Assembly: GCF_963921235.1 (NCBI RefSeq)
Contig: NC_086124.1
Span: 23,932,001 to 23,996,000 of the forward strand
From: Mobula hypostoma
Lineage: Eukaryota
Reading direction: 5' to 3'
DNA: 64,000 nt
The translations under genes and the position numbers were made by a program. The notes beneath the pieces are model-generated. The model saw only the letters and a program-made list of their open reading frames with translations. It searched no databases and had not been told where the DNA came from. Positions 1 to 64,000 of the stretch are shown one piece after another; position 1 is the stretch's first letter, and each line of letters begins with the position of its first letter.

Positions 1-355
1 AACTCTACACCTCTGGCCCGTACTACTGAACGGACCGAGCGTGGGCGACACCTCACACATACACAGACAATCAAATATTAAACTCCACCCTTCAAAGCCG
101 CCAAGATCTTATATAAGTCAATAGGATTTAAATCATTAACTTCTCGTTATACGATTCTATGTGCAAACAAATCTCAAGATTCTATAATTCATACGTTCTT
201 TGACAATAAATGCATTTAGAAACTTGAAATGTAGAAGTCCGTGAATTCTATACGTCATCACGCGTTCATATGATACGTGCGGGCCTCGCTTGAAGTCAGA
301 CCCACATCCTTTTGAATTTGTTTAATTAGTTGAGATACAAAGTATAATATCTCAG

Positions 356-600
356 TCTCCCTCTCTTCCTCCCCCTACCCTCTCCTCCTCCTCCCCCTCC
401 CCTCCCCTCTCTCATCCCTCTCTCCTCCTCGCTCCTCTCCCCTCTCCCCTCTCCCCCTCCCCTCCCCCTCTCCCTCTCCCTGCCCTTGCTCTATCTGTCT
501 ACCCGCTCTCCCTTTCCACCACCTTGGTCTCTACCCTCTCTCTCACTCTCTCTCTCCCCGCTCCTCTCTTTCTCTCTCCTCCATCTCTCCTTCTGGTTGA
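356..600. repeat. Polypyrimidine/polypurine tract (C-rich, G-run-rich on the minus strand)
   Basis: Almost pure C/T with many C3-C5 runs. Confidence 0.9.
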
Positions 601-1797
601 ATGACAGTAAACTGGAACTAAATCAAATAGAACGATGGCCTCTATTGTGAGGGACTTGGCATATGGAAGCACAGATGAATGTTTATAAGGATGTTGGTAA
701 GACCATGCCTGGTGTACTGGGTACGGTTCTGTCCTTGGTCCTTAATGCAGAATACGTTTGCAGGGTGAGTTCTGGAGATGAAGGGATTGATTTATAAGGG
801 AAGGTATGAGCAGGTCGGGTCTACACTTCAGAGAGAGAGAGAAAGACATCAAGGTTGTGCGTACTGTCATCTGTGTAGGTGCAATGAAAGCCATAGAACA
901 TATAACACAGCACAGGCCATTTGGCCCACAACCTTTTAGTTTCCTCCAAGATCAAACTAACCCTCCCCACCTACATAGCCCTCTATTTTTTCTATCATCC
1001 ATCCGCCTATCTGAGTCTCTTAAATGCCCCTAATGTATCTGCCCCTCCCACCCCGGCAGGGCGTTTTGTGCATGTGCCACTCTGTGTAAAGAACTTGCCT
1101 CTGAAAAGCCCTTCTCCTTTCCTCCAATCAGCTTAAAATTATGCCAATCTTATTCAGTTCTGCTCTGGGAAAAGTCTCTGCCTGTCCACTCTATCTGTGC
1201 CTCTCATACTCGTTCACTCTGAAGAGAATATCCCCAGCTCGCTTGACTTATCCTCATTACACATGTCTCCTAGTCAAGGTAGTATCCTGCTGAATCTCCT
1301 CTGCACCCTCTCCTTCCACATCCTTCCTATAATGAGGTGACCAAAGCTGAATACACGTCGAAGAGGACCGCAATTTTGTCGTACGGTTTATAGCTGGAGA
1401 AGTATGTTGGCTGGAATCCTGGCTTTACGCTTTGGCTCTTGGTAGGGTCAGCCGTGTCATACAGGTCAAAGGGTAGAGGCCAGATTAACAGTGGTTCACC
1501 AGTCCTCCAGGTTCAGGGGGTTCAGCTAAGGACAATAAATCTGACTAGTCAAACAAAATTGTAATGCAAACAGGAACGAAGAATCCTTCCACATCTGAGT
1601 GTGCCAGTATCCCTAAGGATTTGCATGACTGACAACAGTGAAAACTGTGTCAAATCAAATCATCAACAAGTGGGCTGGGCGCTGCCCGTAAACGTCACCA
1701 CACTGCCGGTGCCAGCATAACGTGAGCATGACTCACTAACCCTAACCTGTACGTCATTGGAATGTGGGAGGAATCGGGAGCAACCGGTGGAAACATC

Positions 1798-2395
1798 ACC
1801 AGAGCTGATATTGAGGCTCCATAAGGCACTCGTGAGACCACACTTGGAGTATTGCGTGCAGTTTAGGTCTCCTTATTACAGAAAGAATATACTGACATTG
1901 GAGAGGGTTCAGAGAAGATTCACGAGAATGATTCCAGGAATGAACGGGTTACAATATGAGGAAAGTCTGGCAGCTCTTGGGCTGTATTCCCTGGAGTTCA
2001 GCAGAATAAGCGGGGTTCTCATAGAAACATTCCGAATGTTAAAAGGCCTGAACAGATTAGATATGGCAAAATTATTTCCCATGGTAGGGGATGCTAGTAA
2101 AGGAGGGGAAGACTTCAGGATTGAAAGACGTCCATTTAGAACCGAGATGCGGGAAAATTACTTTAGTCAGAGGGTGGTAAATCTGTGGAATTTGTTGCAA
2201 CGAACAGCTGTCGAGGCCAAGTCACTGGGTACATTTAAGGCAGCGAAAGATCGGTTCCTGTTTAGCCAAGGCATCAAAAGGTATGGGGAGAAGGCAGGGA
2301 ATTGGGGATGACTGGTAGAATTGCATCAGCCTATGATAGAATAGCAGAGCAGACTCGATGGGCCGAATAGCCTACTTCTGTTCCTATACCTTCTG
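1798..2395 (+). mobile_element. CR1 LINE 3' fragment, inserted in a SINE remnant
   Basis: LRLHKALVRPHLEYCVQF..LERVQRRFTRMIPG..NLWN is a typical CR1 ORF2 C-terminus, followed by 3' UTR. SINE-like pieces flank it at ~1690-1797 and ~2400-2510. Confidence 0.85.
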
Positions 2396-4784
2396 GTCTT
2401 ATGGTCACGGGCAGAACATTCGAAGTCAGACATCAAAAATACAGACATCAGTGGAAATCGAACCCCGATCAATAATCACTGGCACTATAGAGCAATTGTG
2501 CTATCTGCTACGATATCGTGCAGTCTCTGATTATGTTAATTAGACAGTTAAGATTAACTTTGTTTGTAATGTACACTTCTGCTGCTGAAAAATAATTGAT
2601 TTTGATGGTATTTATCTTGATTGAAGCCCTCTGTTGGTCCAGGTTGACCACGGTGTCCCAGCTGTCTGCATGATACGCAAGATGGTACACAACTCAGAGC
2701 AGTACGATATAGGTGACCAAGCCGTTGTCGACACAGCAGGCTCCCCCCTCTCCATGCTGCTGATGAAGCCAAAGGAATGCCAGAGACCGATACAGTTTGG
2801 CACCAGCGGCATCGCAGTAGTTGTTGGTCAGTGTTGTACTCAACGTTCGACTGCCTTATCCGGCTCTGGAATTTTCCCTCGGGGTTCACTCCCAAAGCCT
2901 TCACCATGGAAGGCAGCGGAGGTTTGAGATCAGACTTTTCCTTCTCTTCGATGGAATGCTGACCACAGCTGATGAGCCCCATCTGGCTGAAGCGGTTCGT
3001 TTTAAGGGACCAATAACCCACCTTTGCCCTTTCCCCTGTGCTGGGCTTAATAGCTAACCCACAGGTGAAGTTCCAGGAGCTGGACTTGGATGTCAGAGGC
3101 TATTTGAGCTGTGCACCATTGAGAGCTCATTCCCACTGCCTTCCCAGGCTATAACAACCATAAGGAATTGGCAGTTAGAAGCTGTTCATCTGCTCCCATG
3201 ACAATAAACTTGAACAAGAGAGAATGAACAGCAGAGGGCGCTATAGGGCAATGCTTACTCCAGACATCTGTCAGGAATGGCAGATGAAGTTCAATTCAAA
3301 TAAATGCAAGGTGTTATATTTTCATGGATCAAACCAAGACAGGGCATACACAGTGAAAAGGCAAGTCCTGGTGAGTATTGTAGACACTGTTCCCTCTCAC
3401 ATTTGTGGGTGTGCGACCATGCAGGAACTGAAATGCTCCCGCGCACATCGCCGTTGCTGCTGCGCAGCGGAAATTCTCTTTTATATACTGTTAATATAAT
3501 TTTGAAATATTGGCATCATTTTGAAATGATGCCAATATAATGTTGGAATCTATGTGAATATAATTGAAAAATACCCTGTAAATAATTATGTAAATGAATA
3601 GAGTTTATTAATTTTCTAAATCGTAAACATAACACATACTTTGAAACATTTTAGAGCTTCAATGCATTTACATTGTCAATGTTACAAGTTACAACACTGT
3701 TACAAATTGTAACAATGAACACAGTCGGCAGCTCATTGTTAATAAACTGCCGGCCTGCTGAAAGTTGATGCTGTAATATTCATATTTAAAAAAAACATTT
3801 AAAGTTCCAGGCATTTTTCAGAGTAGTGGTTAGTCCACACAGTAGTAAAAAGAATTAGAGGGAAAGTCAGTTGTAGAACAAAGAGACCAGGGTGTGTTGG
3901 TACATAAAACCTTAAAGTGGCGACATGGACAGGGAGGTAAAGAAGGTGTTTGTACACTTGGCCGTCATCGGAAGGGCACTCAGCACAGGAGTTGGGATGT
4001 CACGTTGTAGCTCTACAAAGACTTCAAAGACAAAGTAACAAACTACGTATACTGTAGTGGGCTGGGTTGATCAGACCGAAACTAATCGAGTGTCCGGCAA
4101 ATGTAATAAGTAAACAGACCCGACAAAGGAACTTAAGCCCAATTTACTATCACAAAAATAGAAAGGGACACAAAATACTCCGTACCAAGTCACAAAGGTT
4201 CCAGTGCTCACAATGCTTAGTGACCAGTTGATTGTTGTTGGGAGAACTGCGAACTCCAACTCGCTCGTGAAATCATCCTGGGTCGTAGGCATCGATCGTG
4301 GTTTACAGTCTAAAGAATCCAGGGGAAAGTGTTCCAGTAAATAGGAGATCCACAGACGTAGAGAGAGAAACACAGAGACAGACAGATGCCTTGATCTTTT
4401 GCCTTCCTGCCATTAACCCAGCCTGGATTCCTTCATTCATTAACACAGTGTTCAGCATACCCTTAACATAGAACATAGAACTTAGAATAGTACAGCACAG
4501 TACAGGCCCTTCGGCCCATAATGTTCTGTGACCCTCAAACCCTTCCTCCTATTTAAGCCCCCACCTTAAATTTCTCCATATACCGTTACTAATCAGTTGA
4601 ACACTGTAATGGTCAGTCTTTATCCATCAGTCCACCAATGTTTAGGACTTAAATTTCATTGAAATTACAGACGATCAGTGTATCTTAAATGCCCTGCCTC
4701 TTCCGACTTTAAATACCCTGCCCTAAATACCCTATAAACCTATACGTGCCTAAATGCCTCTAAATGCCTAACCGCCCTGCCTTT

Positions 4785-4800
4785 CATCATCATCATCATC

Positions 4801-4859
<59 letters not shown>

Positions 4860-4870
4860 CATCATCATCA
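4785..4870. repeat. (CAT)n microsatellite, probably the tail of a minus-strand RTE-like retroelement
   Basis: About 28 units here, ~10 at 29765-29795 and ~16 at 42147-42195. Adjacent sequence resembles an RTE 3' end (inference). Confidence 0.8.
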
Positions 4871-5999
4871 GTCCGGTGAGCCCTGAGCCCAGACTCTCGT
4901 TTTGTGGCCACTGTCCACGGCTCCCTGGGTAACTGAGCCATTTCCTCCAGCCAAGATTGCGCCGAGCTTCAGTCTCTATCGAGGTCGTGACTCAGACTGA
5001 CGTTAATTTTTTTAGGATCGTATCAATGTTTTTGGTGACAGATGGTGGTTTTACTGGTCAGGTTAGGATTTTGCGACTGGAATGTGGGGTAATTCGAGGT
5101 CAGGCCAGATCTGGGGCTTTACTCCACGAGCGAAGGCCACCAATGACGTGAATGAAGGACTTTCATGGATGGGCGTCCAGTTGGGAAACATGCTGGACAA
5201 AGACTAGCTGGTTCTCCTCCACACCCTGGGTCAGTCAGTTCGCTTTAGAAGCAGTGGGATTGGAGGTCGAGGAGGGCAGGAAGGATGAGGGCTGGTGACC
5301 CCTTAGCTACTCCAGTTGGCGTGTCTGGAGTTCGGGTCTAATGCCATCGAAGAGGCCGTAGTTCGAGGACTGGAGTACACGGTCCCATCATCATTGCGCC
5401 CTGTGGTCAAGGACTGAAGGTCGATCGCGAGTCTAGAAATTGAGACCCGATGGCCTCCGACACTGGGTCACAACAGACGCAGCCACCCGGCCTTTCCTGG
5501 GTTTGGAGGACGGTCTGTGTGTGCGCGCCTGCGTGGCGGGTCAGCGGGTGAGAGGGAGGTACAAGGTTTCTTCTGCTGTTGTTCTGCTGAACGTGGTGGG
5601 CAAGCTACGTAGGCGTCAGAATGTGTGGCAACACTGGCGGGCTGCACCCAACACAGCCTGTTGGTTGTTTCGATACACACACACCATATATCAATCAGTC
5701 TGAATCTGGGGCCGTGGGACCCACTTCTGGAGCGAGCTGAGATTAAGATCTCAGAAGCCACTCTTGGAGTCTTCGGGAATTGCTACGCTGTGGGAGAAGG
5801 TAGCGATGATTTGAAGGCGCAGCGTGGGAATGGTACTGCCGAGGGTCCTCCACACCGAGGGGTTTGGAGAATGGTACCGAGGGGTTGCGGCACCGTGACA
5901 TGGGCGGGAAATGTGGCACTGCTGAGCTCCGTCAGGATCGCCACACTGATGCAATCTTCCAGAGTAGACACTGCAGGTTCGCATCAGCAAGTGATGTCA

Positions 6000-7290
6000 C
6001 AGTTGTATAAAACTTTGGATGGGGTGCACTTGGTTTAACTGTGTGCAGTTCAGGCCGTCCCATTACAGGAAAGATGCGGAGGAGTGGAGGTTACAGAGAA
6101 AATAGAACACATCACAGATCAGAACAGGCTGTTCGGCCCACAATAGAATTTGGAAGGATCGGGGCAGGAATCTCATTGAAACCTTTCAAATGTTGAAAGG
6201 CCTAGACAGAGCAGATGTGGGAAGGATGTTTCCCATGGTAGGGGAAATCTACAACAAGAGGGCACAGCCTCAGGATAGAGGGGCGTCCATTTAAAACAGA
6301 GATGTGGAGAAATTTCTTTAGCCAGAGGCTGGTGAATTTGTCGAATCTGTCACCTGTAGAGGCCAGGTCGTTGGGTGCATTTAAGGAAGAACCTGATAGG
6401 TTCTTTTTTGGACACGGCATCAAAGGTTACGGGGAGTGAGGCTGTGGCGGGGTGGGGGGGGTCAGCCATGATTGAGTGGCAGAGCAGATTTGATGGGCCA
6501 AATAACCTAATTCTACCCCCATGTGTTAGGATGTTATGTTATGTCCAGCTATTTACCTGCTCTAAGATTAATCCAACCCTTCCGTCCCACATATCCCTCC
6601 ATTGTACCATCATCCATTTGCCTGTCCAAGAGTTACTTAAATGTCCCCAAAGTATGTGTGTCCACTACCACCCCTGCTGATGCGTTCCGCGCACCCACCA
6701 CTCTCTGTGTGAAAAACCTACCTCTGACATCCCCTCCATACTTTCCTCCAATCACCTTAAAATTGTACCCCATCATATTAGCCATTTCCGCCCTGAGAAA
6801 AAGCCTCTGGCTCTCCAGTCTATCGATGCCTCTTGTCGTCTTGCACACCTCTATCAGGTCACCTCTCATCCTCCTTTGCTGCGGAGAGAAAAGCCCCAGC
6901 TTGCTGAACCTGTCTTCATAAGACATGCTCTCTAATCCAGGCAGCATTCTGGTAAATCTTCTCTGCACCCTCTCTAAATGAAATGGCCTGAACTGAACAC
7001 AATACTTCAAGTGTGGTCTAACTGGAGTTCTGTGATGAAACATTATCTGATGGATCTGAAACTTAATCATCCGACTGATGACGGCCAACACTCCTTACAC
7101 TTTCTTCACCATCCTGTCGGCTTGCTACTGACTTTCAGGCATCTCCGGGCTCCGTCTCTGTTCCTCCACACTGCTAAAAGTCCTGACATAAACTCTGCCT
7201 TCAAGTTCAACATTACAAAGTGAGTCATTTCACACTTTTCTGAGTGACACTCTGAGGTGTCAGAGTTCAGTGAATCACCGATGACAAAGG
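6000..7290. mobile_element. Convergent CR1 3' fragments (+ ~6000-6545, - ~6555-7290)
   Basis: QLYKTLDG on +, VRPHLKYCVQF..LERVQRRFTRMLPG on -. Paralogues at ~30930-32230 and ~43320-44620. Confidence 0.8.
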
Positions 7291-9246
7291 CTTTGGAGAG
7301 GGTGGAGAAAAGGGGGCAAGTACGACTCAAGGGTTGAAACGGCTTCCAGATGGGCACGGGATAGAGGCACAGGAGCAGTATGACATGGTCTGCCAGCATC
7401 GGCAACGACCTCATCTCTCTGGCTGTGAAACTGCAGAGGACCCTGCCACCACCGGACTCTCATCACAACGACAACAGCTGTTTACAGTTTACTGTTTACT
7501 GTTTACCTCTGTTCAGCGCTACACCGACATTGAATTATACTTATAAGCTTACCTGTGGCAATATTTTGTGTCATGCGCTGTGTGTCATGCATATTTTGTA
7601 TGTTTCCGTAGTCCCGGGGAACAATGCTTCGTTTGATCGTATATATGTACCGCCAGATAACAAATGTGAACTTGAGAAGGAGAAAGGATAAGTGACGCGT
7701 AGAAGTTAAATATATTACGCACTGCGTTATTGTTGACTGGAAATCGTTGTCATACAGACTCATAGATGGTGATAGAAAGGAGCATCTGAAAATATCTGGA
7801 CGGACACAAACCCAAGCGGAGGCTGGGGTGACAGGTGTATTTACCTCTGACAGGATTGTGTTGAAAACAGAGTCAAACCACTTTTTCCCGTGTGGCAATC
7901 CTAAACACCAGAGAGTATGGAATTAAAGTGAAAAGGAGGATATTTCAAAGGAGTCTTACAGTGCAAACGCTTCCACACAAGGGTGATGGATTCTAGGAAC
8001 GCGTTGTCGGGATAAACGGTGCGGGTAGTTTGTAACTGCAGCGAATACGCGATGTTTAGATTGGTTGACAAGTGAATTGTGTAATATCCACTATATGGCG
8101 GCGTATAAGGCTAGTTTAAAATGTTTGGATAATAATTCAGAACTGGCGGTGTTGTGCATGTTGAGGAAGTTTCTCGAAAGATCCTGCACTATATATGCCA
8201 ATTGGGTATTTGGGAAGAAACTCGCAAGATGAAGTTAATCCAGAACCAGTGGCCTTCTACACACTGTGTGTGGGGTGAGGTTAAATGCAATCAAAAAATA
8301 TTTATTGAATGGACTGGATGCTTGGAAGCTTTAATGAACAATAGGAACTTTGTCTGGACCTCCATGTCTTTCTGAATGTAACATGGCACGGAGAGATGTT
8401 GGTAAAGAAGGAGTAAGCATCCTTCTGTTAAATGTGGTATTTTAAGTGATGATTAGTAAGTCATGCAGCAACTGCGTGAATAATTGAACGTCGATATCTC
8501 CGACTTTCAGTTCACTTTCTTCTATTTTCCATTACTTTAATTCTCCGCTCTGCCCCCACCTCGTTCCTCTCTCTTCTCCACTGCACATTTCCTCCGCTTA
8601 CTGCCCCTTCCCTCTCTCCTGTGATCCACTCGCTTTTCCGATCTGATTCCTTCTTCTGCTATTTGTCTTCCACTTACCACCTCCTTACCATGCTTCACAC
8701 CACTCTCGTATTCATTACTTTAACTGCCACTTTCTAGTCTGTACACATTCCCCTCCGTCCACCTTATTACTCTGATTTCTTTCCTCTTCCTTTCCAGGTT
8801 CGATGATGTTTCCGGAAAACTCGACTGTTTATTCATTTATATAGATCCTGCCTGAGCTAATAAGCCCCCGACCATTTTGCATGCGTTGCTGAGGATGTTT
8901 AGCATCTGCAAAATCTCTTGGCTGCGGAAATAATTGTTTTGGCACATTTGGACCGTCGTTCATTTGGCCTACTAAGCATCACTTAAACAGAGTATTCATT
9001 AAGCAGAGATTGACCACGGAGACGCACATGAGGAGTTTAAATTAGCGTTATTGTTGGCACCCCAACCATGTGCCGAACGGTCTATTCCTGTGCTGCTCTG
9101 ATCTGTGTTCATCATTTTCACCCACGTATTTATAAAATTGAGTTAAGTGCGGATTCTTTGATTCGATTACTGGGCCAGACAGCCCTGTTTCCCATAGTTC
9201 TTGAGAGACAAACAGAATGATAGAATGCGGCACACAACTGCTGATA

Positions 9247-9252
9247 TTTATT
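9247..9252 (-). terminator. Candidate polyadenylation signal AATAAA about 235 nt after the GPCR copy 1 stop
   Basis: AATAAA also at 46194-46199; AGTAAA variant at 34166-34171 in copy 2. Confidence 0.4.
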
Positions 9253-9486
9253 CCGCGACATAGAAGCTAGTCGATTTTACAGGAGCGGGAAGTTGAGGGA
9301 GGAAGTTTCATTTTAAGAGTATCTTATTTTTCTTATTTATCGATACAGCAGGGTAGCAGGGGTTTCCACCAGAACCTTCACGTCTTTGCAATGTGTATGC
9401 AACAGAGGCATCTGGAGTAAACCTCCGCCGTCGCCGATAGATCGTACAAAATTCATAGAGACGGCTGTGGGGACTGAAATCGCGCC

Positions 9487-11547
9487 TCAGGCGCTGTGAA
9501 GCATTGTGCGAACCACTACGCTACGTTTAATCGGTGGACTTAGTTTCCCATTAGCTGGTCTCACTAGGTGAGAGAATGGAGATTTCAACACCTCCCTCAT
9601 CTGCTCCCTGAACTTCTTCTGGGTCAAGGCGTAAAGAGCCGTGTTTGTGCAGCAGCTCAGTAGCTGCAGCATGTAGCCCAGCTCCCTCATGGTCGAAGGT
9701 GGGTACAATGCAAAATTCAGATATGATAAACGAAAATAATATGATCGTATCCACACAGTGTGCACAACAAAAACCACCCACAACACGATGAAATTCGCCG
9801 ACACGACCAATAGTAAAATGAGCGACTTCCTCCGGCTTTGCATCTCCGGGTCTTTGGAGCTATCCCTATTGCTGTGATTCCGGAGTCTCCTCCGAGATCT
9901 GCTCGCCACTACCACGTGTCTGATGGTCAAAGCATTGAGCAGCAGAATGACCACAAACGGGATCACAGGCGTCAGAAAGAAGCTGCAAGACTCGACTATT
10001 GTCCAGGCAACTGAGAACAGAACACCGTCTCTTCCGTGGCAAAACCAAGGGACGTTATTAAACTGGTAGCGTCCTGAGAGCAAAAAATACCAGAAAATGT
10101 TCTTCAAACAGCTCAGGGCGGCCACAGTCCACAGAACAACAGCCGCAGTTCTCTCGGTGCAGTATTTAGCTTTCAGATTCTGGTAGCGAATAGCCACAAA
10201 TCGGTCGAAGGTGAACATGACGGTGAACCAGACGGAGCAGTCGTTAGCTGTGTAACGTAGGACGGCGTGGATATTACACACGGGGATGTTCGTCAGGAAC
10301 ATAAACGCTTCCCAAAAAACAATAGGAATCTGCCTCAATACCAGGTCGAAGACAACAACGAGAAGATCCGCCATTGCCATGGCCATCAAGTAACGAGCGA
10401 CGCCTTGCGAAAGACCGCACTTTCCCTGGGACAGGACCACAATCGTCAGCACGTTCACTATTGGGATTGAAAGAAACACAAGCATGTTTGTGGGCAAGGA
10501 ACAATGTCAGCACTGTCACAGACAGGAAATATGGAAACATGTTTTTGAAGCCAGAATGGAAGACTGCAGTTTTCCAGCATCAGCGATGTCTGCTGGTGAC
10601 GAGGATTATAGCTCAGTGAAGTCGACAAAGAACTGGAAAATAACGTCACCACGCCAAACAACGAACAGCTGAGAAGATGTGCCCTCGGATTTCGGTGAAG
10701 ATGAATTTGAAATAGGGCTCGAAATTGGTCATTGAATTGGAATTGCTTTACTGTTACGGAAGTGGAATAACAAGGGTACAGGGAAACACGCGTCTCCACA
10801 ATGTGCATACAGATCAATTCTTTACTCAGTGCTTTGAGGCGTGACGTAATATCATTTCAGGCTCTCCGGCTTCTTCTGCTGGTCTTTTAAATTTATACAA
10901 TATTTCGGAAGCCATCCATTTTAAACTGCAGTCCAAATAGGGAGTTCGGTATCTAAAGCTGCAAGGGACGCTTACTCAGTTGAGAATTTTAAACGCCAGC
11001 TCAGAAGATCTTTATTTAACTGGATTTTAACTGGAATTATTTTTCTGCTCTTTTCATGTTATTTCTGTTTGTATTATAAAAGCACATTAAAACTTCGTCT
11101 ATTTGTAAAGTGCTCTAATTATTATTATTATTATTATTTTTATTTTTGCTGTTTTTGTTGTTGTGATCGTTGTTGTTTAAAGAAAAAAAACGGGGAGATA
11201 AATGTTATTGACCGAATATGTCAATGTATTACAGGTTCATCATCAAAATTTCAGTTAGTGAGGAGATGGACTGCGTTAACCGGAAAATGTCATTAAATTC
11301 CTAAATATCAACTTTCTTTAAAGGAACCCGTGATCACTGCTTCTCCTTCTCTTGTCAGCAACTTACCGGGAAATGCAACCATAGCGAGAACGGGATAGTA
11401 GATGGGCTGAATTGTCCGAAGTAAATACCAGATCCGTATGTCTGCTGGTATCCAAGCGTCATTCGAAAAAATATAGGGAGCCAGGCTGAAGACACCCTTT
11501 CCCGTCCCAGGAACATTCCATGGTCCTATATCTAGTTCCTGAACCAT
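9487..11547 (-). CDS. Two-exon class A (rhodopsin-like) orphan GPCR, GPR139/GPR142-like, 383 aa, copy 1 (exon 1 11547-11367, exon 2 10457-9487)
   Basis: ATG at 11547. Exon 1 ends ..IYYPVLAMVAFP G|gtaagt and the acceptor is tttctttcaatcccaatag|TG AAC, giving an in-frame phase-1 join across a 909-nt intron. Seven hydrophobic helices with MAMADLL (TM2), PVC, TFDRFVAI (TM3), WFC (ECL2), SANFIVLW (TM6) and CTNTALY (TM7). Family assignment is from motif recall, not a search. Confidence 0.92.
11118..11177. repeat. Compound (ATT)n/(GTT)n microsatellite in the GPCR intron
   Basis: Length-variable paralogues at ~36030-36072 and ~47896-47968. Confidence 0.85.
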
Positions 11548-11743
11548 TGCCCGTCACTATTGCCAGATTCCAGTCGGTGACCGGCGATTCGCACGCTGCA
11601 CATGTGACCGTTCACGTAAAATTCCGCTTTGATGTTATCAGTTCCCCAAAAATTATTGTCTTCCCCTGTCGAGCCACTGCGGTCCGTGTGTGACGGAGGG
11701 GTTGCTCTCGCTAACACTATGAACCTTAATCGAAAGGAGCAAT

Positions 11744-11751
11744 TTTAAATA
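11744..11751 (-). promoter_or_regulatory. TATA-like TATTTAAA about 200 nt upstream of the GPCR ATG
   Basis: Kept in all three copies (36610-36617, 48504-48511). Motif only, no TSS data. Confidence 0.35.
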
Positions 11752-12799
11752 GAGCTGCTAATCCCCCAGTGACAGAACCAGGCTCCATACGGGCTGACGT
11801 TAATTACTCAACATACATCTACGGTTAACCCCTTTGAATCCGGATCGCTGGTGCAAAAGGTAAAACGAATTATTAAACAGGGTGGTGATGTCCGGAATAT
11901 ATGTCCACCGGTCCCGGACATTCGTTCTGCATCATCTAGCAGGAGACAGAATAGCTTGCAAGCACGTACCATCAGGCTCAGTAACAGCTTCAATCACCAC
12001 ATTATTAAAATATTCAACCCTTCCCCCTGACGATCAGATGGACTCTTGATATTGCAATCTGCCTCGCTCTGACTTTGCAATTTGTTGTTCCCCTGCGCCA
12101 CACTTTCTCTGTAACTGTAGCACTTTATTCTGCATTCTGTCATTGTATCACCCGGAAATCAATGCACTGAGGCAATCATTCTTCTCTTTTTTTTTTTTGA
12201 ATGAGGAGTATGTAAAACAAGGTTGTTTTCTTTTCCCAGCATCGGCAAATACAATGAAGGCCCGTGTAACATCAGTGTCCCATCGGGCAGGATGCTGCGC
12301 AGCGTCCTCACCAGGACCAGCAGTATCTAAAACAGTTACTTTCTCCAGGCAGTAACTGATCGACACTTATACCGACCAACACATTCCACCATCTCCCCCT
12401 CTGACCCAACACCACTACTTTATTATTTCCTATCAGTAAACATGTAAACAGCCCTTAGAATCACTTTGTAGACATATCAATCTCTGAATATAAACTATTT
12501 ATGCATTTATATTTATTGTCCTTTTTATTACTGTGCTCTTTGCCCTATTGTGTTTTTTGGCGCTGCAATGGATCCGGAGTAACAACTGTTTCGTTCTCCT
12601 TTGCGCTTGTGTAATGGAAATAATATTGAACAATTTTGAATCTTGAATAATAGACCCATTTACTAATTGAACACTCTGCAGTGTGATGGATCAATCGGTT
12701 AGGGAGCGGCCTGCAGGTTCTGATGAAAGACTCAGAGGGGATCCTTTCTTAAGACGGGAGGAGGGTGATGGAAACCTTGCAACTTTGCTCCAGTTAATC

Positions 12800-12807
12800 T
12801 GACGTCA
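12800..12807. promoter_or_regulatory. Full palindromic CRE (TGACGTCA) about 1.25 kb upstream of GPCR copy 1
   Basis: Also at 37660-37667; changed to TGAAGTCA at 49471-49478. Confidence 0.3.
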
Positions 12808-13457
12808 CTGCGTCGGCGATGAAGGAGTGGATCATGTTGTATCGGGTGAGTGACAATTCGGAAATTATGCGGTCGAAATTGCTTTATTTATGAAAGGGAT
12901 TTGGACCAAATCTGTATTAAAGTTCAACATATAATAAATCCCGTTTAAACGCCCATCTACTGGATTGAAAGAATGACAGCAAACACAGACTGTTGGAGGA
13001 GCTCGGCAGGTCAGGCAGCCTATATGGAAGTGAATAAACAGTTTCCGTTCGAGACCATTCATCAGGACCGAAGAGGAAGGAGGCACACGCCAGAGTGAAA
13101 TGGTGGGGAAGGCGATAAGGAATACAGATTGGTGCGTGATATTTGTGGCCAAGTGAGCGGGTAAATGGGAGGGTGGGGAAGAGGGATGAAGTGGAGACGT
13201 TGTAGTTGATAGTTGGAACAAATAAGGCAAGAGAAGAAGGAATCTGATAAGAGAGGGGAATAGACCATGGGGGAAATTGAAGGAAGTAGTCACAAGGGGG
13301 AGGTGATCTGCTTGTGAGGGAATGAAGGAAGAGTGGTGTCAGAATGGATATTTGAAGAAAAGGGAAGGGGAGCGGAGAAAATTATCGGAAAACATTAATA
13401 CATTGACATTTTTCTTTTTTGCACCTACCATATCAAAAATACTTCCAGGATTAAACC

Positions 13458-13584
13458 TGACGAAGGGTCTCGGCCTGAAACGTCGACTGCGCCTCTTCCT
13501 ATAGATGCTGCTTGGCCTGCTGCGTTCACCAGCAACTTTGATGTATGTTGCTTGAATTTCCAGCATCTGCAGAATTCCTGTTGT
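13458..13584 (+). mobile_element. Unit-A-specific Penelope-like-element-derived short insertion with hammerhead core
   Basis: Flanked by a 15-bp TSD ttccaggattaaacc (13443-13457 and 13585-13599). The site is empty in B1 (~38270) and B2 (~50120). Begins CTGACGA-agggtctcggcct-GAAAC-GTC. Confidence 0.75.
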
Positions 13585-14127
13585 TTCCAGGATTAAACCG
13601 TTTGGTACATCTGATGTGTTGCGTTCGGATCACATCGCAGGAAAATATAAGCTAGCCTGCCAATATTTCGTCATAACCTGCAAGCCAACAGATTGCCCAG
13701 AGATTCTCCTCCGCACTGCTTTCAATCATTCTGTACGTTGGTGACCAGAATTACCCACAGTACTCTAAAAGCGGGCAACGTAATGCTATGCACATGAGAG
13801 TGGTGTTGATTAAAGGAACCGCTTTGACTGAATAGTGGAGAAGTCTTGTTGGGCAGAATAGCTGCATTATGATGCTATAATTTGTAGGTTCAATACCTCA
13901 CCCTGGGTCCCTCTCACTTTCCAGTTTTACCCTTTATACTCACAGGTACGCCCTGTCCTTCGCCTGTTGATCACTCTGTTAACACTCTCTCACTGGCTGT
14001 CTCTTCTTTCCGTTCGACTGCTGCTAGTTCTCGACGAAATGTCTGGATATTATCCCTGCTCTAGTTTATGGCCACAACACTGTGAACCTTTGTCGCTATT
14101 CGCGCCTGTGATTCCTTTTCTCACAAC

Positions 14128-14197
14128 TCTCCACCCTCTCTATCCTTACCCTCTCTCCTTATCCCTGTCTCTCACTCTCTCTCTCTCTCTCTCTCTC
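14128..14197. repeat. CT-rich tract ending in (CT)n
   Basis: Directly visible. Paralogue at ~50665-50727. Confidence 0.85.
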
Positions 14198-14674
14198 GCT
14201 GTGCTCCAGACCCCTTTACTGCGTTGGCATCCATTGTGCGCACACCAGACAGCAGTACAAATGGGGTTCTATGTTGAGGGATGGGTGTTTACAGCGGCGG
14301 TGTGGAGAGGATCGTGTACACGCCGGACTCTAGTGCACTAGGGGCAGTTTTCGGATGTGTCTGTACAGACCGGGCTAGTTAACGATGAAATTTTTTTGAC
14401 ACACCTGCCAATGGAAAACATACTTCCGTGATTAATCCCGTCTGTACATTTCATCAACGGATGTATTTCCTTCGGGTCACCTTGCACGGAAATTACGATC
14501 AACCTGTCCAATAGAGAGAGTCGTGGAGTAATAGAAAAGTACAGCACAGAAAAAGACACTTCGGCCAATCTAGTCTGAGCCGAACCAATTAAACTTCTAC
14601 TCCCCCGACCTACACGCGTATCACAGCCCTCCCTAACCCAGGCATCCGTTTATGTATCCAAGCGTCTCTCAGAT

Positions 14675-15850
14675 TAGAGGTCCCCAACCACCGGGCCGCA
14701 AAGCACGTGCTACAGGGCCGCGAGAAAACCTTTCCTCATTCCCTGTCACGTACTGTTGAGCCATTACGCATGCGAGGTCATTAACCGCGCTTCATCCATG
14801 TCAGCGCGGGAAGGAGATCAATTCCCCGAGCTTGCAAATGACGGCAGGCTGAATAGTATGTTTGACATAACATCTCAGCCGACATTCTGGATCAAAGTCA
14901 AGGCTAAATAACCTGAGATAGCCACGAAAGCACTGAAAACGCTGCTTCCATTTCCAAAATTCTCTGCGAAGCGGGTTTTTCTGTAATGAATGCAACGAAA
15001 ACTAAATTGCCGAATAGACTGGACTTAAGGAACCACCTTCGGGTATCGCTGTCTCCCATCACCCCTCGACAGGACCGTCTCCTTGCAGGGAAACAAGTCC
15101 AAGGCTCCCACTGTTTCAGCGATATCGGTGTGTTGCAATGATTCGATATATTCATACGGGGAAAGTATGGGTTGTGTGTTTAATATCCAAACGTTACTTA
15201 AAATGTCATGATGCTATTGACTTATATAAGCATATAACACTTACAGCACAGAAACAAATCACCTCTGCCCTTCTAGTCCGTGCCGAACGCTTACTCTCAC
15301 CTAGTCCCAACGACCAGCACTCAGCCCACAACCTTCTATTCTTTTCCTGTCCATATATCTATCCATTTTTTCTTTAAATGATAATATCGAACCTGCCTCT
15401 ACCACTTCTACTGGAAGTTCGTTCAACACTTACTTCAAGCTCCCCTGTACTCCTCTGATAATTGATTTAACACTATATTCATGCGAGGAAAATATGCACT
15501 GTGTGTTTAATATTAAATTCGCCAGATAAACCCTTTTAGAAAGGAAATTGAGTGTATTAGGCCCTTATTACCGATATTCCGGACGTGGTTCTCCCGCACC
15601 GCCGAACAGAATCGCCAAAAGCAATTTGTCGGGGATAAAAAATCGTCACGTAAACGCATTCGCACTGGTGCCCGCGCAAGGCTTCATTGTCATTGAAGTC
15701 TTTTTCGGGTAAACCCAACGTATTTGTCTGCTACTCCTGTCCGTTGGCAATCCTACCCACCACCACCACCCCCGCCCCCTGGTCGGCCGGTCCGCAAGAA
15801 TATTGTTAATATTAAACCGGTCCGCAGTGCAAAAAGTTTGGGGACCCCTG
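14675..15850 (+). mobile_element. Non-autonomous hAT (Buster/Charlie-type) element E1
   Basis: Ends (c/t)agaggtcccc..ggggacccctg. Contains a transposase C-terminal remnant (ELANDG..YPEIATKALKTLLPF..) and an internal CR1 3' fragment. Confidence 0.75.
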
Positions 15851-16557
15851 ATCGATTGCAGTGCTTTGCTGTTTGAAAGAAGATTCCAGGAAGTGAGTAC
15901 AAGCTCGAACGGCCTTAAAGTGAAACAGTTTAGAGGTGGTTCGCCAACCAATGATAGACTCCATTTCGCCGATTAAAGCATCGAGGAAGATTGAAATCAA
16001 GGCGAGTGCAGAAACTGAGTGAGGGTTTAAAACTGACTGCTGTTTGATCGCAGGGACGGATCTCTCTGTTGTCAGATGAGTTGTGTAGTACCTTTCACTC
16101 ACTGTTGCCGGATGGTAGGCCTCTGTGTTTTAGTGGTTTCTCTATCTCTATCTCTCGACGTTGGTCAGAGGATATTACCGGGGCTCTGCATTTATGGACT
16201 GGACTATGGAGTTGTTCAATCTTATGATGTTTATACTCTGTCTTTTCGTCAGTTATTTCTCGTTATTTTGTGGCGTGTTTTGTTAGTTCTTTGTGTGAGC
16301 GAAAGGAGTTTGGGGTTTGATGTTCTTGTTCTTGATAGCTTTTTTGTGTGGTGTAGGTGTTGATGTTTATCTTTCAAATCTTTTCATGCATTTCTTTATA
16401 ATGTGGCTATCTGGAGAAAACAAATCTCAGAGTTGCATACTGAGTACATAATTTAATAATAAATGAACCTTTGAACGATTGTTGATGCCTGACGGGGCGA
16501 TTTGGGTATCTCAGAGAATGTTGAACTCATGGGATTATCAGGCACGAGTCTCCAGAG

Positions 16558-17752
16558 CAGGGGTCTGCAATCTTTTTTTGCACTACGGACCGGTTTAATA
16601 TTGACAATAATCTTGCGGACCGGCCGACCGGGGCGGGGGACGGGTAGGGTTGCCAACGGACAAGAGTAGCAGTCAAGTACGTTGTGTTCACCCCGAGAAA
16701 GATTTCAATGGCCATGAAGCCTTGTGCGGGCACCAGTGCGCATGTATCTACGTGCAGATGTTTTTTTTCCCTACAAATTCTTTTTGGCGATTCTGATCGG
16801 GGGATTGGGGGTTTGTTAACCACGACCGAAATATCGGTAATAACAGCCTAATACACACAACTTTCCTTCTAAAAGGGTTAATCTAACGAACTTAATATTA
16901 AATACACAGGGCATATTTTCCTCACATGAATATAGTGATAAGTCAATTATCAGGGGAAGACAGGGGAGCGTGAAGTAAGTGTTGAACGAAATTCCAGTAG
17001 AAGTGGTAGAGGCAGGTTCGATATTATCATTTAAAGAAAAATTGGATGGGTGTATGGGTAGGAAAGGAATTGCGGGTTGTGGGCTGAGTGCAGATCGGTG
17101 GGACTAGGTGAGAGTAGCGTTCAGAGCGGGCTAGAAGGGCAGAAATGGCCTGTTTCCGTGCTGTAATTGTTATATGGTTACATAAGTCAATAGCATCATA
17201 ACATTTTAAGTAACGTTTGGATATTAAACACACAGCACATATTTTCCCCGTATAAACATATAAAATCATTGCAACACACCGATATCGCTGAATCAGTGGG
17301 AGCCTTGGACTTGTTTCCCTGCAAGGAGACTGTCCTGTCATAGGGTGATGGGAGACAGCGATGCTCGAAGGGGGTTCCTTATGTCCAGTCTATTCCGCAA
17401 TTTGGTTTTCGTTGCATTCATTGCAGAAAAGCCGGCTTCGCAAGAGATATTTTGGAAAAGGAAGAAGTGTTTTCAGTGCTTTCGTTCCTATCTCAGGATA
17501 TTTAGCCTTGGCTTTGATCCAGAATGCCGGCAGAGATGTTATGTCAAACAGACTTTTTAGCCCGCCGTCTATTGCAAGCTTGGGGAGTTAATCTCCTTCC
17601 CGCGATGACATGGACGATGCACAGTTAATGACCTCGCATGCGTAATTGCTCAACAGTGCGTGACAGGGAATGAGGAAAGGTTTCCTCGCGGCCCGGTAGC
17701 ACATGCTTTGCGGCCAGGTACCGGTCCGCGGCCCGGTGGTTGGGGACCACTG
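16558..17752 (-). mobile_element. Non-autonomous Buster/Charlie-type element E2, inverted relative to E1
   Basis: Ends caggggtc..ggggaccactg. Reverse complement of E1 along its length. Confidence 0.75.
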
Positions 17753-18007
17753 GCCAAAATAAAATTCTAGTGAGCGGAGGGAAATCTGCACGTAAACGCA
17801 TGTGCACTGCTGCGCGCGCAAGGCTTCATGGATATTGAAGTCTTTCTCGAGGTAAACACAACATAGTTGACTACTATTCTTCTCCGTTGGCAACCCTACT
17901 CCCCACAACCACCCGCCCCGCCCCCCCCCCCATCCGCCCACAGCGGTCGGCAAGAATATTGTCAATATTAAACCGGTCCACAGTGCAAAAAAAATTGGGG
18001 ACCCCTG
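17753..18007 (+). mobile_element. Isolated 3'-terminal fragment of the same Buster-type family
   Basis: Matches the last ~250 nt of E1 and ends ggggacccctg. Confidence 0.7.
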
Positions 18008-18009
18008 CA

Positions 18010-19555
18010 TTAATCCTTACTCTTTTTTTCCTCTCTGCCAACCAATTTTCTATCCCTGTCAGTACCCTACCCCCAACGCCATTTACTCTAATTTTGCACA
18101 ATTACCTCTATGTGGCTTTCTGAAAGTCCAGGTACAGTACATCCTCTGGCTTTCCCATGTCCATTTTTATAGTTACATTCTCAAAAAAAGTCCAGAAGAT
18201 TAGTCAAGCATCATTTCCCTTTCGTAAATCCATGCTGACTCGTACCTATCCTGCCACTGCTATCCAAACATTCCGCTATTACATCTTTTATAATTAATTC
18301 CATTATCTTCTCCACCACTGATGTCAGACTAACTGGTCTATAATTGTCTGTTTTCTCTCTCCCTCCTTTCTTAAAAAGTGGGATAACATTAGCTACCCTC
18401 CAATCCGTAGGAACTGATCGTGAATCTATAGAACAATGGAAAATAATTACAAATGCGTCCAATGTAAAATTAAGTTACAATGTAAATTGAAAAGCGTAAA
18501 TACAGGACTGAAGGTGTCATATCTGAAAGCATGCAGTACACTGGAATAAGGTCAATGAACTTGTAGCACAGTTAGAGATCGGCAGGTATGATGTTGTAAG
18601 CATCACGGAATCATGGCTGAAAGAAGATTATAGCTGGGAGATTAATGTCCAACGGTACACATCGTATCGAAAGGACAGGCAGGAAGCCAGAGGAGCCAGT
18701 ATTCTTCTGTTAGTAAAAGTGTAATTTAATTATTAGAAATGGTTGACATACGTTCGGCAGGTGTTGAATCATTGTGGATAGAGCTTAGAAACTGCAAGGG
18801 GTATAAAGAACCTGAAACGGGGTATACAAAATGCGTTCCAAAAGGGGAACCTTACAATAGTCATGGGGGATTTCAATATGTAAGCAGATTGGGTTGCTGT
18901 GGGATTCCAAGGGGGAAATTCCAGAATGCCTATGGGATGGTGTTTCAGAGCTGCTCGTGTTGAGCCACGAAAGGAGAATCTATTGATGTTGTGTACTTAG
19001 GTTTTCAGAAGGCCATTGACAAGGTGCCACACGTGAGGCTGCTTGGTAAGCTACGTGCTCATGGTATTACAGGAAAGATTCTCGCATGGATAAAGCACTG
19101 GCTGACTGGCAGGAGGCAAAGACTAGGAATAAAGGGGGCTTTTCTGGTGGCTGCCGGTGACTACTGGTGTTCCATGGGGTCTGTGTTATGACCGATTCTT
19201 CTTACATTATATGTTAATGATTTGGATGATGGATTTCATGGTTTTGTTGCAACATTGCAGACGATACGCAGATAGGTGGAGTGGCAGATAGTTTTGCAGA
19301 AATAGAGAGGCTACAGAAGTACTTAGACAGATTAGGAGAATGGACAAAGAAGTGGCAGGTGGAATACAGTGTCGGGAAGTACTTGGTCATATACTTCGAT
19401 AGAAGATGTGAAAGGGTTGACTCTTTTCTAAGTGGAGAGAAAATACAAAATCTGAGGCACAAGGGGACTTGGGAGTCCTTCTGCAGGATTCTCTGAAGCT
19501 CAATTTTCAGGTGGAGTCTGTGGTGAGGAAGTCAAATGCAATATTAGAATTAAAT
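18010..19555. mobile_element. Divergent CR1 ORF2 fragments (- 18010-18465 pre-RT region, + 18480-19555 endonuclease/RT with deletions)
   Basis: DWRVANVIPLFKKGGREKTDNYRPVSLTS on -; YLGFQKAIDKVPH on +. Confidence 0.85.
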
Positions 19556-19561
19556 GCAATA

Positions 19562-22280
19562 ATAGTATACATCCAGGCGCAGATCCGTGGCCTCGCGAGA
19601 CTAACGGATTCCACACGCACGCACTGCGCTTTTACAAGCGAGCGTGGGCCTGGGACCTGCATTATTTTGGACGGCGTGAAAAAATTGATCGATTTTTAAT
19701 CAGAAAACGAACTCATCCAGAGGAATCAGTGGTGTCTCTGCCTGAGCATGTTTTAATTGAAAGTGCCATGCAGAAAGAAGTAAGTGAGGATGAAGACGAC
19801 AGCAGTACATCGAAGGAGTGTGAGGGCGAAGTAGAGGAACAAGAAATGGAGCGGAATTCGGAAGAGAACGTGGATGAAGCTGCTCTTAGTGCGAGTGGAA
19901 ATACTGTTAGCGATGATAGCCAGCAGTCTGAGATTGGACCCCGGCGGCCAGCATTGAAAAAGTACCCTTCGCAACAGTTTGGTAATCACAAAGGAGTATT
20001 CGTAGCTGGTTGGAGCTGTACTCCTTGCTGGAATATTCAATCACAAAAGATGCTACATTTTGCTTCGCATGCAGACATTTCCTCTGTGGGTTACCTGGGT
20101 TCTATACTGAGTCTACCCTCACTGTCACCAATTACCGCAACTGGCGGAAACCTACAACAGCTTTCAAAACCCACCACCTAAGTGCAGCTCATAAGTTGGC
20201 TATGGAGGCATGTGGCGAATTCAGATTGAGAAAACAAGACGGTTCAAGATTGGGAAATATGCTTGATAAAAGACATGCAAACATTGTCCAAGGAAGTCGT
20301 GAGTATATGTGAGCAGTGGTTGAGTCTCTACGCTGTACTGCGTGCCAAGGCATTGCCCAGCGAGGATACCGGCAGAATGATGGATCTGGCAACAAGGGAA
20401 ACTTTGTTGAGTTGCTCAGTGTAATTGGGAAGTTTGATAAGACTGTAGCTAAAAAGAAGAATAGAGGACAATCCTGGAAATGCAAAAAACACCCATCACC
20501 ATATCCAAAATGAAATTATGAGTATTATGGCAGATATGGTCGGACGACAAATAAGTGCAGAAATGCAGGAGGCTGGATATTTTGCCAGCATGGTGGATGA
20601 AAGTAAGGACTTGAGTAAAAAGGAGCAAGTATCAGTGGTGGTGCGGTATCTGAATAAAGAAACAGTGCTTGAAGAATTCTTGCACTTCTCTCCAGCAGAA
20701 GGGTTGGACGCAGAGTCGCTTCTTCAAAGCATTGAACAGACGCTCGCCCAGTGTGTTATTGATAAGAACGCGTGTATAGGTCAGTGTTATTACGGGGCGG
20801 CAGTGATGTCCGGGTACAATAACGGGGTACAAGAGAGGCATTATATATACACTGCCATGCTCACAGACTTAACCTTATTTTAGTGGATGTTGTGAGCAAT
20901 GTACCAGAAGCGGGTGAGTTTTTTTGAAACTGTGCAGCTGCTTTACAACTTCTTTTCAAACTCTGTTGCCCACGATCTTTTCATGAAGAAACAGAGAGAA
21001 TTGGAATCAACTGCACAGCCCGTGGAGTCGAAGAAATTGCCAGATACACACTGGGCATGGCGGTATACAGCTTTGTCTGGTATAAGGAAATCACTCTCTG
21101 CCATTCCAGCTACACTACAGGATATTACGGGTCAACCAAGTGCACGGAAGAAAACGGAGGTCAGAGCTTTAAATGGACTGATTGACTCGCAGTTTGCTTT
21201 ACTTCTCACTCTGTTTGAGGATTTATTCGGAGTCACTAAGTTCATGTCATACCAGCTACAATCTCCCAGTTTGGAGCTTTCATCCGCGGCGAACTTGGCT
21301 CTGTCTGTTATCGATGCACTCTCAGCAAAACGGGGAGAGGAATCATGAAGTGAAATTCAGACAAGAGCTAGGGACCTGTGCGTCAAGGCCGGTATACAGA
21401 GCAGAGCACATGAAAGGAGACGGGCCCAGCCACACCGCCGCCTACATCATTTTGTTGTTGAGGCCCAAACTGAACGCACACCTGTCACATCCTATGATGA
21501 CCTTCGCAGCCACAGTTTCTATCCAGTTATAGACAGACTTCTGACTGAAATGGAAAGGCGATTCTCAATTGAGACTGGGGGTGTTCTGACTGGAGTCTTG
21601 GCATTGACTCCCAAACATAAGTTCTTCCTGGACAAGTATTGTCTTTGGCCAATGGCCCAATACTATGGAGTGACTGAAGTGAACCTCACTGCAGAGCTAC
21701 ATCAGGTTCGGCATCTGCTGGAAACAAAACAAAAGGAAGGACAGATAATGAATGACATAGTGGAATTTCTAGCTCTAATGAGACACGACGGCGATGCATT
21801 TATAGATTTATACAAACTAATCTGCATATCACTGACTCTGCCTGTTACATCTCCCTCATGCGAACGGAGTTTCTTTTGCCTCAGACGCGTCGAAAACTAC
21901 TTAAGGAACAGCAGCGGCGATGCTCGGAATAGCAACTTGGCTCTGTTGGCCATAAACAAAAGGAGGCCCAAAGCACGTGACATCCAGAAAATCATTGATG
22001 CTTTCGCCACCAATCACAACAACAGACGGATTTTCCTTCTTTATGCTACGTGTAGCCCAGGTTGTCCTCGATGTCGTCTGACACTGTAACAGTTCACTTC
22101 TATATTAGATCTATCAATTATTTTTGCTTGTGAATCAATAGAGGCATTTACAGTAGGCACTTAATGCTTGAAACTGACTTTTTAACGCCACGCGTCTGGC
22201 CTTGCGAATACATATTACCATACAGTGCATCCCTCAGCACCATTACTGAATCATTCAACCCCTCCGTAGGACCAGCAAGA
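19562..22280 (+). mobile_element. Truncated unit A copy of the same hAT element
   Basis: ORF fragments 20010-22089 match unit B. CYDG is changed to CYYG, both termini are deleted and there is an internal ~0.5-kb 3' deletion. Confidence 0.88.
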
Positions 22281-22289
22281 AAAAATCCT

Positions 22290-23330
22290 TTCCCTGGGCC
22301 TTTGCACTCAGATCTGCAGCTGGATTTTCAACTTCCTCACAGACAGAACCCAGGCTGTAAAAATTGAGGACAAGCTCTCCTCTACAATCACTCTGAGCAC
22401 CGGTGCCCCACAAGGCTGTGTACTCAGCACCCTGCTGTACTCACTGCACACCCATGATTGTGTAGCCAAGTTTCCATCAAACTCAATAGATAAGTTTGCT
22501 GATGACACAACAATTGTTGGTCGTATCTCGGGTAATGATGAGTTTCAATACAGAGAGGAAATTAAGAACCTGGTGGCATGGTGCGAAGACAATAACCTAT
22601 CCCTCAACGGCAGCAAGACGAAAGAATTAGTTGTTGAATTCGGAAGGAGTAGCGGACTGCACTGCCCAATTTCCGTCGGTGGTGCGCAAGTGGAACAGGT
22701 CAAAAGCTTTAAGTTCCTCGGGGTCAATATCACAAATACCCTGACTTGGTCCAACCAAGCAGAGTTCACTGCCAAGAAGGCCCACCAGCGCCTTTACTTC
22801 CTGAGAAAACTAAAGAAATGTCGTCTGTCTCCTAAAACCCTCACTAATTTTTATAGATGCACCGTAGAAAGCATTCTTCTAGGGTACATCACAGCCTGGT
22901 ACGGAAGTTGTCCTGTCCAAGACCGAAAGAAGCTGCAGAAGGTCGTGAACACGCCGCAGCGCATCACACAAACCAATCTTCCATCCTTGGACTCACTTTA
23001 CCCCGCACGCTGTCGGAGCAGTGCTGCCAGGGTAACAGAAGACACGACCCACCCAGCCAACATACTTTTTTCGTCCCTCTTCCTTCCGGGAGAAGGCTCA
23101 GGAGCTTGAAGACTCCTACGGCCAGATTTGGGAACAGCTTCTTTCCAACTGTGATGAGACTGCTGAACAGATCCTGACCCGGATCTGGGCCGGACCCTCC
23201 AAATATCCGGACCTGCTTCTCGGTTTTTTTGCACTGCCTTACTTCCCATTTTTCTATTTTCTATTTATGATTTATAATTTATTTTTTTTTTAATATTTAC
23301 TCATTTTAACTATTTTTGCTATATTAAATA
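22290..23330 (+). mobile_element. Rex1/Babar-type LINE 3' portion (RT domain to tail)
   Basis: Open frame [33 protein letters not shown]. The unit B copy (~61310-61555) has lost ~0.8 kb. Confidence 0.8.
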
Positions 23331-23593
23331 TTTAATATTTGTGATCCAGGGAGTGTGAAGCGCAGAATCAAATATCGCTGTGATGATTTTACGTTCTAGT
23401 ACCAATTGTTTGGTGACAATAAAGTGTAAAGTATAAGTATGAGCAAAAGTGTAAGTATAGGAGGGGAGTCCAGGACAAGAGAGCACAGCCTTATAATAGA
23501 AAGATGTCCATTTAAAAAAGAGATGAGGTGGAATTTCTTTAGCCGGAGGCTGGTGAATCTGCAGAATTTGTTGAGTTCTGTTCATTTGGGCTA

Positions 23594-23776
23594 TGTAATT
23601 ATTTAAGACGCATGCGCACTCTCCCAGTTATACGCATGCACGCGGAAGGAGGAAGAGGAACTGTGGGATGTAAAGCTGGCGGCCTTGGGTACTGAACAGA
23701 GGCATACAAAGTAAAGTGGTTTAAACAAAAGGAAAATGTGTCTTTGCTGTTTGGCCGTTATCAGTGGTAGCGGTGG
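23594..23776 (+). mobile_element. Possible 170-nt LTR (TG..CA) followed by a PBS-like TGGTAGCGG
   Basis: tgtaattatt..cgttatca then gtggtagcggtgg. Paralogue at 61815-61997. No second LTR or gag seen. Confidence 0.3.
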
Positions 23777-24182
23777 ACGTTTACCATCTATCGACCTCTG
23801 CGATATGGGCCCTGCGCACTACTGAGTATGTTTGAAGCAGAGGTCGATAGGTTCTTGATTGGAAAGAACATCAAAGGTTACGGGGAGAAGTCAGGAGACT
23901 GGGGTTCAGCGAGACAATGAATCTGTCACGATGGAATCCCAGAGTAGACTTGATGAATCAAATGGCCCAATTCTGCTCTTAGCGTTATGGTTTTATGGTA
24001 TCGAAGCTGTCTGACTTGATTCTCACAATTGACAGCAGAGAGGATGAGAGAGGTCTTGAGCAGTTGGGACTTGCTTCTGGACAGAAACGGGCCACGATGG
24101 ATTCTGTGTCAAGTTGACATCAGTGGGAATCCGGTGGTGTTGACGGGGTCAGTCGACATTTCTCCAACTTGCCCGTTCTTAC

Positions 24183-24452
24183 CAAGAGGTATCATGAACT
24201 TCCCACTGACAGACTCGTGTTCCATATGACAGACGTACCCCTGGCTGTCTCCATCCAGTGTACGGACACGCCTAACTTGAAAGGTTCCATTGCTTTGAGG
24301 GACAACGTTGGTCGTGTCTGATGCATTGTCAGCGAATTCCCCGTTTCTGACCCAGTGCAATTTTTTGTCCCGGGGGAAGAAGTTCTTGGCCGTGCCAACC
24401 TGATACATTTCGCCTCGTTTCTTCAGTGTCAAGGCTCTGGTATGGGTAGGAG
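24183..24452 (-). pseudogene. Ig C1-set domain exon (MHC/SIRP/B7-H6-like), unit A copy, first Cys lost
   Basis: Acceptor ttctccaattccttcacag|, donor G|gtaaga, 270 nt, phase 1-1. Encodes ..YQVGTAKNFFPRDKKLHWVRNG..NGTFQ..YVCHMEH. The B-strand Cys codon is GGC here and TGC in unit B. Confidence 0.85.
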
Positions 24453-24649
24453 CTGTGAAGGAATTGGAGAAGAGTGTATGGGTTCATAGTAGCTTAGCTC
24501 TCTTGTGACTGGACGGTAGGCACAGAACTTCATCCTGTGTCTGAACCCGCGAGTATGTGATAGCATAGTGTAGAGGGGGCCTCACTCTGTGTCTGACCCG
24601 AGAAGTGGTAGATTGTGAGATCAATAGCCCATCTTATCATACGACAGAA

Positions 24650-25010
24650 CCAATTAATACTTTTATAACAGCGGGGAGAAGCTGTCCTTAAGCCTGGTGG
24701 GATGTCCTTTCATGCTTTTGTATCTTCTGCCTGATAGGAGAGGGGAGAAGTGATAATCTCTAGGGGTGGGTGGGATCTCTCATCATTCTGGCTGCTGTAC
24801 TCAGGCAGCGAGATATCTATTGCGGGGAAGCTGGTTTTTGTGATGTGCTGAGATGTGTCCATGGCTCTCCACTGTCTCTTGTGGTCACGGGCAGAGCAGT
24901 TGCCGCAGTGAGCGCCGATGGATCTGCAGAGCGAGCACAGCGCAAGTTCTGACCGGCTGATCCGCTATACTGCCGGGAACACTACACCTCTGGCCCGTAC
25001 CACTGAACGG
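24650..25010 (-). mobile_element. Rex1/Babar-type LINE 3' fragment spanning the arbitrary unit boundary
   Basis: Degenerate version of the same C-terminal region. Paralogue at ~62880-63240. Confidence 0.55.
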
Positions 25011-25342
25011 ACCGAGCATGAGCGACACCTCACACATACACAGACAAGCAAATATTAAACTCTACCCTTCAAGGCCGCCAAGATCTTATATAAGACAATA
25101 GGATTTAAATAAATAATTTCTGGTTATACGATTCTACGTGCAAACAAATCTCAAGATTCTATAATTCATACGTTCTTTGACAATAAATGCATTTGGAAAC
25201 TTGAAATGTAGAAGTACGTGAAATATATACGTCATCACGCGATCATATGATACGTGCGGGCCTCGGTTGAAGTTTGACCCACATCCTTTTGAATTAGTTT
25301 AATTAGTTGAGATACAAAGTATAACATCTCAGTCTCCCTCTC

Positions 25343-25472
25343 NNNNNNNNNNNNNNNNNNNNNNNNNNNNNNNNNNNNNNNNNNNNNNNNNNNNNNNNNN
25401 NNNNNNNNNNNNNNNNNNNNNNNNNNNNNNNNNNNNNNNNNNNNNNNNNNNNNNNNNNNNNNNNNNNNNNNN
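25343..25472. other. Run of 130 N
   Basis: Replaces exactly the 130 nt equivalent to A 366-495. Confidence 0.95.
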
Positions 25473-26783
25473 TGTCTACCCGCTCTCCCTTTCCACCACC
25501 TTGCTCTCTACCCTCTCTTTCACTCTCTCTCTCCGCCCTCCTCTCTTTCTCGCTCCTCCATCTCTCCTTCTGGTTGAATGACAGTAAACTTGAACTAGAT
25601 CAAATAGAACGATGGCCTCTATTGTGAGGGACTTGGCATATGGAAGCACAGATGAATGTTTATAAGGATGTAGGTAAGACCATGCCTGGTGCACTGTGTA
25701 CAGTTCTGATCTTGGTCCTTAATGCAGAATACGTTTGCAGGGTGAGTTCTGGAGATGAAGGGATTGATATATAACGGAAGGTATGAACAGGTCGGGTCTA
25801 CACTTGAGAGAGAGAGAGAAAGACATGAAGGTTGTGCGTACTGTCATCTGTGTAGGTGCAATGAAAGCCATAGAACATATAACACAGCACAGGCCATTTG
25901 GCCCACAACCTTTTAATTTCCTCCAAGATCAAACTAACCCTCCCCACCTACATAGCCCTCTATTTTTTCTATCATCCATCCGCCTATCTGAGTCTCCTAA
26001 ATACCCCTAATGTATCTGCCTCTACCACCCCTGGCAGGGCGTTTTGTGCACGTGCCACTCTGTGTAAAGAACTTGCCTCTGAAAAGCCCTTCTCCTTTCC
26101 TCCAATCAGCTTAAAATTATGCCAATCTTATTCAGTTCTGCTCTGGGAAAAGTCTCTGCCTGTCCACTCGATCTATGCCTCTCATTCTCGTTCAGTCTGA
26201 AGAGAAAATCCCCAGCTCGCTTGACTTATCCTCATTACACATGTCTCCTAGACAAGGTAGTATCCTGCTGAATCTCCCCTGCACCCTCTCCTTCCACATC
26301 CTTCATATAATGAGGTGACCAAAGTCGAATACACGTCGAAGAGGACCACAATTTTGTCGTACGGTTTAGAGCTGGAGAAGTCTGTTGGCTGGAGTCCGGG
26401 CTTTACGCTTTGGCTCTTGGTAGGGTCAGCCGTGTCATACAGGTCAAAGGGTAGAGGGCAGATTAAGAGTGGTTCACCAGTTCTCCAGGTTCAGGGGGTT
26501 CAGCTCAGGGCCAATAAACCTGACCAGTCAAACAAAATTGTTATGCAAACAGCAACGAAGAATCCTTCCACATCTGAGTGTGACAGTATCCCTAAGGATT
26601 TGCATGACTGACAACAGTGAAAACTGTGTCAAATCAAATCATCAACAAGTGGGCTGGGCGCTGCCCGTAAACGTCACCACACTGCCGGTGCCAGCATAAC
26701 GTGAGCATGACTCACTAACCCTAACCTGTACGTCATTGGAATGTGGGAGGAATCGGGAGCACCCGGAGGAAACAACACCCAGA

Positions 26784-27380
26784 GGTGATATTGAGGCTCT
26801 ACAAGGCACTCGTGAGACCACACTTGGGGTATTGCGTGCAGTTTGGGGATCCTTATTATAGAAAGAATATACTGACATTTGAGACGGTTCAGAGAAGATT
26901 CACGAGAATGATTCCAGGAATGAAAGGGTTACTATATGAGGAACGTCTGGCAGCTCCTGGGCTGTATTCCCTGCAGTTCAGCAGAATAAAGGGGGATCTC
27001 ATAGAAACATTCCGAATGTTAAAAGGCCTGAACAGATTAGATATAGCTAAATTATTTCCCATGGTTGGGGGTGCTAGGAAAAGAGGGGAAGCCTTCAGGA
27101 TTGAAAGACGTCCATTTAGAACCGAGATGCGGGAAAATTTCTTTAGTCAGAGGGTGGTAAATCTGTGCAATTTGTTGCAACGAGCAGCTGTGGAGGCCAA
27201 GTCACTGGGTACATTTAAGGCAGCTAAAGATCGGTTCCTGTTTAGCCAGGGCCTCAAAGGGTATGGAGAGAAGGCAGGGAAGTGGGGATGACTGGTAGAA
27301 TTGCATCAGCCTATGATAGAATAGCAGAGCAGACTCGATGGGCCGAATGGCCTACTTCTGTTCCTATACCTTCTGGTCTT
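26784..27380 (+). mobile_element. CR1 LINE 3' fragment (B1 copy)
   Basis: Paralogue of 1798-2395. Confidence 0.85.
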
Positions 27381-29764
27381 ATGGTCACGGGGAGAACATT
27401 CGAAGTCAGACATCAAAAATACAGACATTAGTGGAAATCGAACCCCGATTAATAATCACTGGCACTTTAGAGCAATTGTGCTAACTGCTACGATATCGTG
27501 CAGTCCCTGATGATGTTAATTAGACAGTTTAGATTAACCTTTGTTTGTAATGTACACTTCTGCTGCTGAAAAATATTGATTTTGATGGTATTTATCTTGA
27601 TTGAGGCCCTCTGCTGGTCCAGGTTGACCACGGTGTCCCAGCTGTCTACATGATACGCAAGATGGTACACAACTCAGAGCAGGACGATACGGTGAGCAAG
27701 CCGTTGCCGACACAACAGGCTCCCCCGTCTCCGTGCTGCTGATGAAGCCAAAGGAATGACAGAGACCGATACAGTTTGGCACCAGCGTCATCGCAGTAGT
27801 TGTTGGTCAGTGTTGTACTCAATGTTCGACTGCCTTATCTGGCTCTGGATTTTTCCCTCGGGGTTTACCCCCAAAGCCTTCACCATGGAAGGCAGCGGAG
27901 GTTTGAGATCACACCTTTCCTTCTCTTCTATGGAATGCTGACCACAGCTGATGAGCCCCATCTGCTGAAGCGGTTGGTTTTAAGGGACCAATAACCCACC
28001 TTTGCCCTTTCCCCTGTGCTGGGCATAATAGCTAACCGACATGTGAAGTTCCAGGAGCTGGACTTGGATGTCAGAGGCTATTTGATCTGTACACCATTGA
28101 GAGCTCATTCCCACTGCCTTCCCAGGCTTTAACAACCTTAAGGAATTGGTAGTTAGAAGCTGTGCATCTGTTCCCATGACAATAAACTTGAACAAGAGAG
28201 AATGAACAGCAGAGGGCGCTATTGGGCAATAATTACTCCAGACATCTATCAGGAATGGCAGATGAAGTTCAATTCAAATAAATGCAAGGTGTTACATTTT
28301 CATGGATCAAACCAAGACAGGGCATACACAGTGAACAAGCAAGATCTGGTGAGTGTTGTAGACACTGTTCCCTCAGACCTGTATGGGTGTGCGACCATGC
28401 AGTAACTGAAATGCTCCCGCGCACATAGCCGTTGCTGCTGCGCAGCTGAAATTCGCTTTTATGTAATGTTAATATAATTTTGAAATATTGGCATAATTTT
28501 GAAATGATGCCAATATAATGTTGGAATCTATGTTAATATAATTGAGAAATACCCTGTAATTAATTCTGTAAATGAATAGAGTTCATTAATTTTCTAAATA
28601 GTAAACATACCACAAACTTTGAAACATTTTAGAGCTTTAATGCATTTACATTGTCAATGTTACAAGTTACAGCACTGTTACAAATTGTAACAATGAACAC
28701 AATCGGCAGCTCATTGTTAATAATCTGCCGGCCTGCTGAAAGTTGATGCTGTAATATTCATATTAAAAAAAACAATTAAAGTGCCAGGCAGTTTTCAGAG
28801 CAGTGGTTAGTCCACACAGTGGTAAAAAGAATTAGAGGGAAAGTCGGTTGCAGAACAGAGAGACCAGGGTGTGTTGGTACATAAAACCTTAAAGTGGCGA
28901 CACGGACAGGGAGGTAAAGAAGGTGTTTTTACACTTGGCCGTCATCGGAAGGGCACTCAGCACAGGAGTTGGGATGTCACGTTGTAGTTCTACAAAGACT
29001 TCAAAGACAAAGTAACAAAGTACGTATACTGTAGTGGGCTGGGTTGATGAGACCGAAACTAATCGAGTGTCCGGCAAACGTAATAAGTAAACAGGCCCGA
29101 CAAAGGAACTTAAGCCGAATTTATTATCACAAAAATAGAAAAGCACACAAAATACTCCGTACCAAGTCACAAAGGTTCCAGTGCTCACAATGCTTAGTGA
29201 CCAGTTGATTGTTGTTGGGAGAACTGCGAACTCCAACTCGCTCGTGAAATCATCCTGGGTCGTAGGCATCGATCGTGGTTTCCAGTCTAAAGAATCCAGG
29301 GAAAAGTGTTCCAGTAAATAGGAGATCCACAAACGTAGAGAGAGATACACAGAGACAGACAGATGCCTTGATCTTTTGCCCTCCTGCCATTAACCCAGCC
29401 TGGTTTCCTTCATTCATTAACACAGTGTTCAGCAGACCCTTAACAGAGAACATAGAACTCAGAATACTACAGCACAGTACAGGCCCTTCGGCCCACAATG
29501 TTCTGCCGACCCTCAAGCCTGCCTCCTATATAAGCCCCCACCTTAAATTTCTCCATATACCCTTACTAATCAGTTGAACACTGCAATGCTCAGTCTTTAT
29601 CCATCAGTCCACCAATGTTTAGGACTTAAATTTCCTTGAAATTACAGACGATCAGTGTATCTTAAATGCCCTGCCTCTTCCGACTTTAAATACCCTGCCC
29701 TAAATACCCTATAAACCTATACGTGCCTAAATGCCTCTAAATGTCTAACTGCCCTGCATTTCAT

Positions 29765-29795
<31 letters not shown>

Positions 29796-32700
29796 GTCCG
29801 ATGAGCACTGATCTCAGACTCTCGTTTTGTGGCCACTGTCCACGGCTCCCTGGGTAACTGAGCCAGTTCCTCCAGCCAAGATTGCGCCGAGCTTCAGTCT
29901 CTATCGAGGTCGTGGCTCAGACTGAAACTGATTTTTTAGGTTCGTATCAATGTTTTTGGTGACAGAGGGAGGTTTTACTGGTCAGGTTAGGATTTAGCGA
30001 CAGGAATGTGGGGCAATTAGAGGTTAGGCCAGATCTAGGGCTTTACTCCACCAGCGAAGGCTACCGATGACGTGATGAAGGACTTTCATGGATGGGTGTC
30101 CAGTTGGCAAACATGCTGGACAAAGACTAGCTGGTTCTCCTCCACACCCTGGGTCACTCAGTTCGCTGTAGAAGCAGTGGGGTTGGAACTACAGGCGGGC
30201 AGGGAGGATGAGGTCTGGTGACCCCTTAGCTACTCCAGTTGGCGTGTCTGGAGTTCGGGTCTAATGCCATCGATGAGGCCGTAGTTCGAGGACTGGAGTA
30301 CAGGGTCCCATCATCATTGTGCCCTGTGGTCAAGGACTGAAGGTCGATCGCGAGTCTAGAAATTGAGACCCGATGGCCTCCGACACTGGGTCTCCAACAG
30401 ACGCAGCCACCCGGCCTTTCCTGGGTTTGGAGGACGGTCTGGGTGTGCGCGCCTGCGTGGCGGGTCAGCGGGTGAGAGGGAGGTACAAGGTTTCTTTTGC
30501 TGTTGTTCTGCTGAACGTGGTGGGCAAGCTACGTAGGCGTCAGAATGTGTGACAACACTGGCGGGCTGCACCCAACACAGCCTGTTGGTTGTTTCGATAC
30601 ACACACACCATATATCAATCAGTCTGAATCTGGGGCCGTGGGACCCACTTCTGGAGCGAGCTGAGATTAAGATCTCAGAAGCCACTCTTGGAGTTTTCGG
30701 GAATTGCTACGCTGTGGGAGAGGGTAGCGATGATTTGAAGGCGCAGCGTGGGAATGGCACTGCCGAGGGTCCTCCACACCGAGGGGTTTGGGGAATGGTA
30801 CCGAGGGTTTGCGGCACCGTGAGAAGGGCGGGAAATGTGGCACTGCTGAGCTCTGTCAGGAACGCCACTCTGATGCAATCTTCCAGAGTAGACACTGTAG
30901 GTTCGCATCAGCAAGTCACGTCACAGTTGTATAAAACTTTGGATGGGGTGCACTTGGTTTAACTGTGTGCAGTTCAGGCCATCCCATTACAGGTAAGATG
31001 CGGAGGAGTGGAGGTTACAGAGAAAATAGAACACATCACAGCACAGAACAGGCCGTTGGCCCACAGTGGAATTTGGAAGGATCGGGGGAGGAATCTCATT
31101 GAAACCTTTCAAATGTTGAAAGGCCTAGACAGAGTAGATGTGGGAAGGATGTTTCCCATGGTAGGGGAAGTCTACGAGAAGAGGGCACAGCCTCAGGATA
31201 GAGGGGCGTCCATTTAAAACAGAGATGTGGAGAAATTTCTTTAGCCAGAGGCTGGTGAATTTGTCGAATCTGTCAGCTGTGGAGGCCAGGTCGTTGGGTG
31301 CATTTAAGGAAGAACTTGATAGGTTCTTTTTTGGACACGGCATCAAAGGTTACGGGGAGTGAGGCTGTGGCGTGAGGGGGGGGCGGGGATCAGCCATGAT
31401 TGAGTGGCAGAACAGATTTGATGGGCCAAATAGCCAAATTCTACCCCCATGTGTTAGGATGTTATGTTATGTCCAGCTATTTACCTGCTCTAAGATTAAT
31501 CCAACCCTTCCGTCCCACATATCCCTCCATTGTTCTATCGTCCATTTTCCTGTCCAAGAGTTTCTTAAATGTCCCCAAAGTATGTGTGTCCACTACCACC
31601 CCTGCTGATGCATTTCGCGCACCCACCACTCTCTGTGTGAAAAACCTACCTCTGACATCCCCTCTATGCTTTCCTCTAATCACCTTAAAATTGTACCCCA
31701 TCATATGAGCCATTTCCGCCCTGAGAAAAAGCCTCTGGCTCTCCAGTCTATCGATGCCTCTTGTCGTCTTGCACACCTCTATCAGGTCACTTCTCATCTT
31801 CCTTTGCTGCGGAGAGAAAAGCCCCAGCTTGCTGAACCTGTTTTCATAAGACATGCTCTCTAATCCAGGCAGCATTCTGGTAAATCTTCTCTGCACCCTC
31901 TCCAAATGAAGTGGCCTGAACTGAACACAATACTTCAAGTGTGGTCTAACTGGAGTTGTGTGGAGATGAAACATTATCTGATGGATCTTAAACTTAATCA
32001 TCCGACTGATGACGGCCAACACTCCTTATGCTTTCTTCACCATTCTGTCGCCTTGCTACCGAATTTGAGGCATCTACGGGCTCCATCTCTGTTCCTCCAC
32101 ACTGCTAAAAGTCCTGACAAAAACTCTGCCTTTAAGTTCAACCTTACAAAGTGAGTCATTTCACACTTTTCTGAGTGACACTCTGAGGTGTCAGAGTTCA
32201 GTGAATCAGCGATGACAAAGGCTTTGGAGAGGATGCAGAAAAGGGGGCAAGTACGACTCAAGGGTTGAAACGGCTTCCAGATGGGCACGGGATAGAGGCA
32301 CAGGAGCAGTATGACATGGTCTGCCAGCATCGGCAACGACCTCATCTCTCTGGCTGTGAAACTGCAGAGGACCCTGCCACCACCGGACTCTCATCACAAC
32401 GACAACAGCTGTTTACAGTTTACTGTTTACTGTTTACCTCTGTTGAGCGCTCAACCGACATTGAATTATACTTATAAGCTTACCTGTGGCAATATTTTGT
32501 GTCATGCGCTGTGTGTCATGCATATTTTGTATGTTTCCGTAGTCCCGGGGAACAATGCTTCGTTTGATCGTATATATGTACCGCCAGATAACAAATGTGA
32601 ACTTGAGAAGGAGAAAGGATAAGTGACGCGTAGAAGTTAAATATATTACGCACTGCGTTATTGTTGACTGGAAATCGTTGTCATACAGACTCATAGATGG

Positions 32701-34396
32701 TGATAGAAAGGAGCATCTGAAAATATCTGGACGGACACAAACCCAAGCGGAGGCTGGGGTGACAGGTGTATTTACCTCTGACAGGATTGTGTTGAAAACA
32801 GAGTCAAACCACTTTTTCCCGTGTGGCAATCCTAAACACCAGAGAGTATGGAATTAAAGTGAAAAGGAGGATATTTCAAAGGAGTCTTACAGTGCAAACG
32901 CTTCCACACAAGGGTGATGGATTCTAGGAACGCGTTGTCGGGATAAACGGTGCGGGTAGTTTGTAACTGCAGCGAATACGGGATGTTTAGATTGGTTGAC
33001 GTGTGAATTGTGTAATATCCACTGTATGGCGGCGCATAGGGTTAGTTGAAAATGTTTGGATAATAATTCAGAACTGGCGGTGTTGTGCATGTTGAGGAAG
33101 TTTCTAGGAAGATCCTGCACTATGTATGCCAATTGGGTATTTGGGAAGCAATTTGGCAGATGAATGTTAATCCGGAATCAGTGGCCTTCTACACACTTGT
33201 GTGTGGGGTGAGGTTAAATGCAATCATAAAATATTTATTGAATGGACTGGATGCTTGGAAGCTTCAATGAACAGTAGGAACTTTGTCTGGACCTCCATAT
33301 CTTCCTGAATGTAACATGGCACGGAGAGATGTTGGTAAAGAAGGAGTAAGCATCCTTCTGTTAAATGACTGTAAGTCATGCAGCAACTGCGTAAATAATT
33401 GAACGTCGATATCTCCGACTTCCAGTTCACTTTCTTCCTCTATTTTCCATTACTTTAATTCACCGCTCTGCCCCCACTTAGTTCCTCTCTCTTCTCCACT
33501 GCACATTTCCTCCGCTTACTTTCCCTTCCCTCTCTCCTGTGATCCACTCGCTTTTCCGATCTGATTCCTTCTTCTGCTATTTGTCTTCCACTTATCACCA
33601 CCTAACATTGCTTCACACCCCTCTCGTATTACCTACTTTAGCTGCCACTTTCTAGTCTGTACACATTTCCCTCCGTCCACCTTATTACTCTGATTTCTTT
33701 CCTCTTCCTTTCCAGTTCCGATGAAGGGTTCCGGAAAACTCGACTGTTTATTCATTTATATAGATCCTGCCTGAGCTAATAAGCCGCCCAGGATTTTGTA
33801 TGCGTTGCTGAGAATGCTTAGCGTCTGCAAAATCTCTTGGCTGCGGAAATAATTGTTTTGGCACATTTGTACCGTCGTTCATTTGGGCTTCTAAGTATCA
33901 CTTAGACAGAGTATTGATTAAGAAGAGATTGTCCACGGAGACGCACATGAGGAGTTTAAATTAGCGTTATTGTTGGCACCCCAACCATGTGCCGAACGGT
34001 CTATTCCTGTGCTGCACTGATCTGTGTTCATCATTTTCACCCACGTATTTATAAAATTGAGTTAAGTGCGGATTCTTTGATTCGATTCCTGGGCCAGACA
34101 GCCCTGTTTCCCATAGTTCTTGAGAGACAAACAGAATGATAGAATGCGGCACACAACTGCTGATATTTACTGCGCGACATAGAAGCCAGTCGTTTTTACT
34201 GGAGCGGGAAGTTGAGGGAGGAAGTTTCATTTTAAGTGTATCTTATTTATCGATACAGCAGGGTAACAGGGGTTTCCACCAGAACCTTCACGTCTTTGGA
34301 ATGTGTATGCAACAGAGCCATCTGGAGTAAACCACCGCCGTCACCGATAGATCGTAGAAAATTCATAGAGACGGTTGTTGGGACTGAAACCGCGCC

Positions 34397-36445
34397 TCAG
34401 GCGCGGTGAAACATTGTGCGAACCACTACGCGACGTTCAGCTGGTGGACTTACTTTCCGATTAGCTGGTCTCACTAGGCGAGAGAATGGAGATTTCAACA
34501 CCTCCCGCATCTGCTCCCTGAACTTTTTCTGGGTCAAGGCGTAAAGAGCCGTGTTTGTGCAGCAGCTCAGTAGCTGCAGCATGTAGCCCAGCTCCCTCAT
34601 GGTCGAAGGTGGGTACAGAGCAAAATTCAGATATGATAAACGAAAAAAATATGATCGCATCCACACAGTGTGCACAACAAAAACCACCCACAACACGATG
34701 AAATTCGCCGACACGACCAACAGTAAAATGAGCGACTTCCTCCGGCTTTGCATCTCCGGGTCCTTGGAGCTATCCCCATTGCTGTGATTCCGGAGTCTCC
34801 TCCGAGATCTGCTCGCCACTACCACGTGTCTGATGGTCAAAGCATTGAGCAGCAGAATGACCACAAACGGGATCACAGGCGTCAGAAAGAAGCTGCAAGA
34901 CTCGACTATTGTCCAGGCAACTGAGAACAGAACACCGTCTCTTCCGTGGCAAAACCAAGGGACGTTATTAAACTGGTAGTGTCCTGAGAGCAAAAAATAC
35001 CAGAAAATGTTCTTCAAACAGCTCAGGGCGGCCACAGTCCACAGAACAACAGCCGCAGTTCTCTCGGTACAGTATTGAGCTTTCAGATTCTGGTGGCGAA
35101 TAGCCACAAATCGGTCAAAGGTGAACATGACGGTGAACCAGACGGAGCAGTCGTTGGTTGTGTAACGTAGGACCGCGTGGATATTACACACGGGGATGTT
35201 CATCAGGAATATAAACGCATCCCAAAAAACAATAGGAATCTGCCTCAATACCAGGTCGAAGACAACAACGAGAACATCCGCCAATGCCATGGCCATCAAG
35301 TAACGAGCGACGCCTTTCGAAAGACCGCACTTTCCCTGGGACAGGACCACAATCGTCAGCACGTTCACTATTGGGATTGAAAGAAACACAAGCATGTTTG
35401 TGGGCAAGGAATAATGTCAGCACAGTCACAGACAGAAAATGTAGAAACATGTCTTTGAACCCAGACTTGTAGACTGCGGTTTTCCAGCATCAGCGATGTC
35501 TGCTGGTGACGAGGATTATAGGTCAGTGAAGTCGACAAAGAACTGGAAAATTACGTCACCACGCCAAACAACGAACAGCTGAGAAGATGTGCTCTCGGAT
35601 TTCGGTGAAGATGAATTTGAAATAGGGCTCGAAATTGGTCATTGAATTGGAATTGCTTTACTATTACGGAAGTGGTATCACAAGGGTACAGGGAAACACG
35701 CGTCTCCACAATGTGCATACAGATCAATTCTTTACTCAGTGCTTTGAGGCGTGACGTAATATCAGTTCAGGCTCTCCGGCTTCTTTTGCTGGTCTTTTAA
35801 ATGTATACAATATTTGGGAAGCCATCTATTTTAAACTGCAGTCCAAATTGGGAGTTTGGTATCTAAAGCTACCAGAGATGCTTACTCAGTTGAAAATTTT
35901 AAACGCCAGCTCAGAAGATCTTTATTTAACCTTGATTTTAACTGGAATTATTTTGTCTGCTATTTTCATGTTATGTCCGTTTGTATTATAAAAACACATT
36001 GAAACTTCGTCTATTTGGAAAGTGGCCTGATTATTATTATTATTATTGCTGTTGTTGTTGTTGTTGTTGTTGCTTAAAGAAAAAAAATGGGGAGATAAAT
36101 GTTATTGGCCGAATCTATCAATGTTTTACAGGATCATCATCAAAAGTTCAGTTAGTGAGGACGATGGACTGCGTTAACCGGAAAATGTCTTTAAATTCCT
36201 TCCGATCAAATCTCTTTACCATAAGCCGTGATCACTGCTTCTCCTTCTCTCGTCAGCAACTTACCGGGAAATGCAACCAAAGCGAGAACGGGATAGTAGA
36301 TGGGCTGAATTGTCCGGAGTAAATACCAGATCCGTCTGTCTTCTGATATCCAAGGGTTATTCGAAAAAATATAGGGAGCCAGGCTGAAGACACCCTTCCC
36401 CGTCCCTGGAACATTCCATGGTCCTATTTCTCGTTCCTGAACCAT
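34397..36445 (-). CDS. Two-exon GPR139/GPR142-like GPCR, 383 aa, copy 2 (exon 1 36445-36265, exon 2 35367-34397)
   Basis: Same splice sites and exon sizes (181 + 971 nt) and an open frame. 29 aa differences from copy 1 by manual count. Confidence 0.92.
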
Positions 36446-39400
36446 TGCCCGTCACCGTTCCCAGATACCAGTCGGTGACCGGCGATTCGCACGCTGCACA
36501 TCTAACCGTTCACGTAAAATTCCACTTTGATGTTCGCAGTTCCCCAATTATTGTCTTCCGCTGTCGAGCCGCTGCGGTCCGAGTATGAACCTTCATCGAA
36601 AGGAGCAATTTTAAATAGAGCTGATAATCCCCCAGTGACATAGCCAGGCTCCATACGGGCTGACGTTAATTACTCAACATACATCTACGGTTAACCCCTT
36701 TGAATCCGGATCTCGGGTGCAAAAGGTAAAACGAACTATTAAACAGGGTGGTGATGTCCGGGATATATGTCCAACGATCCCGGACATTCGTTCTGCATCA
36801 TCTAGCAGGAGACAGAATAGTTGCAAGCACGTACCATCAGGCTGAGTAACAGCTTCAATCACCACATTATTAAAATATTCAACCCTTCCCCCTGACGATT
36901 AGATGGACTCTTGATATTGCAATCTGCCTCGCTCTGACTTTGCAATTTGTTGTTCCCCTGCGCCGCACTTTCTCTGTAACTGCAGCGCTTTATTCTGTAT
37001 TCTGTCATTGTATTACCCGGAAATCAATGCACTGAGACAATCATTCTTTTCTTTTTTTGAATCAGGAGTATGTAAAACAAGGTTGTTTTCTTTTCCCAGC
37101 ATCGGCAAATACAATGAAGTCCCGTGTACCATCAGTGTCCGATCGGGCAGGATGCTGCGCAGCGTCCTCACCAGGACCAGCAGTATCTAAAACAGTTACT
37201 TTCTCCAGGCAGTAACTGATCGACACTTATACCGACCAACACATTCCACCATCTCCCCCTCCCACCCAACACCACTACTTTATCATTTCCTATCAGTAAA
37301 CATGTGAACAGCCCTTAGAGTCACTTTGTAGACATATCAATCTCTGAATATAAACTATTTATGTATTTATATTTATTGTCCTTTTTATTACTGTGCTCTT
37401 TGCCCTATTGTGTTTTTTGGCGCTGCAATGGATCCGGAGTAACAACTGTTCGGTTCCCCTTTGCACTTGTGTAATGGAAATAATATTGAACAATTTTGAA
37501 TCTTGAATAATAGACCCATTTACTAATTGACCACTCTGCAGTGTGATGGATCAATCGGTTAGGGAGCGGCCTGCAGCTTCTGATGAAAGACTCAGAGGGG
37601 ATCCTTTCTTTCGACGGGAGGAGGCTGATGGAAACCTTGCAACTTTGCTCCAGTTAATCTGACGTCACTGAGTGACAACTCGGAAATTATGCGGTCGAAA
37701 TTGCTTTATTTATGAAAGGCATTTGGACCAAATCTGTATTAAAGTTCAACATATATTAAATCCCGTTTAAACGCCCATCCACTCGACTGAAACAATGACA
37801 ACAAACACAGACTGTTGGAGGAGATCGGCAGGTCAGGCAGCCTATATGGAAGTGAATAAACAGTGGACGTTTCCGGTCGAGACCGTTTATCAGGACCGAA
37901 GAGGAAGGAGGCACACGCCAGAGTGAAATGGTGGGGAACACGATAAGGAATACAGATTGGTGAGTCATATTTGTGGCCAAGTGAGCGGGTAAATGGGTGG
38001 GTGGGGAAGAGGAATGAAGTAAAGACGTTGTAGTTGATAGTTGGAACAAATAAGGCAAGTTAAGAAGGAATCTGATAAGAGAGGGGAATAGACCATGGGG
38101 GAAATTGAAGGAGGTGGTCACAAGGGGGAGGTGATCTGCTTGTGAGGGAATGAAGGAAGAGTGGTGTCAGAATGGATAATTGAAGAAAAGGGAAGGGGAG
38201 CAGAGAAAATTATCGGAAAACATTAAAAAATTGACATTTTTCTTCTTATGCACCTATCATATCAAAAATACTTCCACTATTAAACCGGTTAGTACATCTG
38301 ACGTGTTGCGTTCAGATCACAGCGCAGGAAAATATAAGCCAGCCTACCAATATTTCGTCATAACCTGCAAACCAACAGATTGCCCAGAGATTCTCCGCGC
38401 ACTGCTTTCAATCCTCCTGTACAATGGTGACCAGAATTACCCACAGTACTCTAAAAGCGGGCAACGTAATGTTACGCACATGAGAGTGGTGTTGATTAAA
38501 GGAACCGCTTTGACTGAATAGTGGAGAAGTCTTGTTGGGCAGAATAGCTGCATTATGATGCTATAATTTGTAGGTTCAATACCTCACCCTGGGTCCCTTT
38601 CACCTTCCAGTTTTACCCTTTATACTCACAGCTACGCCCTGTCCTTCGCCTGTTAATCACTCTGTTAACACTCTCTCACTGGCCGTCTCTTCTTTCCGTT
38701 CGACTGCTGCTAGTTCTCGACGAAATGTCTGGATATTATCCCTGCTCTAGTTTATGGCCACAACACTGTGAACCTTCCTCGCCACAACACAATATATAAG
38801 GGAAGGTATGAACAGGTCGCGTCTACACTTGAGAGAGAGAGAGAAAGACATTAAGGTTGTGCGTACTGTCATCTGTGTAGGTGCAATGAAAGCCATAGAA
38901 AATATAACACAGCACAGGCCATTTGGCCCACAACCTTTTAATTTCCTCCAAGATCAAACTAACCCTCCACAACTACATAACCCTCTATTTTTTCTATCAT
39001 CCATCAGCCTATCTGAGTCTCTTAAATACCCCTAATATATCTTCCTCTACCAACCCTGGCAGGGCGTTTTGTGCACGTGCCACTCTGTGTAAAGAACTTG
39101 CCTCTGAAAAGCCCTTCTCCTTTCCTCCAATCAGCTTAAAATTATGCCAATCTTATTCAGTTCTGCTCTGGGAAAAGTCTCTGCCTGTCCACTCGATCTA
39201 TGCCTCTCATCCTCGTTCACTCTGAAGAGAAAATCCCCAGCTCGCTTGACTTATCCTCATTACAAATGTCTCCTCGTCAATGTAGTATCCTGCTGAATCC
39301 CCCTGCACCTTCTCCTTCCACATCCTTCCTATAATGAGGTGACCAAAGCTGAATACACGTCGAAGAGGACCACAATCTTGTCGTACGGTTTAGAGCTGGA

Positions 39401-39807
39401 GAAGTCTGTTGGCTGGAGTCCGGGCTTTACGCTTTGGCTCTTGGTTGGGTCAGCCGTGTCATACAGGTCAAAGGGTAGAGGCAAGATTAAGAGTGGTTCA
39501 CCAGTCCTCCAGGTTCAGGGGGTTCAGCTCAGGGCCAATAAACCTGACTAGTCAAACAAAATTGCTATGCAAACAGCAACGAAGAATCCTTCTACATCTG
39601 AGTGTGATAGTATCCCTAAGGATTTGCATGACTGACAGCAGTGAAAACTGTGTCAAATAAAATCAGCAACAAGTGGGCTGGGCTCTGCCCGTAAACGTCA
39701 CCACACTGCCGGTGCCAATATAACGTGAGCATGACTCACTAACCCTAACCTGTACGTCACTGGAATGTGGGAGGAATCTGGAGCAACCGGAGGAAACATC
39801 ACCCAGA

Positions 39808-40400
39808 GCTGATATTGAGGCTCTATAAGGCACTCGTGAGACCACACTTGGAGTATTGCGTGCAGTTTGGGCCTCCTTATTATAGAAAGAATACACTGAC
39901 ATTGGAGAGGGTTCAGAGAAGATTCACGAGAATGATTCCAGGAATGAAAGGTTTACCATATGAGGAACGCCTGGCAGCTCTTGGGCTGTATTCCCTGGAG
40001 TTTAGTAGAATAAGAGGGGATCTCATAGAAACATTTCGAATGTTAAAAGGCCTGAACAGATTAGATATGGCAAAATTATTTCCCATGGTAGTGGATGCTA
40101 GAACAAGAGGGGAAGACTTCAGGATTGAAAGACGTCCATTTAGAACCGAGATGCGGGAAAATTACTTTCGTCAGAGGGTGGTAAATCTGTGGAATTTGTT
40201 GCAACGAGCGGCTGTGGAGGCCAGGTCACTGGGTACATTTAAGGCAGCGAAAGATCGGTTCCTGTTTAGCCAGGGCATCAAAGGGTATGGGGAGAAGGCA
40301 GGAAAGTGGGGATGACTGGTAGAATTGCATCAGCCTATGATAGAATAGCAGAGCAGACTCGATGGGCCGAATGGTCTACTTTTGTTCCTATACCTTATGG
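39808..40400 (+). mobile_element. CR1 LINE 3' fragment (B2 copy)
   Basis: Paralogue of 1798-2395. Confidence 0.85.
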
Positions 40401-42146
40401 TCTTATGGTCACGTGGAGAACATTCGAATTCAGACAACAAACACACAGACATCAGTGGAAATCGAACCCCGAACAATAATCACTGACACTATAGAGCAAT
40501 TGTGCTATCTGCTACGATATCGTGCAGCCCCTGATTATGCTAATTAGACAGTTTAGATTAACTTTTGTTTGTAATGTACACTTCCGCTGCTGAAGAAAAT
40601 GATTCTGATGGTATTTATACTGATTGAGGCCCTCTGTTGGTCCAGGTTGACCACGGTGTCCTTGCTGTCTACATGATACGCAAGATGGTACACAACTCAG
40701 AGCAGTACGATACGGTGAGCAAGCCGTTGTCGACACAACAGGCTCCCCCCTCTCCATGCTGCTGATAAAACCAAAGGAATGCCAGAGACCGATACAGTTT
40801 GGCACCAGCGGCATCGCAGTAATTGCTAGTTAGTGTTCAACTCAAAGTTCGACTGCCTTATCCAGCTCCGGATTTTTCCCTCGGGGTTTACTCCCAAAGA
40901 CTTCACCATGGAAGGCAGCGGAGTTTTCAGATCGGACTTTTGCTTCTCTTCGATGGGATGCTGACCACAGCTGATGAGCCCCATCTGCCTGAAGCGGTTG
41001 GCTTTAAGGGTCCAATGACCCACCTTTGCCCTTTCCCCTGTGCTGGGCTTAATGGCACTGTTTGTAACAATGAACACAGAATGGAAATCGGCAGCTCATT
41101 GTTAATAAACTGCCGGCCTGCTGAAAGTTGATGCTGTCATATTCATATTAAAAAAATATGAAAGTGTCAGGCAGTTTTCAGAGCAGTGGTTAGTCCACAC
41201 AGTGGTAAAAATAATTAGAGGGAAGGTCGGTTGTAGAACAGAGAGAGCAGTGTGTGTTGGTACATAAAACCTTAAAGTGGCGACAGGGACAGGGAGGTAA
41301 AGAAGGTGTTTGTACACTTGCCGTCATCGGAAGGGCACTGAATACAGGAGTTGGGATGTCACGTTGTAGCTGTACAAAGACTTCAAAGACAAAGTAACAA
41401 AGTGCGTATACTGTAGTGGGCTGGGTTATTCAGACCGAAACTAATCGAGTGTCCGGCAAATGTAATAAGTAAACAGGCCCGACAAAGGAACTTAAGCCCA
41501 ATTTATTATCACAAAAATAGAAAGGGACACAAAATACTCCGTACGAAGTCACAAAGATTCCAGTGCTCACAATTCTTAGTGACCAGTTGATTGTTGTTGG
41601 GAGAACTGCGAACTCCAACTCGCTCGTGAAATCATCCTGGGTCGTAGGCATCGATCGTGGTTTCCAGTCTAAAGAATCCAGGGAAAATTGTTCCAGTAAA
41701 TAGGAGATCCACAAACGTAGAGAGAGAAACACAGAGACAGACAGATGCCTTGATCTTTTGCCCTCCTGCCATTAACCCAGCCTGGTTTCCTTCATTCATT
41801 AACACAGTGTTCAGCATACCCTTAACATGGAACATGGAACATAGAATAGTGCAGCACAGTACAGGCCCTGCGGCCCACAATGTTCTGCCGACCCTCAAAC
41901 CCTGCCTCCTATATAAGCCCCCACTTTAAATTTTTCCATATACCCTTACTAATCAGTTGAACACTGTAATGGTCAGTCTTTATCCATCAGTCCACACATG
42001 TTTAGGACTTAACTTTCCTTGAAATTACAGCGATCAGTGTATCTTAAATGCTCTGACTCTTTCCACTTTAGATGCCCTGCCCTAAATACTCTATAAACCT
42101 TTACGTGCATAAATGCCTCTAAATGCCTAATTGCCCTGCTTTTCAT

Positions 42147-42195
<49 letters not shown>

Positions 42196-45100
42196 ATCCG
42201 ATGAGCCCTGATTCTCGTTTTGCGGACACTGTCCACGGCTCCCTGGGTAACTCAGGCAGATCCTCCAGCCAAGATTGCGCCGAGCTTCAGTCTCTATCGG
42301 GGTCGTGGCTCAGACTGAAGTTGATTTTTTTAGGTTCGTATCTTTTTTTTTGGTGACAGAGGGAGGTTTTACTGGTCAGGTTAGGATTTAGCGACAGGAA
42401 TGTGGGGCAATTAGAGGTTAGGCCAGATCTGGGGCTTTACTCCACGAGCGAAGGCCACCGATGACGTGAATGAAGGACTTTCATGGATGAGTGTCCAGTT
42501 GGCAAACATGCTGGACAAAGACTCGCTGGTACTCCTCCACACCCTGGGTAAGTCAGTTCACTGTAGAAGCAGTGGGATTGGAGGTACAGGAGGGCAGGAA
42601 GGATGAGGGCTGGTGACCCCTTAGCTACTCCAGTTGGCGTGTCTGGAGTTCGGGTCTAATGCCATCGATGAAGCCGCAGTTCGAGGACTGGAGTACAGGG
42701 TCCCATCATCATTGTGCCCTGTGGTCAAGGACTGAAGGTCGATCGCGAGTCTAGAAATTGAGACCCGATGGCCTCCGACGCTCGGTCTCCAACACACGCA
42801 GCCGGCCGGACTTTCCTGGATTTGGAGGACGGTCTCTGTGAGCGCGCCTGCATGGCGGGTCAGCGGGTGAGAGGAAGGTACAAGGTTTATTTTGCTGTTG
42901 TTTGCTGAACGTGGTGGGCAAGCGACGTAGGCGTCAGAATGTGTGGCAACACTGGCGGGCTGCACCCAACACAGTCTAATGGTTGTTTCGATACACACAC
43001 ACCAAATATCAATCAGTCTGAATCTGGGGCCGTGGGACCCACTTCTGGAGCGAGCTAAGATTAAGATCTCAGAAGCCACTCTTGGAGTCTTCGGGAATTG
43101 CTGAGCTGTTGGAGAGGGTAGCAATGATTTGAAGGCGCAGCGTGGGAATGGCACTGCAGAGGGTCCTCCACACCGAGGGGGTTGGGGAATGGTACCGAGG
43201 GTTTGCGGCACCGTGAGATGGCCGGGAAATGTGGCACTGCTGAGCTCTGTCAGGAACGCCACACTGATGCAATCTTCCAGAGTAGACACTGCAGGTACGC
43301 ATCAGCAAGTCACGTCACAGTTGTATAAAACTTTGGATGGGGTGCACTTGGTTTAACTGTGTGCAGTTCAGGCCATCCCATTACAGGTAAGATGCGGAGG
43401 AGTGGAGGTTACAGAGAAAATAGAACACATCACAGCACAGAACAGGCCTTTCGGCCCACAATGGAATTTGGACGGATCGGGGGAGGAATCTCATTGAAAC
43501 CTTTCAAATGTTGAAAGGCCTAGACAGAGTAGATATGGGAAGGATGTTTCCCATGGTAGGGGAAGTCTAGGACAAGAGGGCACAGCCTCAGGATAGAGGG
43601 GCATCCATTTAAAACAGAGATGTGGAGAAATTTCTTCAGCCAGAGGCTGGTGAATTTGTCGAATCTGTCAGCTGTGGAGGCCAGGTCGTTGGGTGCATTT
43701 AAGGAAGAACTTGATAGGTTCTTTAATGGACACGGCATCAAAGGTTACGGGGAGGGGGCTGTTGGTGGGGGGAGATCAGCCATGATTGAGAGGCAGAGCA
43801 GATTTGATGGGCCAAATAGCGTAATTCTTCCCCCATGTGTTATCATGTTTTGTTATGTCCAGCGATTTACCTACTCTAAGTTTAATACAACCCTTCCCGC
43901 CCACATAGCCCTCCATTCTTCTATCATCCATTTGCCTGTCCAAGAGTTTCTTAAATGTCCCCAAAGTATGTGTGTCCACTACCACCCCTGCTAATGCGTT
44001 CCGCGCACTCACCACTCTCTGTGTGAAAAACCTACCTCTGACATCCCCTCTATACTTTCCTCTACTCTCCTTAAAATTATACCCCATCATATTAGCCATT
44101 TCCGCCCTGAGAAAAAGCCTCTGGCTCTCCAGTCTATCGATGCCTCTTGTCGTCTTGCACACCTCTATCAGGTCACCTCTCATCCTCCTTTGCTGCGGAG
44201 AGAAAAGCCCCAGCTTGCTGAACCTGTCTTCATAAGACATGCTCTCTAATCCAGGCAGCATTCTGGTAAATCTTCTCTGCACCCTCTCCAAATGAAATGG
44301 CCTGAACTGAACACAATACTTCAAGTGTGGTCTAACTGGAGTTCTGTGATGAAACATTTTCTGATGGATCTGAAACTTAATCATCCGACTGATGACGGCC
44401 AACACTCCTTACGCTTTCTTCACCATTCTGTCGCCTTGCTACCGAATTTGAGGCATCTACGGGCTCCATCTCTGTTCCTCCACACTGCTAAAAGTCCTGA
44501 CAAAAACTCTGCCTTTAAGTTCAACCTTACAAAGTGAGTCATTTCACACTTTTCTGAGTGACACTCTGAGGTGTCAGAGTTCAGTGAATCAGCGATGACA
44601 AAGGCTTTGGAGAGGATGCAGAAAAGGGGGCAAGTACGACTCAAGGGTTGAAACGGCTTCTAGATGGGCACGGGATAAAGGCACAGGAGCAGTATGACAT
44701 GGTCTGGCAGCATGGGCAACGACCTCATCTCTCTGGCTGTGAAACTGCAGAGGACCCTGCCACCACCGGGGTCTCATCACAACGGCAACAGCTGTTTACA
44801 GTTTACTGTTTACCGTTTACCTCTGTTGAGCGCTACACGGTCATTGAATTATACTTATAAACTTACCTGTGGCAATATTTTGTGTCATGCGCTGTGTATC
44901 GTGTATATTTTGTATGTTTCCGTGGTCCCGGGGAGCAATGCTTCGTTTGATCGTATGTATGTACCGCCAGATGATAACAAATGTGAACTTGAGAAGGAGA
45001 AAGGATAAGTGACGCGGAGAAGTTAAATATATCATGCACTGCGTGATTGTTGACTGGAAATCGTTGTCATACAGACTCATAGATGGTGATTTAAAGGAAC

Positions 45101-46433
45101 AGCTGAAAATATATGGACGGACACAAACGCAAGCGGAGTCTGGGGTGACAAGTGTATTTACCTATGACAGGATTGTGTTGAAAACTTGGCAGATGAAGGT
45201 TAATCCGGAATCAGTGGCCGGCTACACACTGTGCGTGGGGTGAGGTTAAATGCAATCATAAAATATTTATTGAATGGACTGGATGTTTCGAAGCTTTAAT
45301 GAACAGTCGGAACTTTGGCTGGACCTCCATGTCTTTCTGAATGTAACATGGAACGGAGAGATGTTGGTAAAGAAGGGGTAAGCATCATTCTGTTAAATGG
45401 TCTTATTTTTAGTAATGTTCAGGAAGTCATGCAGCAGCTGCGTGAATAATCGAATGTGGATATCTCCGACTTCCAGTTCATTTTCCCCCTCTATTTTCCA
45501 TTACTTTAATTCTCCACTCCGTCCCCACTTATTTCCTCTCTCTTCTCCCTGCGCATTTCCTCCGCTTACTTCCCCTTCCCTCTCTCCTGTGATCCACTTG
45601 CTTTTCCGATCTGATTCCTTCTTCTGCTATTTGTCTTCCACTTATCACCACCTAACATTGCTTCACACCCCTCTCGTATTCAGTACTTTAACTGCAACTT
45701 TCTAGTCTGTACACATTCCCCTCCGTCCACCTTATTAGTCTGATTTCTTTACTCTTCCTTTCCAGTTTCGATGAAGGGTTCTGGAAAACTCGACTGTATA
45801 TTCATTCATATAGATCCTGCCTGAGCTAATGAGCCCCCCCACTCTAAGGATGCTTAGCATCTGCAAAATCTCTTCGCTGCAGAAATACTCACATTTGGAC
45901 CGTCGTTCATTTGGTCTTCTAAGCATCACTTAGACAGAGTATTGATTAAGCAGAGATTGACCATGGAGACGCACATGAGGAGTTTAAATTAGCGTTTTTG
46001 TTGGCACCCCGATCATGTGCCGAACGGTCTATTCAGGTGCTGGACTGATCTGTGTTAATCATTTTCACCCACGTATTTATAAAATTGAGTTAAGTGCGGA
46101 TTCTTTGATTCGATTACTGGGCCAGACAGCCCTGTTTCCCATAGTTCTTGAAAGACAAACAGAATGATAGAATGCGGCACACAACTGCTGATATTTATTC
46201 CGCGACATAGAAGCTAGTCCTTTTTACAGGAGCGGGAAGTTGAGGGAAGAAGTTTCATTTTAAGACTATCTTATTTTTCTTATTTATGGATACAGCAGGG
46301 TAGCAGGGGTTTCCACCAGAACCTTCACGTCTTTGCAATGTGTATGCAACAGAGGCATCTGGAGTAAACCTCCGCCGTCGCCGATAGATCGTACAAAATT
46401 CATAGAGACGGCTGTGGGGACTGAAACCGCGTC

Positions 46434-48339
46434 TCAGGCGCTGTGAAGCATTGTCCGAACCACTACGCTACGTTTAATTGGTGGGCTTAGTTTCCGATTA
46501 GCTTGTCTCACTCGGCGAGAGAATGGAGATTTCAACACCTCCCGCATCTGCTCCCTGAACTCCTTCTGGGTGATGGCGTAAAGAGCCGTGTTTGTGCAGC
46601 AGCTCAGAAGTTGCAGCATGTAGCCCAGTTCCCGCATGGTCGCCATTGCTGTGATTCCGGAGTCTCCTCCGAGATCTGCTCGCCACTACCACGTGTCTGA
46701 TGGTCAAAGCATTGAGCAGCAGAATGACCACAAACGGGATCACAGGCGTCAGAAAGAAGCTGCAAGACTCGACTACTGTCCAGGCAACTGAGAACAGAAC
46801 ACCGTCTCTTCCGCGGCAAAACCAAGGGCTTTATTAAACTGGTAGTGTCCTGAGAGCAAAATATACCAGAAAATGTTCTTCAAACAGCTCAGGGCGGCCA
46901 CAGTCCACAGAACAACAGCCGCAGTTCTCTCGGTGCAGTATTGAGCTTTCAGATTCTGGTAGCGATTAGCCACAAATCGGTCAAAGGTGAACATGACGGT
47001 GAACCAGACGGAGCAGTCGTTGGCTGTGTAACGTAGGACCGCGTGGATATTACACACGGGGATGTTCATCAGGAATATAAACGCTTCCCAAAAAACAATA
47101 GGAATCTGCCTCAAAACCAGGTCGAAGACAACAACGAGAAGATCCGCCATTGCCATGGCCATCAAGTAACGAGCGACGCCTTTCGAAAGACCGCACTTTC
47201 CCTGGGACAGGACCACAATCGTCAGCACGTTCACTATTGGGATTGAAAGAAACACAAGCATGTTTGTGGGCAAGGAATAATGTCAGCACAGTCACAGACA
47301 GAAAATATAGAAACATGTCTTTGAACCCAGACTTGCCGACTGCGGTTTTCCAGCATCAGCGATGTCTGCTGGTGACGAGGATTATACGTCAGTGAAGTCG
47401 ACAAGAACTGGAAAATTACGTCACCACGCCAAAGAACGAACAGCTGAGAAGATGTGCTCTCGGATTTCGGTGAAGATGAATTCCAAATAGGGCTCGAAAT
47501 TGGTGATTGAATTGGAATTGCTTTACTGTTACGGAAGTGGTATCACAAGGGTACAGGGAAACACGCGTCTCCACAATGTGCACACAGATCAGTTCTTTAC
47601 TCAGTGCTTTGAGGCGTGACGTAATATCAGTTCAGGCTCTCCGGCTTCTTTTGCTGGTCTTTTAAATGTACGCAATATTTGGGAATCCAACTATTTTAAA
47701 ATGCAGTCCAAATTGGGAGTTCGATATCTGAAGCTACCAGGGATGCTTACTCAGTTGAAAATTTTAAACGCCAGCTCAGGAGATCTTTATTTAACCTTGA
47801 TTTTAACTGGAATTATTTTGTCTGCTCTTTTCATGTATATGTCTGTTTGTATTTTAAAAACACATTGAAACTTCGTCTATTCGGAAAGTGCCCTAATTAT
47901 TATTATTATTTTTATTATTATTATTATTATTAATGCTGTTGTTGCTGTTGTCGTTATTGTTGTTGTTTAAAGAAAAAAAAACAGGAAGATAAATGTTATT
48001 GACCGAATCTTTCAATGTATTACAGGTTCATCAGCAAAAGTTCAGTTAGTGAGGACGATGGAATGCGTTAACCGGAAAATGTCATTAAATTCCTACCGAT
48101 CAAATCCCTTTACCGGAACCCATGATGACTGCTTCTCCTTCTCTCGTCAGCAGCTTACCGGGAAATGCAACCAAAGCGAGAACGGGATAGTAGATGGGCT
48201 GACTTGTCCGGAGTAAATACCAGATACGTCTGTCTTCTAATATCCAAGGGTTATTCGAAAAAATATAGGGAGCCAGACTGAAGACACCCTTCCCCGTCCC
48301 TGGAACATTCCATGGTCCTATTTCTCGTTCCTGAACCAT
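46434..48339 (-). pseudogene. GPR139/GPR142-like GPCR pseudogene, copy 3 (exon 1 48339-48159, exon 2 47233-46434)
   Basis: A 1-nt deletion near 46830 (gggctttatt vs gggacgttatt) shifts the frame to a stop at 46773-46775. A further 170-nt deletion at 46642/46643 removes the end of ICL3, TM6 and ECL3. Confidence 0.92.
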
Positions 48340-51221
48340 TGCCCTTCACCGTTCCCAGATTCCAGTCGGTGACCGGCGATTCGCGCGCTGCACATCTAAC
48401 CGTTCACGTAAAATTCCACTTTGATGTTCGCAGTTCCCCAATTATTGTCTTCCGCTGTCGAGCCGCTGCGGTCCGAGTGTGAACCTTCATCGAAAGGAGC
48501 AATTTTAAATAGAGCCGCTACTCCCCCAGTGACATAACCAGGCTCCATACGGGCTGACGTTAATTACTCAACGTACATCTGCGGTTAACCCCTTTGAATC
48601 CGGATCGCTGGTGCAAAAGGTAAAACGAATTATTAAACAGGGTGGTGATGTCCGGGATATATGTCCAACGATCCCGGACATTCGTTCTGCATCATCTAGC
48701 AGGAGACAGAATAGTTGCAAGCACGTACCATCAGGCTGAGTAACAGCTTCAATCACCACATTATTAAAATATTCAACCCTTCCCCCTGACGATCAGATGG
48801 ACTCTTGATATTGCAATCTGCCTTGCTCTGACTTTGCAATTTGTTGTTCCCCTGCGCCGCACCTTTTTCTGTAACTGCAGCACTTTATTCTGCATTCTGT
48901 CATTGTATTACCCGGAAATCAATGCACTGAGGCAATCATTTTTTTTTTGAATGAGGAGTATGTAGAACAAGGTTGTTTTCTTTTCCCGGCACCGGCAAAT
49001 ACAATGAAGTTCCGCGTACCATCAGTGTCCGATCGGGCAGGATGCTGCGCAGCGTCCTCACCAGGACCAGCAGTATCTAAAACAGTTACTTTCTCCAGGC
49101 GGTAACTGATCGACACTTATACCGACCAACACATTCCACCATCTCCCCCTCCCACCCAACACCACTACTTTATCATTTCCTATCAGTAAACATGTGAACA
49201 GCCCTTAGAGTCACTTTGTAGACATATCAATCTCTGTATATGAACTATTTATGTATTTATATTTATTGTCCTTTTTATTACTGTGCTCTTTCGCCTATTG
49301 TGTTTTTTGAATCTTGAATAATAAACCCATTTACTAATTGACCACTCTGCAGTGTGATGGATCAATCGGTTAGGGAGCGTCCTGCAGGTTCTGATGAAAG
49401 ACTCAGAGGGGATCCTTTCTTAAGACGGGAGGAGGGTGATGGAAACCTTGCAACTTTGCTCCAGTTAATCTGAAGTCACTGCGTCGGCGATGAAGGAGTG
49501 GATCATGTTGTATCGGACGAGTGACAATTCGGAAATTACGCGGTCGAAATTGCTTTATTTATAAAAGGGATTTGGACCAAATCTGTATTAAAGTTCAACA
49601 TATATTAAATCCCGTTTAAACGCCCATCTACTCGACTGAAACAATGACAACAAACACAGACCGTTGGAGGAGCTCGGCAGGTCAGGCAGCCTATATGGAA
49701 GTGAATAAACAGTGGACGTTTCCGGTCGAGACCATTCATCAGGACCGAAGAGGAAGGACGCACACGCCAGAGTGAAATGGTGGGGAAGGCGATAAGGAAT
49801 ACAGATTGGTACGTGATACTTGTAGCCAAGTGAGCAGGTAAATAGGTGGGTGGGGAAGAGGGATGAAGTAAAGACGTTGCAGTTGATAGTTGGAACAAAT
49901 AAGAGCTAGAGCAGAAAGAATCTGATAAGAGAGGGGAATAAACCATGGGGGAAATTGAAGGAGGTGGTCACAAGGGGGAGGTGATCTGCTTGTGAGGAAA
50001 TGAAGGAAGAATGGTGTCAGAATGGATAATTGACGAAAATGGAAGGGGAGCAGAGAAAATTATCGGAAGACATTAAAACTTTGACATTTTTCTTTTTATG
50101 CACCTACCGTATCAAAAATCCTTCCACGATTAAACCGGTTAGTACATCTGCTGTGTTGCGTTCGGATCACATCGCAGGAAAATATAAGCCAGCCTACCAA
50201 CATTTCGTCATAACCTGCAAACCAACAGATTGCCCAGAGATTCTCCTCCGCACTGCTTTCAATCCTCCTGTACGTTGGTGACCAGAATTACGCACAGTAC
50301 TCTGAAAGCGGGCAACGTAATGTTATGCACATGAGAATGGTGTTGATTAAAGGAACTGCTTTGACTGAATAGTGGAGAAGTCCTGTTGGGCAGAATAGCT
50401 GCATTATGATGCTATAATTTGTGGGTTCAATACCTCACCCTGGGTCCCTTTCACTTTCCAGTTTTACCCTTTATACTCACAGGTACGCCCTGTTCTTCGC
50501 CTGTTGATCACTTTGTTAACACTCTCTCACTGGCTGTCTCTTCTTTCCGTTAGACTGCTGCTAGTTCTCGACGAAATGTCTGGATATTATCCCTGCTCTA
50601 GTTTATGGCCACAACACTGTGAACCTTCATCGCTATTCGTGCCTGTGTTTCCTTTTCTCACATCTCTCCACCCTCTCTATCCTTACCCTCTCTCCTTGTC
50701 CCTGACTCTCTCTCTCTCTCTCTCTGGCTGTGCCCCAGACCCTCTTGCTGTCTTGGCATCCATTGTGCGCACACCAGACAGCAGTACAAATGGGGCTCCA
50801 TGTTGAGGGATGGGTGCACACAGAACAAACCAGTGCACAGCGGCGGTGTGAAGAGGACCGTCTACACGCCGTACTCAAGTGCACTGGGGACAGTTTTCGG
50901 ATGTGTCTGTACAGACCGGACCATTTAACGATGAAATTTCTTTTGACACACCTGCCATTGGAAAACATACTTCCGTGATTAATCCCGTCTGTACATTTCA
51001 TCAACGGATGTATTTCCTTCAGGTCACCTTGCACGGAAATTACGATCAACCTGTCCAGTAGAGAGAGCCGTGGAGTAATAGAAAAGTACAGCACAGAAAA
51101 AGACCCTTCCGCCAATCTAACTGAGCCGAACCAATTAAACTTCTACTCCCCTCGACCTACACGCGTATCACAGCCCTCCCAAACCCATGCATCCGTTTAT
51201 CTGTCCAAGCCTCTATCAGAC

Positions 51222-53427
51222 CAGAGGTCCCCAACCACCGGGCCGCGGATCGGTACCGGGTCGCAACGCATGTGCTACCGGGCCGCGAGGAAACCTTTCC
51301 TCATTCCCTGTCACGTACAGTTGAGCCTTTACGCATGCGTGGTCATGAACCGCGCTTCATCCATGTCAGCGCGGGAAGAAGATCAATTCCCTGAGCTTGC
51401 AAATGACGGCAGGCTGAAAAGTATGTTTGACATAACATCTCAGCCGGCATTCTGGATCAAAGTCAAGGCTAAATAACCTGAGATAGCCAAGAAAGCACAC
51501 AAAATGCTGCTTCCATTTATAAAATATGTCTGCGAAGCGGGCTTCTCTGCAATGAATGCTACGAAAACTAAATTGCGGAACAGACTGGACATAAGTAACC
51601 CCCTTCGAGTACCGCTGTCTCCCATCACCCCTCGATAAGACCGTCTCCTTGCTGGAAAACAAGCCCAGGGCTCACACTGATTCACAGATATTTGTGTGTT
51701 GCAATGATTCGATATGTTCATACGTTGAGTGAAAGGAGTTTGGGGTTTGATGTTCTTGTTCTTGACAGCTTTTTTTGTGTGGTGTAGGATTTGATGTTTA
51801 TCTTTGAATTCTTTCCATGCATTTCTTTGTACTGTGGCTATCTGGAGAAGACAAATCTCAGAGTTGCATACTGAGTGCATAATTTAATAATAAATGAACC
51901 TTTGAACGATTGTTGATGCCTGACGGGGCGATTTGGGTATCTCAGAGAATGTTGAACTCATGGGATTTTCAGGCACGAGTCTCTGGAGCAGGGGTCCCCA
52001 ATCTTTTTTACACTACGGACCGGTTTAATATTGACAATAATCTTGCGGACCGGCCGACCGGGGCGGGGGGCGGGTAGGATTGCCAACGGACAAGAGTAGC
52101 AGTCAGATACGTTGTGTTCACCCCGAGAAAGATTTCAATGACCATGAAGCCTTGTGCGGGCTCCAGTGCGCATGCATTTACGTGCAGATGGTTTTTTCCC
52201 GACAAATTCTTTTTGGTGATTCTGTTCGTGGGATTGGAGTTTTGTTAACCACGACCGGAATATCGGTAATAACTGCCTAATACACTCAACTTTCTTTCTA
52301 AAAGGGTTTTTCTAACGAACTTAATATTAAACACACTGCGCATATTTTCCTCTCATGAATATAGTGATAAGTCAATTATCAGGGGAGGACAGGGGAGCGT
52401 GAAGTAAGTGTTGAACGAACTTTCAGTAGAAGTGGTAGAGGCAGGTTCGATATTATCATTTAAAGAAAAATTGGATGGGTGTATGGGTAGGAAGGGAATT
52501 GCGGGTTGTGGGCTGAGTGCAGATCGGTGGGACTAGGTGAGAGTAGGGTTCAGAGCGGGTTAGAAGGGCGGAAATGGCCTGTTCCCGTGCTGTAATTGTT
52601 ATATGGTTATATAAGTCAATAGCATCATAACATTTTAAGTAACGTTTGGATATTAAACACACAGCACATATTTTCCCGTAATAAACATATAAAATCATTG
52701 CAACATACCGATATCGCTGAATCAGTGGGAGCCTTGGACTTGTTTCCCTGCAAGGAGACGGTCCTGTCGAGGGGTGATGGGAGACAGCGATACTCGAATG
52801 GGGTTCCTTATGTCCAGTCTATTCCACAATTTGGTTTTCGTTGCTTTCATTGCAGAAAAGCCCGCTTCGGAGAGAAATTTTGGAAATGGAAGCAGTGTTT
52901 TCAGTGCTTTCGTGGCTATCTCAGGATATTTAGCCTTGGCTTTGATACAGAATGCCGGCAGAGATGTTATCTCAAACATACTTTTTAGCCCGGCATCATT
53001 TGCAAGCTCGGGGAGTTGATCTCCTTCCCGCGATGACATGGACGATGCACGGTTAATGACCTCGCATGTGTAATGGCTCAGCAGTGCGTGACAGGGAAAG
53101 AGGTAAGGTTTCCTCGCGGCCCGGTAGCACATGCTTTGTGGCCAGGTACCGGTCCGCGGCCCGGTGGTTGGGGACCACTGGACAAAATAAAATTCTGGTG
53201 AGCGGAGGGGATTCTGCAAGTAAACGCATGTGCACTGGTTCCCGCGCGGGGCTTCAGGGACATTGAAGTCTTTCTCGGGGTAAACACAACGTAGTTGACT
53301 GCTATTCTTCTCCGTTGGCAACCCTACACCCGACAACCACCCGCCCCCCACCTGCCCACCGCGGTCGGCAAGAATATTATCAATATTAAACCGGTTCACA
53401 GTGCAAAAAATGGTTTGGGGACCCCTG
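51222..53427. mobile_element. Unit B copies of the Buster-type cluster (truncated E1 51222-51724, E2 51989-53180, terminal fragment 53181-53427)
   Basis: Collinear with A 14675-18007. ORF 52722-53465 includes LLPFPKFLSEAGFSAMKATKTKLWNRLDI, a Buster-like C-terminus. Confidence 0.75.
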
Positions 53428-53429
53428 CA

Positions 53430-56165
53430 GTCATCCCTACTCTTTTTTCCCTCTCTACCAACCAATTTTCTATCCCTGTCCGTACCCTACCCTTAATACC
53501 ATTTACTCTAATTTTGCACGCTAACCTCTATGTGGCTTTCTGAAAGTCCAGGTACAGTACATCCACTGGCTTTCCCATGTCGATTTTTATAGTTACATTC
53601 TCAAAAAAAATCCAGAAGATTAGTTAAACATCATTTCCCTTACGTAAATCCCTGCTGACTCGGACCTATCCTGCCACTGCTATCCAAATACTCCGCTATT
53701 ACATCTTTTATAATTAATTCCAGTATTTTCCCCACCACTGATGTCAGACTAATTGGTCTATAATTGTCTGTTTTCTCTCTCCCTCCTTTCTTAAAAAGTG
53801 GGATAACATTAGCTACCCTCCAATCCATAGGAACTGATCCTGAATCTATAGAACATTGGAAAATAATTACCAATGCGTCCAATGTAAAATTAAGTTACAA
53901 TCTAAATTGAAAAGCGTGAATACAGGACTGAAGGTGTCATATCTGAAAGCATGCAGTACACTAGAATAAGGTCGATGAACTTGTAGCACAGTTAGAGATC
54001 GGCAGGTATGATGTTGTAAGCATCACGGAATCATGGCTGAAAGAAGATTATAGCTGGGAGATTAATGTCCAACGGTACACATCGTATCGAAAGGACAGGC
54101 AGGAAGCCAGAGGAGCCAGTTTTCTTCTGTTGGTTAAAAATGTAATTTAATCATTAGAAATGGTTGACATAGGGTCGGCAGGTGTTGAATCATTGTGGAT
54201 AGAGCTTAGAAACTGCAAGGGCTATAAAGAGCCTGATAGGAGTTATATATAGAAATCCCCAAAAGGATCAAACGGGGTACAGAAAATGCATGTCAAAAAG
54301 GTAACCTTACAATAGTCATGGGGGATTTCAATATGCAGGTAGATTGGGTTGCTGTGGTATTCCAAGGGGGAAATTCCAGAATGCCTATGGGATGGTTTTT
54401 CAGAGCTGCTCGTGGTTGAGCCCTCTGGGGGATCAGCTATTCTGGATTGGGTGTTGTGCAATGAACTGGAATTGATTAGCGAGCTTAAGGTAAAGGGCCC
54501 TTGAGGGCAAGTGATCTTAATATGATCGACTTCACCCTGAATTCTGAGAGGGAGAAGCTAGGATGACATAACCATGGCAAACAAGGGCAGTCAGAGCCAA
54601 CATAAAAGCCAAAGAGAGGGCATAAAATAGAGGAAAACTTAGAGGATTGGGAAGTTTTTTGAAACCAGCAGAAGGCAACTAAAATGTTATTGAGGTAAAG
54701 ATAGAAGACTGGAAAATTACAAATGACTCTCCAGTCTTCAACAGGGGAGAGAGAAGAAGAAAGAAAATTATCGAACAATATGCCTGTCCTCAATAGTTGG
54801 GAAGACGTGGGAGTCGATTGTTAAGAATGTGGTTTCAGGGTACAAGGAGGCACATGATAAAACAGGCCATAGTCATCATGGTTCCCTCTGAGGAAAATCT
54901 TGCCTGACAAATCTACTAGAATTCTTTGAGGAAATAACGAGCAAAATAGACAAAGGAGAATCTATTGATGTTGTGTACTTGGGTTTTCAGAAGACCATTG
55001 ACAAGGTGCCACACGTGAGGCTGCTTGGTAAGCTACGAGCTCATGGTATCACAGGAAAGAATCTAGCATGGATAATGCAGTGGCTGACTGGCAGGAGGCA
55101 AAGACTAGGAATGAAGGGGGCTTTTCTGGTGGCTGCCGGTGACTACTGGTGTTCCACGGGGTCTGTGTTAGGACCGATTCTTCTTACAGTATATGTTAAT
55201 GATTTGGAGGATGGATTTAATGGTTTTGTGGCAACATTGCAGACGATACGCAGATAGGTGGAGGAGCAGATAGTTTTGCAGAAATAGAGAGGCTACAGAA
55301 GTACTTAGACAGATTAGGAGAATGGACAAAGAAGTGGCAGCTGGAATACAGTATCGGGAATTGTTTGGTCATATACTTCGATAGAAGAGGTTAAAGGGTT
55401 GACTGTTTTCTAAGTGGAGAGAAAATACAAAATCTGAGGCACAAGGGGACTTGGGAGTCCTTGTGCAGGATTCTCTGAAGCTCAATTTGCAGGCTAAGTC
55501 TGTGGTGAGAAAGTCAAATGCAATAGTAGAATTAAAACCAAGAGGACTAGAATATAAAAGCAAGGATGTAATAGTGAGACTTTATAAGGCACTGGTAAGG
55601 CTTCACTTTGAGTATTGCGAGCAGCTTTGTACCCGTTATCTTAGAAAGGATGTGCTGAAATTGGAGAAGGTTCAAAGAGGGTTCACGAAAATGATTCCAG
55701 AAATAAACATCTTATCATATGGAGAGTGTGTGATGGTATTAGGCTTGTATTCACTGAAATTCAGCATAATGAGGGGTGACATCATTGAAACCTATCAAAT
55801 GGTGAAAGGCTTTGATAGGGTGGATGTGGAGAGAATGAGCCCTATGGTGTGAAAGTCTAAGACAAGAGGGCATAGCCTCAGAATAGAGGGGCATCCTTTT
55901 AGGACATAGTTAAGGATGAATTTCGTTTGCCAGTTTGCGGTGAATCGGTGGATTTCGTTGCCACAGGCGGCTGCGGAGGCCAAGTCTTTATATATATTTT
56001 AAGGCAAAGGTTGAAAATTTCTTGATTGGTCAGGGCATGAAGGGATATGGGGAGAAGGCAGGAGATTGGGACTGAGAGGAAAAATACATCAGTCATGATA
56101 AAATGGCAGGGCAGACTCAACGGGTCAAATGGCCTAATTGTGCTCCTATATTTAGTGGTTTTGTC
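53430..56165. mobile_element. Unit B divergent CR1 fragments (- 53430-53880, + 53900-56165, more complete than in A)
   Basis: Same motifs. The + fragment continues through RLYKALVRLHFEYC into the 3' UTR. Confidence 0.85.
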
Positions 56166-56529
56166 GTCAATGATTTGCAGAAGCGATGATGAACTCGAAC
56201 TGTACCATCGGCTTCAGAGGACGATGGAGACAGACGTTTATCGATGGCCTATGCCCAAGTGAGTATGTAAGGTGAGTGAGTAAGGGTGTCAAAGGTGACA
56301 GGGAGAAAGTAGGAAAATTGAGTTGATGGGGGCATGAAATCAACCATGATGGGGTGATGGAGCAGGCTCGATGGGCTGAATAGCCTAAACCTGCTCTTCG
56401 GTCTTATTCTCACTGAGCAAAAACAGCTTCGTCCCTTCCTTCAGTTTTTTTGGAACCCAACCTTGTTATTCTATTTGTTTCAGTTATTTTGAACATTTAT
56501 AGCAATCTTTTTATGTCTTTCCCCGACCT

Positions 56530-56558
56530 TCACGTCACAGAGGTCAGTGATGATAAAT
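56530..56558 (-). pseudogene. Candidate short cytoplasmic-tail exon of the IgSF gene
   Basis: After a 79-nt intron, acceptor tattctcaaatcag| gives (D)LSSLTSVT-TGA in phase. Short, so it could be chance. Confidence 0.4.
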
Positions 56559-56637
56559 CTGATTTGAGAATAGTGCAGAGACGGTTTCCCAGTTTAATCC
56601 ACATTGATGAAGCTCTGTAAGCCTCTCAGCCACTTAC

Positions 56638-56751
56638 CCCTCGACGTGCAGCAGTACAAGATTCCAGTCACCACCATTGCGCACAGCCCGAGTATCCCCA
56701 GGACAGCTCCAACAATGATCAAAGCTTCATTCTCAACCAGTGCGTTGTGTT
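56638..56751 (-). pseudogene. Transmembrane exon of the IgSF gene (unit B only)
   Basis: 114 nt, phase 1-1, with donor G|gtaagt and acceptor ttttctcctgag| (non-optimal GAG). Encodes (E)HNALVENEALIIVGAVLGILGLCAMVVTGILYCCTSR, in frame with the C1 exon. Confidence 0.75.
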
Positions 56752-57029
56752 CTCAGGAGAAAACGTTGGAGGTTCTGTCGTTGTGCTAAGTCATGTTTCA
56801 TATCATATCATTAAGTTCAAAGCTAATTTATTATCAGAGTACTTACGTATATGTCAACCTATGCAACTCTGAGGTTCAATTTCCTGTGGGCATACTCGGC
56901 AAATCTATAGAGTAGTAACTAGAACGGGGTCAATGAACGATCAACTTGACTGCAGAAGACAACAAACTGTGCCACTGTGCTGTGCAATAAATAAATAGCA
57001 TCAAATAACCAGAAACTGAGATAAAGAGT

Positions 57030-57430
57030 CCTTAAAGAGAGATCATTGGTTGTAGGAGCATCTTAATGGATGGACAAGTGAGTGTAATCAAGACCCAGAT
57101 GGCTGAGGGGTGGTAACTGATTCTGAACCTGGCGGTGTGAGTCCCGAAGCTCCTGTACCTTCCACCTGATTGCAGCAGCGAGAGAAGTGCATGGCCTGGG
57201 TGGTGGGGATCTCTGACAAAGAATACTGCTTTGCTACAACGTTGTTTCATGTAGATGTCATCAATGGTTGGGAGGGCTTCACCCGTGATGTACTGGACCA
57301 AATCCACTATCTTTTGTAGGATTTTCCATTCAAAGGCATTGGTGTTTCCATACCAGTCTGTAATGCAGCCAGTCAATTCACATCCAGAAAAGTTTGCCAA
57401 AGTTTCAGTGTCCGGTCAAATCTCCAGTGA
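57030..57430 (-). mobile_element. Rex1/Babar-type LINE 3' fragment (unit B only)
   Basis: LTGCITDWYGN..DPHHPGHALLSLLQSGGRYRS. Confidence 0.75.
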
Positions 57431-57647
57431 CTCCTAAGGAAGTAGGGACAAGTCTACTTCCTTAAGAGGTGACTTGTTGTGAGCAGCTCCCATGGGAATC
57501 ATCAAATATTCCCATTGTTCAGGACTACAACAGCTGAAATGCGTGGTCACGGCTATGGTTACTTCAGTAAATAACACATTTCACTACGTATCCCAAAGAT
57601 ATTAAACCTGATTCTGTTTTGTAAAGGCATGTTCAATGTACGAGGAG

Positions 57648-60600
57648 CAGCGGCAGCGCTAAGGTGGTGCTAGCTGGGGCTATAGCACCAGCAGAAATTG
57701 CAATAGCTCCACCATAGCACCACCAAGAAATTAACTGCAGCTGCTTTGCTTTCTCTGTATAGTTTTTAAAACAGCCTGTTTCCCCAGTTGATCTACTGAA
57801 ATAGCACCCCCAATTACCGTAGCAACCACGCAGCAATACAGTTACAAACTCTCTCAGATCCACTCTACACTTCTGCTTATTCGTTCGTTGTCAATGTCTT
57901 GCTGTTGCGTTCCTCAGATCAGTTTAGCTGATCAAAGGCCACCTAAGCTTGTGATGTCACTCACTCTCACTCACGCGAGAGATTGATAGTATACATCCAG
58001 GCGCAGATCCGTGGTCTCGCGAGACTAACGGATGCCACACGCGCGCACTGTGCTTTTACAAGCGAGCGTGGGCCTGGCACGTGCATTATTTTGGCCGGCG
58101 TGAAATATTGATCGATTTTTAATCAGGAAACGACCTCATCCAGAGGAATCAGTGGTGTCTCTGCCTGAACATGTCTTAATTGAAAGTGACATGCAGAAAG
58201 AAGTAAGTGGGGATGAGGACGACAGCAGTTCATCGAGGAGTGCGAGGGCGAAGTAGAGGAACATGAAATGGAGCGGGATTCGGAAGAGAACGTGGATGAA
58301 GCTGCTCTTAGTGCGAGTGGAAATACTGTTAGCGATGATAGCCAGCAGCCTGAGGAAGGACCCCGGCGGCCAGCATTGAAAAAGTACCCTTCGCAACAGT
58401 TTGGCAAACACAAAGGAGTATTCATAGCTGGTTTGACGTATATTCCTTGCTGGAATATTCAATCACAAAATATGCTACATTCTGCTTCGCATGCAGACAT
58501 TTCCTCTGTGGAGGACCTGGGTTCTATTCTGAGACTACCTTCACTGTCACCGATTACCGCAACTGGCGGAAAGCTACAACAGCTTTCAAAACCCACCACC
58601 TAAGTACAGCTCATAAGTTGGCTATGGAGGCATGGGGCGAATTCAGATTGAGAAAACAAGACGGTTCAAGATTGGGAAATATGCTTGATAAAAGACATGC
58701 AAACATTGTCCAAGGAAGTCGTGAGTATATGTGAGCAGTGGTTGAGTCTCTACGCTATACTACGTGCCAAGGCATTGCCCGGCGAGGATACCGGCAGAAT
58801 GGTGGATCTGGCAATAGGGGAAACTTTGTTGAGTTGCTCAGTGTAATTGGGAAGTTTGATAAGACAGTAGCTAAAAAGAAGAATAGAGGACAATCCTGGA
58901 AATGCAAAAAACCCCCATCACCATATCCAAACTGAAATTATGATTATTATGGCAGATATGGTCGAACGTCAAATAAGTGCAGAAATCCAGGAGGCTGGAT
59001 ATTTTGCCAGCATGATGGATGAAAGTAAGGACTTGAGTAAAAAGGAGCAAGTATCAGTGGTGGTGCGGTATCTGAATAAAGAAACAGTGCTTGAAGAATT
59101 CTTGCACTTCTCTCCAGCAGAAGGGTTGGACGCAGAGTCGCTTCTTAAAAGCATTGAACAGACGCTCGCCCAGTGTGTTATTGATAAGAACGCGTGTATA
59201 GGTCAGTGTTATGACGGGGCGGCAGTGATGTCCGGGTGCAATAACGGGGTATAAGAGAGGCATTATATATACACTGCCATGCTCACAGACTTAACCTTGT
59301 TTTAGTGGATGTTGTGAGCAATGTACCAGAAGCGGGTGAGTTTTTTTTAAACTGTGCAGCTGCTTTACAACTTCTTTTCAAACTCTGTTGCCCACAGTCT
59401 TTTCATGAAGAAACAGAGAGAAGTGGACTCAACTGCACAGCCCGTGGAGTTGAAGAAATTGCCAGATACACACTGGGCATGGCGGTATACAGCTTTGTAC
59501 ACCATAAGGAAATCACTGTCTGCCATTCTAGTTACACTACATGATATTATGGTTCAACCAAATGCACGGAGGCAAACGGAGGCCAGAGCTCTAAATGGAC
59601 TGATTGACGCGCAGTTTGCTTTACTTCTCACTCTGTTTGAGGATTTACTCCGAGTCACTAAGTTCATGTCAGACCAGCTACAATCTCCCAGTTTGGAGCT
59701 TTCATCCGCTGTGGACTTGGCTCAGTCTGTTTTCGATGCACTCTCAGCAAAACGGGGAGAGGAATCATGAAGTGAAATTCAGACAAGAGCTAGGGATCTG
59801 TGCGTCAAGGCCGGTGTACAGAGCAGAGCACATGAAAGGAGACGGGCCCAGCCACCCCGCCGCCTACATCATTTTGTTGTTGAGGCCCAAACTGAACGCA
59901 TACCTGTCAAATCCTACGATGACCTTCGCAGCCACAGATTCTATCCAGTTATAGACAGACTTCTGACTGAAATGGAAAGACGGTTCTCAATTGAGACTGG
60001 GGGTGTTCTGACTGGAGTCTTGGCATTGACTCCGAAACATAAGTTCTTCCTCGACAAGAATTGTCTTTGGCCAATGTCCCAATACTATGGAGTGACTGAA
60101 GTGAACCTGACTGCAAAGCTACATCAGGTTCGGCTTCTGCTGGAAACAAAACAAAAGGAAGGACAGACAATGATTGACACAGTGGAATTTCTGGCTCTAA
60201 TGAGACCCGACACGATGCATTTATAGATTTATAGAAATTAATCTGCATATCACTGACTCTGCCTGTTACATCTGCCTCATGCGAACGGAGTTTCTTTTGC
60301 CTCAGACGCGTCGAAAACTACTTAAGGAACAGCAGCGGCGATGCTCGGAACAGCAAGTTGGCTCTGTTGGCAAAAAACAGCCGGAGGACCAAAGCACTTG
60401 ACATCCAGAAAATCATTGATCCTTTCGCCACCAATCACAACAACAGACGGATTTTGCTTGTCTGAAAATATTAATGGTGAGTGCAGTTGATTTTTTCAAA
60501 ATCTGGGCCAGGACTAATGCTGATTATTATTATTATTATTTTGACGTGGATACCCCGTAGTCCTTATCTTTCCTGCAGATCCTAAAATATTACATTCACT

Positions 60601-61188
60601 GCTATTAAGCCTATTTGTTTTGCCTGGATCTCCAAACGGTGATTCTGTTGATTTTTGTTTTAAATTCAGTAGCCGAACTAATTGAGGTATTGCATGGTCA
60701 GACTACGATTTGTCCAACGCCTAGTAAAGTCTTGCATCTGTTATTTGCCTTGTTTGACTTTAATAACGGTGTATCGTTTGGCATTGCTGTCTATGTAATG
60801 CGATTAGCAGTGGGTTAGTTTTGTGTTTTTCAGTTGAAAAGCACGCATTAGACGCTGATTGCGGGATTGGTGCGTGATTCACGTTGTCCGCTGTTGCTCG
60901 GATACTGTTTGTTTTTTTTCTTTGTTTGTGCTCCGTGTAGCCCAGGTTGTCCTCGATGCCGTGTGACAGTGTAACAGTTCACTTCTATATTAGATCTATC
61001 AATTGCTTTTGCTTGTGAATCAATAGAGGCATTTACCGTAAGCACATTATGCTTGAAACTGACTTCTTGACGCCACGCGTCTGGCCTTGCGAATACATAT
61101 TACCAGACAGGGCATCCCTCAGCACCATTACTGAATCATTCAGCCCCTCCGAAGCACCAGCAAGAAAAATTCTCTTGCGCCGTCACTG
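57648..61188 (+). mobile_element. hAT DNA transposon with both ends, ZMYM1-like/DUF4371-type transposase pseudogene
   Basis: Imperfect TIRs cagcggcagcgc / cagtgacggcgc (9/12), 8-bp TSD acgaggag / acgaggcg and subterminal agcacc repeats. Motifs FCFACRHF, DESKD, CYDGAAVMSG, HCHAHRLNL and CERSF are split by stops and frameshifts (~58450-60465). Confidence 0.88.
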
Positions 61189-62404
61189 ACGAGGCGCATT
61201 TGATGGGTCTGGACCTGTACTCACTGGAGATTTGAAGAATGAAGGGAGATGCTATGAAATATTAGAAGTCCTGGATAGAGTGGACAAAGAGAGGATGTTT
61301 CCTATACCTGGGCCTTAGCACTCAGATCTGCAGCTGGATCTTCAACTTCCTCACAGACAGAACCCAGGCTGTAAAAATAGAGGACAAGCTCTCCTCTGCA
61401 ATCACTCTGAGCACCGGTGCCCCACAAGGCTGTGTATTCAGCACCCTGCTGTACTCACTGTACACCCATGATTGTGTAGCCAATTTTCCATCAAACTCAA
61501 TAGATAAGTTTGCTGATGACACAAGAATTGTAGGCCGTAGCTCGGGTAATAATGAATATTTGTGATCCAGGGAGTGTGAAGCGCAGAATCAAATATCGCT
61601 GTGATGATTTTACGCTCTAGTACCAATTGTTTGGCGACAATAAAGTATAAAGTATAAGTATAAGCATAAGTGTAAGTATAGGAGGGGAGTCCAGGACAAG
61701 AGAGCACAGCCTTGTAATAGAAAGATATCCATTTAAAACAGAGATGAGGAGGAATTTCTTGAGCCAGAGGTTGGTGAATCTGCAGAATTTGTTGAGTTCT
61801 GTTCATTTGGGATGTGTAATTATTTAAGACGCATACGCACTCTCCCAGTTATACGCGTGCACGCGGAAGGAGGAAGAGGAACTGTGGGAGGTAAATGTGG
61901 CGGCCTTGGGTATTGAACGGAGGCATACAAAGTAAAGTGGTTTAAACAAAAGGAAAATGTGTCTTTGCTGTTTGGCCGTTATCAGTGGTAGCGGTGGACG
62001 TTTACCATCTATCGACCTCTGGGATATGGGCCCTGCGCACTACTGAGTATGTTTGAAGCAGAGATCGATAGGTTCTTGATTGGAAAGAACATCAAAGGTT
62101 ACGGGGAGAAGTCAGGAGACTGGGCTTCAGCGAGACAATGAATCTGTCACGATGGAATCCCAGAGTAGACTTGATGAGCCAAATGGCCCAATTCTGCTCT
62201 TAGGGCTTATGGTTTTATGGTATCTAAGCTGTCTGACTTGATTCTCACAATTGACAGCAGAGAGGATGAGAGAGGTCTTGAGCAGTTGGAACTTGCTTCT
62301 GGACAGAAACGGGCCACGATGGATTCTGTGTCAAGTTGACATCAGTGAGAATACGGTGCTGTTGAAGGGGTCAGGCGACATTTCTCCAACTTGCCCGTTG
62401 TTAC

Positions 62405-62674
62405 CTAGAGGTATCATGAGCTTCCCACTGACAGCCTCGTGTTCCATCTGACAGACGTACCCCTGGCTGTCTCCATCCAGGGGACGGACACTCCTAACTT
62501 GAAAGGTTCCATTGCTTTGAGGGACAACGTTGGTCGTGTCTGATCCATTGTCAGCTACTTCCCCGTTTCTGAACCAGTGCACTTTAATGTCCCGGGGGAA
62601 GAAGTTCTTGGTCGTGCACACCAGATATATTTAACCCCGTTTCTTCTGTGTCAAGGCTCTGGTGTGGGTAGGAG
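62405..62674 (-). pseudogene. Ig C1-set domain exon, unit B copy, in-frame stop
   Basis: 270 nt, phase 1-1. Encodes PTHTRALTQKKRG*IYLVCTTKNFFPRDIKVHWFRNGE..NGTFQ..YVCQMEH, with two Cys 55 aa apart and Trp at Cys+14. TAA at 62633-62631 (GAA in unit A). Confidence 0.88.
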
Positions 62675-63199
62675 CTGTGAAGGAATTGGAGAACAGTGTA
62701 TGGGTTCAAAGTAGCTTAGCTCTCTTGTGACTGGACGGTATGGACAGAACTTCACCCTGTGTCTGAACCCGCGAGTATGTGATAGCACAGTGTACAGGGG
62801 GCTTCACTCTGTGTCTGACTCCAGGAGTGGCAGATTGTGAGATCAAGAGTCCATTTTATCATACGACAGAACCACTTAATACTTTTATAACAGCGGGGAG
62901 AAGCTGTCCTTAAGCCTGGTGGGATGTCCTTTCATGCTTTTGTATCTTCTGCCCGATAGGAGAGGGGAGAAGTGAGAATCTCTAGGGGTGGGTGGGATCT
63001 CTCATCATTCTGGCTGCTGTACTCAGGCAGCGAGATGTCTATTGAGGGGACGCTGGTTTCCGTGATGTGCTGAGATGTGTCCATGGCTCTCCGCTGTCTC
63101 TTGTGGTCACGGGCAGAGCAGTTGCCGCACTGAGCGTCGATGGATCTGGAGAGCGAGCAGAGGGCACGTTCTAACCAGCTGATCCGCTATACTGCCGGG

Positions 63200-64000
63200 A
63201 ACTCTGCACCTCTGGCCCGTACCACTGAACGGACCGAGCGTGGGCGACACCTCACACATACACAGACAAGCAAATATTAAACTCCACCCCTCATAGCCGC
63301 CAAGATCTTATATAAGACAATAGGATATAGGACCAGAATCCAACCACTCAGTCGATCGAGTCTGCTCTGCTGTTCCACAATGGCTGATTTATTATCCCTC
63401 TCAACCTCACTCTGCAGTTTTCTCCCAACTTTGTCTTTGCTAATCAAGAGCCGGTCAACCTCCACTTTAAATCTCCCCAATGACTTGGCCTCCACAGCGT
63501 TTTTGGCAATAAATTCCACTCACTGGCTAAAGAAATTCCTCCTCGCCTCTGTTCTAAACATCTAACAGCTTGTGGGAGCTTGTCCACATTACCACACTCG
63601 GTTGTAAGAATCTTAAGTGACTTTATGTGTTTTCCATCTTGGTCCCAGAGGAACGATTTTTCATTTAGCTGTATATAGGTGTATGGCTGAAAGACAGTAA
63701 ACTGGAAATAGATCAAATAGAATGATGGCCTCTATTGTGAGGGACTTGGCATATGGAAGCACAGATGAATGTTTATAACGATGTTGGTAAGACCATGCCT
63801 GGTGTACTGTGTACAGTTCTGATCTTGGTCCTTAATGCAGAATACCTTTTCAGGGTGAGGTCTGGAGATGAAGGGATTGATATATAAGGGAAGGTATGAA
63901 CAGTTAGGGTCTACACTTGAGAGAGAGAGAGAAAGACATCAAGGTTGTGCGGACTGTCATCTGTGTAGGTGCAATGAAAGCCATAGAACATATAACACAG
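63200..64000. repeat. Start of third unit C
   Basis: 63200-63325 matches A 1-126 and 63693-64000 matches A ~603-910. The A 126-602 equivalent is replaced by other sequence including a minus-strand CR1 3' fragment. Confidence 0.9.

What the first reader, a model, noticed from the sequence alone, without database searches (positions are those of the whole stretch)
9487..62674. Co-amplified cassette pairing an orphan GPR139-like GPCR with an MHC/SIRP-like Ig membrane-protein gene
Seen: each repeat unit carries, on the same strand, GPCR gene(s) and IgSF exons (3 GPCR copies and 2 Ig C1 exons in the window), and the pattern continues into unit C. Established: receptor arrays in vertebrates evolve by birth-and-death, and C1-set domains are largely confined to adaptive-immunity-related proteins (MHC, Ig/TCR, tapasin, SIRP, B7-H6). 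Inference: this may be an undescribed chondrichthyan cluster in which an orphan chemosensory or immune GPCR and a C1-type surface protein amplify together. The Ig partner could equally be a dead passenger, since both copies here are damaged.
Basis: partly seen in the sequence, partly recalled or inferred. Interest (0 to 1): 0.8.

Follow-up and report, generated by a model that had tools for sequence, protein, structure and literature searches.

The report
Receptor gene array carrying MHC relic
A roughly 25-kb stretch of a devil-ray chromosome has been copied head-to-tail several times; each copy carries an orphan receptor gene, and the long copies also carry a broken, headless leftover of a known "W-category" MHC beta-chain gene, so the two were copied together because they are neighbours, not because they work as a pair.

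Summary
The window is a tandem array with a period of 24,977 nt and copies 93-95% alike. It has three GPR139-like receptor copies and two C1-set Ig exons, all on the minus strand.

The proposed functional pairing is not supported.

**Ig gene.** It is not an undescribed MHC/SIRP-like gene. It is the 3' remnant (beta2 exon plus connecting-peptide/TM exon) of a W-category MHC beta chain of the WB_Nds5L lineage (Okamura 2021).
- No leader, beta1 or tail exon exists anywhere in the window.
- Copy C has a stop codon. Copy A lost the first Ig cysteine and the TM exon. Unit B lost the whole segment.
- RNA contigs carry a spliced beta2-TM message, but it comes from a paralogue about 8% different, matching the full-length WB model P0220.

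**Receptor.** Two copies have open frames and one is dead. All three lack the ancestral N-terminus.

**Linkage.** Four batoid WB loci (127 kb) hold no such receptor. Linkage is seen only at chromosome level in stingray relatives.

This scan had already noted the receptor family and intact WB genes elsewhere in this genome. The finding is ordinary segmental duplication.

The parts
1..25342 (.). Repeat unit A (full length, about 25 kb)
   Evidence: Self-alignment: 1-365 matches 24978-25342, and 496-11693 matches 25473-36588 at 94-95%.
25343..25472 (.). Assembly gap (130 N) at the A/B boundary
   Evidence: The flanks are collinear with unit A, and the predicted spacing is also 130 nt. The letters were not inferred.
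25473..38782 (.). Repeat unit B, truncated; it lacks the 11.7-kb part that holds the Ig exons
   Evidence: B ends at the equivalent of A 14090, and unit C begins at the equivalent of A 790.
38792..63326 (.). Repeat unit C (full length)
   Evidence: It aligns to unit A at 90.6-94.7%, piece by piece.
63684..64000 (.). Start of a further unit (D); the array runs on past the window
   Evidence: 63684-64000 matches 594-910 and 25571-25887 at 94-95%.
9487..10485 (-). GPR139-like receptor, copy A: open frame of 332 codons from the ATG
   Evidence: Pfam 7tm_1 E=3.5e-16. It is 95% identical to Mobula hypostoma P0001. The ancestral N-terminus lies out of frame.
34397..35395 (-). GPR139-like receptor, copy B: open frame of 332 codons
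   Evidence: Pfam 7tm_1 E=2.3e-16. It is 96.7% identical to copy A at the nucleotide level, with dN/dS 0.61, not significantly different from neutral.
46434..47261 (-). GPR139-like receptor, copy C: pseudogene
   Evidence: There is a 1-nt deletion after CDS nt 433 and a 170-nt deletion of CDS 621-790.
24183..24452 (-). WB beta2 (C1-set) exon, copy A: open, but the first Ig cysteine is replaced by Gly (codon at 24394-24396)
   Evidence: WB profile E=3e-39.
62405..62674 (-). WB beta2 (C1-set) exon, copy C: in-frame TAA at 62631-62633
   Evidence: Pfam C1-set E=3e-14. WB profile E=3.5e-40. It is 83% identical to Mobula WB P0220.
56638..56751 (-). WB connecting-peptide/TM exon (114 nt, phase 1-1), present in unit C only
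   Evidence: It has an AG acceptor and a GTAAGT donor. It is 92% identical to the Hypanus and Hemitrygon WB TM exons. RNA contigs of the paralogue splice exactly at 62405|56751.
19554..19562 (.). Site in unit A where the 2.45-kb segment holding the TM exon (C 55536-57986) is missing
   Evidence: 18970-19554 matches 54952-55536, and 19562-22038 matches 57986-60459.
19729..22089 (+). Decayed hAT transposon. In unit A it lies beyond the site of the lost TM segment. Its copy in unit C (57986-60459) lies inside the WB beta2-TM intron
   Evidence: Pfam DUF4371 and Dimer_Tnp_hAT hit separate broken frames.

Best explanation
This is a young tandem segmental duplication in a Mobula (devil ray) chromosome. 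The unit is about 25 kb and copies differ by 5-6%.

The unit contains one single-exon orphan class A receptor and the 3' stub of a neighbouring W-category MHC beta-chain gene. The receptor belongs to the very large shark-and-ray family that databases label "probable GPR139". The stub belongs to the WB_Nds5L lineage and keeps only the beta2 Ig exon and the connecting-peptide/TM exon.

Inferred steps: the stub entered the unit because a duplication breakpoint fell in the beta1-beta2 intron, and unequal crossing-over then multiplied the unit. Shown: the stub has no signal peptide, no ligand-binding domain and no tail, and it is decaying freely. It has a stop codon in C, has lost a cysteine and the TM exon in A, and is entirely absent from B.

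The receptor copies follow birth-and-death, with two open frames and one dead copy. Whether the open copies still work is not shown.

The GPCR-Ig pairing is hitch-hiking through physical linkage near a W-category MHC region. It is not a functional cassette.
For: **Array structure.** Period, boundaries and identities come from the self-alignments.

**Identity of the Ig gene.**
- An exhaustive HMMER search with the beta2 exon ranks class-II-shaped proteins highest or near the top (P0121, P0123, P0124, P0138).
- Public records name these inconsistently as class I or class II.
- P0124 is the paper's "cloudy catshark WB_Nds5L_159K". [quoted passage not shown]
- In a tree, the window fragments fall inside the stingray-order WB clade with support 100/99.

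**Truncation.**
- tblastn with six WB proteins, then with the three closest, found only beta2 (twice) and TM (once).
- A 15-protein WB profile run against all six-frame segments gave the same result.
- The same profile finds beta1 in skate loci at E=1e-36, a positive control.

**Damage.**

**RNA.** Contigs of 2.3 kb in 3 of 4 runs join beta2 to TM at the predicted exon ends. They differ from this copy at 21 of 255 nt and read LQIPL, as P0220 does.

**Receptor.**
- It belongs to a family with 2,131 hits.
- The window copies and P0001 form a tight clade with 100/100 support.
- Copy C is dead.

**No conserved adjacency.**
- There are no receptor-like sequences in four batoid WB loci totalling 127 kb.
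- No 7tm neighbour is annotated within 10 kb of WB in Mobula, Hypanus or Hemitrygon, and no C1-set neighbour within 10 kb of the receptors.
Against: - The nearest receptor relatives and a WB gene share one chromosome in Mobula hypostoma, Hypanus sabinus and Hemitrygon akajei, judged by equal contig lengths. Some linkage is therefore older than this array. Distances could not be measured, because no DNA was served for those genomes.
- Only plus or minus 10 kb around each gene could be inspected.
- RNA was available only as contigs from four runs of unknown tissue, so rare transcripts of the relic cannot be excluded.
- Units outside the window were not seen.
Confidence: 0.8

Rival explanations
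1. Functional co-amplified cassette: a receptor and a single-Ig C1-TM surface protein are kept together and amplified as a working pair.
For: - Both lie on the same strand in the same unit.
- Beta1-less WB models with open beta2-TM-tail frames exist in Pristis (P0121) and Mobula birostris (P0222).
- WB and the nearest receptors share a chromosome in three stingray-order species.
Against: - No unit in the window has both partners intact, and unit B keeps an open receptor with no Ig exon at all.
- The relic has no leader, beta1 or tail.
- No transcripts of this copy were seen.
- No receptor lies beside WB in four batoid loci.
Confidence: 0.04
2. The whole array is dead DNA, and the two open receptor frames are also decaying.
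For: - All three copies share a frameshift that cuts off the ancestral start. About 18 residues are lost, leaving only 10 residues before the conserved TM1 asparagine.
- dN/dS between A and B is 0.61, not distinguishable from neutral (p=0.22).
- The clade sits on a long stem branch of 0.32.
- Neither frame appears in the public protein collection.
- The related models are CDS-only, without UTRs.
Against: - Two frames of 999 nt stay open at 3.3% divergence, and a third copy in M. hypostoma (P0001) is open too.
- The conserved class A positions are kept (DRF, TM2 Asp, TM4 Trp, NTALY).
- Synonymous change exceeds non-synonymous change per site.
Confidence: 0.3
3. Assembly artefact: the tandem copies are collapsed or mis-joined haplotypes rather than true paralogues.
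For: - An assembly gap sits exactly at the A/B boundary.
- Single DNA runs hold only about 0.6 of the sampled words.
Against: - Copies differ by 5-6% and by large structural changes: an 11.7-kb deletion, a 2.45-kb indel and a 170-nt deletion. That is far more than allelic difference.
- Four units lie on one contig, three of them joined without a gap.
- A further 92-95% copy is annotated in M. hypostoma.
Confidence: 0.04

Closest known systems
W-category MHC beta chain, WB_Nds5L lineage (Okamura et al. 2021, PMC8713811)
   Same: The beta2 C1-set exon and the connecting-peptide/TM exon match in sequence, exon phase and TM glycine motif. The fragments fall in the stingray-order WB clade.
   Different: Only the 3' stub is present. 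There is no leader, beta1, tail or head-to-head WA partner, and the frames are broken. It is a relic, not a working gene.
Partial WB duplicate in Pristis pectinata (P0121, locus L001)
   Same: It is also a beta1-less WB copy lying near a full-length WB/WA pair.
   Different: The Pristis copy keeps open beta2, TM and tail frames and has no receptor neighbour. The window copies are broken and sit in a receptor array.
MHC-linked olfactory receptor clusters of mammals (e.g. PMC11800647), and OR genes inside the TCR-alpha locus (the latter from my own knowledge)
   Same: A fast-evolving single-exon class A receptor array lies physically linked to an MHC-type region.
   Different: Here the linked MHC element inside the array is a dead fragment. 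The receptor is not an OR, and no expression or haplotype data exist.
GPR139 / GPR142
   Same: Human GPR139 is the best solved-structure match. The TM1 motif and the proline-less TM7 motif are shared.
   Different: The match scores only 35.6 bits (E=6.7e-8). The window gene belongs to a shark-and-ray-only expansion of hundreds of genes and is not an orthologue.

Membership tests
MHC W-category beta chain (WB_Nds5L) | Membrane-proximal C1-set domain most similar to named WB proteins | tested here: met
   The highest-ranked single-domain hits are P0121, P0123, P0124 and P0138. P0124 equals the paper's cloudy catshark WB_Nds5L_159K. WB profile E=3.5e-40. Clade support is 100/99.
MHC W-category beta chain (WB_Nds5L) | Class-II-type exon layout: a phase-1 beta2 exon followed by a connecting-peptide/TM exon with a glycine-rich TM | tested here: met
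   The exons are 270 nt and 114 nt, both phase 1-1. The TM reads NEALIIVGAVLGILG, as in great white shark WB_Nds5L. The paralogue's RNA splices at the same ends.
MHC W-category beta chain (WB_Nds5L) | Leader and membrane-distal beta1 domain | tested here: not met
   None was found in the window by tblastn or by profile search. The same profile detects beta1 in skate loci.
MHC W-category beta chain (WB_Nds5L) | Open reading frame with the two Ig cysteines | tested here: not met
   Copy C has a TAA before the first cysteine, and copy A has Gly in place of it.
MHC W-category beta chain (WB_Nds5L) | Head-to-head WA partner gene | tested here: not met
   There is no further C1-set exon in the window. 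Skate, Pristis and Hemitrygon WB loci do have a C1-set gene head-to-head.
SIRP-like receptor | N-terminal V-set domain followed by C1 domains | tested here: not met
   No V-type exon was found by motif scan. The sequence relatives are WB chains, not SIRP.
Rhodopsin-class (class A) GPCR | Seven-TM profile match with conserved TM positions | tested here: met
   Pfam 7tm_1 at 60 bits against a cut-off of 30.5, covering profile positions 2-260. The N-terminal part of TM1 is shortened by a frameshift.
GPR139 (orthologue) | High similarity to vertebrate GPR139 | tested here: not met
   The match to human GPR139 scores only 35.6 bits (E=6.7e-8). Its nearest kin are shark and ray paralogues at 57-95% identity.
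Shark-and-ray 'probable GPR139' expansion | Clusters with the lineage-specific paralogues | tested here: met
   There are 2,131 hits at E<=1e-5, and the best are all elasmobranch. The window copies lie inside a stingray-order clade with 100/100 support.
Chemosensory receptor repertoire | Expression in sensory neurons, or a known ligand | not testable with these tools

The most novel reading that the evidence does not exclude
A lineage-specific orphan receptor array has settled and is amplifying inside or beside the W-category MHC region of stingray-order rays. This linkage would be kept for a reason (shared regulation, or MHC-related chemosensing), as has been argued for the MHC-linked olfactory receptors of mammals. 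Somewhere in the array a beta1-less C1-TM protein might still be made.
Probability: 0.05. Interest if true: 0.6.

Novelty: new member of a known kind. Interest (0 to 1): 0.22.

Why it matters
- **It removes a false lead.** The "MHC/SIRP-like" partner is a dead stub of a known gene kind, so no new receptor-ligand cassette should be inferred.
- **It documents W-category gene turnover.** WB_Nds5L genes in rays shed partial copies, which matters for counting W genes. Public records name them inconsistently as class I, class II, FcRn-like or zinc-alpha-2-glycoprotein-like.
- **It adds one more array of an unstudied receptor family.** I found no paper on the very large shark-and-ray receptor family. 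This copy lineage carries a shortened first helix.

Tried and rejected
- **Solved-structure sequence search with the beta2 exon.** It was dominated by antibody heavy chains and did not help assign the exon.
- **Weak tblastn matches to the WB tail.** These lie at 23524-23673 and 61745-61804 (E 0.18-0.98). They are Ser/Asn-rich low-complexity sequence, lie in the wrong order (between beta2 and TM), and were not recovered by the profile search. Rejected.
- **"YACEVIN" motif hits.** They belong to transposon frames, not Ig domains.
- **Locus comparison in Mobula, Hypanus and Hemitrygon.** Only gene lists within plus or minus 10 kb were served, without DNA or coordinates, so distances between WB and the receptors are unknown.
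- **Literature searches for the receptor expansion.** They found nothing relevant.
- **Selection tests on window copies.** The differences are too few to separate constraint from neutrality.
- **tRNA and tandem-repeat scans.** They added nothing.
- **Receptor expression.** Not tested, because the one read-laying run went to the Ig exons.
Full report
**Structure of the window.** Self-alignment shows a head-to-tail array. Window 1-365 matches 24978-25342, so the period is 24,977 nt.
- Unit A is 1-25342.
- Unit B is 25473-38782.
- Unit C is 38792-63326.
- A fourth unit starts at 63684.
- Copies are 93-95% identical.

Unit B is truncated. It ends at the equivalent of A 14090 and is joined, after 9 nt, to the equivalent of A 790. 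About 11.7 kb is therefore missing.

**The assembly gap.** The gap at 25343-25472 (130 N) lies at the A/B boundary. Its left flank aligns to 1-365 and its right flank aligns from 496 onward. The sides are collinear, and the spacing the period predicts equals the stated gap length. No receptor frame or Ig exon lies within 890 nt of it. I did not infer its letters.

**The receptor.** There are three copies on the minus strand.
- Copies A (9487-10485) and B (34397-35395) are open for 332 codons from the ATG. They match Pfam 7tm_1 at about 60 bits.
- Copy C (46434-47261) has a 1-nt deletion and a 170-nt deletion.

The family is very large. There are 2,131 hits at E<=1e-5, and the best are all from sharks and rays. 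These are labelled "probable GPR139" and are spread over dozens of contigs in Heterodontus and Heptranchias. The best hit is Mobula hypostoma P0001, at 95% identity to A and 92% to B. Human GPR139 is the nearest solved structure, but at only 35.6 bits. The label therefore marks a distant cousin, not an orthologue.

In a tree, A, B and P0001 form a tight clade with 100/100 support on a long stem. That clade lies inside a stingray-order clade with Hypanus and Hemitrygon genes.

Several caveats apply to whether the open copies work.
- All three window copies share a frameshift that puts the ancestral start in another frame. That start reads MFPYFLSV..., as in Hypanus. The frame now begins only 10 residues before the conserved TM1 asparagine.
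- dN/dS between A and B is 0.61, not separable from neutral.
- Neither frame is in the public protein collection.

**The Ig exons.** Two 270-nt, phase 1-1 C1-set exons lie on the minus strand at 24183-24452 (A) and 62405-62674 (C) (Pfam C1-set 3e-14).
- Copy C has a TAA at 62631-62633, five codons before the first Ig cysteine.
- Copy A is open but has Gly in place of that cysteine.
- A 114-nt connecting-peptide/TM exon lies at 56638-56751, with an AG acceptor and a GTAAGT donor, phase 1-1.
- This TM exon exists only in unit C. It sits in a 2.45-kb segment that unit A lacks at 19554-19562.

**What the Ig gene is.** An exhaustive HMMER search with the A exon ranks proteins of class II shape highest or near the top: P0121, P0123, P0124 and P0138. 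Public records name them inconsistently as class I or class II.

P0124 is the "cloudy catshark WB_Nds5L_159K" of Okamura et al. 2021. The great white shark WB_Nds5L carries the same TM motif, NEALIIVGAVLGILG, as the window (PMC8713811 supplement). Closer relatives are full-length WB models from several species:
- Mobula hypostoma, P0220
- Hemitrygon, P0221
- Hypanus, P0229
- Pristis, P0219

The window fragments sit in the stingray-order WB clade with 100/99 support. They form an unresolved three-way split with Hypanus WB and the Mobula working gene. The gene is therefore a W-category MHC beta chain, a known kind.

**It is only a stub.** tblastn with six WB proteins, and then with the three closest, found only beta2 (twice) and TM (once). 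A profile of 15 WB proteins against every six-frame segment of 20 residues or more gave the same answer. There is no leader, no beta1 and no tail. The same profile finds beta1 in skate loci at E about 1e-36, so the search works.

The beta2 copies differ from each other by 9%, more than the flanking DNA, with dN/dS 0.63.

**RNA.** In three of four RNA runs of the window's organism, a 2.3-kb contig joins beta2 to TM exactly at 62405|56751. This confirms the exon ends. The contig differs from copy C at 21 of 255 nt. Its last beta2 codons read LQIPL, as in P0220 and P0222, not LMIPL. Beta2 starts near nt 404 of that message, which fits a full-length WB with leader and beta1.

The expressed gene is therefore a paralogue elsewhere in the genome. 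No contig matching the window copies was seen. The other laid contigs fall outside the WB exons, over the intron and its transposon remains, and mostly match at under 95%.

**Is the adjacency conserved?**
- Four batoid WB loci with DNA hold WB, usually with a head-to-head C1-set partner, and no receptor-like sequence at E<=0.01. These are Pristis (two loci), Amblyraja and Leucoraja, 127 kb in all.
- In Mobula, Hypanus and Hemitrygon, no 7tm gene is annotated within 10 kb of WB, and no C1-set gene within 10 kb of the receptors.
- The nearest receptor relatives and a WB gene do share one chromosome in those three species, judged by equal contig lengths. In the sharks, none of the 120 listed receptors lies on the WB contig.
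- Linkage is thus at chromosome level, and was seen only in this ray order.

**Reading.** A duplication unit captured one receptor gene and the 3' part of a neighbouring WB gene. Unequal crossing-over then multiplied it. That the capture came from a breakpoint in the beta1-beta2 intron is inferred.

The stub could never make a protein on its own and is decaying in a different way in each unit. The receptor copies follow birth-and-death, and their function is unproven. Receptor retention is independent of the stub: unit B keeps an open receptor with no Ig exon, and unit C keeps the fullest stub beside a dead receptor.

**Earlier notes of this scan.** The scan had already flagged several arrays of this receptor family on other parts of this genome. 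It had also flagged intact WB genes 3.9-4.0 Mb away and W-like features 47 kb before and 62 kb beyond this window. I took the W-category lead and the TM-exon lead from those notes and tested both here. The off-window claims remain unchecked.

Noticed in passing
window 10484-10540, 35394-35450, 47260-47316 (minus strand): All three receptor copies share a frameshift relative to their Hypanus orthologues. The ancestral ATG and about 18 residues (MFPYFLSVTVLTLFLAHKH) are out of frame, so the open frame starts in mid-TM1. The Mobula hypostoma models P0001 and P0007 start at the same internal Met.
   Followed up: partly
L001 14737-21870 (Pristis pectinata): P0121 is a beta1-less WB copy with open beta2, TM and tail exons. 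No beta1 or leader lies in the 14.7 kb upstream, and there is no N gap. It lies about 30 kb from the full-length WB P0219 and its head-to-head partner. Partial WB copies seem to recur in batoids.
   Followed up: partly
window 19729-22089 and 57986-60459 (plus strand): A decayed hAT transposon (DUF4371 plus the hAT dimerisation domain, in several broken frames). In unit C it lies inside the WB beta2-TM intron.
   Followed up: partly
window 14690-15853 / 16555-17719, and 51221-51724 / 52677-53181: Inverted repeat pairs at about 87% identity. They carry a frame that looked to me like a hAT C-terminal region (YACEVIN...LKTLLPFP...). Pfam found nothing in the one long frame tested (52722-53465). 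Probably two copies of one transposon.
   Followed up: no
window 9487-10485 and 34397-35395: Neither open receptor frame is present in the 15-billion-protein public collection, so these copies appear unannotated. Related public models are CDS-only, without UTRs, which suggests no transcript support.
   Followed up: partly
P0229 (Hypanus sabinus), P0222 (Mobula birostris): Public WB models look flawed. P0229 reads through the TM exon donor into an odd tail, and P0222 lacks leader and beta1. Names range from "zinc-alpha-2-glycoprotein-like" to "FcRn large subunit-like".
   Followed up: no
window 4784-4870 and 42143-42195; 357-486: Short TCA microsatellites at the same unit position in A and C, and a CT-rich minisatellite near the start of the unit.
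   Followed up: no
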